A DNA stretch of 43,533 nucleotides from Chloroflexota bacterium. Lineage in GTDB: Bacteria > Chloroflexota > Anaerolineae > Anaerolineales > UBA4823. The position numbers were made by a program, and so were the translations under genes. Below the pieces are notes generated by a model, which was not told where the DNA came from, made no database searches, and saw nothing but the letters and a program-made list of their open reading frames with translations. Where the stretch lies: NCBI GenBank assembly GCA_023395675.1, contig JAEWYL010000205.1, forward strand, positions 1 through 43,533, written 5' to 3'. Of the stretch, positions 1 through 43,533 are shown piece by piece. How positions within the stretch are numbered: the first letter of the stretch is position 1; every line of letters starts with the position of its first letter.

Positions 1-70
1 GGCGCCCCACCCCCCAAAATTCCCCCAAAAAACAAAGCCCGCATTCCGAAAACCGGTGGAAAAACCTTTG

Positions 71-1414
71 CTATTGCCCGTGCGCGGTCGCAGGGGCGGC
101 CGCCTCGGACTGCCCCGCAAAGGCCTGGCGCTGCTGCTCCTGAGCAGCCCGCTGCCGCATCTGCTCTCTCAGGCTGGCGATATCGGCCGGGACCAGGTAG
201 GCGGTCACCCCCAGCAGGACCGCGCCCAACGCCCAGGTGCTGACGCAGATAATCAGGATGGCGTTGTGCAGCGAGGAGGTGGCCGCGATCATGCCTGCCA
301 GCAGCGGGGCCAGGGCCGCGCCGCCGTTCTCGATCAGGTACTGCACCGAAAGGGCCGTGCTGCGCACCTCGGGCAGGGTGATGTCGTACACGGTGGAGAT
401 CACGTTCGCCGAGGCGAAGGGGATGAAGACGGCGGTCGTCATCAGCAGGCCCAGGAATGTCCCCCGGCTATCGAGGGGCACGCCCATGGTGAAGGTCAGC
501 AGGACGGCGCCGGCGATCACACCGATCATCGCCACCACCAGGCGCCCGCGCGGCGTGTGCTTGAAGAGCAGGTCGCCCAGCGCGCCGCCCACGAAGTAGC
601 CCGCCGCCAGAATCAGCACCGCCGGGGCCATGGTCATCAGGATCGAGTTGGAATCGTAACCCCGCTCCGTTTCCAGGTAGCGGAAGAACCAGTAGGTGAT
701 CACGTTCCAGGGGAAGACGCCCACAAAGCCCTGGGCGAAGAGCAGCAGCAGGCTGCGCTTGCGGAACAGCCCCAGGGCGAGCTTCGGTTCGAAGCGGTAA
801 ACCCCGACCTGTTCCAGCCCCTCCATCTCCGGCTCGCTGCCGCCGCGTGGCGTCTCCTTCACCCCGAAGAAGATCACCACCGCCAGCACCAGCCCCAAAG
901 AACCGGTGACGTAGAATACCCCCCGCCAGCCGATCACGCCGCTCAGCAGGGTGGCGGCCAGGAGCCCGACCATGTATCCGAGTGGCTGGGAAAGCTGCAG
1001 CAGACCGTAGACCTTACCCCGCACCGCCGGGCCGAAATAGTCCGAGATCAGGCTGTAGAGGCCCGGGTAGCTGGAGTCGTCCACTCCGGTGGAGGCGCGC
1101 GAGGCCATAAACGAGGGGTAGGTGGGGGCGATGGCGCTCAACCAGGTGGTGGAGCCCCAGATGAAGGAAGCCAGGGCGAGCAGCTTCGAGCGGGCGTAGC
1201 GGTCGTAGAGATAGCCCCAGATCGGGTACAGGATGGCGCCGACCAGCCGCGCGCCTGAGACCACCGCGCCCATCTGCACCTCGTTAATGCCGTACGTCTC
1301 CATGATCTGGGTGGTCAGCGACCCGATCATGAGCTTGTCGGACTGGTGCAGCAGCATAAAAAAGAAAAAAACGGCGACAACAAACCAGCGGTAGTTATTG
1401 TTGCGTGGCTTCAT
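71..1414 (-). CDS. MFS-type transporter (447 aa)
   Basis: ORF 71..1465(-). It is a polytopic hydrophobic protein with major-facilitator architecture. I moved the start to ATG 1412-1414 (MKPRNNNYRW) because GGAGGAG lies 4 nt upstream on the minus strand. Confidence 0.8.
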   Translation of the reverse strand: MKPRNNNYRWFVVAVFFFFMLLHQSDKLMIGSLTTQIMETYGINEVQMGAVVSGARLVGAILYPIWGYLYDRYARSKLLALASFIWGSTTWLSAIAPTYPSFMASRASTGVDDSSYPGLYSLISDYFGPAVRGKVYGLLQLSQPLGYMVGLLAATLLSGVIGWRGVFYVTGSLGLVLAVVIFFGVKETPRGGSEPEMEGLEQVGVYRFEPKLALGLFRKRSLLLLFAQGFVGVFPWNVITYWFFRYLETERGYDSNSILMTMAPAVLILAAGYFVGGALGDLLFKHTPRGRLVVAMIGVIAGAVLLTFTMGVPLDSRGTFLGLLMTTAVFIPFASANVISTVYDITLPEVRSTALSVQYLIENGGAALAPLLAGMIAATSSLHNAILIICVSTWALGAVLLGVTAYLVPADIASLREQMRQRAAQEQQRQAFAGQSEAAAPATAHGQ

Positions 1415-1453
1415 TGACTCCTCCGGATGGCAGAGCGATGCGGTCTGGCAGAT

Positions 1454-1487
1454 CCGGGCAGGCAAGCGAACAGGGCTGCCTGCCCGG
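1454..1487 (-). terminator. GC-rich 11-bp-stem hairpin between prs and the MFS gene (terminator-like, no U tract)
   Basis: CCGGGCAGGCA (1454-1464) and TGCCTGCCCGG (1477-1487) are perfect reverse complements around a 12-nt loop, about 15 nt after the prs stop. No T run follows, so a terminator function is uncertain. Confidence 0.35.
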
Positions 1488-1502
1488 GTCCGGTGGGGAT
1501 GC

Positions 1503-2453
1503 TCAGGTGTGGATCAACTTCTCGGAGATGCTGATCCCCTGGTGGATGGAATTGATGATGTCCGCCAACAGCGGGGCGATGGACAGGACCTCAATCTTCG
1601 GATGGCGCTTCTCGGGCGGCAGGGGCAGCGTATTGGTCACCACCAGCTTTTCGATGCGGTCATCTTCATCCAGAATTTTCAGGGCGGTGGGGAGGATCAC
1701 CGGGTGGGTGACCGAGAAATAAGCCCCGCCCTCGGCCCCGGCGTCGTACAGGGCGTCAATCTGCTTCAGGACGCTCCCGCCCGCCATCAGGTCGTCAATG
1801 ATGATCGGGCGCCGGCCCTTGATGTCCCCCACCACGTGGGTGGTCTCCGTGGTGCTGAAGCTCGTGCGCCGCTTGTGCATCACCACCAGGGGCAGGTTGA
1901 GCAGTTCCGCATAGCGGCCCGCCATGCCCGCCCGGCCGACGTCGGGACTGACGATGGCGGCGTTGGCGAAGCGAGGGTCGCGGAAGTAGCTCGCCAGCAG
2001 GGGCAGGGCGCTCAGGGGGTCCACCGGAATGTTGAAGAACCCCTGGATGGCGCGGTTATGAATATCCACGAACATGACGCGGCTGGCGCCCATGTTTTCG
2101 AGCAGGTTTGCCACCACGCGCGCGCTGATCGCCTCCCGCCCCCGGGCCATGCGGTCCTGGCGGGCGTAGGGAAAGTAGGGGATGACCACGCTGATGCTGT
2201 GGGCGCTCGCCCGCCGAAAGGCGTCCAGGTAGAGCAGGATCTCCACCAGGTGGTCGTTGACCGGCACCGAGCAGGTCTGCAGGAGGAAAATATCCTGGTC
2301 GCGCACGACCTCATCAATCATCACATAAATTTCGCTGTCGGGAAGCTGGCGGGAGGTGGACCTTCCGACCGGCACACCCAGCCGGTCGGCGACCTCCTGG
2401 GCCAGGGCAGGGTGAGCGGAGCCAGAGAAAATCCGCAGGGGGTGAATGGACAT
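1503..2453 (-). CDS. prs: ribose-phosphate pyrophosphokinase (PRPP synthetase), 316 aa
   Basis: Full-length match to the Prs pattern: N-terminal [44 protein letters not shown], and a PRPP-binding loop [17 protein letters not shown] lies upstream of the ATG. Confidence 0.92.
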
Positions 2454-2548
2454 GATCTCCTCAATGAAAGTGAATTGGGACTGGAGCCCTCCGGCCCCAG
2501 GTGAACCTCAAAACCGGTCTGCGATTACCGGAATCTACCACAAAAACG

Positions 2549-4192
2549 TCAATCTCCCGGGACGGCTGCGATCCGGGCCTGTGGGCCGGGCTTCCGGCTT
2601 TTGACGCCGAACAGGGCCAGGGCAGAGATGAGAAACAGGGAGCCGTAGATCGAGAAGAGGACGACGTAGCCGATTCCGGGCCGGGTGGGGGCCAGGATGG
2701 TGAAATAATCGGCGATGGGGCCGCCGATGTAGGCTCCCACCGCGCCTGCGCCGGCCCCGGCCAGGTTGGAGATGCCCAGGTAGCGGCCCGCCTCCGCCTT
2801 CGGCGCCAGCTCTGTCCCCAGGGCCCAGTTGGCGGTGTAGAACAGCCCGGTGGCGACCCCGATAATGGCGCCGCCCAGGTAGATGGTGAACAGGGTGGTG
2901 GAGAGCAGGGCGATCAGGGTGCCGGCGGCGGCGGTCAGTCCGGCGGCGGCGATCAGAGGTTTGTGCCCGAAGCGCTCGGTCAGCCGGAAGGCAGCCACCA
3001 GCCCGAAAAGGCCGAAAGCGACCAGGCAGCCGAGGACATAGGGCAGGATCACGCTCTGGAAGCGCAGGGCGACCAGGATGCCCAGCAGGACGGAAGCGCC
3101 CGCCAGCACGGAGAACGCCCGGCGGTATTTCCCGTCGCTCAACCAGCCGCTGGACAGGGCGGAGCTCATCACGAACAGGCCCACCATCAGCAGCAGGACA
3201 GAGGCCGGGCCGGCGGCCCGCTCCTGCTCGAAACCCAGCCGGGCCTGGATATAGTAGACGGCGAAGGTGGACAGGTTGACTGCCCCCACCAGGTACGCCA
3301 GGCGGTTGACCACCCACCAGGTGAACCCCGGGCTGTTCGAGGCCGCGTCCCGCCCCAGGCTGAGGCGGACGCTGGTCCAGACGCCCAGGCCGGTGGCGGC
3401 GATCATGGCAGCCAGCCCCGCCGCGCCCATCAGCAGGAGCTGGACGGTGTCCGAAAATCCGTTCGCCAGCGCCCGCCCGGTCCAGCTCACCGCGGCGCCC
3501 AGGGCGAGGATGATGGCGGTGAAGGCGGCGGTCATACCCAGCAGCCGCAGAATGGGCCCCCAATCCAGGGGCGGCGGGGCAGTCTCCGGTCTTTTTTCAG
3601 GGACGAACAGGGTGATCAGCATCGTGACGAGCAGGATGACCATCACGAAGATTAAAGCCCCCCAGATATTCCCCCCGCTGACCATACCTCCGATGATAAA
3701 GGACACCAGGATCAGAGGCAGGGGCAGCTCGAGCACGGCTTTGACCGCGGAGAAGCGCCCGCGCTGCTCCTCGGGCGCCAGGTCGGGGATCAGGGCCTGC
3801 TGGGCGCCCTGGGCGATATTGGAGGAAATCTGCTGGCCGATGACAAAGACGAACAGGAGCGTATAGCCGAACAATCCGCTCAAGCCGGCGCTGAAACCGA
3901 TGGCGGCGATGAAACCCAGGTTGAGCAGGGTGCCGGCGAAGATAAACGGCCTGCGCCGGCCCCAGGGGAGGCGGCTGCGGTCGGAGAGCATGCCCATCAC
4001 CGCCTGCGCCAGCAGGGCGGCCATCAACGTCCACAGGCGCAGCCGGCCCAGGTAGGCTCCCTGCGCCTCGACGCCGACAAAGCCCTGCACCAGCAGGGGC
4101 AGGATCAGTCCGTTGGTATTGGCTAGGGTGCTTAACCCCAGGTAGTAGATATTGATGGTGATGACGTCATACCAGCGGAGGGGCCGGCTCAT
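2549..4192 (-). CDS. MFS transporter, glycoside/cation-symporter-like (547 aa)
   Basis: ORF 2549..4219(-). It has about 12-14 hydrophobic helices and an MFS loop motif (GMLSDRSRLPWGRRRPF). I preferred the start at ATG 4190-4192 (MSRPLRWYD) because AGGAGG lies 5 nt upstream. It overlaps the esterase 3' end by 26 nt. Confidence 0.75.
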   Translation of the reverse strand: MSRPLRWYDVITINIYYLGLSTLANTNGLILPLLVQGFVGVEAQGAYLGRLRLWTLMAALLAQAVMGMLSDRSRLPWGRRRPFIFAGTLLNLGFIAAIGFSAGLSGLFGYTLLFVFVIGQQISSNIAQGAQQALIPDLAPEEQRGRFSAVKAVLELPLPLILVSFIIGGMVSGGNIWGALIFVMVILLVTMLITLFVPEKRPETAPPPLDWGPILRLLGMTAAFTAIILALGAAVSWTGRALANGFSDTVQLLLMGAAGLAAMIAATGLGVWTSVRLSLGRDAASNSPGFTWWVVNRLAYLVGAVNLSTFAVYYIQARLGFEQERAAGPASVLLLMVGLFVMSSALSSGWLSDGKYRRAFSVLAGASVLLGILVALRFQSVILPYVLGCLVAFGLFGLVAAFRLTERFGHKPLIAAAGLTAAAGTLIALLSTTLFTIYLGGAIIGVATGLFYTANWALGTELAPKAEAGRYLGISNLAGAGAGAVGAYIGGPIADYFTILAPTRPGIGYVVLFSIYGSLFLISALALFGVKSRKPGPQARIAAVPGD

Positions 4193-4988
4193 GCTTGCCT
4201 CCTGGTGCGAGACCGGCATTCACAGCCGGGCTGATGACCTGCTCGATGAAACGGAGGGTGATCTCCGCTACCTGTTCCTGCTCGCGGTCAATGGCGACCA
4301 CATGGCCTGAATTTTCCATCCAGATTGACTGCTTGACCTGCGAAGCGGTCTCGCGCATCAGGATCTCCGGAACCCCGGGGTGAACGGTGGGGTCCAGGCG
4401 GCCCTGGACCACCAGCAGGGGCTGGCGGATCAGGGGCAGGCGCCTCCGCACCACCTGCTGGAGCTTAAGCAGCTGGAGCACGGCTTTCAAGGGGTTAACC
4501 GGGTATCCCTGCCAGAGTTCATCGGAGAGGTTGCGCGGCCGGTTCTGGACCGGTTTGGAGACGTAGGTCTTGAACGGGGCCGCCAGGCGCAGCAGCAGCC
4601 GGTCCCGGCCGGTGAGGCGCAGGCGCAGCGCCGGGGCGTAAGCCAGGACCCCGGCGGCCTCGGGGTGCAGGCTCGCCAGGTAGAGGGCCAGCACCGCCCC
4701 CGTAGACTCCCCTCCCAGGAAGACCCGGGTGCAGGCCGCGGAGAGATCCTGGTAGGTTTTCTCCACCTCGGCCGCCCATTCCTGCCACCTGCGCCGGTTG
4801 AGGTCCGCCGGAGCGGTGCCGTGACCCGGCAGCAGGGGGCCTGCCACCGTGAAGCCGCGCTGCAGCAGCGCCTGGGCCAGCGGCCGCATCTCCGCGGTGG
4901 TGGCGGTCAGCCCGTGGGCCAGGAGCACGCCCACCGGACCTCCCTTCCAGAAAAATGGGCCGCCTTCGAGGTGTGGGTTGACAAGCAT
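4167..4988 (-). CDS. alpha/beta-hydrolase, carboxylesterase / lysophospholipase-like (273 aa)
   Basis: It has a nucleophile elbow GESTG after an HG oxyanion segment (LLAHGLTATT) and a C-terminal H in MENSGHVV. This is the typical small Est-type esterase layout. Confidence 0.8.
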   Translation of the reverse strand: MLVNPHLEGGPFFWKGGPVGVLLAHGLTATTAEMRPLAQALLQRGFTVAGPLLPGHGTAPADLNRRRWQEWAAEVEKTYQDLSAACTRVFLGGESTGAVLALYLASLHPEAAGVLAYAPALRLRLTGRDRLLLRLAAPFKTYVSKPVQNRPRNLSDELWQGYPVNPLKAVLQLLKLQQVVRRRLPLIRQPLLVVQGRLDPTVHPGVPEILMRETASQVKQSIWMENSGHVVAIDREQEQVAEITLRFIEQVISPAVNAGLAPGGKHEPAPPLV

Positions 4989-5195
4989 AGCAGAATTTTA
5001 CCAGACCGAAGGAAAAATACTCCTGCTGGAAAACCGGCGAGAAGCCGCGAAAAAAGGGCGGGCAGAAATTAAAAAAACTGCCGGAGCCGGGCTTTGCCCA
5101 GCCCCCGCAGTCTTTTCGAAACGCTCGTCTCGCGGCTGTTTTGGGACAGCCTTATTTACAGGGCCAGGATCAACCTGGCGGCGGATAACCGCAGG

Positions 5196-6416
5196 TCAGG
5201 GCCGGTAGATATGGGGCAGCAGCCAGAAAGCGGCATTCTGCGCCCGACCGCCGTTGGCCTCGACGGTGAGGATAAAATGCACCGACTGTCCGGCGAGCTC
5301 GGAAAGGTCGAGCTGGATGCGGGTGATCAGGCCGTCGTAGATCTCATCCCAGGTTTTCAGGGTCTTCACCGGGCCGTCGCCGGTCCTGTACTGCAGGCTG
5401 AACCGGACGCTGCACTTCTGGTTATCGGCCAGGCAGCCCACATCGGCCAGGAACTGGTCCCCGTCTTCGATCTTGACCGCCGGGAACTCGCCGCTGATGT
5501 AGCCGTCGGTGTTGCGGTCCGGGTTGGTCCACAGGGCCGGCTCATTTTCCCGCTGGTTCTCCTGGACGTGCTCGCCCAAGCGGATCACAAAACCGTCCTC
5601 GCTGTCCTCGTCTCCGGGGCAGGGCAGGCTGCGGTCCGTGCCGCTCTCCCAATCGGCCTGGCAGTAATTGGCGACGAAGCTGTACACCACCCCCTCCGTC
5701 ACCGGCTCCTGCTCGACCACCCGGATCTGGACGAAGAAGGGGTTTTCGCCCCGCTGGCCGAGGCCGAAGACCTCGCCCTCGGGGTCCGCCAGCATCCAGT
5801 CTCCGCGGTAGCGGCCCAAATCGTCCGGGGCGATCAGCTCGACCTGGAGATTGACGCTCTCGCCCGGCCGCACGGTTTTGCCGATCTCGATATCGCGCGT
5901 GCCGCTCATGCGGTCGCCGCCCACGTACACCAGCTCGTAGTCCGGCGTCCAGGTGCAGCTTCCGATATTCTCGAGCTTCCAGATCTTGGTGAACTGGGCG
6001 TTCGGGGCGTAGCGGGTGTTGTCGGGGACGGTGACGTCCTCGACGAAGCGCGCCCGGTTGCAGGCCACCGGGACCGCGGTGGGCCGGGGTGTGTTCGTCG
6101 GCGGCAGCGGCGTGATGGTGGGCGCCTGGGTGTTGGTCGGGAGCGGGGTGTTGGTGCTCACCGGCAGCGAGGTCTGCGTGGGCGGCAGGGTGGCAGGCGG
6201 CAGGGTGGCGGGCGGCTGCTCGCCGCCAGACTGCGAGGGCGAGGTCGGGGAGGCCAGCGGGGCCGATCCGGTCAGTTGGGCGACCAGGGTCTGCGCGGCC
6301 TGGGTGTAAATGGCGCTCCCGTCCTGGGTGGGTGCCTGAGTGGCGATATTGCAGGCCATCAGCACAAGCAGGGCGAGCAGCGCAAGCGGAAGCAGGCGAA
6401 GATAATGGGGTTTCAT
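5196..6416 (-). CDS. secreted lipoprotein with Pro/Thr linker and NBR1-like (Nbr1_FW-type) beta-sandwich domain (406 aa)
   Basis: It has a signal peptide plus lipobox (LLALLVLMAC) followed by a P/T-rich linker (ATLPPATLPPTQTSLPVSTNTPLPTNT). The segment FVEDVTVPDNTRYAPNAQFTKIWKLENIGSCTWTPDYELVYVGGD...PGESVNLQVELIAPDDLGRYRGDWML matches the NBR1-like domain pattern from memory. The C-terminal half has unknown function. Confidence 0.7.
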   Translation of the reverse strand: MKPHYLRLLPLALLALLVLMACNIATQAPTQDGSAIYTQAAQTLVAQLTGSAPLASPTSPSQSGGEQPPATLPPATLPPTQTSLPVSTNTPLPTNTQAPTITPLPPTNTPRPTAVPVACNRARFVEDVTVPDNTRYAPNAQFTKIWKLENIGSCTWTPDYELVYVGGDRMSGTRDIEIGKTVRPGESVNLQVELIAPDDLGRYRGDWMLADPEGEVFGLGQRGENPFFVQIRVVEQEPVTEGVVYSFVANYCQADWESGTDRSLPCPGDEDSEDGFVIRLGEHVQENQRENEPALWTNPDRNTDGYISGEFPAVKIEDGDQFLADVGCLADNQKCSVRFSLQYRTGDGPVKTLKTWDEIYDGLITRIQLDLSELAGQSVHFILTVEANGGRAQNAAFWLLPHIYRP

Positions 6417-6519
6417 AGTACTGTTCCTGAATCAGTTGAATTACAGAAGAGTGTTCTGCTTATCCCTGTTAACGCCGCAGGGATGGTTTTCGTTCCCGGT
6501 TCCCCTGTGCATGCCCCTG

Positions 6520-6595
6520 AAATCTATCCTGAAAATAGATGGTTATGTGGGGGGCAGCCCCCATAAAACCACATAACAAACTTCGGATAGATACG
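6520..6595. repeat. nested-palindrome intergenic repeat, copy A (divergent, ~76 nt)
   Basis: Outer inverted arms are TCTATCC (6523-6529) and GGATAGA (6585-6591). The inner hairpin is GTTATGTGGGGGGC/GCCCCCATAAAACCACATAAC. The architecture matches copies B-D. It lies between the fdhA terminator and the lipoprotein gene start. Confidence 0.6.
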
Positions 6596-6605
6596 CATCC
6601 GGGTT

Positions 6606-6643
6606 AAAAAGGGGCGGAGCGCCTCGGAAGAAGCGCTCCGCCC
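6606..6643 (-). terminator. intrinsic (rho-independent) terminator closing the hox/fdh gene string
   Basis: Minus-strand RNA reads GGGCGGAGCGC-uucuuccgag-GCGCUCCGCCC-C-UUUUU. That is an 11-bp perfect GC-rich stem, a 10-nt loop and a U5 tract, starting 15 nt after the fdhA stop (6659-6661). Confidence 0.85.
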
Positions 6644-6658
6644 GGTTCATGGTGAAAC

Positions 6659-9460
6659 TCAGACCCGTTCCACTTTGACGGCGCAGATCTTGAACTCCGG
6701 TATCTTCGCCACCGGATCGAGCGCCGCCAGCGTCAGCTCGTTGGCGGAGGCCTCGGGGAAGTGGAAGTTGGCAAACACCATCCCCGGCGGGACCCGGTCC
6801 GTCACCCAGGCCTCGGCCTCGATGACGCCCCGGCGGGACTGGACTTTGACCCGCGCCCCCTTGCTGGAGCCGTTGACCAGGCCCAGCCGCACGGCGTCGT
6901 CGGGGTTCACTTCTACCAGCGCGCGGTCGTAGACTTCGACCAGGCCGCTTGCCCGGCGGGTCATCTCGCCGCCGTGCCAGTGGTAGAGCACCCGGCCCGT
7001 ATTCAGCACCCAGGGGTACTCGTCGTCCGGCATTTCGGCCGGCGGGATATGGTCGATGGGCATGAACTTGCCCGGGCCGCGAGTGAACTGCCCGATATGC
7101 AGCACCGGCGTGCCCGGGTGATCGGCGCTTTTTACCGGCCACTGCAGGCGCTCGCCGCGCTCCAGGCGGGCGTGGCTGACCCCGGCGTAGCTGGGCGTCA
7201 GGGCGGCCACTTCGTCCATCACCGCCGAGATATCGGCGTATTCCCAGCCGCTGAACGGCGCGGGGTCCGCTTTCCGGCCGCCGCCCGCCAGCATGCGCTG
7301 CGCCAGTTCGGCGGTGATGCGCCAGTCTGCGCGGGCCTGCCCGCGCGGCTCGATGGCCTTGCGCACCATCTGGATGCGCCGCTCGGTATTGGTGAAGGTG
7401 CCGCTCTTCTCGGCGAAAGTGACGCCCGGCAGCAGCACGTCGGCGTAATCCGCGGTCTCCGTCGGGAAGATCTCCTGCAGGATGATGAACTCGCAGCGGT
7501 CCAGGCAGTGGCGGATATGCGCCGTATCGGGATCGCTCATCACCGGGTTTTCGCCCAGGATATACATCGCTTTGACCTTGCCCTCGCCGGCGGCGGGGAC
7601 CATCTCCGTCACCGTCAGGCCCACGCTTCCGGGCAGGGGCGTACCCCAGGCCGCTTCGAACTTCTTGCGGTTGTCCTCCACGGTGACGTTCTGGTAAGCC
7701 GGGTAAACGTTGGGCAGGCCGCCCATATCGCAGGCGCCCTGGACGTTGTTCTGGCCGCGCAGCGGGTTGACCCCGCCGCCCGGCACGCCCATGTTGCCCA
7801 GCAGCATCTGCAGGTTGGCGAGGGACATGACGTTGCGCACCCCGACGATATGCTGGGTGATGCCCATCGCCCAGATCACCGCCATGGGGCTGTTCAGCGC
7901 CAGGATCTCGGCGGCTTCGTACAGTTTCTCGACCGGGATGCGGGTGATCTCGGAGGTCTTTTCCGGCGTGTACTCCGCCACCACGGCCCGGAACTCGTCG
8001 AACCCTTCCGTCCGGTTGGCGATGAACTCGCGGTCCTCCCAGCCCTTCTCCAGGATGATATGCATCAGCCCGTTCAGCAGGGCGACGTCGGTGCCCGGGC
8101 GCTGGCGCAGGTGCAGGGTGGCGAATTCGGTCAGGTCAATGCGCCGGGGATCGGCGACGACCAGTTTTGCGCCGCGCCGGGCCACAGCCTGGCGCAGCAT
8201 GGCCCCGAAGACGGGGTGCTGTTCGGTGGTATTGGAACCGATGACGAAGAAAGAGGCTGCATTCGCCGCCACATCGTCCATCGAGTTGGACATTGCGCCC
8301 GAGCCAAAGGAAGTGGCCAGACCGGCCACGGTGCTGGAGTGTCAGAGACGGGCGCAGTGATCTATGTTGTTCGTCCCGACCACCTGGCGGGCGAACTTGT
8401 TCATCAGGTAGTTTTCTTCGTTGGTGCACTTGGCCGAGGTGAGCACGCCCACGCTGTCGGGTCCGAAGGTATCCCGGGCCGCGCTCAGCTTCCGCGCCGT
8501 CAGGTCGAGGGCCGTGTCCCAATCCACGGGCACCCACTCGCTGCCGGTGCGCGGCATTCCGGCGGGACGCTGCCCATCTCCCTCGAGCAGGTAGCGCCGT
8601 ACCAGGGGCCGGGTGAGGCGTTCGGGGTGGTGAATGAAGTCGTAGCCGTAGCGGCCCTTCACGCACATGTGCAGCCCGTTGACCGGGGCCTCGGGATTGG
8701 AGGTGACCCGGATCACATGCCCGCCCTCGTCATCGTCCTTCACGTTCAGGTCGAAGCTGCAGCCGACCCCGCAGTAGGTGCAGGTCGTGGTGACCAGGCG
8801 GTCGGCCTCGCCCAGGTGGGCGGACATCTTGTTGTCCAGCGCTCCGGTCGGGCAGTAGGCCACGCAGGCGCCGCAGGACTCGCAGCGCGCGTCGAGCATC
8901 AACTGGCCCGCGCCCGGGACGGGATGGGCGTTGAAGCCGCGTTCCGCCATGTTCCAGACATAGCGGCCCTGGATCTCGGCGCAGGCCCGCACGCAGCGGG
9001 TGCACTGGATGCACTTGTTCAGGTCCACCCGGATGAACGGGTTCGGGTCGCTGTCCACCGGGTAGCGCGGCGCTTTCGACATCACCTTGGGCACATCCAC
9101 CCCGTAGTGCTTCACCCAGTGCATAAACTGGGTGTCGGGCAGGCGGACTTCGCCCTCACTTTCCAGCGAGGCGTCGAAGTAGTTGGATAGCAGCAGCTCT
9201 AGAATGAAGCGGCGAGACTGCACCAGGGCAGGGGTTTCCGTCCTCACCACCATCCCTTCCGTGACTTCCAGCGTGCAGGCCGTCTGCGGCAGGCGTGCGC
9301 CCTGCACCTCGACCACGCACATCCGGCAGCCGCCGAACGGCGACAGGTCTTTGTGGTCGCACAGGGTGGGAATGGTGATGCCTGCACTTTCTGCTGCGTG
9401 CAGGATGGTTGTGCCCTTGGGAATCTGGATCTTTTGATCGTTTATTGTCAGAGTCAGCAT
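6659..9460 (-). CDS. fdhA: selenocysteine-containing formate dehydrogenase catalytic subunit, FdhA/FdsA type with N-terminal Fe-S extension (933 codons incl. UGA-Sec)
   Basis: Track ORFs 8342..9460 and 6659..8329 are in the same frame and separated only by TGA 8342-8344. Read-through gives [30 protein letters not shown], the Sec/Cys-His active-site segment of FdhF/FdhA. The N-terminus carries a 2Fe-2S motif (CDHKDLSPFGGCRMC) and 4Fe-4S motifs (CIQCTRCVRAC, CESCGACVAYCP, CTYCGVGC). The C-terminus is MopB-like (VFANFHFPEASANELT...KICAVKVE). Confidence 0.9.
8313..8329 (-). promoter_or_regulatory. bacterial SECIS-like hairpin downstream of the UGA
   Basis: Minus-strand RNA reads GUGGCC-GGUCU-GGCCAC, a 6-bp perfect stem. 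The GGU of the loop begins 22 nt from the U of UGA. As I recall, E. coli fdhF has the same spacing and the same GGUCU loop (both encode ..VAGL..). Confidence 0.7.
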
Positions 9461-9591
9461 AAGTTATTCTTTCGACCAGGCACAAATCTTTAGTAGGATA
9501 TGATCAAACAGAGATTTCCACTGTTTTATCTTAAGGAGGAATTGCATTGACTGCCAGTGACGATTGTCACCATTCCTTGAGAAACATCACC
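9461..9591 (-). promoter_or_regulatory. AT-rich 131-nt spacer between hoxW and fdhA (possible internal promoter or processing region)
   Basis: It is visibly lower in GC than the flanking sequence (aaatctttagtaggatatgatcaaacagagatttccactgttttatc) and is the largest gap in the gene string. It contains a small GTGAC-aatc-GTCAC hairpin. I could not identify a convincing -35/-10 pair. Confidence 0.3.
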
Positions 9592-10086
9592 TCAGGTTTT
9601 CACCTCCAGCCAATCCCAGATGCGGTCCGCCGCCTGCGCCGCCAGCTCGGCCGTGCGGGGGGACAGCGCGCGCGAGAAGCCGAAGCTGTAACCCCGTACC
9701 GAGACCAGCAGCGCCTCCGGCTCCTGGCCGTACAGCGCGCCGGTAAAGGACAGGAGCGATTCAGGGGTCAGGTGATGGGTGAAAGGCGAGGTCTGAAACT
9801 CCTGGCGCACCGGGACGGCGCGCACTTCCTCTGGCACTGCCCCCGTATGCGCGTCAATAAAGCAGATGCGCTCGAACTCTGCCGCGGTCTCCGCCAGCTC
9901 AGGGGTAAGCTGGAGCACAAAGAGCAGCTCGATCTCTTCCCCCTGCAGGTCGAAGGCCTCCTCGACGGCGTCCGGGGCCGGCCGGCCGAGACGGCGGGCG
10001 ATCTCCGCCAGGACGTGATACGCCACGCCGTCATCTTCCCGGTCGATATTCCCGTAGCCCAGGAGCAGAGTCTTCTTATCGCTCAA
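9592..10086 (-). CDS. hoxW: [NiFe] hydrogenase maturation endopeptidase (HoxW/HycI family), 164 aa
   Basis: It has the motif LLLGYGNIDREDDGVAYHV (GxGNxxxxDDGxG) and a C-terminal DAH (FIDAHTG). The track ORF starts at 10137 inside hoxH. I prefer TTG 10084-10086, which is preceded by AGGGAG placed between the hoxH stop (TAA 10097-10099) and the TTG. Confidence 0.8.
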   Translation of the reverse strand: MSDKKTLLLGYGNIDREDDGVAYHVLAEIARRLGRPAPDAVEEAFDLQGEEIELLFVLQLTPELAETAAEFERICFIDAHTGAVPEEVRAVPVRQEFQTSPFTHHLTPESLLSFTGALYGQEPEALLVSVRGYSFGFSRALSPRTAELAAQAADRIWDWLEVKT

Positions 10087-10096
10087 CCGGCTCCCT

Positions 10097-11524
10097 TTAT
10101 CCTTGCGTGAGGGTCTTGACCAGGCCGCCGTCCGCATCCAGGACTTCGACCTCGATCGGCATCTGGCCTACTGCATGGGTGGAGCAGGACAGGCAGGGGT
10201 CGTAAGCCCGCACCGCAGCCTCGACCCGGTTCAGCAGCCCTTCGCGGATCTCCGGGCCGGTGATATAGGTCTTGGCGACGCTGTCCACCGCCTGGCTCAT
10301 GGCCCAGTTGTTGTGCCCGGTGGCCACGATCAGGTTCACGTGGGTGAGCGCGCCGTCCTCGTTCGCCTTGTAATGGTGGAAGAGCGTGCCGCGCGGCGCC
10401 TCCAGAATGCCCACGCCCTCTCCCCGGAAGTCCTTGCGGGTGTTGAGGATGTCGGTGCTGAGGGCATCCGGGTCCTCCAGGATGACGCGCGCCCGTTCTA
10501 CCGCAAAGAGCGTTTCGATCAGGCGGGCGTAGTGGTAGTAGAGCGTGTTCTCCACCGGTCCGCCGGGGTTGAGGGCTTTGAAGCGCAGCAGTTCGGCCTG
10601 CGCCAGCGGGGTGCCAATCTTTTCCGCCGCGTTCAGGCGTCCCAGCGGGCCCACGCGGTAGACGCCGTCGGGCCAGCCCATCTTCTTGTAGTAAGGGAAC
10701 TTGAGGTAAGACCAGCTCTCCACGTGCTCGGCGATGTAATCCAGGTAATCCCCTCCGGCGAATTTCTCGAGCTGCACGCCGTCGGCGCCGATCAGGCGCA
10801 CGGCGCCTTCGTAGAGCTCCAATCCGTTCTCGGGCGTGACCAGGCTCATATAGCCGGTGGGGAAGACCGCAAACTTGCGGATATCCTCCATATTCCGTTC
10901 GGCCCAATCCCGGGCGATGCCCAGGCCGGTCTGGATGGCTTCGATGGCCGCATCCACGCCCGCCAGGATCGTCTCGCGCTCGCCGGGCTGCAGGGCCTTG
11001 TTCACCCCGCCGGGGACGGCGAAGTTCGGGTGGATCCTGCGCCCGCCCAGAATACGGATGATCTCCTGTCCAAACTTGCGCAGGTTCACCGCTTTGAGCG
11101 CCAGCTCCGGGTTTGCACCGATCAGGCCGATCACGTTGCGGGAGGCAGGGTCGGCGTCGAAGCCGAGCAGCAGGTCGGGGCCGGCCAGCTCGAAAAAGTG
11201 CATGCCGTGGCTCTGGATCACCTGGCCCATGTGCATCAGCTCGCGCAGCAGGCTGGCCGGGCGGGGCGGGGGCGAGCCGGCCAGGTCGTCGGCGGCTTTG
11301 GCTGCCGCCAGGTGATGGCTGACCGGGCAGATACCGCAGATGCGGGGGGTGATGGATGGCATCTCGAAGTACATCCTGCCCTCGCAGAACTTCTCGAAGC
11401 CGCGGAATTCATTGATGTGCAGATAAGCCCGGTCCACCGTCCCACCCTCGTTCATGTGGATGGTGACTTTGGCGTGTCCCTCGATCCTGGTGACCGGCTC
11501 GATCGTAATTTTTTGTGTCGTCAT
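10097..11524 (-). CDS. hoxH: [NiFe] hydrogenase large subunit, cytosolic group 3 (HoxH-like, most consistent with 3d), 475 aa
   Basis: It has the N-terminal Ni-binding motif [10 protein letters not shown] and the C-terminal motif [10 protein letters not shown] 25-residue tail ([11 protein letters not shown]...) follows, which is the expected substrate for the adjacent protease. GGAGAG lies upstream of the ATG. The subgroup is inferred from the HoxEFUY neighbours, not from phylogeny. Confidence 0.9.
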
Positions 11525-11612
11525 TCTTTCTCTCCAATGGTTCGCAGGTGTCTTTCTGCTTGCGATACGGGTAAAACCTGGCAGTCTTCAGCAGCCTGCG
11601 ACCTTCAACCGG

Positions 11613-12155
11613 TTAGTGCCAGTGAAGCTTATCGTCCTTGATCTCGGGGATGCGCCCCTGGGCCAGTTCGCTGAGGACGTAGTAGATCACGTCCGGGTCG
11701 GGCGGGCAGCCGGGCACGAACACGTCCACGGGAACCACCTCGTGAATGGCGCGGGTGTCCTGCATCACCGCCAGCTCGGGGTCGTCCGGGATCTTGCCTC
11801 CGGCATCGGTGCTTTCGGTCTCCACGTAAGCCCGGCGCAGGGCGGCCTCGATCCCGCAGAAGTTGCGCATGGCAGGCACGCCGCCGAACACGGCGCAGTC
11901 GCCCAGGGCGACCAGGATCTTGCAGCGGCTGCGCATCTTGTGCGCCACCTCTTCGTTGGCCGAGTTGTTAATCCCGCCCTCGAGGATGCCCACCTCCACA
12001 CCGCTCTCATCCGGCTCTTTCAGATCGGTCACCGGGGTGGCGCGGATATCGGCCAGTTGGGCAATTTCTACGATACGCTCGTCAATATCCAGCAGCGACA
12101 TGTGGCAGCCGGCGCAGCCCGCCATCCAATCGCTAGAAATTTTCGGTTTCGTCAT
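11613..12155 (-). CDS. hoxY: [NiFe] hydrogenase small subunit, short HoxY type (180 aa)
   Basis: Only the proximal-cluster cysteines are present (AGCAGCHMS, GDCAVFGG, VPGCPP), and the ~180 aa length is typical of HoxY. I chose ATG 12153-12155 (MTKPKISS) because AGGAG lies 8 nt upstream. Confidence 0.85.
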   Translation of the reverse strand: MTKPKISSDWMAGCAGCHMSLLDIDERIVEIAQLADIRATPVTDLKEPDESGVEVGILEGGINNSANEEVAHKMRSRCKILVALGDCAVFGGVPAMRNFCGIEAALRRAYVETESTDAGGKIPDDPELAVMQDTRAIHEVVPVDVFVPGCPPDPDVIYYVLSELAQGRIPEIKDDKLHWH

Positions 12156-12237
12156 TTTTGTACTCCTGATCAACAATTACCGGTACCCGGCCTGCCCCGG
12201 GGAGTTTGAACTCTATCCGGAGCGGGCAAAGCTGCAT

Positions 12238-14094
12238 TTATGCGGCCGCCTTTTCGACCAGTTCAGCCTTCCAGTCGCCGCTGAGCGGAGAGCCAAGGCA
12301 GGCAGCCAGGGCCGATAGGGCCTCTTCGTTCGAGCGCACCCAGGCGGCGGGCGCGACGCCCGCGCGGGCGGCCTGCAGCCGGCCTTCCAGGTTCAGGTAG
12401 TGCCCGGCCTGTTCGGCCCAGGTGCCTACCGGCAGGACCACGTCCGCCTGCTCGGTGAGCGGCGAGGCGTAGCTGGCCTGCACGGCGAGGAAAGGCACGC
12501 CGGAGAGGCTCTCGACGAGCTGCAGGCTGGGGACGTCGTCTCCCAGGGCCAGGAAAGCGGCCGCGCAGCCTTCAGGGTTGAATGCGCCCTGCAGGCCGTA
12601 GCGGCGGGCCGCCAGGCTGTTGGCGCCGCCCGCGGTCTGGACCACCGGCGCCCCGTTTGCCAGGGCGACCAGGGCTTCCAGGGCTCCGGGCTCCGCGATG
12701 ACCAGCGCGCCGGCCACGAAGACCGGTTTCCGGGCCTGGGCGATCAGGCGCGCGGCCTGGGCCAGGCTGGAGGAGGCGCCATTACCGCCCACGCTCTGCA
12801 CTGCAGTCGCCAGGCTGCGCAGGGTCTCGCCCAGCCCGCCTTCCGCCGTGCGAATGTTCAGCGAGGCGTGTTCCGCCAGGCCGTTCTCGTCGCTGTCAAC
12901 CAGCACCAGGTTGGTCCCCTGCGGCAGGCTGCGTTTGATAAAGAAACCGGCGACCTGGTGGCCGGCAGCCAGGTCGGCCCCAACCACAACCACACAGTCC
13001 GCGTCTTTCAGGGCCTTCAGGCTCTGCGCGGCGGGCAGATCCGCCATGCGGGCGGCCTCGATGCCGGCAGCGGCCCTGCCGCCGAGCTTCTCCACAAACA
13101 GCTCCTTGAAAGAGGCCAGGGCCTCGGCGGTCAGACGGGTGGAGGCCAGGGCGGAGATCCGGCCGGGAGAGCCTGCCAGCGGGGCCAGCTTACCGGCGAT
13201 GAAAGCGGTCGCTTCCTCCCAGGTGGCCGGCTCCAGGCTGCCGTTCTTGCGCACCAGCGGCGTGGTCAGGCGGGGGCGGTCGTCCTCCACAGGCAGGTAG
13301 TGGCCTGCTTCGCACAGCACGCCGCCGTTCACCGGGTGCTCCCAGTCGCCGTCGACGCGCACCAGGCGGTTGTCCCGCACCACCAGCTCAATCCCGCAGC
13401 CGACCGAACAGCCGGCGCAGACCGAGGGGATGCGCTCGAACTCGGCCTCTTTGCCCAGGTAAGCGTCTACCCGGTCAATCAAGGCCCCGGTCGGGCAGAC
13501 CTGCACGCAGGTCCCGCAGCGAATACAGCTGCTCTCACCGACCGGCAGCCCGTAATCAGCCACCACCATGGTAGAGGCGCCCCGGTTTTCGAGGCTCAGG
13601 GTGTGGCTGCCCACCAGCTCGTCACAGGCGCGCACGCAGCGGCGGCACAGGATGCAGCGGTTGTGATCCAGTACAAAATAAGGGTGCGAAGCATCCACCG
13701 GATAGGGCTTCCAGGCCGGCTGAATGGGCCAGTGGGTCATGCCCTCTCCGTAGGCGGCGTTCTGCAGCTCGCAGTCGCCGTTCGTCTTCTGGCAGTACAT
13801 GCAGAAGTGGTTGCGTTCGCTGAAAAGCAAGGTCAGGACGAACTCCCGGGCTTTCTTCACCGCAGGGCTGTCGGTGTGCACCACCATCCCGTTGGTTACA
13901 GGCAGCGTGCAGGAGGTCTGCAGGGTGCGCATACCCTCCACCTCGACCACACACAGGCGGCAGCCGCCGTAGGGCTTCAGCGAGGGGTGATCGCACAGGG
14001 TGGGGATGTCCAAACCCGCCAGCCTGGCTGCTTCCAGCACAGTGGACCCGGCCTGCACCTCAATAGACTGACCATTAATTGTTACTGCTACCAT
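12238..14094 (-). CDS. hoxU: HoxU-position Fe-S subunit, NuoG/FdhA-like with degenerate C-terminal MopB-like domain (618 aa)
   Basis: It has a 2Fe-2S motif (CDHPSLKPYGGCRLC), a His/Cys cluster region (NHFCMYCQKTNGDCELQ), 4Fe-4S motifs (CILCRRCVRAC, CIRCGTCVQVCP) and a MopB-type cluster (CAGCSVGC...LCEAG). About 330 aa follow with no Sec/Cys-His catalytic segment. I chose ATG 14092-14094 (MVAVTINGQ) with AGGAGA upstream. Confidence 0.8.
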   Translation of the reverse strand: MVAVTINGQSIEVQAGSTVLEAARLAGLDIPTLCDHPSLKPYGGCRLCVVEVEGMRTLQTSCTLPVTNGMVVHTDSPAVKKAREFVLTLLFSERNHFCMYCQKTNGDCELQNAAYGEGMTHWPIQPAWKPYPVDASHPYFVLDHNRCILCRRCVRACDELVGSHTLSLENRGASTMVVADYGLPVGESSCIRCGTCVQVCPTGALIDRVDAYLGKEAEFERIPSVCAGCSVGCGIELVVRDNRLVRVDGDWEHPVNGGVLCEAGHYLPVEDDRPRLTTPLVRKNGSLEPATWEEATAFIAGKLAPLAGSPGRISALASTRLTAEALASFKELFVEKLGGRAAAGIEAARMADLPAAQSLKALKDADCVVVVGADLAAGHQVAGFFIKRSLPQGTNLVLVDSDENGLAEHASLNIRTAEGGLGETLRSLATAVQSVGGNGASSSLAQAARLIAQARKPVFVAGALVIAEPGALEALVALANGAPVVQTAGGANSLAARRYGLQGAFNPEGCAAAFLALGDDVPSLQLVESLSGVPFLAVQASYASPLTEQADVVLPVGTWAEQAGHYLNLEGRLQAARAGVAPAAWVRSNEEALSALAACLGSPLSGDWKAELVEKAAA

Positions 14095-14117
14095 TCTAAA
14101 AATCTCCTGATTCAGTT

Positions 14118-15758
14118 CTAAGCAAGCGCCGGGACCTGATCCATCGGGCAGACGCCGGTGGGGCATACGCCCAGACGGATATGGGCCTCAACTTCAGCGC
14201 GGAAGTGTTTCAAAATATCGCGGATCGCCACCGAGGCAGTCTGCCCCAGCCCGCAGTTGGAAAGTTGTTCCATCGCCACGCCCAGGCGCTGGATCTCGTC
14301 CAGCTCCTCCAGGCTCCCGGCGCCGGCTGCCAGCCGCTCCAGGATCTCGTAGGTGCGCTGTGTGCCGATGCGGCAGGGGGTGCATTTTCCGCAGCTTTCG
14401 AAGCGGAAGAACTGCATCAGCACCCGGGCCAGATCCACCACGCAGGTACGGTCGTCGCAGACCAGCAGCGCGCCGGACCCCAGGGATACTCCGGCCTTGC
14501 GGAACGATTCGAAGTCCATGGGCGTGTCCACCAGGCTCGCCGGTACGATCGAGCCGCTGGACCCGCCGGTCTGGAACAGTTTGAGCGGGCGGCCGTCCTT
14601 CATGCCCCTGGCGTAAATGGCGATCACCTCTCGCAGGGTAATGCCCATGGGCACTTCGATCACCCCGGTCATGTTCACGTTGCCCAGGATGGTGTAGACC
14701 TTGGTCCCCGGGCTGCGAGGGGTGCCGAAGCTCCTGTACCAGGCGGCCCCATGCCTCAAGATCGGCGGGACATTGGCCAGGGTCTCCACATTGTTCACCA
14801 GGGTCGGCTTGCCCCACAGGCCCTTCGTGGGCGGGTAGGGCGGGCGGGAGCGCGGCTCGCCGCGCTTGCCCTCGATGGATTCGATCAGGGCGGTCTCCTC
14901 GCCGCAGATATAGGCCCCGGCTCCGGCATGGACGTGCAGGTCGAAGCTGAAATCCGTGTTGAACAGGCCCTTGCCCAGCAGTCCGTGGGCGCGCGCCTGT
15001 TCAATGGCCTTCTCCAGGCGCTGGTATGCCAGGCCGTACTCGCCGCGGATATAAATATAGCCTTCGCTGGCGCCCACCGCATAAGCGGCGATGGTCATGG
15101 CCTCCACGATGCTGTGAGGGTCGCCCTCCAGGATCATGCGGTCTTTAAAGGTGCCCGGCTCGCTCTCGTCGGCGTTGCAGATCACGTACTTGGGATCGCC
15201 CTCGGCCGAGGCGACAAACGTCCACTTGCGCGCCAGAGGGAAGCCCGCCCCGCCGCGGCCCTGCAGCCCGGAGGCGTCCAGCTCCGCGATCACCTGCTGG
15301 GGGGTCATCTCCGTCAGCACCTTCGCCAGGGCTTCGTAGCCCTCGTTCAGGATGTATTCCTCGATGCTCTCCGGGTCGATTTTCCCTGCCCGCTGCAGCA
15401 CAATGCGCTGCTCGGCGGGCATGGCGCCTTTCCGGGCTCGCAGCCAGGCGATGGAGCCGGAGAGTTCGCGCACGGGGGCGAGCATGCTCTCGACCACGCG
15501 GCCTTTGTACAGGTGTTCCTCGACCAGAAGGTGAGCGTCCTCCGGACGTACGGGCCCGTACACCACCGCCTCGGGGTAGACCACCACCATCGGCAGGGCG
15601 TCGTGCCGGCCCAGGTCTCCGGCCATCGCCAGAGAGATTTCATCGGACAGGCCGTAGGCCTCGATCTCCTGCTGCAGCGCTTCCTGCAGGCGGTAAGCCC
15701 CACGCTGCATGCTCTGGGGGTCGCTGGATATCAGAACCATGGATCGGATTGTCTTCAT
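14118..15758 (-). CDS. hoxF: NAD(H)-binding flavoprotein subunit, NuoF/HoxF type (546 aa)
   Basis: It has an FMN/NADH site GRGGAGFPLARKW and an N3 cluster motif ESCGKCTPCRIGT. The N-terminal thioredoxin-like domain has no cysteines, and there is no C-terminal 2x[4Fe-4S] domain. I chose ATG 15756-15758 (MKTIRSMV), 11 nt after the hoxE stop, with AAGGA upstream. Confidence 0.85.
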   Translation of the reverse strand: MKTIRSMVLISSDPQSMQRGAYRLQEALQQEIEAYGLSDEISLAMAGDLGRHDALPMVVVYPEAVVYGPVRPEDAHLLVEEHLYKGRVVESMLAPVRELSGSIAWLRARKGAMPAEQRIVLQRAGKIDPESIEEYILNEGYEALAKVLTEMTPQQVIAELDASGLQGRGGAGFPLARKWTFVASAEGDPKYVICNADESEPGTFKDRMILEGDPHSIVEAMTIAAYAVGASEGYIYIRGEYGLAYQRLEKAIEQARAHGLLGKGLFNTDFSFDLHVHAGAGAYICGEETALIESIEGKRGEPRSRPPYPPTKGLWGKPTLVNNVETLANVPPILRHGAAWYRSFGTPRSPGTKVYTILGNVNMTGVIEVPMGITLREVIAIYARGMKDGRPLKLFQTGGSSGSIVPASLVDTPMDFESFRKAGVSLGSGALLVCDDRTCVVDLARVLMQFFRFESCGKCTPCRIGTQRTYEILERLAAGAGSLEELDEIQRLGVAMEQLSNCGLGQTASVAIRDILKHFRAEVEAHIRLGVCPTGVCPMDQVPALA

Positions 15759-15769
15759 CGCGCCTGTCC

Positions 15770-16261
15770 TTATTCGTAGCGGGCCAGAATGCCGGGCACC
15801 TGTTCGGGCCGGACATTGCCGTATACGTCCTCGTCGATCAGCATCACCGGGCCTACCCCGCAGATCCCCAGGCAGCTGGTGGTGATCAGGGACCATTTCT
15901 TGTCGGGAGTGGTTTCGCCGGGTTCGAGCTGCAGGGCCTCTTTCACCGCTCCGAACAGCTCGCGTCCGCCCATTACGTGGCAGGGGGCACTCTCGCAGAA
16001 GCGCACCACGTGTTTTCCAAGCGGCTTCGTGGACAGCATCTCGTAAAAACTGGCTACCGCGAAGAGCTGCCCTTCCGAAACGCGCACGCTGGCGTTCCGC
16101 AGCTGTTTGCGCACTTCCACAAAAGCTTCCGGAGGGATATAGCCTAACGCGCGGTTCACCTCGCTGAGGATCGGGATGATGGCATCTCCATGGGCGCCGT
16201 GGAGCCTGATGGCCTCCTGGACGACTCCGGTGACATCTTTCTGGTTTATTTCGACCGACAT
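15770..16261 (-). CDS. hoxE: NuoE/HoxE-type [2Fe-2S] subunit (163 aa)
   Basis: Cluster motifs are RFCESAPCHVMG (Cx4C) and TSCLGICGVGP (Cx3C). I chose ATG 16259-16261 (MSVEINQ), preceded by AGGAGG. Confidence 0.85.
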   Translation of the reverse strand: MSVEINQKDVTGVVQEAIRLHGAHGDAIIPILSEVNRALGYIPPEAFVEVRKQLRNASVRVSEGQLFAVASFYEMLSTKPLGKHVVRFCESAPCHVMGGRELFGAVKEALQLEPGETTPDKKWSLITTSCLGICGVGPVMLIDEDVYGNVRPEQVPGILARYE

Positions 16262-16331
16262 TGGTCCTCCTGGAACGGGTTCAGACGATCTTTTCGCCGG
16301 TTCTGGATCAATTAATCCGTCTCTGCTGCCC

Positions 16332-16373
16332 GGTTCCGGCAGGGCCGTGCTGGCCCTGACCGGATCCGGAACC
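16332..16373 (-). other. two-tier RNA hairpin in the 123-nt spacer between the NuoF-like gene and hoxE
   Basis: Minus-strand RNA reads GGUUCCGG-auccgguc-AGGGCC-agcac-GGCCCU-g-CCGGAACC. That gives 8 + 6 perfect base pairs with one internal loop and no U tract afterwards. Confidence 0.5.
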
Positions 16374-16384
16374 ATCTCGGCGTC

Positions 16385-18169
16385 TTAAGAAAGCACCTGG
16401 ATGGAGTTGAAGTTGCAGACCTGCATGCAGATACCGCAGCGGATGCAGGTTTCGACATCAATCTCATGCGGCTGGCGCCGCTCGCCGTGGATGGCCTCCA
16501 CCGGGCAGTTGCGGGCGCAGACCATACAACCGGTGCAGATATCCTTCTGGATCTCGTAGCGGATCAGCGGCTTGCAGACCTTTGCCGGGCAGCGCTTCTC
16601 GTTGATATGCGCCTCATACTCATCCCGGAAGAACTTCAAGGTGCTGATAACGGGGTTCGGCGCGCCCTGGCCCAGGCCGCACAGGCTGGTGGTGGTGATC
16701 TGCGAGCACAGGTCATCGAGCAGGTCCAGGTCCGAAGGCTGGCCCTCGCCCGAGCAGATGCGCTCCAGGGTCTCCAGCAGGCGGCGGGTGCCCACCCGGC
16801 AGGGGGTGCATTTACCGCAGGATTCGTCCTGGGTGAAATCCATGAAGTAGCGGGCGATATCCACCATGCAGGTATCTTCGTCCATCACGACGAAGCCGCC
16901 CGAGCCCATCATCGCCCCGGCTTTTACCAGGGCTTCGTAGTCCACCGGAAGGTCCAGGTAATCTGCCGGAAGGCAGCCGCCCATCGGGCCGCCGATCTGG
17001 ACGGCTTTGATGGCTTTTCCGTTCGGGATGCCGCCGCCGACGTCGTAAACCACCTCGCGCAGCGTCATGCCCAACGGGACCTCAACCAGGCCGGTATTGT
17101 TCACGTCGCCGGCGATGGCGAAGGTCTTGGTGCCCTTCGAGCGCTCGGTCCCCATGCTGGCGAACCATTCCGGCCCGTTCAGGATAATCTGGGGGATATT
17201 GGCGTAGGTCTCGACGTTGTTGTTGTTGGTCGGTTTGTGCCACACACCCTTGACCGAGGGGTAGGGCGGGCGGGGGTGAGGCTCGCCGCGCTTGCCCTCG
17301 ATGGAGGCGATCAGCGCCGTCTCTTCACCGCAGACGAAAGCGCCGGCGCCTTTGCGCACTTCCATGTCGAAGGAGAAGCCGCTGCCCAGAATATCCTCGC
17401 CCAGCAGGCCCAGGGAACGGGCCTGTTCGATGGCGATGTTCAGGGTGCGCACGGCGATCGGGTACTCGGCCCGGCAGTAGATATAGCCGAAGCGCGCCCC
17501 GATGGCGTATGCGGCGATCACCATGCCCTCGATCACCGAATGGGGATCGCCTTCCAGGACGCGGCGGTTCATGAACGCGCCCGGGTCGCCCTCATCGGCG
17601 TTGCAGGTCAGGTATTTGGGGAAGTCAGGCACATTGCGCGTCAGCTCCCATTTTTTGGCGGCCGGGAACCCGGCTCCACCGCGGCCGCGCAGCCCGGACG
17701 CCATGACCGTCTCGATCACCTGCTCCGGAGTCATCTCCGTCAGCACTCTGGCCAGGGCGGCGTAGCCGTCTTCGGCAATATAATCCTCGATGTTCTCGGG
17801 ATCAATATTGCCGCAGTTGCGCAGCACCACGCGCACCTCTTTGGGTTTCGGCGGGCCGAGCTCTTCGTCCTTTGAAACCGCCAGCGGCAGCCGGTATTTC
17901 TCCACCACCCGGCCTTTGAGGAAATGCTCCTCGACCAGGAAAGGGATATCGTCTTCGGTCAGGCCGGCATAGTGGATTCCCTCGGGATATACCATCATCT
18001 CCGGGCCGGAGGCGCAGCCGCCGATGCGGGAAGTCTCCAGCACCTGCACCTCTTCAATCAGCCCCTGAGCGACCAGTTCGTCTTGCAGGGCGTCCATCAC
18101 CTGATGGGCGCCGTGAGCCAGGCACTCGGGGTCTGCACACACGAGTACGTGAGAGCGGTAATAGTGCAT
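16385..18169 (-). CDS. NuoF-like flavoprotein of the HydB/HndC (bifurcating-type) architecture (594 aa)
   Basis: The N-terminal thioredoxin-like domain carries Cys (HVLVCADPEC...GGCASGP). It has FMN/NADH site GRGGAGFPAAKKW and cluster motif ESCGKCTPCRVGT. The C-terminal ferredoxin domain has two CxxCxxCxxxC(P) motifs (CTGCMVCARNCP, CIRCGICMQVCN). Confidence 0.88.
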   Translation of the reverse strand: MHYYRSHVLVCADPECLAHGAHQVMDALQDELVAQGLIEEVQVLETSRIGGCASGPEMMVYPEGIHYAGLTEDDIPFLVEEHFLKGRVVEKYRLPLAVSKDEELGPPKPKEVRVVLRNCGNIDPENIEDYIAEDGYAALARVLTEMTPEQVIETVMASGLRGRGGAGFPAAKKWELTRNVPDFPKYLTCNADEGDPGAFMNRRVLEGDPHSVIEGMVIAAYAIGARFGYIYCRAEYPIAVRTLNIAIEQARSLGLLGEDILGSGFSFDMEVRKGAGAFVCGEETALIASIEGKRGEPHPRPPYPSVKGVWHKPTNNNNVETYANIPQIILNGPEWFASMGTERSKGTKTFAIAGDVNNTGLVEVPLGMTLREVVYDVGGGIPNGKAIKAVQIGGPMGGCLPADYLDLPVDYEALVKAGAMMGSGGFVVMDEDTCMVDIARYFMDFTQDESCGKCTPCRVGTRRLLETLERICSGEGQPSDLDLLDDLCSQITTTSLCGLGQGAPNPVISTLKFFRDEYEAHINEKRCPAKVCKPLIRYEIQKDICTGCMVCARNCPVEAIHGERRQPHEIDVETCIRCGICMQVCNFNSIQVLS

Positions 18170-18171
18170 TC

Positions 18172-18540
18172 TTATGCCTCGATCGTGAATTCCTTGACCG
18201 GCTGGCCTCCGAGGACGTGTTCCTTCAAGATCCGTATCGCCACCTCAGGGGTTACCTTGCCGTAGGTTACTTTGGGATTTTCGCCAACCGTCACCTGTAC
18301 GATCGGTTCGCGTTCGCACAGCCCGATGCAGCCGGTTTGGGTCACTACAATGCCGCTCAGGTTGTCAGTTTCAATCTGGTTGAGAAGCGCCTTCATGGTG
18401 TCACGCGCGCCTGCGGCGATCCCGCAGGTGCCCATGGCGACGACCACCTGGGCCTGCCCTTCGGCAGTCTTTACTCTGCGCTTCTCCAGCGCTTCTTCTC
18501 TCAGGCGCTTCAGGTCTTCGATGGATTTGATCGCGGTCAT
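18172..18540 (-). CDS. thioredoxin-like [2Fe-2S] ferredoxin, HndB-like (122 aa)
   Basis: The segments VVVAMGTCGIAAGA and TQTGCIGLCEREPIV are typical of HndB-type small subunits. Its stop lies 2 nt from the NuoF-like start. Confidence 0.75.
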   Translation of the reverse strand: MTAIKSIEDLKRLREEALEKRRVKTAEGQAQVVVAMGTCGIAAGARDTMKALLNQIETDNLSGIVVTQTGCIGLCEREPIVQVTVGENPKVTYGKVTPEVAIRILKEHVLGGQPVKEFTIEA

Positions 18541-18609
18541 CGGTATTCTCCTTCGTATCGTTCAAATCGCCAAATTCTGGCTCTGCCGGGCTGGTGCCGC
18601 CTTGCTGGC

Positions 18610-19230
18610 TCACCGGCCGGAGCTTGTTTCTGTCTCAAGTGCTGAAAAAATCCCGGCGCGGGCTGCCACAGCCTCCCGCACCTGCGCTTCACCGGCTTCC
18701 AGGCTCTCGCGCAGGTAGCGCAGCACCTCCGGCTCGGTGAGGGGGAGGTCGCCCAGGGCCTCTTTCAACTCCCGGTCGTCAAAGCGGAAGTCCACCGGGG
18801 AAAGCTCTCCCGGGAGGTCCGCCCCGTATTCGAACACCCAATGCACCTGCGGGTGAGCGATCAGCAGGGTCAGCCAGGTGCTCGCCAGGTCGCCAAGCGG
18901 CATGCGGTCAATATGGCTGTGCTGGAACCACACCCTCAGCGTTGTTCCCTGGCCCGGGGCGGTCTCGAGCTCCAGACCGCCGCAGCAGGCCTCGGCGGCC
19001 GCTTTGAGCAGCGGGATGCCCAGGCCCACCTTGCGGGTGGTGCGGCTGGTGGTGAAAGGATCGCTCACGCAGGCCGCCAGGGCGGCGTCCATGCCGCGCC
19101 CATCGTCCCGGACAGAGGCGCTGAGCCGGTCGCCGGCCAGGTCTTCGCGCACAGAGACCGTCACGCTGCCGGCTTCCGCGGCGGTCGAGTTCTCTGCAAT
19201 ATCCAGGAGGTGGAGGGCGATCTCTCTCAT
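18610..19230 (-). CDS. stand-alone GHKL (histidine-kinase-like) ATPase domain protein (206 aa)
   Basis: It has an N box (HLLDIAENS), a G1 box (RDDGRGMD) and a G2-like box (GLGIPLL). There is no HisKA/DHp or sensor domain. The ~90 aa C-terminal part is unassigned. It sits between the NuoE-like and HndB-like genes, as in many HydABC operons. Confidence 0.7.
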   Translation of the reverse strand: MREIALHLLDIAENSTAAEAGSVTVSVREDLAGDRLSASVRDDGRGMDAALAACVSDPFTTSRTTRKVGLGIPLLKAAAEACCGGLELETAPGQGTTLRVWFQHSHIDRMPLGDLASTWLTLLIAHPQVHWVFEYGADLPGELSPVDFRFDDRELKEALGDLPLTEPEVLRYLRESLEAGEAQVREAVAARAGIFSALETETSSGR

Positions 19231-19244
19231 CGGCGTTCCGGGTT

Positions 19245-19751
19245 CTAGTCCTGCACCTTCTTCAAGAGCTGCGGGACCTTATTCGGGCGCACGCGCCCGG
19301 TCACTTCTTCGTCAACCACGATCACCGGCGCCTGGGAACAGGCCCCCACGCAGCGGCAGATCTCCAGGGTCACGTTACCGTCCGCGGTGGTCTGGCCGAT
19401 GTCAATCCCGAGGGCCTGCTTGGCCTTCTCGATCAGCTGCGGCATCCCGCCCACGTAGCAGGCCGTACCCATGCAAAACTTGATGGTGTGCTTGCCTCGC
19501 GGCTGGGTGGTGAAGAACGAATAAAAAGTGACCACCCCGTGGATGGAACCGACGGGCACATTCAGCTTCTGGGCAACGTAAGCCTGCATCGGCTCGGTAA
19601 TAAAGCCAATCTGGCTCTGCAGTTCGTTCAGAACGACCATCGTGGCTCCGGGGATGGTGCCGTTCTCCTCCAGGATCTGGTCGATCACGGCCCGTTTTTC
19701 CGGTACCACCAGCGGATCGTTGGCTGGAATGTTCTCTAACAGTTTCGTCAT
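19245..19751 (-). CDS. NuoE-like [2Fe-2S] subunit, HydC/HndA type (168 aa)
   Basis: Cluster motifs are KFCMGTACYVGG (Cx4C) and RCVGACSQAP (Cx3C). I chose ATG 19749-19751 (MTKLLENI) with AGGAG 10-14 nt upstream. Confidence 0.85.
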   Translation of the reverse strand: MTKLLENIPANDPLVVPEKRAVIDQILEENGTIPGATMVVLNELQSQIGFITEPMQAYVAQKLNVPVGSIHGVVTFYSFFTTQPRGKHTIKFCMGTACYVGGMPQLIEKAKQALGIDIGQTTADGNVTLEICRCVGACSQAPVIVVDEEVTGRVRPNKVPQLLKKVQD

Positions 19752-19909
19752 GTTGACTCCGATTCTCCTGCTTGTGAAATTCAGCACAAGTTTAACTTAC
19801 TTGGTCTGGTTTCGTCAGATAACGAATGTCATCTGTAGCACTGAAGGTTGTCCATAATGCGCGCAGGATGGCAGGCTTCCGATCAGACAGCCCCATACCA
19901 CCCTGTGCT
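19752..19909 (-). promoter_or_regulatory. AT-richer 158-nt leader upstream of the NuoE-like gene (candidate operon promoter / 5' UTR)
   Basis: GC is lower than in flanking sequence. The hairpin CTTGTG-cugaauuu-CACAAG (19771-19790) abuts the RBS AGGAG. A weak sigma70-like pair CTGACG...TAAACT is possible but unconvincing. Confidence 0.3.
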
Positions 19910-20653
19910 TTAGAGGATGCGGAGCGAGCGCCCCGCTTCTCCACGCAGGGCCAGGCGGAGCTCGTCCACGCAGGGAGCCTGCAGCTCCAGGCGGTTGGCT
20001 CCCAGAATTTCTTCCAGGCGGTGGGCGTCGCCCCCCTGGAGCAGCGGGTAACCCTCGATTTGCGGGAACTTACGCCCGGCCTCAGCGGGGCTGTGGTGGC
20101 GAGAGATCTCCAGCCCCTCGGCTTCCAGGTCGGGGGGGACCAGGCCCAGGTTGGCGATCAGCCCGAAGGCTTTGCGGTCTACGTGGGCCGGGACGGCCAG
20201 ACCGCCCAGCGCGCGCACCCCTGCGAAGACCTCTTCGATGCTCAGGGCCGCGGAGGTGAGCAGCAGGCGCTCTTCTCGCCGCAGGAAGTCGCCCGTCTCG
20301 TCCACCACGAACTGCTCCCCGAAGAAATCAATATTGTTCTCGATCTGCGGCAGGGCCCGGTCCACCTGCGCCTGCCAGGCCTCCAGCTGTTCGATCCGGT
20401 CGAACAGGCAGAGCACGTGCACTTCCTCCTGGGTCTGGAGCTCCATCCCCGGCAGGACGGTCAGGGCGCTGCCCTGCGCCGCCCGCTGCACAGCCCTGAC
20501 GTTGGCGCTGGCGTTGTGATCCGTTACCGCGATCAGGTGGATGCCGCGCTCCAGCACCTCCTGCACGATCAGGGGAGGGATCATCTCGACCTCGGCGCAG
20601 GGAGAGAGGACGGTGTGGATATGAAGTTCAGCCCGGTAAACCTGCATCACCAT
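19910..20653 (-). CDS. PHP-domain metal-dependent phosphoesterase (247 aa)
   Basis: The N-terminal AELHIHTVLSPCA (HxH), internal AVTDHN and PAHVDR, and C-terminal GGDAH form the PHP histidine/aspartate motif series. Confidence 0.75.
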   Translation of the reverse strand: MVMQVYRAELHIHTVLSPCAEVEMIPPLIVQEVLERGIHLIAVTDHNASANVRAVQRAAQGSALTVLPGMELQTQEEVHVLCLFDRIEQLEAWQAQVDRALPQIENNIDFFGEQFVVDETGDFLRREERLLLTSAALSIEEVFAGVRALGGLAVPAHVDRKAFGLIANLGLVPPDLEAEGLEISRHHSPAEAGRKFPQIEGYPLLQGGDAHRLEEILGANRLELQAPCVDELRLALRGEAGRSLRIL

Positions 20654-20692
20654 CGTGCTCCACTCGCTTCCACCCTGCCTGTCCCGGCTCTC

Positions 20693-21043
20693 TCAGGCCT
20701 CCTCGGTGCGCAGTCCCAGCTTCCACAACCTGCCCACCACCTCGAAGGAGGGGCGGGAGGTGGAGAGCAGGGTCACTCCCTGCTGGTTGGCTTTTTCAAT
20801 GGTGGCGGCATCGGGGCGCGCCCCCTCGGTGATGATCACCGCGCTGAGGTCCAGCAGCCGGGCGACGGCGACAATATTGATATGCGCCTGCAGGGTGACC
20901 CACAGGTGCCCGCTTTTCGCGCCTGCCATGACACAGGACAGCAGGTCGGATACATAGCCGCCTGTGGGCGTGGTTTCTACGAAATTCGCCGGTTCAGTCA
21001 GGATCAACAGGTCGAGCTCTTCGATAATTTTTTGCAGTGTCAT
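20693..21043 (-). CDS. DRTGG-domain-like small protein (116 aa)
   Basis: The pattern is MTLQKIIEELDL...SDLLSCVM...WVTLQAHINIVAVARLLDLSAVIITEGARPDAATIEKANQQGVTLLSTSRPSFEVVGRL. This matches the DRTGG fold pattern (xxTGG replaced by TEG) and the usual ~115 aa stand-alone size. Confidence 0.6.
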   Translation of the reverse strand: MTLQKIIEELDLLILTEPANFVETTPTGGYVSDLLSCVMAGAKSGHLWVTLQAHINIVAVARLLDLSAVIITEGARPDAATIEKANQQGVTLLSTSRPSFEVVGRLWKLGLRTEEA

Positions 21044-21054
21044 GGTTAACTCCT

Positions 21055-21141
21055 AAGTACCTATCCGAAAAATTCTATGTTGTGATGGGGGGCGCAGCCC
21101 CCCGTCACAACCACAAATCATATATTTTTAGGATAGGTTCT
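21055..21141. repeat. nested-palindrome intergenic repeat, copy B (87 nt)
   Basis: Sequence: aagtACCTATCCgaaaaattctaTGTTGTGATGGGGGGCgcaGCCCCCCGTCACAACcacaaatcatatatttttaGGATAGGTtct. The outer inverted arms flank a 15-bp inner stem (one G-U pair). T5/A5 tracts lie on both sides. Its last nucleotides touch the stop codon at 21140-21142. Confidence 0.8.
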
Positions 21142-22132
21142 ACGCCTCTGCAGATTCGCGGAAACTGTCTCGCTCCTGCAGGTAAATGTACATCTCCAGC
21201 CGGGTCCCCTTCCCGGGCTCCGATTCCAGCAGCATGCGGTCTACACAGCGCTGAATGTTCGGCAGCCCCATGCCTGCCCCAAAACCCAGCTCGCGGATCT
21301 CCTCTGTGGCGGTGGAATAGCCCGTCTGCAGGGCCAGGTTCACATCCGGGATACCGGGACCGCCGTCCACCGCCTGCATCTTTATACGGTGCGGCTCGAT
21401 CTCCACCTTGATCATCCCGCCGCTGTTGGTGTGGATGATCAGGTTCATCTCCGCCTCGTACACCGCTATGCCGCAGCGCCGGGCAATCTGGGGGTTGGCG
21501 CCCAGGCGCACCAGGGCCCGCTTGATGCTGCTGGAAGCGTTGCCTCCGTGGATGAAATCACCCGCCTTGATGTGGTAGCGCAGAATCAGACTGGTGCGGT
21601 TCGAATAGATATCCTCAAACAGGTGGCTGGCCCGGTAGCGCCGCACCTCTTCCTCGTGAATATCCTTCTGCAGCGCCTCCAGCACACCGCGAGTGATATC
21701 CCCTTTGGTGATCATGCCCACCAGCTCGCCGTGCTCATCCACCACCGGCAGGCGCCCGACCTTGAAGCGGGCGAAGGTCTCGACCGCTTCGATCAGCGGG
21801 TCGAACTCGTTCACCTTGATCACCCGGCTGCTCATATAATCTCGCACCGGGGCGCCCAGGTCCATATCGGTCATCGCCCGGATCAAATCTTCCAGGCTGA
21901 CCACCCCCACCAGAGTCCCATCCTCGAGCACCGGCATACCGGAGATCTGCTCCTGGCGCAGCAGCTCGAGCACGGCGCGCATGCTGAGCTCCGGGGAGAC
22001 GAACTTCACCGCCCGGGTCATCGCTTCCCGGATCTTGATATCGTAAGCGAGTTCTTCGACCCGGGTGATCTCCTTCGCGTCCTGGTCTGTGATCACCCTG
22101 CGAGATGTGGTGGGGGAATCGGGATCAGTCAT
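21140..22132 (-). CDS. CBS-pair + GHKL ATPase protein (anti-sigma/SpoIIAB-like serine-kinase fold), 330 aa
   Basis: Two CBS motifs are present (AMTRAVKFVSPE...ISGMPVLEDGTLVGVVSLEDL; YMSSRVIKVNEF...VGRLPVVDEHGELVGMITKGDI). A kinase-like ATPase follows (YEAEMNLIIHT, DGGPGIPD, GFGAGMGLPN). I chose ATG 22130-22132 (MTDPDSP), which overlaps the upstream DRTGG stop by 8 nt. Confidence 0.75.
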   Translation of the reverse strand: MTDPDSPTTSRRVITDQDAKEITRVEELAYDIKIREAMTRAVKFVSPELSMRAVLELLRQEQISGMPVLEDGTLVGVVSLEDLIRAMTDMDLGAPVRDYMSSRVIKVNEFDPLIEAVETFARFKVGRLPVVDEHGELVGMITKGDITRGVLEALQKDIHEEEVRRYRASHLFEDIYSNRTSLILRYHIKAGDFIHGGNASSSIKRALVRLGANPQIARRCGIAVYEAEMNLIIHTNSGGMIKVEIEPHRIKMQAVDGGPGIPDVNLALQTGYSTATEEIRELGFGAGMGLPNIQRCVDRMLLESEPGKGTRLEMYIYLQERDSFRESAEA

Positions 22133-22499
22133 CACACTGCTGCTGCTGCAGGTTCCGCTCCATGCTCGGCAGCCCCGCTTCAAAAAGACGCCCGCACAGC
22201 TCGAACATGCCGTACGGGCTTGAGATGAGCGGGATGCCCTCCCGCTCGGCCAGCTGTATGGTTTCGTTGGGCGGCTGCTTGCCGCGCACCAGGATGATGG
22301 CGCGCACATCCGCCATCATCGCCGTCCGCACCACCTGCGGGTTGCACAGGCCGGTGAGCAGGATGGCGTTCGGCTGGATGGAGGCCAGCACGTCGCTCAT
22401 CAGGTCCGCGCCGCAGCCCCCGCTGACTTCGCAGTTCAGGTCGGCTCCATCTGAACAGACAGAGCCTTCGATTAGTTCAATGATCTTCTTCAGCTTCAT
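22125..22499 (-). CDS. DRTGG-domain-like small protein (124 aa)
   Basis: The pattern is MKLKKIIELIEG...ADLMSDVLA...AILLTGLCNPQVVRTAMMADVRAIILVRGKQPPNETIQLAEREGIPLISSPYGMFELCGRL, and it is paralogous to 20693-21043. I chose the start at ATG 22497-22499. No clear RBS is seen, so the start is uncertain. Confidence 0.55.
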   Translation of the reverse strand: MKLKKIIELIEGSVCSDGADLNCEVSGGCGADLMSDVLASIQPNAILLTGLCNPQVVRTAMMADVRAIILVRGKQPPNETIQLAEREGIPLISSPYGMFELCGRLFEAGLPSMERNLQQQQCDD

Positions 22500-22542
22500 G
22501 GATTTTGACCGCCAACAAGTTCCGTGCGCAACAAAGGCGACC

Positions 22543-23328
22543 TCAGGCCGTCGCCAGGATACGTTCAGGATGGGTATAAAGGTTGAAGCGGCCGCGGCGG
22601 GCATAACCGATCAGGGTGATGCCCCAGGCCTGGGCCATTTCAATCGAGAGGGAGCTGGGTGAAGTACGCGAGATCACCACAGCCGCCCCCTGCCGGGCTG
22701 CTTTTTGCAGCATTTCCGAGCTGATGCGCCCGGTGGTCAGGATCAACCTGCGTTCAAGCTGGATGCCTTCCAGCAGGCAGCGCCCCGCGAGCTTATCCAG
22801 GGTGTTGTGCCGCCCGATATCGTCGGCTGTGAACAGGATGCGCTCGCCGTCGCTCAGGGCGGAGGTGTGCACCCCGCCCGTGCGCCGGTACAGCTCCTGG
22901 TTTTCGAACAGCTCGCCGATCAGGCTGCATACCTGCTCGGGGTTCAGGCAGTCCCCATTCAGGCTGGGGGAGGGCAGGCGGCCCTCCACCGAGGTAAAGC
23001 CGCCCGTGCAGCCCGAAGTGCGCCGCCAGCGGGAGGGCTGCTCCACCGGGTGGTGCAGCCAGACGTCCACGTTGTCGCCCCGCCCGCAGACGTGCACCGA
23101 GGCCACCTCGGAACGGTCCGTGATGACCCCTTCGTTAAACAGGAAACCGGCCGCCAGGGCCTCTAGGTCCACCGGCGTGCACATGAAGGTCAGCCAGACC
23201 TCGCCGTTCACCGTCAGGGAGACGGGCTTTTCGACGATGGTTTCGCCGCTGTACGCCTCGCCCTGGTCTGGTCCGCTTTCCGTTGACCGGTACTGGTAAT
23301 ACTGGATGGCTTTCTCGGCTCTTTCCAT
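22543..23328 (-). CDS. fdhD: formate dehydrogenase accessory sulfurtransferase FdhD (261 aa)
   Basis: FdhD pattern throughout: VSLTVNGE, TPxDLEALAAGFLFNEG, a Cys loop TSGCTGG, GGVHTSAL, DIGRHNTLDKL and GRISSEMLQKAA. Confidence 0.88.
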   Translation of the reverse strand: MERAEKAIQYYQYRSTESGPDQGEAYSGETIVEKPVSLTVNGEVWLTFMCTPVDLEALAAGFLFNEGVITDRSEVASVHVCGRGDNVDVWLHHPVEQPSRWRRTSGCTGGFTSVEGRLPSPSLNGDCLNPEQVCSLIGELFENQELYRRTGGVHTSALSDGERILFTADDIGRHNTLDKLAGRCLLEGIQLERRLILTTGRISSEMLQKAARQGAAVVISRTSPSSLSIEMAQAWGITLIGYARRGRFNLYTHPERILATA

Positions 23329-23445
23329 ACGGTAACGTCACTCTGATCCGGCCGGTAATTCCGGTCGAATCAAGGAATAGGTGCGGTTTCGTTCGCTATC
23401 AGATTTCGATTCTAGCAGAAAGGGGTAGGCGTCAGAAGCGCATAA

Positions 23446-23464
23446 AGTCACCTTATGGGTGACT
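23446..23464 (-). terminator. short hairpin spanning the phosphoesterase stop codon (weak terminator candidate)
   Basis: AGTCACC (23446-23452) pairs with GGTGACT (23458-23464) as a 7-bp stem with a 5-nt loop. T-rich sequence lies on both sides (TTTT on plus, TTAT on minus). Confidence 0.3.
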
Positions 23465-24298
23465 TTTCGTCATGAATTCCCGTACCGAGGCTTCCATGCT
23501 CAGCTCGCCAGACAGGCAGCGCTGCTGGTACTGGCAGGCCCACTGGAAGAGCTGCGAGCGGGCCTGCCTCAGTTCGATCAGCACCAGTTCGGCCAGCGGT
23601 CCGGCCTCGGGGATGAACCCGGAGCGGAAAAAGTCCGCCGCCGCGGCCTCCAGGTCGTAGGCCACGCGCACCACTTCGGCCCGCCAGCCGGAGGAGGCCC
23701 AGGTCAGGCGGGCATAGGAGGGGCGCGGATCGAGGTCGAAGGGCAGCCCCGCGGAGCCCGCGTTCACCACCAGGGTGTCCTTCAGCCGGCGCACCAGGGG
23801 GCGGTGGGTGTGCCCCACGCAGAGCAGCGCCGGGGAGGGGGCGATCTGTTTCTTCAGGGTGGAGTCGAGGGTTTCCGGGTAGATGCCGTCGCGGTTGCCC
23901 CGCATGGAGGCGTGCACCACGCGCACCTCACGCCCGTCCGGGCCCTCCAGGCTCTGCTGGAAAGGCATCGCCTCCAGCGGCGCAATATCGCCCCCCAGGC
24001 GGCAGTAGGTCCAGTACGAGCCGCGGTGCACCTCCAGCTCGGTCTCCGAGCGTGGCGCATCCGGATGGGCGTGCAGCATGACGTAATCCTCGTGGTTGCC
24101 CCGCACCAGACGCCAGCCCTGCTTGTCCGCTTTCTCCAGGGCCAGGGCCAGGCACTCCGCCGGGCGCGGCCCGCGGTTGACGATATCCCCGGCGATGACC
24201 ACCTCGTCCGGCCTCCAGGATTCGATATCCGCCAGGACAGCCCGGAAGGCCGCCAGGTTGGCGTGGATGTCGGAGAGCACCGCGATCTTCATGCGCAC
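23453..24298 (-). CDS. calcineurin-like metallophosphoesterase (281 aa)
   Basis: Motif series: SDIHAN (DxH), AGDIVNRG (GD), RGNHE (GNHE) and VGHTH (GH). The track start is GTG 24298. ATG 24292 (MKIAVLSD) is equally possible. Confidence 0.85.
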   Translation of the reverse strand: MRMKIAVLSDIHANLAAFRAVLADIESWRPDEVVIAGDIVNRGPRPAECLALALEKADKQGWRLVRGNHEDYVMLHAHPDAPRSETELEVHRGSYWTYCRLGGDIAPLEAMPFQQSLEGPDGREVRVVHASMRGNRDGIYPETLDSTLKKQIAPSPALLCVGHTHRPLVRRLKDTLVVNAGSAGLPFDLDPRPSYARLTWASSGWRAEVVRVAYDLEAAAADFFRSGFIPEAGPLAELVLIELRQARSQLFQWACQYQQRCLSGELSMEASVREFMTKSHP

Positions 24299-24306
24299 AG
24301 GCTCCG

Positions 24307-26040
24307 TCAGGCGAGGGCGGGCTCGGTGATCAGGGTTTCAAACGGGGCCAGCTCCACCCGCTGCGCGTCCCAATCCCCGCTGCGCCCCTCCTCCCGGCTG
24401 GAGAAGAGCAGCTTTCCCAGGCCGCCGTAAGGGCCAAAATCCAGCTCCTGGGGGCTTGCGGACCAGTTTTGCAGCACCAGGCAGGTCTGAGAGGGGCAGC
24501 GGCGGTAAAAGGCCAGGGTTTCCTCCGCCAGGGCGTGCGGCCCCGGAGCCAACTCGTATTCGCCGCTCAGGAGGGCCGGGGTCTGGCGCCGCAGCGCCAG
24601 CATGCGCCGGTAGAAATTCAGGAGCGAGCCCGGATCCTCCTGCTGGGCCAGTACGTTCACCCCACGGGCATATTCCGGGTTGGCGGGCAGCCAGGGCTGC
24701 ACCTCGGGCGGGCAGAAACCCCCGTTCGGGCCGCCGCTCCAGTGTAGCGGCGTACGGCATTTATCCCGCCCGCGCAGGTTGGCGTACTGCAGGGCCTCCT
24801 CATGCGGCGCACGCACCACGTCCATATCCATGTGGTAGGCCCAGATCCCCAGCAGGTCCTTGAACTGGCCCAGCTCCAGGCCGGTGAAATCGGTCATGCC
24901 GATCTCCTCGCCGTTATACAGGAACGGGGTGCCCCGCAGGGTGAGCATCAGGGCCAGGGACAGGCGCGCAATCTCATCCTCGTGAGCGCCGTTTCCGAAG
25001 CGGTTTTTCGTGCGGGAGGAGTCATGGTTGCCCAGGGTGTTGCAGGGCCAGCCCTCGGGCGGGATGCCCGCCAGGCGCGTCTGCTGGTTGGCGCGGATGG
25101 TCTGCGGGGTCAGCCTGGGGACCTTCAGCAGGGGGAAGTTGAATACCATGTGCAGCTCATCCTCGCCGGTCTGCCCGTAGTAGGAGAGGTCCTCCGTCTC
25201 GCCCACCAGGACACGCTCTTCGTATTCATCACAGACGGCCCGGAGCTCTTTCATCACATCGTGAATTTCCGGGCGGTCTATCTGGAGGCCGAAGAGGTCC
25301 ATGAAGGATTTGCTGACCTGCTCCCAATCGTCCGGGCTCTGCGCCCGGCGCTCCAGCAGGTAGAATTCGGCCTGGTTCAGGCGGCTGACGTGATCGTGCA
25401 GGTCCTGGTCCTCAAAGAGGGTGCCGATGGCGTCCAGGCGAAAACCGTCCACGCCCATATCCAGCCAGTAGCGCATCACGCCGTACATCGCTTCCCGCAC
25501 TTCGGGGTTGCGCCAGTTCAGGTCGGGCTGCTGCTTGAAGAAGAAATGGTAGTAGTACTGGCCGGACAGCTCGTCCAGTTCCCAGGCAGAGCCGCCGAAG
25601 GTGGAATACCAGTTATTGGGCGGGCCGCCGTCCTTGCCTTCGCGCCAGATATACCAGTCCCTTTTCGGGCTGTTCCGGCTGGAACGGGATTCGATGAACC
25701 AGGGGTGCTGGTCGGAGGTGTGATTGAGCACCAGATCGAGGATCAGGCGCATCCCGCGCGCGTGCAGGCCGTCCAGAAAGCGGCGGAAATCCTCCAGCGT
25801 GCCGTATTCGGGGGCCACGCCGTAATAATCCGAGATGTCGTAGCCGCAGTCGTACTGGGGGGAGGGATAGTGAGGGGAGAGCCAGATGGCGTCCACGCCC
25901 AGGTCCTTGAGGTAGTCCAGCCGCGAGAGCATGCCGGCGAAATCGCCGATCCCGTCGCCGTTGCCGTCGGCGAAACTGCGCGGGTAGATCTGGTAAAAGA
26001 CCGCCCGCTGCCACCATTTCAAATCTTCCGGTTTATTCAT
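24307..26040 (-). CDS. GH13 alpha-glucosidase / oligo-1,6-glucosidase family (577 aa)
   Basis: GH13 conserved regions are present: DLVLNHTS (I), GFRLDAI (II), LVGETE (III) and LGNHDSSR (IV). The N-terminus is YQIYPRSFADGNGDGIGDF. Confidence 0.9.
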   Translation of the reverse strand: MNKPEDLKWWQRAVFYQIYPRSFADGNGDGIGDFAGMLSRLDYLKDLGVDAIWLSPHYPSPQYDCGYDISDYYGVAPEYGTLEDFRRFLDGLHARGMRLILDLVLNHTSDQHPWFIESRSSRNSPKRDWYIWREGKDGGPPNNWYSTFGGSAWELDELSGQYYYHFFFKQQPDLNWRNPEVREAMYGVMRYWLDMGVDGFRLDAIGTLFEDQDLHDHVSRLNQAEFYLLERRAQSPDDWEQVSKSFMDLFGLQIDRPEIHDVMKELRAVCDEYEERVLVGETEDLSYYGQTGEDELHMVFNFPLLKVPRLTPQTIRANQQTRLAGIPPEGWPCNTLGNHDSSRTKNRFGNGAHEDEIARLSLALMLTLRGTPFLYNGEEIGMTDFTGLELGQFKDLLGIWAYHMDMDVVRAPHEEALQYANLRGRDKCRTPLHWSGGPNGGFCPPEVQPWLPANPEYARGVNVLAQQEDPGSLLNFYRRMLALRRQTPALLSGEYELAPGPHALAEETLAFYRRCPSQTCLVLQNWSASPQELDFGPYGGLGKLLFSSREEGRSGDWDAQRVELAPFETLITEPALA

Positions 26041-26749
26041 GTTTCAAATCTCGCAACCTCTGCTCGACGCCGGCGCGGGAGAAGCCGTGCCGGTTCAGGT
26101 CAGCCTCTGGCAGGCTCAGAAGGCGGAGGAAAAACATTTCCAGCTCCTGGCGGATGGCTTCATCGCCGGGCAGGCTGCCTGCCAGGGAGTTGATCGCCCG
26201 GGCTGCCTTCGCGTAGTCTTCCTTCATCTCGTAGTACTGGTACAGGCTGAAGAGGGTGTCCGGGGGCAGGGCTTCGAGCTCCAGCCTACCGGCCGTGCTC
26301 TCGATCCTCTCGTCCAGAGATTCCGCCTCCAGGGGCAGGAGCACGACCTCCTCTTCATTTTCCGCCGGAGCCGCCGTAAGCGCCGGGGCCGCTTCCGGCC
26401 CGGAAAAAGCGGCCTCCAGGTAGAAGGACAGGGCCCGCAGGGCGGCCGCCTCGCTCTCCGCCCGGCGGCCCTGGCCAGAGAGCAGTTCCGCGTGCAGGCG
26501 GGTCAGGTCAGCCACGGCAAGCAGGCGGTCCAGGTCCAACTCGCCCTCCGGGCTGCGCAGGTGCTCGAGCAGGCTGCCGTCGTCCAGACGGGAGGAGAGG
26601 TCAAAGGGCAATCCGGTGAGGCCCTCGAGCGCCCCTGCGATAGACTGCTCGGCCTCGATATAGCGCCCGCTGGTCTTCAGGCGCAGCGCCTGGGCCAGCA
26701 CCGCCGCCGCCTGGCGCAGCATGCGCAGCACGTAGTCCTGAGAAAACAA
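26033..26749 (-). CDS. hypothetical helical protein, translationally coupled to the GH13 gene (238 aa)
   Basis: The composition looks coding (A/L/E-rich, helical repeats). The 3' end overlaps the GH13 start by 8 nt. I recognise no family. Confidence 0.55.
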   Translation of the reverse strand: MFSQDYVLRMLRQAAAVLAQALRLKTSGRYIEAEQSIAGALEGLTGLPFDLSSRLDDGSLLEHLRSPEGELDLDRLLAVADLTRLHAELLSGQGRRAESEAAALRALSFYLEAAFSGPEAAPALTAAPAENEEEVVLLPLEAESLDERIESTAGRLELEALPPDTLFSLYQYYEMKEDYAKAARAINSLAGSLPGDEAIRQELEMFFLRLLSLPEADLNRHGFSRAGVEQRLRDLKHE

Positions 26750-26818
26750 CAGCTCGCCTCCTGAGGCTCTTCAGCCACTCCTTAGTTGCCCTGCGGCCTG
26801 TTCACAGGCTGACGATTT

Positions 26819-26855
26819 CCGGTGAAATGCGCGGATCAATCGCGCAATTCACCGG
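26819..26855. other. 37-nt inverted repeat (15-nt arms, 14/15 paired)
   Basis: CCGGTGAAATGCGCG-gatcaat-CGCGCAATTCACCGG. It lies between the prolyl oligopeptidase stop (26893) and the start of the hypothetical gene (26749). An adjacent CACCGG-ucuuuu-CCGGUG hairpin (minus-strand RNA) competes for the CCGGTG arm. Confidence 0.5.
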
Positions 26856-26892
26856 AAAAGACCGGTGGTCGAGAAGGCGGCGAAGCTCCCGC

Positions 26893-28980
26893 TCAGACCA
26901 CCGGCTGGCTGTCCCGGATGCCCAGGGCTTCCAGGGTGAAGGCCCAGACGTCCGCCTCCTCTTCGATCAGCAGCCGGGTGGGCTTGCCGAACCCGTGCCC
27001 TGCCCGGGACTGGATGCGGATCAGCAGCGGGTTATCGCAGCCCTGGGCCGCCTGCAGGGCTGCCGCGAACTTGAACGAATGTCCCGGCACCACCCGGTCG
27101 TCGTGGTCGGCGGTGGTGATCAGGGTCGGGGGGTAGCAAACGCCGGGGCGGATATTGTGCAAGGGGGAGTAAGCGTACAGGGTGCGGAAGCCGTCGGGGT
27201 CATCGGCGCAGCCGTAATCGCTGACCCAGCCCCAACCGATGGTAAAGCGGTGGAAGCGGAGCATATCCATCACCCCCACCGCCGGGAGGGCGGCGCCGAA
27301 CAGGTCGGGGCGCTGGGTCATGCAGGCGCCGACCAGCAGGCCCCCGTTCGAACGGCCCTGGATGGCCAGCTTCGGGGAGGAGGTGATCCCCTGCGCGATC
27401 AGCCACTCGGCGCAGGAGATGAAATCGTCGAACACGTTCTGCTTGTTGTGCAGCATCCCGCCCTGGTGCCATTCCTCGCCGTACTCGCCCCCGCCGCGCA
27501 GGCAGGCCACAGCCAGCACGCCGCCCAGCTCAAGCCATGCCAGCCGGCTGATGCTGAAGGTGGGCAGGATGGGAATGTTGAAGCCGCCGTAGCCGTAGAG
27601 CAGGGTCGGGTTCTGGCCGTCCTTCGACAGGTCCGCCTTGTGCACCAGGAACATGGGCACCCGGGTCCCGTCGCTGCTGGTCACGAAGACCTGCTCGGTG
27701 CGGTAGGGGGTGAAATCGAAGTCCATATCCGGCGTCCAGAGCGCTTCGAGGGCCTCGCTCCGGAAATCGAACCGGAAGACGGTGGGCGGGTGGACAAAGG
27801 AGTGGAACAGGAAGAAAAGCTCGTCGTCCTTGCGCTCTCCGGTCAGGCTGAGCACGGCGGTGGCGGCCAGGATCGAGCCGAGCGGCAGGTGGATCTCGCC
27901 CAGGAAACTGCCCGAACGATCATAGCGACGCAGGGCGTGGTGGGCGTCCTGCAGGTATACGGCGATGAACTCAGCGTGCACAATTTTCACCGCTTCGAGC
28001 GTGTCGCTGCTCTCCGGGATGAGAGTCTGCCAGTTTTCGCGCTGCGGCCGGCGGATATCCATGGCGATCAGCCGCCCGCGCGGCGCCTCCAGGCCGGTGC
28101 GGAAGTAGAACAGCGGCCCATCGTTCCCAACGAAAAGATAATCGGCCTCCAGGCTACCGATCAGTTCCACGAACCCGGTCCCCGCCTGCAGGTCCTGGTA
28201 AAAGACACGGTTGCGGATATCCGTGCCCTGGCTCACGAGCAGGATGAGATAGCGCCCCTCGTCGCTGACGAGGGCGTCGAAGCCCCATTCCGGCTGGTCG
28301 GGGCGCTCGTACACCAGGCGGTCCTCGGCCTGCGCGGTCCCGATGCGGTGGAAGAAAAGCTTCTGGTTGAGGTTCACCCCGGTGTAGGCCTCGCCCTCCT
28401 GCGGCTCGTCGAAGCGGGCGTAGAAGAATCCCGAGTTATCGGGCAGCCAGGCCGCGCCGGAGAATTTGCTCCACTGGATGACATCCGGCAGGTCTTCCCC
28501 GGTGCGCACGTCGCGCACGCGCCAGGTGATCCAGTCCGAACCGCTGGCGCTGGCGGCATAGGCCAGCAGGTTCCCGTCCTCGCTCGGCGACCAGGTGGTC
28601 AGGGCCACCGTCCCGTCCTCCGAGAAGGTGTTCGGGTCGAGCAGCAGGCGGGGCTCCTGGTCGAAGCTCTCGAAGGTGTAGAGCACGTCCTGGTTCTGCA
28701 GCCCGGTATTGCGGAACTGGAAGTAGCGCCCGCCCTTCTTGCGCGGCGCAGTGGCCTTGGGATAGTCCCACAGCTCGGTCAGGCGGCGGCGCAGGCGCTC
28801 GCGCTGGGGCAGCGCCTCCAGGTAGCCAAAGGTCAGCCGGTTCTGGGCCTGGATCCAGTCCAGTGTCTGCGCCAAATCAACCTCCTCGAGCCAGCGGTAG
28901 GGGTCGGACACGCGCGTGCCGTGATAATCGTCGGACTGCTCAATGGTGGGGGTGTGCGGGTAAGTGAGCTTCGTCATCAT
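26893..28980 (-). CDS. prolyl oligopeptidase (S9A family), 695 aa
   Basis: The N-terminus DPYRWLEE and beta-propeller region match the family. The catalytic Ser motif is GRSNGGLL, followed by the later TTADHDDRV and RAGHG. Confidence 0.9.
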   Translation of the reverse strand: MMTKLTYPHTPTIEQSDDYHGTRVSDPYRWLEEVDLAQTLDWIQAQNRLTFGYLEALPQRERLRRRLTELWDYPKATAPRKKGGRYFQFRNTGLQNQDVLYTFESFDQEPRLLLDPNTFSEDGTVALTTWSPSEDGNLLAYAASASGSDWITWRVRDVRTGEDLPDVIQWSKFSGAAWLPDNSGFFYARFDEPQEGEAYTGVNLNQKLFFHRIGTAQAEDRLVYERPDQPEWGFDALVSDEGRYLILLVSQGTDIRNRVFYQDLQAGTGFVELIGSLEADYLFVGNDGPLFYFRTGLEAPRGRLIAMDIRRPQRENWQTLIPESSDTLEAVKIVHAEFIAVYLQDAHHALRRYDRSGSFLGEIHLPLGSILAATAVLSLTGERKDDELFFLFHSFVHPPTVFRFDFRSEALEALWTPDMDFDFTPYRTEQVFVTSSDGTRVPMFLVHKADLSKDGQNPTLLYGYGGFNIPILPTFSISRLAWLELGGVLAVACLRGGGEYGEEWHQGGMLHNKQNVFDDFISCAEWLIAQGITSSPKLAIQGRSNGGLLVGACMTQRPDLFGAALPAVGVMDMLRFHRFTIGWGWVSDYGCADDPDGFRTLYAYSPLHNIRPGVCYPPTLITTADHDDRVVPGHSFKFAAALQAAQGCDNPLLIRIQSRAGHGFGKPTRLLIEEEADVWAFTLEALGIRDSQPVV

Positions 28981-29110
28981 AGGGTCCTTGTGTGCATAGT
29001 TTCTGGTTCAACGTGGAAGCCTGCCCCGGGTGCAGGCGCAGGGCGGCTGTCTCATTATACTCCGGGCTTCCGCCTCCAGCCCGGCTGCCCAGAAGGAGGC
29101 GGCCGGCGGG

Positions 29111-29749
29111 TCAGGGACGGGGAGGCGCGCGGAGCTCGGGCGGCAGGAACTCCAGCCAGGAGTCCTGCGGTGCGATGAGCTCCGGCAGGGCGTCGAGGGG
29201 CGCCCAGAAGAGCCGGTAGGTGTGCCAGTCCACCGCCACGTCCCACTCCGCGGGCGTCTCCTGGGCGCTCTCCAGCAGGTAAAAATGGCGCACCCGGCGC
29301 TCCGCTAGCGCGGCATCCGGCACCCAACCGGTGATCTGCATGCTGATGTAGCCCGGGTCGGGCAGCCGGTCCCATTCGGTGTAGCTGACCTGGGTAAAAC
29401 CCGCCTGGGAGCGGCCGGTCAGGGTCACCACGGCCCCGCGAGGTAGATGCGCCCATTCGAAGCTCCCCGCATCCGGCCGGGCGAAGACCCGGGTGCCGGT
29501 CAGGATGGGGCGCCGGTCCTGCGGGAGCGGTTCCTCCCGCCGGCCCAGGCTGCGCAGGATTTTCAGGTCTTCCAGCCCGGTCTCCTCGCGCGCTTCCCGC
29601 AGGCCCGCCGCTTCGGGGCTCTCGCCGGGTTCCACCGTCCCGGCTGGGAGCTGGATCCCGGCGTAGGGGTGGCGGAAAAGCAGCAGCTCGGGACCGGCGG
29701 GGGCGCGGCGGAGGATCAAGGCGGTGACTTTACCCAGCTCTCCCGGCAA
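29111..29749 (-). CDS. NUDIX hydrolase with unassigned C-terminal domain (about 212 aa)
   Basis: The NUDIX box is GTVEPGESPEAAGLREAREETGL. The track ORF runs up to 29893 and overlaps the upstream gene. I prefer TTG 29747-29749, preceded by GGGAGAG that directly follows the upstream TAA (29763-29765). Confidence 0.7.
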   Translation of the reverse strand: MPGELGKVTALILRRAPAGPELLLFRHPYAGIQLPAGTVEPGESPEAAGLREAREETGLEDLKILRSLGRREEPLPQDRRPILTGTRVFARPDAGSFEWAHLPRGAVVTLTGRSQAGFTQVSYTEWDRLPDPGYISMQITGWVPDAALAERRVRHFYLLESAQETPAEWDVAVDWHTYRLFWAPLDALPELIAPQDSWLEFLPPELRAPPRP

Positions 29750-29762
29750 ATGCCACTCTCCC

Positions 29763-30761
29763 TTAACGAGAGCCGTTCGTGCCCGGCCCGGGCTGAAAAA
29801 TCGCCCCTGCCCGGACGCTCTCCACCGGGTAGCTGCCGGCGGCGGTCTCGTCGGAGAGCACGAAGCCGCGGTAGCCGCAGGCCAGGGCTTCATACAGGCA
29901 GCACACTTCGGAGCGGGTTGGCGAGGGCGAGGCGGACATATGCTCCAGGACCTGCCCCGCCAGCAGGACCGGGACGGAGATCGTTTCCAGGCGGGACGAG
30001 ACGGCGTGCACGGCCTCCGCCATCCCCTTCATCCCCAGCTCGGCCCCCAGGTCCCCACGGCAGACCCAGAGCTCGGAGGCGTGCGCGGCGATCTCCTGGG
30101 CCTGCTCCAGCGCCTGGCCGCGCTCCAGCTTGGCGATCAAGTAAGCCGGGCTGAACCAGTCGCGGTAAGCCGACATCTCGGCCGCGTCCTTCACGTAAGA
30201 AATGGCGTAGCGCAGCCCGGGCAGGCCCCGGGTGGCGGCCAGGATCGCCCGGTCTCTCTCGTTCAGGCTCTCCTGGCGGTAGGAGGAGTGGGCGAAGGTG
30301 ATCCCCTTGCGCGGGGAAAGCTCGCCGCCAAGCACCACCCGGGCTCTCACCTCGCCGGCGGCCACGCTCTCCACCTCCAGGCGCACTTTGGCGTCGTTCA
30401 GGCGGATCTCGCCGCTGGAAAGGTGCGCGGCCTCGAAGAAATCTTCATGCGGGACCGGCAGCACCCCGGGCTGGTCTGCTTTTGAGGCCAGCACCAGCCG
30501 GAGCCGGTCGCCGGCAACTGCTTGAAAGGGCAGGAACCCGCCCAGCCGCCACTTGCTCCCCTGCAGGTCCAGCACCAGCGGCAGTTCCGCCTCCAGCCCG
30601 GCGCGGAAAGGTTCCAGCTTCTCCAGCCATTCGTCCAGCCCGGCCGGGGAGAGATGCGATGTGTTCAGACGGAACCCGGTCGCCCCGGCGTCCAGCATGG
30701 CGCTCCAGGTTTCCGGCGCCCGGCTGGCGGGCCCAAGGGTGGGGATGAGTTCGTACTTCAT
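29763..30761 (-). CDS. pyruvate-kinase-like TIM-barrel protein lacking the C-terminal domain (332 aa)
   Basis: PK motifs appear in order: IPTLGPAS, RLNTSHLS, DLQGSKWRLG, IAKLER, VCRGDLGAELG, AGQVLEHM, PTRSEVCCLYEA and VLSDETAAGSYP. The protein ends about 20 aa later, whereas canonical PKs have ~470 aa. Confidence 0.7.
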   Translation of the reverse strand: MKYELIPTLGPASRAPETWSAMLDAGATGFRLNTSHLSPAGLDEWLEKLEPFRAGLEAELPLVLDLQGSKWRLGGFLPFQAVAGDRLRLVLASKADQPGVLPVPHEDFFEAAHLSSGEIRLNDAKVRLEVESVAAGEVRARVVLGGELSPRKGITFAHSSYRQESLNERDRAILAATRGLPGLRYAISYVKDAAEMSAYRDWFSPAYLIAKLERGQALEQAQEIAAHASELWVCRGDLGAELGMKGMAEAVHAVSSRLETISVPVLLAGQVLEHMSASPSPTRSEVCCLYEALACGYRGFVLSDETAAGSYPVESVRAGAIFQPGPGTNGSR

Positions 30762-30842
30762 GTGCGCTCTGGATGCAAACGGGTAGCGGCCTGCGGGCGG
30801 CCTCCTGCAGTGCTTTCTACAGCCGGAGGGTTCGCGGCAGTG

Positions 30843-31511
30843 CTAGATAAACGTGGCGATCTCCTCCAGCGGCTTCTTGGTGATGACCGGCACCTGCGCT
30901 TCATCCGCCGGGTAGCCGGCGACCAGGAGCAGGAAGGGTTTTTCATTCGCCGGGCGGTTCAGGATCTGGTTGAGAAAGCCCATCGGGGAGGGGGTATGGG
31001 TGAGGGTGGCGAGCCCGGCGTGGTGCAGGGCGGAGATGAGCATTCCGGTGGCGATGCCGACCGACTCGACCGCGTAGTAATGCTTGACTCTCTCACCATC
31101 CGGGTCCAGCGCGTAAGTCTGGATAAAGATGGCGATCAGACAGGGGGCGACCTCCAGGTAGGGCTTGTGCTCGTTGGTGCCGAAGGGTTCCAGTGCCTCC
31201 AGCCAATCCTCCGGGGCGCGTCGGGTGTAGAACTCGTGCTCCTCGGCCTCAGCCGCGACCCGGATGCGGCGCTTCACCTCCGGGTCGGTCACGGCCACGA
31301 AGTGCCAGGGCTGCTGGTTCGCCCCGCTGGGGGCCGAGCCCGCGGCCCAGATGCAGGCCTCGATCACCGGTCGCGGTACGGGCCTGGGGGAGTACTGGCG
31401 CACGGTACGGCGCCGTCTCAGCTCGGCGGCAAAGGCCTCGGCCCTTGCCTGCATCTCCTCCGGAGGGTATTCCCGGTAGGTGGAGAGGGGAACATAGGTG
31501 GAATCGTTCAC
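30843..31511 (-). CDS. nitroreductase-superfamily flavoprotein, iodotyrosine deiodinase (IYD)-like (222 aa)
   Basis: It is collinear with animal IYD as I remember it: [50 protein letters not shown]...HKPYLEVAP and [10 protein letters not shown] chose GTG 31509-31511, 7 nt after AAAGGAGG. The longer track ORF would run into repeat copy C. Confidence 0.75.
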
Positions 31512-31578
31512 GGGCCGGCCTCCTTTGCTGGATTCGCTGTGGATCAGAGCCTGACTGGAAAATCGTCTGCAAACCTGT

Positions 31579-31665
31579 AAGCCTATCCGAACAGGGTTCT
31601 GTTGTTGTGATGGGGGCGCAGCCACCATTCTAACAACAGAAAAATTCGTTTTCAGGATAGGTTCT
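31579..31665. repeat. nested-palindrome intergenic repeat, copy C (87 nt)
   Basis: Sequence: aaGCCTATCCgaacagggttctGTTGTTGTGATGGGGGCgcaGCCACCATTCTAACAACAGaaaaattcgttttcaGGATAGGTtct. It has the same length, ends and architecture as copies B and D, with a more divergent core. Confidence 0.7.
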
Positions 31666-31702
31666 GAGGGTCTTTACTTCAATAACCGTATTCTCGGCAT
31701 GC

Positions 31703-32779
31703 TTACAGCGCGGTCTGCGGTTGGGCCACTGCCAGGGCGGTGGCTTCATCCGCCCGGAAAGCCATGCAGTTCACACCCTGCACCACGCCGTCCTTGGGCG
31801 GCACTTCTTCGGCGGAGAAGCGGATCACCTTCCCGAGCCGGGAGACGATCAAGATATCGTCCCCCGCCTCCACCCGGGCCGCGCCCACCAGTTTCTCGGT
31901 GTTCATGGCGTTCTTTCCGCCCGCCCCGGGCGCCTTGTTGGGGTTGAAGCCTTCCATCAGGCGGATGGTGCCCCGCCCGTCGGCCCCGAGCATGAACACC
32001 CCGCTGTCGTCATAGACCGGGGTGATCGCCACCGCCTCATCGCCATCGGAGAGGCGGATGCCCATCCCGCCCGTGGGGGGCACAAGCTTCTCCGAGAAGC
32101 GAATGGCCCGGCCCTGGCGGGTGGCGATGAACAGATCGCCGTCTCTGGGGGTCCAGCAGGCCGAGGCGAGCGGGCCGAAGGTTTTTTCGTCGTACAGCAC
32201 CGCCCCGGCTTTCATATATTCCCCGAAAATGTGGTGGCGCAGCAGGCGCACCATGCCTTTACGGCTCACCATGGCGATATAGCCCTGGGCCTGCACCGGC
32301 AGGATGGCGGCCAGCCTCTCCCCCTGGTTCAGGCTCAGCCTGGAGGTGACCGGGCCGCCCCGCCCGTTGACCTCCCCCTCCGGCACCTGGCCGAGCGGCA
32401 GGCGGAAGGCGCGGGCCTGGTCGGTGATCAATAACAGCGTCTGGCCTTCGTCCGCCAGAGAGAGGATCTGCGGGACCTCGTCTTTGCCCAGCTCCATACC
32501 GAACACCCCCATACCCCCGCGGTGCTGGCGGGTGTACAGGTGCCGGTAGGTGCGCTTGGCAAGTCCGGAGGTCGTGGCGGTGATGACCTGAATGGTGGTG
32601 GGGGGTTCGGAGGGTTCCAGCGGGGGCAGGCTGGCTTCGTCGAATACTTCTGCGGCTTCACGTTTTGGCTTCGCGCGGGCGCCTTTTTCTCGAAGGCGTT
32701 CGATTTCGCCCTCTAACGCTTCAATATATGCCCGGATCTCTGGGGCTGCCTGGCTCAAGTCGGGGCGCTGCAGTTCCAT
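31703..32779 (-). CDS. stand-alone GyrA/ParC C-terminal beta-pinwheel domain protein with N-terminal coiled coil (358 aa)
   Basis: Repeated blade pattern: G.aKRt....y..Q.RGG.G; LLLITDQARAFRL; YIAMVSRKGMVRL; LFIATRQGRAIRF; ILIVSRLGKVIRF. It includes a GyrA-box-like QHRGGMG. No N-terminal breakage-reunion domain is present. Confidence 0.75.
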   Translation of the reverse strand: MELQRPDLSQAAPEIRAYIEALEGEIERLREKGARAKPKREAAEVFDEASLPPLEPSEPPTTIQVITATTSGLAKRTYRHLYTRQHRGGMGVFGMELGKDEVPQILSLADEGQTLLLITDQARAFRLPLGQVPEGEVNGRGGPVTSRLSLNQGERLAAILPVQAQGYIAMVSRKGMVRLLRHHIFGEYMKAGAVLYDEKTFGPLASACWTPRDGDLFIATRQGRAIRFSEKLVPPTGGMGIRLSDGDEAVAITPVYDDSGVFMLGADGRGTIRLMEGFNPNKAPGAGGKNAMNTEKLVGAARVEAGDDILIVSRLGKVIRFSAEEVPPKDGVVQGVNCMAFRADEATALAVAQPQTAL

Positions 32780-32812
32780 TCTTTTCCCTCTGGTTGGATT
32801 TTGGCTCAGGCG

Positions 32813-33073
32813 CTACGGTTTGTAATGTCCCACCGGCCGGACGCAGGGGCGGGAGAAGACCTCGGCCCCGTGGGGCGCTTCCCGCAGCTCTGCGGTCAGG
32901 TCCAGGCCCGGGAAATGGAGCCCTTCGTGCATCCCGAGGCGCCATTTTGGACAGTCGGAGACATCATACACCACCCCCTGGTAGGCCACGTAGAGCGGCC
33001 CGTCCTCATCCGCATAGCGGCGCAGCTCGATCTCCGTGAAAAACCGGTCGGGAATCTCCGAAGCGCTGAGCAT
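32813..33073 (-). CDS. cytochrome b5-like heme/steroid-binding domain protein, COG4892-like (86 aa)
   Basis: The pattern is FTEIELRRY...LYVAYQGVVYDVSDCPKWRLGMHEG...LTAELREAPHGAEV. It matches the small predicted heme/steroid-binding family. Confidence 0.7.
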   Translation of the reverse strand: MLSASEIPDRFFTEIELRRYADEDGPLYVAYQGVVYDVSDCPKWRLGMHEGLHFPGLDLTAELREAPHGAEVFSRPCVRPVGHYKP

Positions 33074-33111
33074 CCAACAAGTTTAGCATATTTTGCCATC
33101 GTTCCGAAAAA

Positions 33112-33582
33112 TCATTTCTCCGCTTTTCGCCCCAGCGCCGCCTCGATATCCTGCACCCGGTGGTCGCGCAGATGCCCGTCCAGGTCGTAAGGCCATTCGG
33201 GGCGGCGCTCCCGCCCGCTGAACCATTTTTCGGGGGCCTCGCGCAGGGCGGCGAGCACGTCCTGGTGGACCTGCCGGTGCCAGTCCAGCACCTCCTGCGA
33301 GGAGCGGTCGCGCCAGCGCAGGTAAACCAGGTGGTTCCCCTCCGTTTCGTTCAGCCCGCGCTCCTCGGGTGGGACGGGCTGCCGCCGGATCTTGCGCGCC
33401 ACGTCCGCTTTCCAATGGGTGATATGGGCCAGCGCATCTTTGACCGTCCAGGGCTCTTTGCTCCCGGGCCGGGGCAGGGGCCGCTCCCATTCCTCCGCGG
33501 TCAGGCCCGCCACCAGCCGGTCCAGCAGTTCGAACTCTCGCACGGTACGTTCGATCACATCCTCTCGCCTGTGCAGCACCAT
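33112..33582 (-). CDS. DinB-superfamily / ClbS-DfsB-like four-helix-bundle protein (156 aa)
   Basis: The helical pattern with WTVKDALAHITHW, a later H-rich helix (DGHLRDH) and the size are typical of DinB_2/DUF1706-like proteins. The exact family is not resolved. Confidence 0.5.
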   Translation of the reverse strand: MVLHRREDVIERTVREFELLDRLVAGLTAEEWERPLPRPGSKEPWTVKDALAHITHWKADVARKIRRQPVPPEERGLNETEGNHLVYLRWRDRSSQEVLDWHRQVHQDVLAALREAPEKWFSGRERRPEWPYDLDGHLRDHRVQDIEAALGRKAEK

Positions 33583-33603
33583 ACTTTTACCTCCTGACGG
33601 GGT

Positions 33604-34818
33604 TCACCGGGCTCCAAACAGCACCCGCTCCCGTTCGTACAGCCGGACCGCCACGAAGATCAGCAGGATGGAGAGCAGCAGCGTCACCCCGGTGGAGACC
33701 GCCATATTCAGCGCGCTGAGGCTCTCGCCCCGCAGCATCTGGTTGATCAGGATCTGCTGGCCGAACGTGGGGATCAGCATGGTCCAGACCGTGGCGCGCA
33801 CGGGCAGAAAGGCCAGGGCGATGCCGGGCAGGGCCGGGATGAGCGGCAGGAAAGAGACGTAGGTCTGGGCTTCTTTGAAGCTGCGGGTGAAGGTGGCGAT
33901 CACCATCTGCAGCGCCGAGGCCAGCAGCACCATGGGCAGGGCGATGAGGAAAATCTGCACCAGGGCCCGCCCGTCGATCTCCAGCGGCATGCCGATGTAA
34001 TCCTCGATCGGGAAGATATTGAAGGAGGCGTAAAAGGCCAGCAGCGTCAGCAGCAGGGCGAAAATGGCGAACGGGAGCGAAGCTGCCAGCTTCCCCAGGA
34101 CGAGCTCCCGGCGGGGGATGGGGTTGATCAGCAGCGGCTCCAGCGAGCCCCGCTCTCGCTCCCCGGCGGTGGTGTCAATAATCACGTACATCCCGCCCAG
34201 GAAGACCACCATCACCAGGAAGTAGGGCAGCATATTGAGAAAGATCAGCGCCTGGCTCCGGGGGGTGGCGACGTCGGCGGTCTCGATCGCCAGGGGCTGC
34301 ACCACCACCGGGCTCACCCCGCGCGCCATCAAGCGCAGGGCCGCGATCTGGTCGCCGTAGGCGGCCAGCAGCCGCTCAACCCGCTGCACCGAGAGCAGGG
34401 CCGACTGGCGCGAGCTGTCCTGCACCAGGCGCACGGTGGCCGGCTGCCCGCGCTCGAACGCGGCTTCATACGCCTCGGGGATGATCAGGACCGCATCCAC
34501 GTTGCCGCTGCGCACCTCCCCTTCCGGGTCCGCGGGCGCCGGCTGCACCCGCACCCCGTTCTCCTCCAGGAACTGGACCAGGGTGGGGGCGTGCTCGGCG
34601 CCCTGCACCGGCAGGGGGATGGTCTGCTGGTCCCGGTCGCGCAGCACCGAGCGGCCCAGGATCATGATCAGCAGTAGCAGGATCCCTGGGCCGATCAGGG
34701 TGCTCAGCAGCGCGCTCAGTACCGAGCGCCGGTCGCGCAGGTTATCCAGCAGCTCTTTGGCGAACACCACACCGATGCGCTGCAGGGGGGCGGTGCGGAG
34801 GTTTTCAGCGGTTTTCAT
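33604..34818 (-). CDS. ABC-2 type exporter permease (NatB-like), 404 aa
   Basis: It has an N-terminal TM helix, a large extracytoplasmic loop and 5 C-terminal TM helices. ATG 34816-34818 overlaps the ATPase stop in an ATGA arrangement. Confidence 0.8.
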   Translation of the reverse strand: MKTAENLRTAPLQRIGVVFAKELLDNLRDRRSVLSALLSTLIGPGILLLLIMILGRSVLRDRDQQTIPLPVQGAEHAPTLVQFLEENGVRVQPAPADPEGEVRSGNVDAVLIIPEAYEAAFERGQPATVRLVQDSSRQSALLSVQRVERLLAAYGDQIAALRLMARGVSPVVVQPLAIETADVATPRSQALIFLNMLPYFLVMVVFLGGMYVIIDTTAGERERGSLEPLLINPIPRRELVLGKLAASLPFAIFALLLTLLAFYASFNIFPIEDYIGMPLEIDGRALVQIFLIALPMVLLASALQMVIATFTRSFKEAQTYVSFLPLIPALPGIALAFLPVRATVWTMLIPTFGQQILINQMLRGESLSALNMAVSTGVTLLLSILLIFVAVRLYERERVLFGAR

Positions 34819-35549
34819 CGCACCAGGCCCTCCTCCGAACCGATGGCGGCGACGAAGGCCTCCTCCAGGTTCTCCTGCCCGGTCGTCTCCAGCAGTTGGG
34901 CAGGGGTCCCGCTGGCTGCCACCTGGCCCCGGTTGATGATGACGATATGGTCGCACAGGGCCGAGACTTCCTGCATAATGTGGCTGGAAAAGAGCACGCA
35001 CTTCCCCTCGTCGCGTATTCTGCGGATAAAGCTGCGCATGGCGCGGGTGCTCATCACGTCCAGCCCGTTGGTCGGCTCGTCCAGGAGCACGTTGGGCGGG
35101 TCGTGCACCAGCGCCCGGGCGATGGCGACTTTCACCCGCTGCCCGGCGGAGAAGCCCTCGGTGCGCCGGTTCTCAATATCCTGCATGTCCAGCAGGGTGA
35201 TCAGCCTGTCAATCGCCTCTTCCAGCGCTTTCCCGCTCACGCCGTGCAGGCGCCCGTAATAGCGGATATTCTCGCGGGCGCTCATGCGCGGGTAGAGGCC
35301 CTGGCTGTCGGGCAGGGCGCCGAGGCGCGCCTGAACCGCCAGCGGGTTTGCCAGCACATCGTAGCCGTCCACCCGGGCCGAGCCGCGGTCGGGCTTGAGC
35401 AGGGTGTAAAGGATACGCAGGGTGGTGGTCTTTCCGGCGCCGTTCGGGCCGAGCAGCCCGGTGATGCTCCCGTCCGGGGCGGAGAAACTCACCCCGTTCA
35501 GGGCGATGACTTTTCCAAAGGATTTGTGCAGCTCTTCGACCTGGATCAT
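34815..35549 (-). CDS. ABC transporter ATP-binding protein (NatA-like), 244 aa
   Basis: It has Walker A GPNGAGKTT, signature FSAGQ and Walker B VLLDEPTNGLD. Confidence 0.92.
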   Translation of the reverse strand: MIQVEELHKSFGKVIALNGVSFSAPDGSITGLLGPNGAGKTTTLRILYTLLKPDRGSARVDGYDVLANPLAVQARLGALPDSQGLYPRMSARENIRYYGRLHGVSGKALEEAIDRLITLLDMQDIENRRTEGFSAGQRVKVAIARALVHDPPNVLLDEPTNGLDVMSTRAMRSFIRRIRDEGKCVLFSSHIMQEVSALCDHIVIINRGQVAASGTPAQLLETTGQENLEEAFVAAIGSEEGLVR

Positions 35550-37039
35550 GGTTCTGGTCCGTTAAAGTTCACGAAAAACGGCATAGGGCGGATGTCCTGC
35601 ACGCAGGCGCCGTTCAGCCCCTCCAGGGAGCCCTGTTCGATGAAATCGCCGGCCAGGCGCGGCAGGCAGCCCCGAAAGATCACGTTATGGCCCTGGCCCG
35701 GCGCCACCAGATGCAGGCTGTTGGAGAGGGTGCGCGCGGCCTGCTCGGCGTTTTCGGGCGGCGTGACCGGGTCCATTTCGCCGGAGAGGAGCAGGACCGG
35801 GACGCCGGACTGCACCGGTTCTTTGAAATCCGCGGCGATCTCGCCCTGGGGCCAGCGGCTGCAGATCTCGAACGTCTCCTCCCACTCCAGGCTGCTCAGG
35901 TAGGTGTCCCGGGCAGCCTGCTCTGCCTGCTCCGGGCTGTAGAAAGGCGCGTCTTCGCTGCACACCACCGAGTAGTACAGGCCCTCGCTCAGACTCTCGC
36001 TCAACTGTTGAGTGACGATCAGGTACTGGGAGGCCAGCCGCGCGTAGTCGCCGGTCTCGCGCGCCGTGTGGATGAGGAGGGGCGCCAGGGCGGCTGTCTC
36101 CGGCGCGTAGGTGAGCAGGCGCACCGTGCTGGCGACCTCCTGCGCCGAAAGCTCCACCTCCACCGGCTCGCCGCTGACCGGATGGGGCACGGTGACCTGC
36201 ACCGGTTCCGCCTGCAGCGCTTCGAGCAGCGCCTGGAAGCCGGCCTCCAGATCGGGGAAGGCCTCCCGGCAGCCGCTCTCCTCCTGGCAGCGCTCGAAGA
36301 GCAGGTCCAGGGCGCGCTGGGCGTCCGGCGCCATATTCAGGCCCAGGATCTCATCCTGCGGCAGCACCCCGTCCAGGATCACGGCGCGCACCTGCTCCGG
36401 GTAGCCGTCCAGGTAAGAGAGGGCGGCCCGGGTGCCGTAGGACAGGCCGTAAAGGTTGATCTGATCGTAGCCCAGGGCGGCGCGCACCCGTTCCAGGTCC
36501 TCCACCGCGGCGCTCGTGGTATAGAAGCGGGGGTCGGCCTCCAGGCCGGACAGGCAGGCCTCGATCAGGGGGGCGATCTGGACCTCCTCGGGCAGGTCTT
36601 CGTCCTCCAGGTTCTCGCAGCGCAGCGGGTTGGAGGCCCCCGTGCCGCGCTGGTCCACCAGGACGATATCCCGGCTCTGGTGGATGCGGTCAAAGGCGGG
36701 ATACAACTGGAGGAAGGATTCTGTGGCCGCCTGGCCCGGGCCTCCGGTCAGGAAGAAAAGCGGGTCCGGAGCCGGGTTGCGGCTGACCGCCGGAAAAACG
36801 GCGATATTCAGGCTGATCTGCCGGCCGGCGCTCGAAGCCGGGTCTTCGTAAACCTGGAGCGTGCCGCAGCGGGCGGACAGGTGCTGCGCCAGGCCCGGAG
36901 CCGAGAGCTGGCAGGCCTCCAGCTCGATCTCCGGGGAGCCTTCTGCGGAGGGGGTTGGACCGGCCTCGCCCGGGCTGCAGGCGGCCGGCGCCAGGACCAG
37001 GACCAACAGGAGGATAAAAGACGGCAGCTTGTGCTTCAT
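35546..37039 (-). CDS. secreted alpha/beta-hydrolase, S33 TAP-like peptidase family (497 aa)
   Basis: It has a lipoprotein-type signal (LLLVLVLAPAAC), FFLTGGPGQA, VDQRGTG, nucleophile GLSYGT and a C-terminal GQGHN. I chose ATG 37037-37039 (MKHKLPSF). Its 3' end overlaps the ABC ATPase start by 4 nt. Confidence 0.8.
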   Translation of the reverse strand: MKHKLPSFILLLVLVLAPAACSPGEAGPTPSAEGSPEIELEACQLSAPGLAQHLSARCGTLQVYEDPASSAGRQISLNIAVFPAVSRNPAPDPLFFLTGGPGQAATESFLQLYPAFDRIHQSRDIVLVDQRGTGASNPLRCENLEDEDLPEEVQIAPLIEACLSGLEADPRFYTTSAAVEDLERVRAALGYDQINLYGLSYGTRAALSYLDGYPEQVRAVILDGVLPQDEILGLNMAPDAQRALDLLFERCQEESGCREAFPDLEAGFQALLEALQAEPVQVTVPHPVSGEPVEVELSAQEVASTVRLLTYAPETAALAPLLIHTARETGDYARLASQYLIVTQQLSESLSEGLYYSVVCSEDAPFYSPEQAEQAARDTYLSSLEWEETFEICSRWPQGEIAADFKEPVQSGVPVLLLSGEMDPVTPPENAEQAARTLSNSLHLVAPGQGHNVIFRGCLPRLAGDFIEQGSLEGLNGACVQDIRPMPFFVNFNGPEP

Positions 37040-37040
37040 C

Positions 37041-37817
37041 TTATCCCGCCACGTCCACCCCGGCTGCAAGCAGGATATAGAGCAGGAGCAGCTTCAGCCC
37101 GTTGTTGGTGATATGGATGATGACCGAAGGCCAGATCGAGCGGCTGCGCTCGTAGAACCAGGCCAGGAGCAGGCCCAGCAGGGCGGTGGCCCCGGCCACG
37201 GCGAGGTCCCCGTGCAGCGCCCCGAAGATGACCGCGTTCAACGGGATGGCGATCCAGGCGCTCATCAGCGAACGCATCCACTGGTACAGCACCCCGCGGA
37301 AGAACAGCTCCTCGGCAAAGGGCACCGCCAGGCCCCCCATCAGCAGCATCCCGGCCGCTCCCGGCCAGGAAAAGTTCTCGGGGATCAGGAATTCGAGCTG
37401 CGGGTTTTCGACCGGCTGCCCGAGCGCAAGCTGGATCCCCAGGGCGATCAGCCCCATCACGGGGATGATGAGCAGGGTGAGCACCACCGAGGCGATGAGC
37501 ATGCCCCGGGGCGGCTTGCGCAGCCCGACCGAGGAGGGGGGCAGCTTTTTCCGCCACACCCCCAGCAGGAAGATGCTGGCGAGCAGGGCCACCGTCTCCA
37601 GACCGGCGATGGCGGCATTGTAGCCCAGCGATACGCCGCCAGGCCCGGCCTCAGGCGCGGCTCCTGCCGCGCTGAGGGCGGAGAGCGCCAGCGTGCCGAG
37701 CGCCAGCAGGGCCACGCTGGCGGCTGAGATGAGCAGGACGTCCCAAAAATTCCAGGCGGAAGTAAAGCGCAGCGGTTTCGGGTTTTCAGGCGGTAGGGTT
37801 AAGTCGGTTTCGATCAT
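37041..37817 (-). CDS. CPBP-family intramembrane glutamic endopeptidase (CAAX protease/Abi), 258 aa
   Basis: Polytopic protein with the three family motifs FAEELFFRG (EExxxR), FGALHG (FxxxH) and HITNN (HxxxN). Confidence 0.85.
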   Translation of the reverse strand: MIETDLTLPPENPKPLRFTSAWNFWDVLLISAASVALLALGTLALSALSAAGAAPEAGPGGVSLGYNAAIAGLETVALLASIFLLGVWRKKLPPSSVGLRKPPRGMLIASVVLTLLIIPVMGLIALGIQLALGQPVENPQLEFLIPENFSWPGAAGMLLMGGLAVPFAEELFFRGVLYQWMRSLMSAWIAIPLNAVIFGALHGDLAVAGATALLGLLLAWFYERSRSIWPSVIIHITNNGLKLLLLYILLAAGVDVAG

Positions 37818-39010
37818 TATTCCTCAAATGGCATCAGGCGCGAGCCTCTCCGGACGATTTTTTCGCCGTATTTCTCCCGCAGGCTGTCCACCGCGGCCCG
37901 CAGCCGGCGCTCCCTTTCCGAGCCGCCCTGATCGGAGCTTTCCCACAGGCTGAGCTGGCGCACCGGCAGGCCTAGCCCGCTCATGCCCACCCCGAGCAGG
38001 CGCACCTTCTGCCCCCGTTTCCAAACCTTCTCCAGCAGCGCCAGGGCGTTTTCGCAGATCACGCTCTCCAGGTCGGTGGCCTGGCCCAGGGTCGTCTGAC
38101 GGGTGAGGGTGGTGAAATCGGGCCAGCGGATCTTCAGCTTCACAGTCGTCCCGTACAGGCCGGCCTCCCGCAGGCGCCGGCTCACGGCCTCCGCCTGCTC
38201 ACGCACCGTGCGGCGCAGCACGGCGCCGTCATCCACATCCCGGGTGTAGGTCACCTCCTGGCTGACGGACTTCAGCTCGTGGCTGGTGACCAGGGGCCGG
38301 TCGTCCACGCCGCGCGCCCGCAGGGCCAGCTCGTGGCCGAGCTTGCCGAACATGCGCGCCAGCTCCCCCTCGGGGAAGCGCACCAGGTCTGCGATGGTGC
38401 GCAGACCCAGCTCCTCCAGGCGGGCGGCGGTCTTCGGCCCGACGCCCCACAGAGTCTCCAGGGGCAGCGGGGCGAGAAAAGCCGCCTCGTCGCCGGGCGG
38501 GACGACGGTGATGGCGTTCGGGGGGCCTTCGCCGCGGGCGGCCAGCTTGCCCACGTCGTTGGCGGTCTTCGCCAGGAGCTTGTTGGTCGCCACACCCAGC
38601 GAGCAGGGCAGGCTCAGCTCGTGTCGTATGCGGGCCTGCAGCCGGCGGGCGAGCTCTTCGCCGCTCTCCGGCAGGTCGCTCACGTCGAGAAAGGCTTCGT
38701 CAATCGAAATCTGCTCCACCAGGGGAGTCAGGGCGTGCAGCCTGTCCATCACCTGTTCCGAGACCCGGGAGTAAGCCCCGTGCCGGGCGGAGATGATGAT
38801 CAGATCGGGGCAGAGGCGCAGAGCGCGGCCCATCGGCATGGCTGAGCGCACGCCGCAGCGGCGGGCCGGGTAGGAACAGGAGGAGACCACCCCCCGCTGC
38901 TCGGGACGCCCGCCGACCGCGAAAGGCTTCCCGACCAGGGTCGGGTCTCGCAGCTCTTCCACGGCGCAGAAAAAGGCGTCCAGGTCCAGGTGCAGGATTT
39001 TGCGCGGCAT
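37817..39010 (-). CDS. dinB: DNA polymerase IV (Y-family), 397 aa
   Basis: It has ILHLDLDAFFCAVEE, SCSYPARRCGVRSAMP and SIDEAFLDV, followed by little-finger region patterns. Its stop TAA shares one base with the CPBP ATG (TAATG). Confidence 0.92.
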   Translation of the reverse strand: MPRKILHLDLDAFFCAVEELRDPTLVGKPFAVGGRPEQRGVVSSCSYPARRCGVRSAMPMGRALRLCPDLIIISARHGAYSRVSEQVMDRLHALTPLVEQISIDEAFLDVSDLPESGEELARRLQARIRHELSLPCSLGVATNKLLAKTANDVGKLAARGEGPPNAITVVPPGDEAAFLAPLPLETLWGVGPKTAARLEELGLRTIADLVRFPEGELARMFGKLGHELALRARGVDDRPLVTSHELKSVSQEVTYTRDVDDGAVLRRTVREQAEAVSRRLREAGLYGTTVKLKIRWPDFTTLTRQTTLGQATDLESVICENALALLEKVWKRGQKVRLLGVGMSGLGLPVRQLSLWESSDQGGSERERRLRAAVDSLREKYGEKIVRRGSRLMPFEE

Positions 39011-39020
39011 GCCTGTCTCT

Positions 39021-39107
39021 AAGTACCTATCCGCTAAATGTTATGTTGTGATGGGGAGCGTAGCCCTCCATCACAACCACAAACCACATATTTTTAGGAT
39101 AGGTTCT
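39021..39107. repeat. nested-palindrome intergenic repeat, copy D (87 nt)
   Basis: Sequence: aagtACCTATCCgctaaatgttaTGTTGTGATGGGGAGCgtaGCCCTCCATCACAACcacaaaccacatatttttaGGATAGGTtct. By my hand alignment 77 of 87 positions are identical to copy B. Confidence 0.8.
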
Positions 39108-39181
39108 AACTGAATCTCTCGCTGAGTGATTGGATCCGTGCGTTTTCTCTGAGCCAGTGTGGGCCCCAGCCCCAGGATCGC

Positions 39182-40240
39182 TCAGAGTCCCTTTCCTGCG
39201 GGTTCCACGCGGACCAGGCCCGGCGCTCCCGGCTGGCCCTCGATCCGCACGGCTGCCAGCCCGAAGGCCTCCAGAATGGCCGCATTGGTGGTCAGGTGCG
39301 CGGTGACCTGCGAGGTGCGAAAGCGTGAAGGCCCGCCCGACAGCGCCAGGGGCAGCAGCAACTGGTCCGCCAGATACTGGTCCACGCAGCCGTCCGTGGC
39401 GAGGAAGGCCTCCAGCGCATCTACGGCTTCATCCGCCACCCGCTCGGCCGGTTTTCCCAGCGCGCCCAGGCCGGTATAGCAGCACCGGGCTGCGCTGCTC
39501 GATCCGGCCGCCGGACGGTAGCCGGCCTGCAGCAGCAGGAAGGTGCCCTTGTTCGGGCCGGGGAGCTGCAGGGTTTTGATGCGCGGCGCCGGATCGGGCG
39601 GCAGCCGCCGCAGAGCCTGCCGGCGCTGGCGGTCGGCGATACTCAGCTCCAGGTTGGCGACCGCCGTCAGCCCGCTCAGCCCCGCCGGCTCGCCCCTGCT
39701 CTCCAGCGCCAGGGGCCGGATCGTCCCGGCAGGGCGGATGTGGGCGGTGATGCGCCCGCCGCCCTGCGGGTAAAAGCCCGCCGCATCCAGGCTCAAACGG
39801 GCCTCGAAACCCAGCTCCCGCAGCAGGGGCAGCCAGTGCAGGTCCAGGTCGTGAAAGGTGGGCGCCCAGGGCACGTGGGTGCCGCCGCTCAGGATCACGC
39901 TGGAGGCGCTGCCGGCCCGGGAGAGCGGGAGGAAAATCGTCTGGAGCACCAGCGTGGCGGCGCCCGCGGTCCCGATGTCGAATTTGTAGCGTCCCGGGCG
40001 GATCTCGCCGGGCTGAAAAGTGATCCGAGTCGAGCCGAGAGCGGCGCCTTCCACCTGCGCCCGGCTGATCGCAGCGGCAGCGTCCACCGCCTTCAGGTGC
40101 TGGGCCTGCAGCCCCGGTTTCGGGCGCCCGGCCCGGATATTGTCCAGGCGCACCGCCTGCCCGCTGAGGATGGAGAGGGTCAGCGCACTGCGCAGGATCT
40201 GCCCGCCTTCCTCGCCCAGGGAACCGTCAATCTCGAGCAT
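39182..40240 (-). CDS. rtcA: RNA 3'-terminal phosphate cyclase (352 aa)
   Basis: It has an N-terminal IDGSLGEEGGQILRSALTLSILSG, then FDIGTAGAATLVLQT, and is full-length collinear with RtcA. Confidence 0.88.
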   Translation of the reverse strand: MLEIDGSLGEEGGQILRSALTLSILSGQAVRLDNIRAGRPKPGLQAQHLKAVDAAAAISRAQVEGAALGSTRITFQPGEIRPGRYKFDIGTAGAATLVLQTIFLPLSRAGSASSVILSGGTHVPWAPTFHDLDLHWLPLLRELGFEARLSLDAAGFYPQGGGRITAHIRPAGTIRPLALESRGEPAGLSGLTAVANLELSIADRQRRQALRRLPPDPAPRIKTLQLPGPNKGTFLLLQAGYRPAAGSSSAARCCYTGLGALGKPAERVADEAVDALEAFLATDGCVDQYLADQLLLPLALSGGPSRFRTSQVTAHLTTNAAILEAFGLAAVRIEGQPGAPGLVRVEPAGKGL

Positions 40241-40336
40241 GGCTTGATTCTACTCGATAAGCGGGGGCGCACGAAAAGTTCGTACCGGGGAATGGAGTCA
40301 GGGCTAACGCCCTCCCCTGAATCTCATGATCCGCGT

Positions 40337-40912
40337 TCAACCGGCGAGGCGCAGCTCGCGCCGCAGGGCCTGAAGCTCGCGCGGCTGCAGCTCGCGCCAC
40401 TGCCCGGGCTGCAGGTCCCCCAGCTCGATCGCGCCGATCTTCACCCGCACCAGTCGCAGGGTGGGGTAGCCCACGGCAGCCGTCATGCGCCGCACCTGGT
40501 GTTTCTTCCCCTCGCTCAGGACGATGCGCAGCCAGGTGGTGGGGTGGTAAGCGCGCACCGGCCTGGAGCGGGGCGGCAGGCCCGGGTCGGGGACCACCTC
40601 CACCTGCGCCGGCCTGGCCTGCAGATCGCCGATTAGAATCCCTTCCCGCAGCGGGGCGAGCGCCTGCGGCTCGACCACCCCTTCCACCTGCGCCAGGTAG
40701 GTCTTCTGGTGCCCGTAACGCGGGTCGGTCAGGCGGTGGATCAGCTCTCCGTCATCTGAGAGCAGCAGCAGGCCCTCGCTGCGGTAGTCCAGCCGCCCGG
40801 CGGCGTAAATGCCCGGCAGGTGGACATATTCCTTCAGGGTCGCCCTCCCGGCCTCGTCGGTGAATTGAGAGAGAACTTCGTAGGGTTTGAAGAAGGCCAG
40901 GTAGCGCGGCAT
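40337..40912 (-). CDS. pseudouridine synthase, RsuA/RluE family without S4 domain (191 aa)
   Basis: The catalytic motif is AGRLDYRSEGLLLLSDDG, followed by HQKTYLAQVEG and GKKHQVRRM. Confidence 0.85.
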   Translation of the reverse strand: MPRYLAFFKPYEVLSQFTDEAGRATLKEYVHLPGIYAAGRLDYRSEGLLLLSDDGELIHRLTDPRYGHQKTYLAQVEGVVEPQALAPLREGILIGDLQARPAQVEVVPDPGLPPRSRPVRAYHPTTWLRIVLSEGKKHQVRRMTAAVGYPTLRLVRVKIGAIELGDLQPGQWRELQPRELQALRRELRLAG

Positions 40913-40920
40913 GAATGCGG

Positions 40921-42126
40921 TTAACCCAGGGCGGCTTTCCCATCCAGGGCCCGGATGAACAGCCAGGTGAAAGCGTAGTTGCGAGTGAGGGTGCCCGCAT
41001 CCATTTTATCGTAGGTGTCCTCCGGCTGGTGCCAGTAGGGCGCAAAACCTTTGGCGTCGATCCCTGAGAGGGTGATGGCGGGGATGTTCTGCCGCAGGGC
41101 GTCCGCCATCTCGGTGTTGCCCCCGCTCACCCGGGTGGGAAAGCCCTTCAATTCCGGGTTCTCGCCGGCGATGGTCTCCGCCAGCTCGACCAGCTCCCGG
41201 TCGGCGTGGAAGGGGACGATGATCCCCTCTTTGGTCAGCCAGGCCGGCCCGTCGCAGCCCAGCATCTCGAAGACGACCGCCTTCGGGTTGCGGAACTCGG
41301 CCCGGTGGCGGTGGAAAAAGTCAATCGCCCCGTAGTGCTGCACCTCCTCGCACCCGGTGCAGGCCAGCCAGACCCGGGTGTGCTTCAACGGTTCGGACTT
41401 GAGGTGCTCCGCCAGGGTCAGCACGATCCCGGCCGCAGTGGCATTGTCGTTCGCCCCCTTGCTGAAAGGGGTGCTGTCGGCGTGCAGGCACATCGCCCCT
41501 AGGACGAGGGCATACACGGCGCAGATGATGGTCGCCGGCCAGATCCAGCGCCACCCGGACTGGATCCCCAGGGTGTAGAGGATGGCCTGGGAGAAAAACA
41601 CGAAGAAAGCGCTGGTGACGAAGATCACGTAGGCGGTCAGCCAGGTCTTGTTCTTGAAAATCACGGGCGTGCGGTGGCTGTCCACGTGCCCGATCAGGAT
41701 CAGGTCCTGGCGGTGGTCGCCAGCCGGGGGGATGGTGGCGATCACGTTCTGGCTGCGCGCCTTGGCGATGACGGCCCGGATGGGGTTGTTGTGGAAGCTG
41801 AGCTCCAGCAGCTCGCAGCACAGGGCCAGCAGGATGAGGACCACAGACAGCGCGGCGCTGATCCGCCCGTACAGCGGGTAAATCAGGAAGGCGAGCAGGA
41901 TGGCGGCCGCCGCCACCAGGTGGGGGTGGTAGATCGAGCGGGCGCTCATGAAGGTTTCGATCTTCGCATCCAGCCCCAGCCGCCGCAGCACCCGGTGGCA
42001 GTAGAGGGAAGCCAGGCGTTCCCCCTCGGTGGTCGAGCCCCTCGGCCCGATCTCCTCGGCCAGGGCGTGAATATGGCGCTGCCAGGTATGGATTTTATTT
42101 TCGAGTCGAGAAATGGACGCGCGCAT
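40921..42126 (-). CDS. M28-family metallopeptidase with inserted transmembrane hairpins (401 aa)
   Basis: M28 motifs appear in order: LILIGHVDSH, GANDNATAAG, CTGCEEVQHYGA and YWHQPEDT. Four hydrophobic ~20-aa segments interrupt the domain (HLVAAAAILLAFLIYPLYG, ISAALSVVLILLALCCELL, WLTAYVIFVTSAFFVFFSQAILY, WIWPATIICAVYALVLGAMCL). Confidence 0.7.
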   Translation of the reverse strand: MRASISRLENKIHTWQRHIHALAEEIGPRGSTTEGERLASLYCHRVLRRLGLDAKIETFMSARSIYHPHLVAAAAILLAFLIYPLYGRISAALSVVLILLALCCELLELSFHNNPIRAVIAKARSQNVIATIPPAGDHRQDLILIGHVDSHRTPVIFKNKTWLTAYVIFVTSAFFVFFSQAILYTLGIQSGWRWIWPATIICAVYALVLGAMCLHADSTPFSKGANDNATAAGIVLTLAEHLKSEPLKHTRVWLACTGCEEVQHYGAIDFFHRHRAEFRNPKAVVFEMLGCDGPAWLTKEGIIVPFHADRELVELAETIAGENPELKGFPTRVSGGNTEMADALRQNIPAITLSGIDAKGFAPYWHQPEDTYDKMDAGTLTRNYAFTWLFIRALDGKAALG

Positions 42127-42287
42127 CCCGAACCTCCCCTGTCAAACCGGTAATTCCCCCTCATCGCTGATGGTTTAATTATAACCGGGCTTTGCCCACC
42201 TCTGCCTCAGAGGGCGGCTGGTGGGAAGCGCCTCAACCTGAGCGGAGGCCCACCGGCGGTTAACTCAGCCTGCCAAAACAGGCGTTC

Positions 42288-42296
42288 TGATATAAT
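42288..42296 (+). promoter_or_regulatory. extended -10 promoter element TGaTATAAT for the TolB-like gene
   Basis: TGATATAAT is an exact match to the TGnTATAAT consensus, in the divergent intergenic region. I see no good -35. It favours ATG 42319 (GAGGGA 10 nt upstream) over ATG 42295, which overlaps the -10 box. Confidence 0.4.
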
Positions 42297-42318
42297 GGCC
42301 GCGAGGGACAGCGCGCGG

Positions 42319-43446
42319 ATGAATGACGGCCCGGCCCAACCCATTTCAGTCAATACCATCCTGCTCGCCGCAGGTGCGGTCCTGCTGCTCTGCCTGGTTT
42401 GCGCGGCCGGGTTCCTGATCGCCCAGAATATCCCCTTTGGGGCAGGGAACGCCACCCGCACGGCCCTGGTGGAGCTGTTCGATACCCCGTTCCCCACGCA
42501 GGCCTCGGGCCCCCAGCAGACGGGCGCGCCGGGCGGGACGCAGGGCGCGGTCTTCCCTTCCCCTTCCCCCTTCCCTTCAGCCACCCAGGGCGAGGCCAGC
42601 CCCACCCCGGGTGAAACGCCCCCCACACCCGACTGGGAGAACCCTCCCCCCGGGCAGATTGTGTATACCTGTTTCATTGACGACAACGACGATATCTGCC
42701 TCATGAACGCAGACGGCAGCAATCCGCGCCGCCTCACCGAAGACCCCGCGACCGATTTTTACCCCTCCCTCTCGCCCGATGGGCAGACCGTCGTCTTTTC
42801 TTCCCGCCGCGATGGCAATTTTGAAATCTACAGCATGTTCACCGACGGCTCCGGCTTGGAGAAGCTGACCGATAATATCGGTAACCTGTACGCCCCCGCC
42901 GTCTCACCCAACGGGCAGCGCATCGTCTTCGTGCGCGAGAGCGGCGGCCGGCAGACCCTGTGGATCATGCGCCGGGACGGGGGCAATGTGCGCCCGATCC
43001 GGAACGGGGAGGAGGAAATTGAGGGGATCGACCCGACCTGGTCTCCGGACGGTGAGCTGATCGCCTTCGGAGCGTTTATCGGGAATAACACGCAGCTGGC
43101 GGTGATCAGCGTGAGCGGCTCGATCCCGCAGCCGGTCATCCCCAACGGGCCCGCCATCGGCGGCAGGAACACCTGGTCGCCGGACGGCAGCCGCCTGGCC
43201 TTCTACGCTGGGCCGAGCGGGGACCGGAATATCTTCGTGGTGGACGTGGATGGGGATAACCTGCGCCAGGTCACCGCTGGCGGCGACAATCTGGCGCCCA
43301 GCTTCTCCCCGGATGGGGAATGGCTCGCCTTTACCTCGTACCGGGACGGCAACAACGAGATTTACATCACCCGGGTGGATGGCTCGCAGCCCGTGCGCCT
43401 GACCCGCAACCCCTACCCGGAGTGGCAGCCGCGCTGGGGGCCCTGA
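42319..43446 (+). CDS. membrane-anchored TolB-like beta-propeller (PD40/WD40-like repeats), ~375 aa
   Basis: It has an N-terminal TM anchor (ILLAAGAVLLLCLVCAAGFLI) and a P/S/T linker. At least six PD40 repeats follow (PSLSPDGQTVVFSSRRDGNFEIY, PAVSPNGQRIVFV, PTWSPDGELIAF, TWSPDGSRLAF, PSFSPDGEWLAFTSYRDGNNEIY). It is the only plus-strand gene. The alternative start is 42295. Confidence 0.85.
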   Translation: MNDGPAQPISVNTILLAAGAVLLLCLVCAAGFLIAQNIPFGAGNATRTALVELFDTPFPTQASGPQQTGAPGGTQGAVFPSPSPFPSATQGEASPTPGETPPTPDWENPPPGQIVYTCFIDDNDDICLMNADGSNPRRLTEDPATDFYPSLSPDGQTVVFSSRRDGNFEIYSMFTDGSGLEKLTDNIGNLYAPAVSPNGQRIVFVRESGGRQTLWIMRRDGGNVRPIRNGEEEIEGIDPTWSPDGELIAFGAFIGNNTQLAVISVSGSIPQPVIPNGPAIGGRNTWSPDGSRLAFYAGPSGDRNIFVVDVDGDNLRQVTAGGDNLAPSFSPDGEWLAFTSYRDGNNEIYITRVDGSQPVRLTRNPYPEWQPRWGP

Positions 43447-43493
43447 GACAGTCATCTAGCAGCCAGAATAGATCAATTGAGTACAAGCTGTGT

Positions 43494-43524
43494 GGGGGGG
43501 CGGGGCGCGCGGGGCCCCCCCGCG
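43494..43524 (+). terminator. very GC-rich hairpin downstream of the TolB-like gene (terminator-like, no U tract)
   Basis: G7 (43494-43500) can pair with C7 (43515-43521). Alternatively CGCGGGG (43508-43514) pairs with CCCCGCG (43518-43524). It starts 48 nt after the stop. The window ends 9 nt later, so the downstream context is unseen. Confidence 0.35.
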
Positions 43525-43533
43525 TGGGATAAA

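Follow-up and report, generated by a model that had tools for sequence, protein, structure and literature searches.

On the minus strand of the window (i.e., the whole stretch of 43,533 nucleotides that was analysed), a cytosolic group-3 [NiFe] hydrogenase, an apparently intact selenocysteine (Sec)-containing formate dehydrogenase (FDH) and two NuoE/NuoF modules are combined in one gene cluster, as the initial annotation had proposed. At roughly even odds (about 0.5), this cluster encodes a modular soluble H2/formate system of a fermentative Anaerolineae bacterium, in which the catalytic modules share the flavoprotein modules of the operon. Either catalytic module (HydASL or FdhA) would dock onto these flavoprotein modules, and therefore the cell could release electrons as H2 or formate. 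That is to say, electrons from NADH and reduced ferredoxin would be passed to H2 (by confurcation, as in Acetomicrobium mobile) or to formate, and HydB2C2 may add an NADH-only mode. The two catalytic modules are most likely parallel H2 and formate sinks exchanging electrons via NAD(H) and ferredoxin, so that formate and H2 would be interconverted through a shared pool and not in an obligatory single complex. This reading is built on subunit homologies, cofactor-ligand content, the Sec codon with its SECIS, and gene order with its combinatorial variation, from which we infer how the modules pair, in which direction catalysis runs and that electrons are bifurcated at all.

The string consists of 11 co-directional minus-strand genes running from 19751 to 6659, on which the ORF list, the Pfam/NCBIfam scans and the gene calls of the contig agree; the gene caller places all genes of 6659-19751 on the same strand. 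From the first gene to the last, the intergenic gaps calculated from the coordinates are 14, 69, 2, 123, 11, 23, 82, 88, 10 and 131 nt, so the gaps of 2-131 nt and the lack of opposite-strand genes described earlier hold. The long plus-strand ORFs were rejected as real genes, being antisense shadows in DNA of 65% GC, and the one tested (n = 1) had no Pfam match. NuoE, NuoF and NuoG-like genes are each present exactly twice in the window, and the order hydC-hisK-hydD-hydB...hydA-hydS-hydL-hydP is that of the A. mobile operon (PMC9304861, PMC8880783). Genes of the hyp, sel and moa groups were looked for in the window and not found, nor was a tRNA-Sec, in line with the earlier statement that hyp, sel and molybdopterin biosynthesis genes lie outside it.

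The hydrogenase core had been read as a soluble Hox enzyme. PDB entry 7T2R is the best solved-structure match for all five hydrogenase subunits (near-best for HydC1), and a classical Hox identity was rejected, since the subunits match the NiFe-HydABCSL ('NiFe-Bfu' type) of A. mobile best; therefore, this part of the cluster represents an enzyme type whose characterisation dates from 2022. The gene formerly called hoxU (hydA, 12238-14094, minus strand) encodes an Fe-S subunit resembling NuoG and FdhA, in which the molybdopterin-like domain is degenerate, and the HoxU assignment was wrong, because a protein of 618 aa with a molybdopterin-oxidoreductase-like domain is not a HoxU of ~240 aa. Its sites A1-A5 are accounted for by Pfam matches (including NADH-G_4Fe-4S_3 and Molybdop_Fe4S4) and by Cys/His motifs read in the sequence; the top PDB match is 7T2R_A, with 310 bits for the N-terminal part and E = 1e-8 for the C-terminal part. 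HydA shares 28% identity with the FdhA of the window over ~720 aligned FdhA residues, the Sec/His segment being deleted, and it looks like a dead FdhA. The short NiFe small subunit HydS (formerly 'hoxY'; 11613-12155, minus strand; Pfam Oxidored_q6) matches 7T2R_E (174.5 bits) better than MvhG (138.8) and HoxY of 5XF9 (132.5). Likewise, the large subunit HydL (formerly 'hoxH'; 10097-11524, minus strand) matches 7T2R_D first (569 bits), then 5XF9_D (431) and MvhA (417); the motifs RIEGH, RICGIC and DPCLSCSTH can be read in its sequence, which is extended by 25 residues at the C-terminus, and its precomputed Pfam assignment is PF27537, HoxH. The maturation endopeptidase HydP (formerly 'hoxW'; 9592-10086, minus strand) scores 51.7 bits against NCBIfam TIGR00072 (cut-off 47.45). 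Taken together, HydA-HydS-HydL with the protease HydP are a homologue of the electron-bifurcating NiFe-HydABCSL of A. mobile.

Flavin module 1 opens the string. HydC1 (19245-19751, minus strand; Pfam 2Fe-2S_thioredx, E = 4e-45) is a NuoE/HydC-like [2Fe-2S] subunit for which the HydC subunits of A. woodii, T. kivui and A. mobile rank highest among the PDB matches. It is followed by a GHKL ATPase gene (18610-19230, minus strand; HATPase_c, E = 3e-14) and a HydD/HndB-like thioredoxin-like ferredoxin gene (18172-18540, minus strand; 2Fe-2S_thioredx, E = 5.6e-6), which occupy the positions of hisK and hydD in A. mobile, where the hisK product stands outside the holoenzyme (PMC9304861, PMC8880783). 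The NuoF-like flavoprotein HydB1 (16385-18169, minus strand) is of the Bfu type and has a 2x[4Fe-4S] domain at its C-terminus; it aligns with 7T2R_B from end to end, at 841 bits and 60% identity. By the features given for bifurcating flavoproteins in PMC9304861 and bioRxiv 10.64898/2026.06.25.734504, HydC1-HydB1 would be of the bifurcating type, having the B2 cluster, the AFM motif and the ferredoxin-like C-terminal domain: all five B2 ligands (C438, C476, H525, C531 and C536) and AFM are retained, and 54 or more of the 56 orthologues share them. Electron bifurcation by this type of module is not assured, because the B5 [2Fe-2S] site in the N-terminal part, described as invariant for Bfu enzymes, has degenerated in the whole clade. 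The spacer behind hydB1 (16262-16384, minus strand) forms a strong hairpin without a U-tract (RNA fold -50.2 kcal/mol, z = -2.9), and neither a terminator nor a promoter consensus could be recognised in it; in relatives, it measures ~14-233 nt (median 56) and differs in sequence.

Flavin module 2 comprises HydC2 (formerly 'hoxE'; 15770-16261, minus strand; 2Fe-2S_thioredx, E = 6e-39), a second NuoE/HydC-like subunit with 7T2R_C as top PDB match and 32% identity to HydC1, and HydB2 (formerly 'hoxF'; 14118-15758, minus strand), a truncated HydB paralogue whose top match, 7T2R_B (571 bits), covers residues 5-538 only. The features marking bifurcating enzymes are present in HydB1, whereas HydB2 lacks the C-terminal ferredoxin domain and carries TFK in place of AFM; its N-terminal domain contains no Cys, the N-terminal cluster being lost. 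The equivalents of C438, H525, C531 and C536 are kept in all 71 orthologues examined, and the C476 position is Ala in the window and S/A/T in the orthologues. HydC2-HydB2 is a derived paralogue without the ferredoxin domain.

The last gene, fdhA (6659-9460, minus strand), encodes the alpha subunit of the FDH with Pfam matches to Fer2_4, Fer4, Molybdop_Fe4S4, Molybdopterin and Molydop_binding, and its two halves score 626 and 150 bits against NCBIfam Fdh-alpha. Within its 933 codons there is a single in-frame TGA (8344-8342, motif HCARL-U-HSS), and the SECIS hairpin GUGGCC-GGUCU-GGCCAC (8329-8313; the whole element at 8313-8344, minus strand) starts 12 nt 3' of the UGA. This codon is TGA in 89 of 101 FdhA relatives, among which the hairpin shows compensatory changes, and Cys in the other 12, in which the hairpin has decayed. 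The U-H and RGQNNVQG motifs are readable, and FdhA is predicted to be a catalytically intact Sec-FDH. Its N-terminal extension carries [2Fe-2S] and 4Fe-4S sites without the His-ligated cluster and is probably a docking and wiring module of the HydA/FdsA type. The Sec-FdhA with an N-terminal 2Fe-2S/4Fe-4S extension described earlier is borne out by the in-frame TGA, the covarying SECIS and the domain matches, and the extension is NuoG-like. The intrinsic terminator behind the gene (6612-6643, minus strand) combines a 14-pair stem, 11 of whose pairs are G-C, with a U-run behind it (-38.1 kcal/mol, z = -5.3), and its standing as the sole strong terminator for 6659-19751 was confirmed. The hydP-fdhA spacer (9461-9591, minus strand) is 131 nt long and AT-rich (39% GC); no terminator was found in it, and in relatives it shrinks to as little as 2 nt. 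Because it carries a palindrome, GTGACAATCGTCAC (9557-9570), that recurs as the motif TGACAATyGwCACTGG 5' of fdhA in two relatives (L005 and L097), separate regulation or transcription of fdhA is possible.

Whether the linkage is conserved was surveyed in 160 related loci, with counts made on 62 informative species-level genome loci. The upstream slot holds {HydC1-HisK-HydD-HydB1} and/or {HydC2-HydB2}, and the downstream slot {HydA-S-L-P} and/or {FdhA}, with tight, operon-like spacings. Both flavin modules occur in 45 loci, C2B2 only in 8, C1B1 only (the A. mobile order) in 4 and neither nearby in 5; in 73% of loci, two consecutive flavin modules thus precede just one NuoG-like subunit. The fdhA gene lies in or beside the hydrogenase operon in 19 of the 62 species, either 3' of hydP, between hydB2 and hydA, or in its own NuoEF-fdhA cassette, and the linkage is no single-genome accident; in the other 43, no fdhA comes closer than 10 kb to the hydrogenase genes. 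The fdhA gene has entered the operon at least three separate times, in several clades. FDH-only clusters were also found, of which two (L106 and L156) contain the full set of both flavin modules without hydrogenase genes and one (L158) has the order HndB-C2-B2-FdhA; sequences from FDH-only and from hydrogenase-only contexts are intermixed in the HydB2 tree. FdhA would need a flavin partner, and its relatives nearly always come behind a NuoEF pair of their own: a NuoF-like gene stands directly 5' of fdhA in 34 of 44 informative FdhA relatives; in 5 it is ~3 kb upstream, 3 have none, and 2 lie behind hydP like the window FdhA, which has no NuoEF pair of its own and is placed behind the hydrogenase genes. 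A single bifunctional complex of hydrogenase and FDH, welded together as was suggested earlier, may be possible for such an arrangement, and the data agree better with a modular kit whose flavoprotein modules are shared than with a fixed fusion. The free recombination of parts among relatives suggests a plug-and-play system through which surplus electrons would leave as H2 or formate. The word 'shared' refers to local gene content only. As for the novelty suspected earlier, the literature search found no published description of such a hydrogenase-FDH operon, so this part stands; the kind of hydrogenase itself was already known.

It has been reported (PMC5481317 Table 2) that Bellilinea caldifistulae produces H2 and formate, and Ornatilinea apprima both in traces only; these two carry fdhA within or next to the operon. 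For Longilinea arvoryzae and Anaerolinea thermolimosa, which have no local fdhA, H2 is reported and formate is not. Thermanaerothrix daxensis, with fdhA inside the operon, runs against this correlation of five isolates (n = 5), formate being absent from its reported products, and the formate of the cultured relatives could also come from pyruvate formate-lyase. In Ornatilinea, an FNT/FocA-like gene was seen by eye between hydP and fdhD-fdhA in the translated spacer.

The string of 11 genes is confirmed, and the co-directional run is longer than was stated, reaching upstream through PHP-like, DRTGG, CBS-HATPase and second DRTGG genes to fdhD. The sulfurtransferase/maturation gene fdhD is confirmed upstream in the same orientation (22543-23328, minus strand; Pfam FdhD-NarQ, E = 2e-71), and it is also the first gene of the FDH-only cluster L106 and of many NuoEF-fdhA cassettes. 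The small DRTGG ORF next to it (22125-22604, minus strand; E = 1.5e-8) has an uncertain start, probably an ATG near 22497, and a terminator-like hairpin (22219-22190) falls within its coding sequence. The CBS-CBS-HATPase protein (21140-22135, minus strand; CBS E = 2e-30, HATPase_c E = 5e-9) is a putative regulator whose gene heads most related clusters. Between it and the other DRTGG gene (20693-21043, minus strand; E = 5e-6) sits a hairpin of very high stability with an A-run on one side and a U-run on the other (21059-21138, minus strand; -42.1 kcal/mol, z = -6.2; none of 200 shuffles as good), which may act as a terminator or attenuator before transcription reaches the enzyme genes. The PHP-like gene (19910-20584, minus strand) has a weak Pfam PHP match (E = 3.4e-4, under the curated cut-off), and its position is conserved in relatives.

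Eleven co-directional genes occupy 19751-6659 on the minus strand, where the ORF list, the Pfam/NCBIfam scans and the gene calls of the source contig bear out the initial annotation, and the opposite strand carries no called gene along the string. Read 5′ to 3′, they are hydC1, hisK, hydD, hydB1, hydC2, hydB2, hydA, hydS, hydL, hydP and fdhA, separated by intergenic gaps of 14, 69, 2, 123, 11, 23, 82, 88, 10 and 131 nt. That is to say, two flavin modules (HydB1-HydC1, or B1C1, and HydB2-HydC2, or B2C2) are followed by the hydrogenase module HydASL (i.e., HydA, HydS and HydL) and by FdhA, a selenocysteine (Sec) formate dehydrogenase (FDH) subunit; the window holds exactly two NuoE, two NuoF and two NuoG-like genes, and its only NuoEF pairs are the two inside the operon. 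The terminator reported 3′ of fdhA is real and strong by hairpin scan and RNA folding, and the terminator scan found none from hydC1 to the end of fdhA. As first described, fdhD lies upstream on the same strand, and the hyp, sel and moa genes are absent from the window. ARAGORN found no tRNA in the window, hence no tRNA-Sec, and scanning the entire window against Rfam at the gathering cut-offs gave no matches; the GC content is about 65%. The parts of this string appear to behave as a kit, in which either or both flavin modules are placed upstream and either or both NuoG-like catalytic modules downstream, and we put the probability of this reading, a modular kit with shared flavin modules, at about one half.

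The classical labels hoxE, hoxF, hoxU, hoxY, hoxH and hoxW, originally given to hydC2, hydB2, hydA, hydS, hydL and hydP, did not survive the comparison, since all subunits score higher against the chains of NiFe-HydABCSL from Acetomicrobium mobile (7T2R/7T30; Feng et al. 2022, PMC8880783) than against the Hox-type structure 5XF9. In the PDB ranking, HydL matches 7T2R_D with 569 bits, ahead of HoxH of 5XF9 (431) and MvhA (417); HydS, which is short (about 180 aa) like its A. mobile counterpart, has its best PDB match in 7T2R_E (174.5 bits); and the best match of HydA is 7T2R_A, with 310 bits for the N-terminal half, against 147 bits for 5XF9_B, and E = 1e-8 for the divergent C-terminal half. 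With 841 bits for chain B and 123 and 122 bits for chain C in addition, all five subunit types of NiFe-HydABCSL are represented, among them the small and large subunits of a group-3 NiFe hydrogenase, and the 7T2R chains are their best, or for HydC1 near-best, structural matches. The A. mobile order hydC-hisK-hydD-hydB-hydA-hydS-hydL-hydP is also kept in the window, except that hydC2-hydB2 is inserted between hydB and hydA. The counterparts of hisK and hydD, which in A. mobile are not part of the holoenzyme (PMC9304861, PMC8880783), are the GHKL ATPase and HndB-like genes that lie between hydC1 and hydB1.

HydA, formerly taken for HoxU, is 618 aa long and consists of [2Fe-2S], NADH-G_4Fe-4S_3, 2x[4Fe-4S], Molybdop_Fe4S4 and molybdopterin-oxidoreductase-like domains, so that, as in A. 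mobile, cluster sites A1-A5 are combined with a non-catalytic C-terminal domain; HoxU, in contrast, has about 240 aa, and both the A4/A5 branch and the molybdopterin-like domain are absent from Hox (PMC8880783). HydA is 28% identical to the window's FdhA over about 720 FdhA residues, with the Sec/His segment deleted and the MGD-binding C-terminal domain missing, and would in effect be a dead FdhA that wires in the NiFe module through the His-ligated cluster A3.

These data bear on the view that a classical group 3d HoxEFUYH stands beside an unrelated, possibly ferredoxin-dependent, stand-alone FdhA, and that the first NuoE-HK-HndB-NuoF set is the leftover of a lost [FeFe] HydABC. In the sources, HydL is indeed labelled 'NAD-reducing hydrogenase large subunit', it matches Pfam PF27537 (HoxH), its best NCBIfam model, VhuA, scoring below cut-off, and Anaerolineae reconstructions name HoxEFUHY (bioRxiv 10.1101/2021.07.06.451242); yet HydL, HydS, HydA and both copies of HydB and HydC all score in favour of the A. 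mobile chains. HydB2 carries the NADH-site motif NADESEPGTFKDR of NuoF/HoxF type, and three FdhA relatives (L113, L116 and L131; L numbers denote related loci from other genomes) have no NuoEF gene nearby, but four species show the exact A. mobile order with no 'HoxEF', and the first flavin set (C1...B1) is conserved with intact ligands in 49 of 62 loci and is thus not a relic. The general likeness to Hox, i.e., a soluble NuoE/F/G-like diaphorase with a short small subunit and a large subunit, acting on NAD(H) and ferredoxin, is set against the long HydA and the loss from HydB2 of the N-terminal cluster that Hox uses (F2); the Hox enzyme of Synechocystis has recently been reported as confurcating (bioRxiv 10.64898/2026.06.25.734504). 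A classical Hox with an unrelated FDH seems the reading least consistent with the similarity scores and the architecture of HydA, and we regard it as very improbable.

Both NuoE-like proteins, HydC1 and HydC2, are HydC-like. HydB1 aligns with A. mobile HydB over its full length (841 bits, 60% identity), has all five ligands of cluster site B2 (C438, C476, H525, C531 and C536), a set conserved in at least 54 of 56 orthologues, and continues through the C-terminal 2x[4Fe-4S] ferredoxin-like B3/B4 domain. The B2 ligands, the motif AFM and this C-terminal domain have been tied to bifurcation and ferredoxin binding by Schut et al. and Feng et al. (PMC9304861, PMC8880783), the C476 position of BfuB may be Thr (PMC9304861), and AFM and GGPSG are flavin-site signatures of bifurcating enzymes (bioRxiv 10.64898/2026.06.25.734504); HydB1 has AFM (54/54 orthologues) and GGPMG. 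It differs from A. mobile HydB at the N-terminal [2Fe-2S] cluster B5, a feature that every Bfu enzyme is said to retain (PMC9304861). At this site (residues 1-60), the window protein has 3 of 4 Cys, and of the 47 orthologues scored, 46 carry Arg in place of the third, 21 Ser in place of the first and 15 Pro in place of the fourth; judged by these residues, the degenerate B5 across Anaerolineae contradicts the published invariance.

HydB2 also has its best match in A. mobile HydB (571 bits, 49% identity), against 356-375 bits for FdsB structures, and shares 50% identity with HydB1. The protein stops eight residues past the C536 equivalent and is therefore without the B3/B4 domain, its N-terminal domain contains no Cys, and TFK and GGSSG replace AFM and GGP(S)G. 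Four of the five B2 ligands are left, the equivalents of C438, H525, C531 and C536 being kept in 71/71 orthologues and the C476 position being Ser, Ala or Thr; that is, the Bfu-specific His/Cys site is conserved though every other accessory cluster has been lost. Because B3/B4, the N-terminal Cys and AFM are gone while the B2 ligands are kept, HydB2 looks like a Bfu-derived, non-bifurcating flavoprotein, and it probably retains the B2 cluster. The tandem modules and the kept His/Cys site could possibly reflect a choice between confurcating and NADH-only assemblies, a difference in pyridine-nucleotide specificity or a complex with two flavins. An intact Bfu-type HydB beside a truncated paralogue that keeps its His/Cys [2Fe-2S] site also amounts to a natural experiment on the cofactors needed for Bfu-type bifurcation.

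FdhA is encoded by 933 codons, with one in-frame TGA at 8344-8342 (minus strand) in the motif HCARL-U-HSS; PLRGQNNVQG is present, and NCBIfam Fdh-alpha matches with 626 and 150 bits. The TGA is found at the same codon in 89 of about 100 relatives, and Cys is encoded in 12. The SECIS hairpin GUGGCC-GGUCU-GGCCAC lies 12 nt downstream of the TGA and is common to the TGA-bearing relatives, in which its stem undergoes compensatory substitutions (GUCGCC/GGCGAC, GUGGUC/GACCAC and GUCACC/GGUGAC), and it has decayed in the 12 Cys relatives. The folding energy of the SECIS region gives no significant z-score; it is the covariation across relatives that provides strong evidence for a working SECIS. The UGA followed by His, the Arg motif and the SECIS together mark a Sec-FDH. 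In eight loci (L023, L025, L028, L030, L032, L035, L038 and L042), in which fdhA stands between hydB2 and hydA, the codon is always Cys (TGC/TGT) and the SECIS has decayed, so the replacement of Sec by Cys looks bound to one gene arrangement.

The N-terminal extension of FdhA ([2Fe-2S], 2x[4Fe-4S] and Molybdop_Fe4S4, ahead of the MGD domains) and its being encoded with NuoE/NuoF would place it with FdsGBA/Type 1 Fdh-Bfu (Rhodobacter capsulatus 6TGA, Cupriavidus necator 6VW7; Carboxydothermus hydrogenoformans type, PMC9304861). FdhA is without cluster A3 (no Cys between residues 62 and 149, no PF10588 match) and keeps the A1-A2-A4-A5-MGD path described for FDHs (PMC8880783). Unlike FdsGBA, four hydrogenase genes separate the NuoEF genes from fdhA in the window, the catalytic residue is Sec instead of Cys, and the candidate partner HydB2 is closer to HydB than to FdsB and keeps the Bfu-type His/Cys ligands.

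Gene neighbourhoods were compared in two sets of relatives. Scanning of 185,579 species-representative genomes, one per species, found a HydL relative in 369, which makes this cluster type widespread, and 80 Anaerolineae/Chloroflexota loci (HydL 74-81% identical) were returned as the comparison set, onto which every window protein was mapped. The dominant order is CBS-HATPase, DRTGG, PHP-like, hydC1, hisK, hydD, hydB1, hydC2, hydB2, hydA, hydS, hydL and hydP. Among 62 loci with at least 7.5 kb upstream, both flavin modules lie near hydA in 45 (73%), in tandem ahead of a single NuoG-like subunit; 8 have only hydC2-hydB2, preceded by hydD; 4 have only hydC1...hydB1, i.e., the exact A. mobile order (L006, L017, L046 and L060); and 5 have neither module nearby. 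The gene set hydA-hydS-hydL-hydP also stands alone beside unrelated genes in L083/L084, from an assembly assigned to Anaerolinea thermophila that was looked at separately, and in L054, L007, L015, L026 and L029; the neighbours in L083 are mreB and prfA. If such species have flavin modules at all, these must lie elsewhere in their genomes.

The position of fdhA was scored within 10 kb in 62 informative loci. It lies between hydB2 and hydA in 8 (Bellilinea and Thermanaerothrix, every one a Cys variant), follows hydP in 7, which is the window's arrangement, and belongs to a separate NuoE-NuoF-fdhA cassette beside hydP in 4, while 43 have no fdhA in this range. Among the loci with fdhA after hydP, L005 has 2.8 kb of other sequence between the two genes. 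In Ornatilinea apprima (L072), fdhD and an FNT/FocA-like gene, called by eye from the translated spacer, lie there; if correct, this channel gene points to formate export or import linked to the operon.

The second set was obtained by scanning metagenomes with the C-terminal portion of FdhA; 80 loci with 71-79% identity were returned, 44 of them with at least 1.5 kb upstream. A NuoF-like gene directly precedes fdhA in 34 of the 44: in 26 it is less than 62% identical to either HydB copy (fdsGBA-like, often with fdhD), and in 8 it is a HydB2 orthologue, with no hydrogenase in up to 10 kb downstream. The preceding gene is hydP in 2 loci of the window type, a NuoF-like gene lies about 3 kb upstream in 5, and 3 have none near fdhA. 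The lower-identity NuoF-like hits, i.e., the FdsB-like partners, form a mixed set contaminated by HydB1 orthologues and were used only qualitatively.

From these neighbourhoods it might be supposed that fixed pairs share the operon for co-regulation only, B1C1-HydASL being an A. mobile-like bifurcating hydrogenase and B2C2-FdhA an NAD-dependent, FdsGBA-like FDH. The ratio of NuoEF pairs to NuoG-like subunits in the window is indeed 2:2, hydC2-hydB2-fdhA is contiguous in the Bellilinea/Thermanaerothrix clade, as in fdsGBA, the gene directly before fdhA in the FDH-only clusters is always hydB2, and hydB2 is present in 16/16 fdhA-bearing loci with enough upstream sequence to be scored; HydB2, moreover, is without a ferredoxin domain, like the non-bifurcating FdsB. 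Both pairings are nevertheless broken elsewhere. In 24 loci, HydASL is accompanied by both flavin modules and fdhA is missing within 10 kb, and HydC2-HydB2 alone precedes HydASL in 8, so C2B2 is not specific to FDH. Conversely, L106 and L156 place the complete regulator and hydC1-hisK-hydD-hydB1-hydC2-hydB2 set before fdhA only, with no hydrogenase, so C1B1 is not specific to the hydrogenase. HydB2 also keeps the Bfu-specific B2 His and three Cys, in which it departs from the short FdsB-like proteins that most FdhA relatives have as partners. In the neighbour-joining tree of HydB2, FDH-only and hydrogenase-only contexts interleave, with L156 beside L056 (Ca. Villigracilis) and L094 beside the window's clade. 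Fixed pairing is judged unlikely. L106 starts with fdhD, like the window string, and L158 reads fdhD-hydD-hydC2-hydB2-fdhA.

Under the modular reading, these patterns point to an FdhA that uses the flavoprotein modules encoded ahead of the hydrogenase, because a NuoEF pair nearly always accompanies the genes for FdhA-type subunits, because merged operons, the window's among them, hold only one flavin set for two catalytic modules, and because fdhA entered the hydrogenase operon several times, at different positions.

A stronger reading, already raised in the initial annotation, joins FdhA, HydASL and both flavin modules in one bifunctional complex, the [NiFe] counterpart of FdhFeFe-Bfu (HytA-E/FdhA) from Clostridium autoethanogenum, which would directly interconvert formate and H2 + CO2 and be coupled to NAD(H) and ferredoxin. 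That enzyme is a bifunctional precedent, in which a hydrogenase, a Sec/pterin FDH and a NuoEF-type core come from one cluster, and it has the physiological logic proposed here: H2 or formate is formed from NAD(P)H plus reduced ferredoxin, and these two products are interconverted (Wang et al. 2013 via PMC9304861). In eight species fdhA is sandwiched between hydB2 and hydA, a 'sandwiched gene' argument used by Schut et al. for Codh-Bfu and Mbh-Bfu (PMC9304861); the hydP-fdhA spacer is only 2 nt in L011 and L074; and the string has no terminator from hydC1 to the end of fdhA. Against this, FdhA has its own complete docking domain (A1, A2, A4 and A5) and lacks the A3 link to the NiFe small subunit, the A4/A5 branch of the A. 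mobile enzyme is a dead end, and the cofactors of its two protomers are more than 40 Å apart (PMC8880783), so there is no apparent electron path between the active sites except via a flavin module. Hydrogenase-only clusters (43/62 loci) and FDH-only clusters are both common, and the window's own hydP-fdhA spacer is long and AT-rich with a conserved palindrome. A single complex is therefore quite doubtful. The differences from FdhFeFe-Bfu lie in the [NiFe] HydSL on A3 (no H-cluster domain of the [FeFe] HytA type is present), the NuoG-like docking domain of FdhA itself and the two flavin modules. HDCR of Acetobacterium woodii and formate hydrogenlyase (FHL) of Escherichia coli also pair an FDH with a hydrogenase and interconvert formate and H2; the former has an [FeFe] hydrogenase, HycB-type polyferredoxins and no flavoprotein, the latter is a membrane-bound group-4 [NiFe] enzyme, and neither subunit set occurs in the window, Pfam/NCBIfam finding no HycB-type polyferredoxin, HycC/HycD or similar domain in any string gene.

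The hydP-fdhA spacer (9461-9591) has 131 nt, 39% GC and the palindrome GTGACAATCGTCAC at 9557-9570; the extended motif TGACAATyGwCACTGG recurs 5′ of fdhA in L005 (~15604) and L097 (~3181), and less exact copies occur both 24 nt ahead of hydC1 and close to the inverted Fds cassette of L043. The palindrome may be an operator or promoter element for some regulator, and separate control of fdhA in the window, by an internal promoter or operator in this spacer, is plausible, although no terminator was found preceding it. In relatives, the spacer is also 40 or 44 nt, and the estimated operon spacings are short throughout. The sigma-70 scan returned a single site, inside hydB1, below the shuffle count, and none in either spacer, with a consensus that may not fit Chloroflexota. 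A candidate sigma-54 promoter 5′ of fdhA (TGGCAG...TGCA) was rejected by eye for its wrong GG-to-GC spacing. The hydB1-hydC2 spacer (16262-16384) folds into a long, GC-rich hairpin lacking a U-tract (-50 kcal/mol, z = -2.9); in relatives, this spacer varies from about 14 to 233 nt with differing sequences, and the hairpin was dropped as a terminator or regulatory element since it is not conserved there. In the window organism itself, it could set how strongly the two flavin modules are expressed relative to each other.

Among the core fermenters of anaerobic digesters, sediments and wetlands are the Anaerolineae, which for growth rely on methanogens to take up their electrons in the form of H2 or formate. 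The most economical function of the cluster, as judged from its genes, would be to dispose of electrons from NADH and reduced ferredoxin in parallel, as H2 or as formate, which could then be interconverted by way of shared cofactor pools. If the modular picture is right, the main 'Hox' hydrogenase of Anaerolineae is a relative of the bifurcating NiFe-HydABCSL, a class that would extend well beyond Synergistetes and Halorhabdus, and the same flavin modules also drive the reduction of CO2 to formate, which would help to explain the choice between H2 and formate as interspecies carrier. The merged operon is found in the cultured strains Bellilinea caldifistulae, Thermanaerothrix daxensis and Ornatilinea apprima, in which these predictions are directly testable. 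B. caldifistulae and, in traces, O. apprima make formate and H2, while for Longilinea arvoryzae and Anaerolinea thermolimosa H2 is reported and formate is not (PMC5481317 Table 2); the loci of the latter two have no local fdhA. This correlation of local fdhA with formate production, drawn from five strains, is only suggestive, with pyruvate formate-lyase as a confounder; in T. daxensis, which has fdhA inside the operon, formate is not among the reported products. A further-reaching proposal, which we consider improbable, is an undescribed [NiFe] member of the Bfu family, in which HydASL and Sec-FdhA would plug into a bifurcating-type and a truncated flavin module, as one soluble machine or as interchangeable assemblies. 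Formate, H2, NAD(H) and ferredoxin would all be interconverted by such an enzyme, which could change between a confurcating and an NADH-only mode and would be in effect a soluble [NiFe] formate hydrogenlyase or H2-dependent CO2 reductase; a soluble NiFe set interconverting H2/CO2 and formate would bear on H2 storage and CO2 reduction.

Previously known elements are the type of hydrogenase, Sec-FDHs linked to NAD/ferredoxin and the bifunctional [FeFe] FDH-hydrogenase. Schut et al. list NiFe-Bfu only for Synergistetes and Halorhabdus and list no Fdh+NiFe functionality (PMC9304861), and Anaerolineae names are absent from one supplementary file of Schut et al. 2022; the window host is in contrast a member of the Chloroflexota (Anaerolineae), and its cluster departs from that of A. 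mobile in the second, truncated HydC/HydB pair and the Sec-FdhA at the 3′ end. In the literature searched, largely outside subscription journals, no NiFe-FDH-NuoEF cluster was found described in Anaerolineae/Chloroflexota, only a generic 'HoxEFUHY', nor was an Anaerolineae HydABCSL-type cluster, tandem flavin modules or recurrent fdhA integration. Anaerolineae papers label this enzyme 'Hox' or simply 'NiFe hydrogenase'.

Outside the string, a 783-aa candidate ORF (26827-29178, plus strand) has no Pfam match at E <= 1e-5 and overlaps a 695-aa candidate ORF on the minus strand. Upstream of hydC1, a conserved block at 19910-22604 encodes DRTGG, CBS-CBS-HATPase, DRTGG and PHP-like proteins, to which the GHKL ATPase inside the operon may be added; equivalents are found in most of L003-L082. 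One of the two DRTGG proteins of the block belongs to a small unannotated ORF (22125-22604) between fdhD and the CBS-HATPase gene, and the hairpin 22219-22190, tried as a terminator after fdhD, was rejected as lying inside this ORF. Between the CBS-HATPase and DRTGG genes there is a very stable hairpin at 21059-21138 (-42 kcal/mol, z = -6.2) with an A-run on one side and a U-run on the other. It resembles a bidirectional terminator or attenuator, and it may be the true 5′ boundary of the enzyme operon, setting apart fdhD and the CBS-HATPase gene. The DRTGG/CBS-HATPase/PHP-like block is presumably a sensory or regulatory unit, and it accompanies hydrogenase-only and FDH-only clusters alike.

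Follow-up and report, generated by a model that had tools for sequence, protein, structure and literature searches.

A flavin module of the bifurcating type raises the question of which catalytic subunit it serves. In the 43,533-nucleotide stretch of Chloroflexota DNA analysed here (the window), a preliminary description had placed a HydB/HydC-like module at 16385–19751 with no catalytic partner of its own. It had proposed that the module works either with the formate dehydrogenase (FDH) subunit FdhA, in an operon split by a hoxEFUYHW cassette, or with a long HoxU, HoxY and HoxH as a bifurcating [NiFe] hydrogenase, leaving HoxEF to serve FdhA. Sequence comparison gives good support for assigning the flagged genes to the NAD(H)/ferredoxin-interacting flavin core (HydB + HydC, BfuBC) of a NiFe-HydABCSL-type (NiFe-Bfu) hydrogenase.

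Organization of the gene cluster

All features described here lie on the minus strand. The cluster opens with fdhD (22543–23328; PF02634 FdhD-NarQ, E = 2e-71), which encodes the sulfur-carrier/chaperone for formate dehydrogenase and is seen upstream only in loci also carrying FdhA. Next come genes for a DRTGG-domain regulatory protein (PF07085; open reading frame 22125–22604), a regulatory protein with two CBS domains and a histidine-kinase-like ATPase domain (PF00571, PF02518; open reading frame 21140–22309, start likely near 22135), a second DRTGG-domain protein (PF07085; 20693–21043) and a PHP-domain protein, a putative phosphoesterase regulator (PF02811; 19910–20647). The true start of the first DRTGG gene is probably later, its product being 123 aa in L003, a 265-kb contig 94% identical to the window. 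Bfu-type clusters of Anaerolineae and of other phyla (L006, L026) keep this gene upstream, the CBS–ATPase gene is syntenic in all related loci, and the second DRTGG and PHP genes also show conserved synteny.

Gaps between the cluster genes are small, and Shine-Dalgarno sites are present. A strong intrinsic terminator (6612–6643; a 14-bp stem with 11 G-C pairs, then a T run) begins 15 nt past the end of the fdhA stop codon and is likely the end of the transcription unit; no terminator of comparable strength was found between fdhD and fdhA. Short gaps, Shine-Dalgarno sites and a sole strong terminator after fdhA together indicate one transcription unit. Gene order and housekeeping flanks are the same in L003, so the window is not misassembled.

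The flavin core and its probable hydrogenase partner

We then examined the flagged interval. As described previously, it encodes NuoE-like and HndB-like subunits with an interposed GHKL ATPase, and Pfam domains and both quoted Cys motifs bear out a HydB/HydC-like module. HydC (BfuC; 19245–19751; PF01257, E = 4e-45) is NuoE-like, has all four Cys for the C1 [2Fe-2S] cluster, and among solved structures best matches HydC of bifurcating hydrogenases (7Q4V_C, 136 bits; 7T2R_C, 123 bits). It is followed by a HisK-like GHKL ATPase (18610–19230; PF02518, HATPase_c) and by HydD (18172–18540; weak PF01257 match), a small HndB-like protein of thioredoxin fold that persists even in loci without hydB. In Acetomicrobium mobile, hisK and hydD likewise lie between hydC and hydB, and the hisK, hydD and hydP products are absent from the holoenzyme (PMC8880783, PMC9304861); by analogy, the ATPase is probably regulatory and not an enzyme subunit.

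HydB (BfuB; 16385–18169; 594 aa) is a bifurcating-type NAD(H)/FMN subunit with Complex1_51K, SLBB, NADH_4Fe-4S and C-terminal 2x[4Fe-4S] domains. Its best solved relative, aligned over the full length, is the A. mobile NiFe-HydB (7T2R_B, 841 bits, E = 6e-252). It carries the motifs ADEGDPGAFM (AFM) and GAGAFVCGEE, the ligands for B1, those for B2 (C438/C476/H525/C531/C536; Cys, Cys, His, CPxxxC) and all eight Cys of B3/B4. The C-terminal ferredoxin domain is thus as first described, whereas the N-terminal, thioredoxin-like domain holds three of the four canonical Cys (ETSRIGGC versus ETGCHGMC in A. mobile). This three-Cys state recurs in 118 of 120 close homologues, and L005 HydB has just one Cys at this [2Fe-2S] site (B5). 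With B5 short of Cys, the protein departs from the "invariant six-cluster BfuBC core". In the NuoF phylogeny, all AFM-type sequences form one clade, which contains HydB (100% bootstrap); HydB clusters with bifurcating HydB proteins and not with FdsB.

The module does have a candidate catalytic partner, contrary to the preliminary description; the genes for it follow downstream within the operon. The HydA-like protein (BfuA; 12238–14094; 618 aa), the previously named long HoxU, is a NuoG-like scaffold whose best solved match is 7T2R_A (311 bits, in two stretches covering both domains). Pfam places Fer2_4, NADH-G_4Fe-4S_3, Fer4, Molybdop_Fe4S4 and Molybdopterin on it but no Molydop_binding domain; ligands for all of A1–A5 are present, and the molybdopterin-like domain is inert. 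HydS, the NiFe hydrogenase small subunit earlier named HoxY (11613–12155; PF01058), has a single proximal [4Fe-4S] cluster with four Cys visible in the translation, its start at 12155 being backed by a Shine-Dalgarno sequence. HydL, the large subunit earlier named HoxH (10097–11524), scores 569 bits against 7T2R_D versus 431 bits against the non-bifurcating HoxH 5XF9_D, and carries the motifs [10 protein letters not shown] and DPCLSCSTH. The maturation endopeptidase HydP/HoxW (9592–10086; TIGR00072, 52 bits against a 47-bit cut-off) would mature this HydA-like/HydS/HydL partner. Pfam scans of all large open reading frames in the window found no [FeFe] hydrogenase, and a six-frame scan for H-cluster motifs returned one chance TSCCP in a non-coding frame, in line with the earlier reading. 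No hydA lies just outside the cluster, and the order in L003 is the same.

Since HydB, the HydA-like protein, HydS and HydL best match the subunits of the A. mobile enzyme, we assign the module to a NiFe-HydABCSL hydrogenase. This type was first described in 2022 from A. mobile (PDB 7T2R/7T30; Feng et al. 2022, PMC8880783; Schut et al. 2022, PMC9304861), and its published catalogue holds six members from Synergistetes and Euryarchaeota (PMC9304861). The same five subunits occur here, with 7T2R chains as best solved matches (for HydC beside 7Q4V_C), as do a HydA with A1–A5 ligands, an inert pterin-like domain and no H-cluster, a HydB with the AFM motif and B1–B4 ligands, and a matching gene order with hisK, hydD and a maturation protease, which lie outside the A. 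mobile enzyme. The proposal of an A. mobile-like bifurcating NiFe hydrogenase is therefore well supported. Unlike that system, the window belongs to Chloroflexota (Anaerolineae), its HydB N-terminal site has three of four Cys, its operon also holds a selenocysteine-type (Sec) FdhA and FdhD, and an extra NuoE/NuoF pair separates hydB from hydA, which in A. mobile are consecutive (Anamo_1678, Anamo_1677; PMC8880783, PMC9304861).

A second flavin pair

This extra pair, E2 and F2, comprises the genes previously called hoxE and hoxF. E2 (15770–16261; PF01257, E = 6e-39) is a NuoE-like [2Fe-2S] subunit with all four Cys, and an AGGAGG Shine-Dalgarno sequence precedes its ATG at 16261. The gene following hydB is thus NuoE-like as claimed, but it is not HoxE, scoring 103 bits against an NCBIfam HoxE cut-off of 224. 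F2 (14118–15758) is NuoF-like, with the motifs ADESEPGTFK and GAGAYICGEE, as in Nqo1. It keeps the B1 and B2-site ligands and lacks B3–B5, having neither the N-terminal Cys nor a C-terminal ferredoxin domain. At A202/M204/F282, the published bifurcation diagnostics, it has T/K/Y, and by these diagnostics it is classed as non-bifurcating. Its sequences form their own clade, separate from HydB (100% bootstrap).

E2/F2 stands as a NuoEF lineage of its own, and purifying selection on it is strong (dN/dS 0.14 for E2 and 0.06 for F2, the latter as low as HydB and HydL); the lineage is new relative to known NiFe-Bfu operons. The low dN/dS and its intact state in more than 80 loci indicate that F2 is functional. 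From its motifs and ligands, we infer that E2/F2 would be an NADH-only, non-bifurcating diaphorase. A precedent is Syntrophomonas wolfei HydABC, cited in PMC9304861 as non-bifurcating and NADH-dependent, in a syntroph that makes H2 from NADH alone; as cited there, its HydB homologue has a TxK-type NADH site and no ferredoxin-branch clusters, but the hydrogenase is [FeFe], the module is the operon's sole flavin module, and F2 in addition retains B2-site ligands. A 2026 preprint (bioRxiv 10.64898/2026.06.25.734504) reports that HoxEFUYH of cyanobacteria can bifurcate with no such C-terminal domain, so the domain's absence alone is no proof that F2 is non-bifurcating.

We also considered, and rejected, a Hox cassette. 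HoxEFUYH (group 3d, Synechocystis, same preprint) and HoxFUYH (Hydrogenophilus thermoluteolus, 5XF9) likewise join a group 3 NiFe dimer to a NuoE/NuoF/NuoG-like diaphorase, and the HydBC-less locus L150 (E2-F2-HydA-S-L-W) shares this overall logic. However, the window's genes fall below the HoxE and HoxU equivalog cut-offs, its HydA has 618 aa versus about 240 aa for HoxU, its HydL is nearer A. mobile HydL than HoxH, and the AFM and GGPSG motifs that the preprint reports for HoxF are missing from F2.

Synteny across 86 loci places HydB before E2 in 67, with F2 followed by HydA-like in 47 and by FocA-FdhA in 8. The position of E2/F2 between hydB and hydA holds across Anaerolineae, and every Anaerolineae locus looked up by HydB or HydA also has E2/F2. 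One locus (L110) reduces hydB to a 35-codon remnant.

FdhA and its selenocysteine

The operon ends with FdhA (6659–9460), an FdsA-like formate dehydrogenase catalytic subunit and selenoprotein. Its N-terminal, NuoG-like half best matches FdsA (6TG9_A, 271 bits), and its C-terminal half carries Molybdopterin and Molydop_binding domains (619 bits against TIGR01591). An in-frame TGA (8342–8344) aligns with the catalytic Sec/Cys (HCARL-U-HSSTV); at this position, 8 of the fdhA relatives carry TGA and another 8 carry TGC/TGT. A predicted SECIS-like hairpin (GUGGCC-GGUCU-GGCCAC; 8313–8329) lies 12 nt 3′ of the UGA codon and is kept in TGA-type fdhA genes, where L011 and L006 show compensatory changes in the stem; it has no Rfam match, and its folding z-score falls short of significance. 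The His-ligated [4Fe-4S] motif (A3-equivalent cluster) is lost.

Sec-type FdhA is present in about half of the informative Anaerolineae loci. At least 15 loci have E2/F2 and NiFe genes with no FdhA within 3–4 kb, although fdhA may lie elsewhere in those genomes. These loci, the hydB-less loci, and L093, which has both flavin pairs and FdhA-FdhD without NiFe genes, mark FdhA as an optional add-on. A movable, dispensable FdhA does not support an operon split by a hoxEFUYHW cassette. In Clostridium autoethanogenum HytA-E/FdhA (FdhFeFe-Bfu; Wang et al. 2013), as summarised in PMC9304861, a BfuBC core, a hydrogenase and a selenium-type FDH share one cluster, an arrangement that lets NADH/ferredoxin, H2 and formate interconvert. 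According to that summary, its hydrogenase is [FeFe], its BfuA has A1, A2 and A4 only, its cluster is without a second NuoEF pair, and the physical complex is proven there but only possible for the window.

Pairing of flavin modules and scaffolds

We favour, with moderate confidence, a bifurcating NiFe-HydABCSL in which a HydBC core would sit on HydA-SL, E2/F2 would be an alternative NADH-only pair, and FdhA an optional addition. The preliminary pairing of HoxEF with FdhA corresponds to two co-transcribed enzymes, the bifurcating hydrogenase and an NAD-dependent FdsGBA-like FDH (E2, F2, FdhA), which we consider rather unlikely. Two scaffolds and two flavin pairs fit its counts, and the window resembles FdsGBA (Rhodobacter capsulatus 6TG9/6TGA; Cupriavidus necator 6VW7) in the N-terminus of FdhA, the FdsG type of E2 and the FdsB architecture of F2 (a cluster-less N-terminal thioredoxin-like domain, no C-terminal ferredoxin domain). 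E2-F2-FocA-FdhA is contiguous in Bellilinea-type loci, and the nearest outside relative of the F2 clade is the flavoprotein from an Anaerolineae operon of the order FdhD-E-F-FdhA (L011; 82% bootstrap), whose FdhA and FdhD each share 63% identity with their counterparts in the window; this relationship favours an FDH-dedicated role for F2. Yet F2 is no closer to that flavoprotein (52% identity) than to HydB (53–55%), E2 is 28% identical to the L011 E protein (tblastn), and the F2 motif is not the ADEGDSGTFA of FdsB, with which F2 does not cluster. The window's FdhA also differs from FdsA in using selenocysteine and in its lost His-ligated cluster. Moreover, E2/F2 is under purifying selection in the loci with no nearby FdhA (Longilinea keeps FocA but not FdhA at the locus), and L150 (HydD-E2-F2-HydA-S-L-W) retains the pair without HydBC. 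The earlier pairing is therefore partly supported at best.

The crossed pairing, with HydBC and FdhA as a bifurcating FDH (Type 1 Fdh-Bfu) and E2/F2 with HydA-like/S/L as a Hox-like NADH-linked hydrogenase, corresponds to the other preliminary wiring and seems to us improbable. It would leave HydBC partnerless in most loci, which have HydBC and HydA-S-L without FdhA; HydB, HydA and HydL each have their closest match in the A. mobile enzyme, where HydBC is seen bound to HydA; and HydA-like retains the A3 cluster of the HydS path. L150, with E2/F2-HydA-S-L alone, and L093, with flavin genes and FdhA and no NiFe genes, speak for it, as does the presence of Chloroflexi among the phyla with Fdh-Bfu (Schut et al., PMC9304861). 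HydC-(HydD)-HydB directly precedes a same-family FdhA in L006 (FdhA 48% identity) and in L120 (58%, plus a duplicated HydC′-HydB′), which leaves room for HydBC–FdhA coupling. Very improbable, finally, is that E2/F2 is a redox-sensing or assembly component, or the leftover of a lost FDH operon. Regulatory genes are plentiful in the operon (DRTGG, CBS-HATPase, PHP, HisK), F2 has lost two cluster-binding regions, and relics such as the Longilinea FocA persist, but the selection on F2, the intact FMN/NADH motifs, B1 ligands and E2 Cys, and retention of the pair in more than 80 loci argue against this.

Proposed electron flow

Under the favoured NiFe-HydABCSL reading, and by homology with 7T2R, electrons would pass between H2 and FMN along [NiFe]–S1–A3–A2–A1–B1, and at the FMN would split or merge between NAD(H) and a C1–B2–B3/B4 path to ferredoxin. 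In fermenting, often syntrophic Anaerolineae, the main direction would be from NADH and reduced ferredoxin to H2. E2/F2, with FMN, the B1 cluster, B2-site ligands and the E2 [2Fe-2S] as its only predicted cofactors, may dock on the same NuoG-type domain of HydA and, in loci that have it, of FdhA. Such alternative docking is our assumption, since the cluster in its common form holds two flavin pairs and one NuoG-type scaffold. FdhA would act as a co-transcribed third module, trading electrons via A5–A4–A2–A1 with one or both flavin pairs. If this wiring is correct, E2/F2 would provide these bacteria with an uncoupled route between NADH and H2 or formate beside the ferredoxin-coupled one.

Results

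We annotated the cluster by Pfam, NCBIfam and PDB searches, choosing gene starts that are backed by Shine-Dalgarno sequences. The window has a G+C content of 65%, and nearly all of its real genes lie on the minus strand. In the direction of transcription, the cluster runs from fdhD (22543–23328) through a DRTGG protein (ORF coordinates 22125–22604), a CBS and HATPase protein (ORF coordinates 21140–22309), a second DRTGG protein (20693–21043) and a PHP protein (19910–20647) to a flavin module composed of NuoE-like hydC (19245–19751), the GHKL gene hisK (18610–19230), HndB-like hydD (18172–18540) and hydB (594 aa, 16385–18169). The module comprises exactly the four genes of the preliminary description, and the Cys motifs quoted there are present in the translation. 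A second pair follows, consisting of NuoE-like E2 (15770–16261) and NuoF-like F2 (546 aa, 14118–15758), and then the NuoG-like hydA-like gene (618 aa, 12238–14094), hydS and hydL for the NiFe small and large subunits (11613–12155 and 10097–11524), a maturation protease gene (9592–10086), and fdhA (6659–9460) with an in-frame TGA at 8342–8344, all on the minus strand. The sole strong intrinsic terminator lies 3′ of fdhA (6612–6643), and the cluster is flanked by housekeeping genes. Directly downstream of the terminator lies a gene (5196–6416, minus) whose 406-aa product contains an N_BRCA1_IG (Ig-like) domain.

The DRTGG, CBS-HATPase, DRTGG and PHP set (window 19910–22604) is found upstream of clusters of the bifurcating (Bfu) type in Anaerolineae, and again in a Clostridiaceae MAG and bacterium BMS3Abin06 (L006, L026). 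This suggests a putative conserved regulatory module for Bfu-type enzymes.

The NADH/FMN site of BfuB, the HydB of the Bfu family, is diagnosed by A202, M204 and F282, within the motifs DEGDPGAFM and GAGAFVCGEE (PMC9304861). The window HydB and all 120 of its 120 close homologues carry ADEGDPGAFM and GAGAFVCGEETAL. All ligands of the B1 [4Fe-4S] cluster are there, as are those that we required for the B2 special site (C438, H525, C531 and C536, with position 476 variable); a Cys at 476 brings the B2 ligands to five. The C-terminal ferredoxin domain holds eight of eight Cys for B3 and B4, with Fer4 Pfam matches at residues 539–588. HydC carries FCMGTAC...CRCVGAC, which aligns to HydC of 7Q4V and 7T2R and supplies the four Cys of the C1 [2Fe-2S] cluster. 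We built a neighbor-joining tree from 95 NuoF-type sequences (398 core columns, 100 bootstraps). The AFM-type proteins all group in a single clade there, with 100% bootstrap, and the Anaerolineae HydB group adjoins HydB of Acetomicrobium mobile. The source of the window belongs to Anaerolineae, and its HydB shares 78% identity with the one from Bellilinea caldifistulae.

The N-terminus of HydB (residues 1–55, window 18000–18169) departs from the reported invariance of BfuB clusters. The thioredoxin-like [2Fe-2S] cluster B5 is reported to have four invariant Cys; the pattern here is C-C-R-C, so the domain previously noted as Cys-bearing has three of the four canonical residues. The third Cys is likewise Arg in 118 of 120 close Anaerolineae homologues, and the HydB of one related locus (L005) reads S-C-R-P. 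The B5 cluster may be bound differently, or lost.

The module had been described as an orphan with no catalytic partner. Its partner is instead encoded downstream by hydA-like, hydS and hydL, whose products are best matched to subunits of 7T2R, the five-subunit NiFe-HydABCSL of A. mobile. For HydA-like, the top match is 7T2R_A (HydA), both along the N-terminus, which binds clusters, and along the inert pterin-like C-terminus. HydA-like keeps the ligands for clusters A1–A5 (HFCMYC...GDC, two CxxCxxCxxxC, CAGCSVGC...C), including the His-ligated A3, which in 7T2R passes electrons to HydS. Domain and motif scans of HydA-like found neither a Molydop_binding domain nor an H-cluster motif. The group 3 NiFe subunits HydS (PF01058) and then HydL are encoded directly 3′ of it; HydL has both NiFe Cys motifs and scores 569 bits against 7T2R_D, compared with 431 bits against the non-bifurcating HoxH of 5XF9. 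As in the window, the A. mobile operon places hisK and hydD between hydC and hydB and includes a protease gene, none of which is represented in the purified enzyme (PMC8880783; PMC9304861). It differs in that hydB here is not adjacent to hydA: E2 and F2 are interposed, both in the window and in 47 related loci. The best matches to 7T2R, the operon order, the BfuB diagnostics, the A1–A5 ligands and placement in the AFM clade together identify the flagged module as the predicted flavin core of a NiFe-HydABCSL-type enzyme, and we regard this sequence-based HydBC-HydA-HydSL assignment as strong.

A scan of the entire window found no [FeFe] hydrogenase. Together with L003, a 265-kb contig that is 94% identical, the scan rules out a hydA directly outside the cluster or a misassembly. 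In public records, HydB and F2 go by "NuoF" or "HndC". HydA-like scaffolds (proteins P0243–P0360) are often labeled "formate dehydrogenase major subunit" or "molybdopterin-dependent oxidoreductase"; neither a Molydop_binding domain nor the active-site motif is present in these proteins.

The second pair carries a different signature. In F2 the motifs read ADESEPGTFK and GAGAYICGEE, as in non-bifurcating Nqo1, with TFK conserved in 120 of 120 F2 homologues whereas AFM is conserved in 120 of 120 HydB homologues. The N-terminal domain of F2 has no Cys, and a C-terminal ferredoxin domain is absent. The B1 ligands remain, and so, surprisingly, do those of the B2 site (C438, H525, C531 and C536). 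In the neighbor-joining tree F2 forms its own clade (100% bootstrap), with 53–55% identity to HydB types, 47–48% to complex I NuoF and 46–47% to FdsB. The closest outside relative in the sample is a flavoprotein from an Anaerolineae FdhD-E-F-FdhA operon (L011), joined with 82% bootstrap on a long branch at 52% identity. This ancestry hints that E2/F2 may have originated as the diaphorase of a formate dehydrogenase. PDB searches did not discriminate between E2 and HydC, because both best matched Bfu-type HydC subunits.

Several identities for this pair were weighed. The best PDB matches had suggested that F2 is a recently degenerated copy of HydB, a reading we rejected given its deep separate clade, its different NADH/FMN signature and an identity of only 53–55%. 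Nor is it a decaying duplicate, since dN/dS against the 94%-identical relative is 0.06 for F2, next to 0.08 for HydB and 0.11 for HydL. The preliminary description had called E2 hoxE and proposed that a hoxEFUYHW cassette splits a formate dehydrogenase operon. Against the HoxE model, E2 scores 103 bits and HydC 151 bits, both below the cut-off of 224, and HoxU reaches 239 bits on HydA-like (cut-off 333), covering only the N-terminal 212 of 618 aa; HoxU of the group 3d HoxEFUYH enzymes is itself about 240 aa long. F2 carries TFK and GGSSG in place of the AFM and GGPSG of HoxF. We therefore discarded the cassette, and the wiring in that form is not supported. Synechocystis HoxF resembles F2 in having no C-terminal ferredoxin domain and can bifurcate (bioRxiv 10.64898/2026.06.25.734504); unlike F2, it carries AFM and GGPSG. 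F2 does not match the FdsB type either: FdsB reads ADEGDSGTFA where F2 reads ADESEPGTFK, and FdsB loci form a separate clade in the tree.

Gene neighborhoods bear on the same question. We collected 86 loci with an F2-clade gene among the matches listed and identified their genes in tblastn searches that used the window proteins as queries. The full-length F2 genome scan used the generic NuoF pattern GAYICGEE, and most matches listed were complex I and formate dehydrogenase loci, which served as outgroups only. HydB precedes E2 in 67 of the 86 loci, HydD in three, PHP in one and other genes in three; no E2 was detected in three, and nine reach the contig end. After F2 comes HydA-like (47 loci), FocA-FdhA (8), HydC (1), another gene (2) or the contig end (28). 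Look-ups seeded by HydB or HydA rather than F2 found E2/F2 every time. The pair often occurs without a nearby FdhA: among informative loci, 12 hold NiFe genes with FdhA, 15 hold NiFe genes with no FdhA within 3–4 kb after the protease gene, and two, from one lineage (L093, L097), hold FdhA-FdhD without NiFe genes. Where FdhA is absent from the cluster, E2/F2 stays with the hydrogenase, even where HydBC has been lost. The other wiring proposed earlier was half right: the module does go with HydA-like, HydS and HydL as a predicted NiFe-HydABCSL, and the companion idea that "HoxEF" serves FdhA finds partial support at most.

Loss of HydBC is seen in three loci (L150, L110 at 175–1992, and L141) that have the order HydD-E2-F2-HydA-S-L-W, W being the protease gene, without HydC, HisK or HydB. 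In L150 (9023–16215), hisS precedes this array, and 20 kb of sequence contains neither HydC nor HydB. What is left of hydB in L110 is a 35-codon remnant, which indicates deletion.

Other loci vary the module further. In L120 (16523–20319) and L151 (18124–20262), the hydrogenase cluster is directly followed by an extra HydC′-HydB′ pair. Next in L120 comes an FdhA belonging to the same clade, and the L151 locus ends inside HydB′. HydB′ has no N-terminal domain and is 70–73% identical to the window HydB. The pair looks like a duplicated bifurcating module specialized for formate dehydrogenase. L086 (4300–7371) encodes a 1023-aa fusion of a HydB-type NuoF bearing the AFM motif with a GltD/Pyr_redox_2 NAD(P)H domain; lying between hydD and a normal hydB, it is the third flavoprotein of its cluster, and L007 has a similar 1026-aa fusion. 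L164 (6414–13378) runs HydC-HisK-HydD-HydB-E2-F2 with no hydA, S, L or W, followed by a cNMP-binding protein, hypB, hypF, hypD and hypE. Either deletion or faulty assembly accounts for the gap.

FdhA has FdsA as its closest solved structure and contains the catalytic domains, with Sec rather than Cys at the active site. The FdsA alpha subunit has a [2Fe-2S] cluster, four [4Fe-4S] clusters and a pterin site. FdhA differs in having lost the His-ligated [4Fe-4S] motif, His-x3-Cys-x2-Cys-x5-Cys (NuoG N5-like, equivalent to A3), at about residues 80–110 (window about 9140–9230). The loss extends across the cluster-linked FdhA clade (window, L001, L003, L093, L120, L125); FdsA proteins, L006, L011 and HydA-like keep the motif. 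The TGA at 8342–8344 (minus) aligns to the catalytic residue (HCARL-U-HSSTV) in the window, L003, L006, L011, L085, L087, L089 and L093. A hairpin with a GGUCU loop lies 3′ of this codon (8313–8329, minus), with compensatory stem changes in L011 and L006. Neither SECIS nor any other RNA family in Rfam matched the hairpin, and its folding z-score was not significant; the Sec assignment is made because of the codon alignment and the conservation with compensatory changes. On these grounds fdhA is a predicted selenoprotein gene.

FdhA occupies two types of site. In the Bellilinea type, fdhA, with FocA, lies between F2 and hydA and has TGC (Cys) instead of TGA; in the window type, it follows the protease gene and encodes Sec. 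In Longilinea arvoryzae (L168, 8882–9817), the gene for the formate/nitrite transporter FocA separates F2 from hydA, and fdhA is missing there; this FocA is probably a relic of the Bellilinea-type order E2-F2-FocA-FdhA-HydA.

Discussion

Knowledge of bifurcating NiFe hydrogenases has come from a single purified enzyme and six catalogued sequences. The six NiFe-Bfu members listed by Schut et al. come only from Synergistetes and Euryarchaeota (PMC9304861). Our literature search turned up no description of the Anaerolineae arrangement, which one preprint names simply HoxEFUHY and another "group 3d with numerous accessory subunits". What is new here is a predicted NiFe-Bfu hydrogenase accompanied by an extra, non-bifurcating flavin pair and, optionally, by a Sec formate dehydrogenase, widespread in one bacterial class. 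The two-flavin-pair arrangement is conserved and mechanistically suggestive, and its function is predicted.

A modular reading is the simplest to accommodate every variant: HydBC would act as the bifurcating diaphorase and E2/F2 as an NADH-only one, alongside two NuoG-type catalytic arms. The HydA-SL arm would use the A3 branch and the FdhA arm, where A3 is lost, the A4/A5 branch, with different lineages keeping different subsets of diaphorase modules and arms. That both arms are served by both HydBC and E2/F2, forming one modular redox hub, strikes us as unlikely. The hub modules might constitute a single supercomplex or exchange freely. Were such a hub to exist, it would parallel the Hyt-Fdh complex on the NiFe side and contain a "clutch", engaging or bypassing ferredoxin coupling according to H2 or formate pressure. 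Formate-hydrogen lyase or NADH:ferredoxin exchange are further activities that such a hub could support.

Under the modular reading, a bifurcating and a non-bifurcating flavin module would lie next to each other on a single catalytic scaffold, a natural comparison for the mechanism. Lineages without one module or one catalytic arm also exist. Debate continues over what makes a Bfu enzyme bifurcate, and paired modules and loss lineages together offer a means of probing the features responsible. Our results suggest that bifurcating NiFe hydrogenases are widespread in Anaerolineae, where such genes are routinely annotated "Hox", "NuoF" or "formate dehydrogenase major subunit". These bacteria are abundant fermenters and syntrophs of digesters, sediments and wetlands, and the finding bears on their balance of NADH, ferredoxin, H2 and formate, and hence on how the transfer of H2 and formate between species is modeled.
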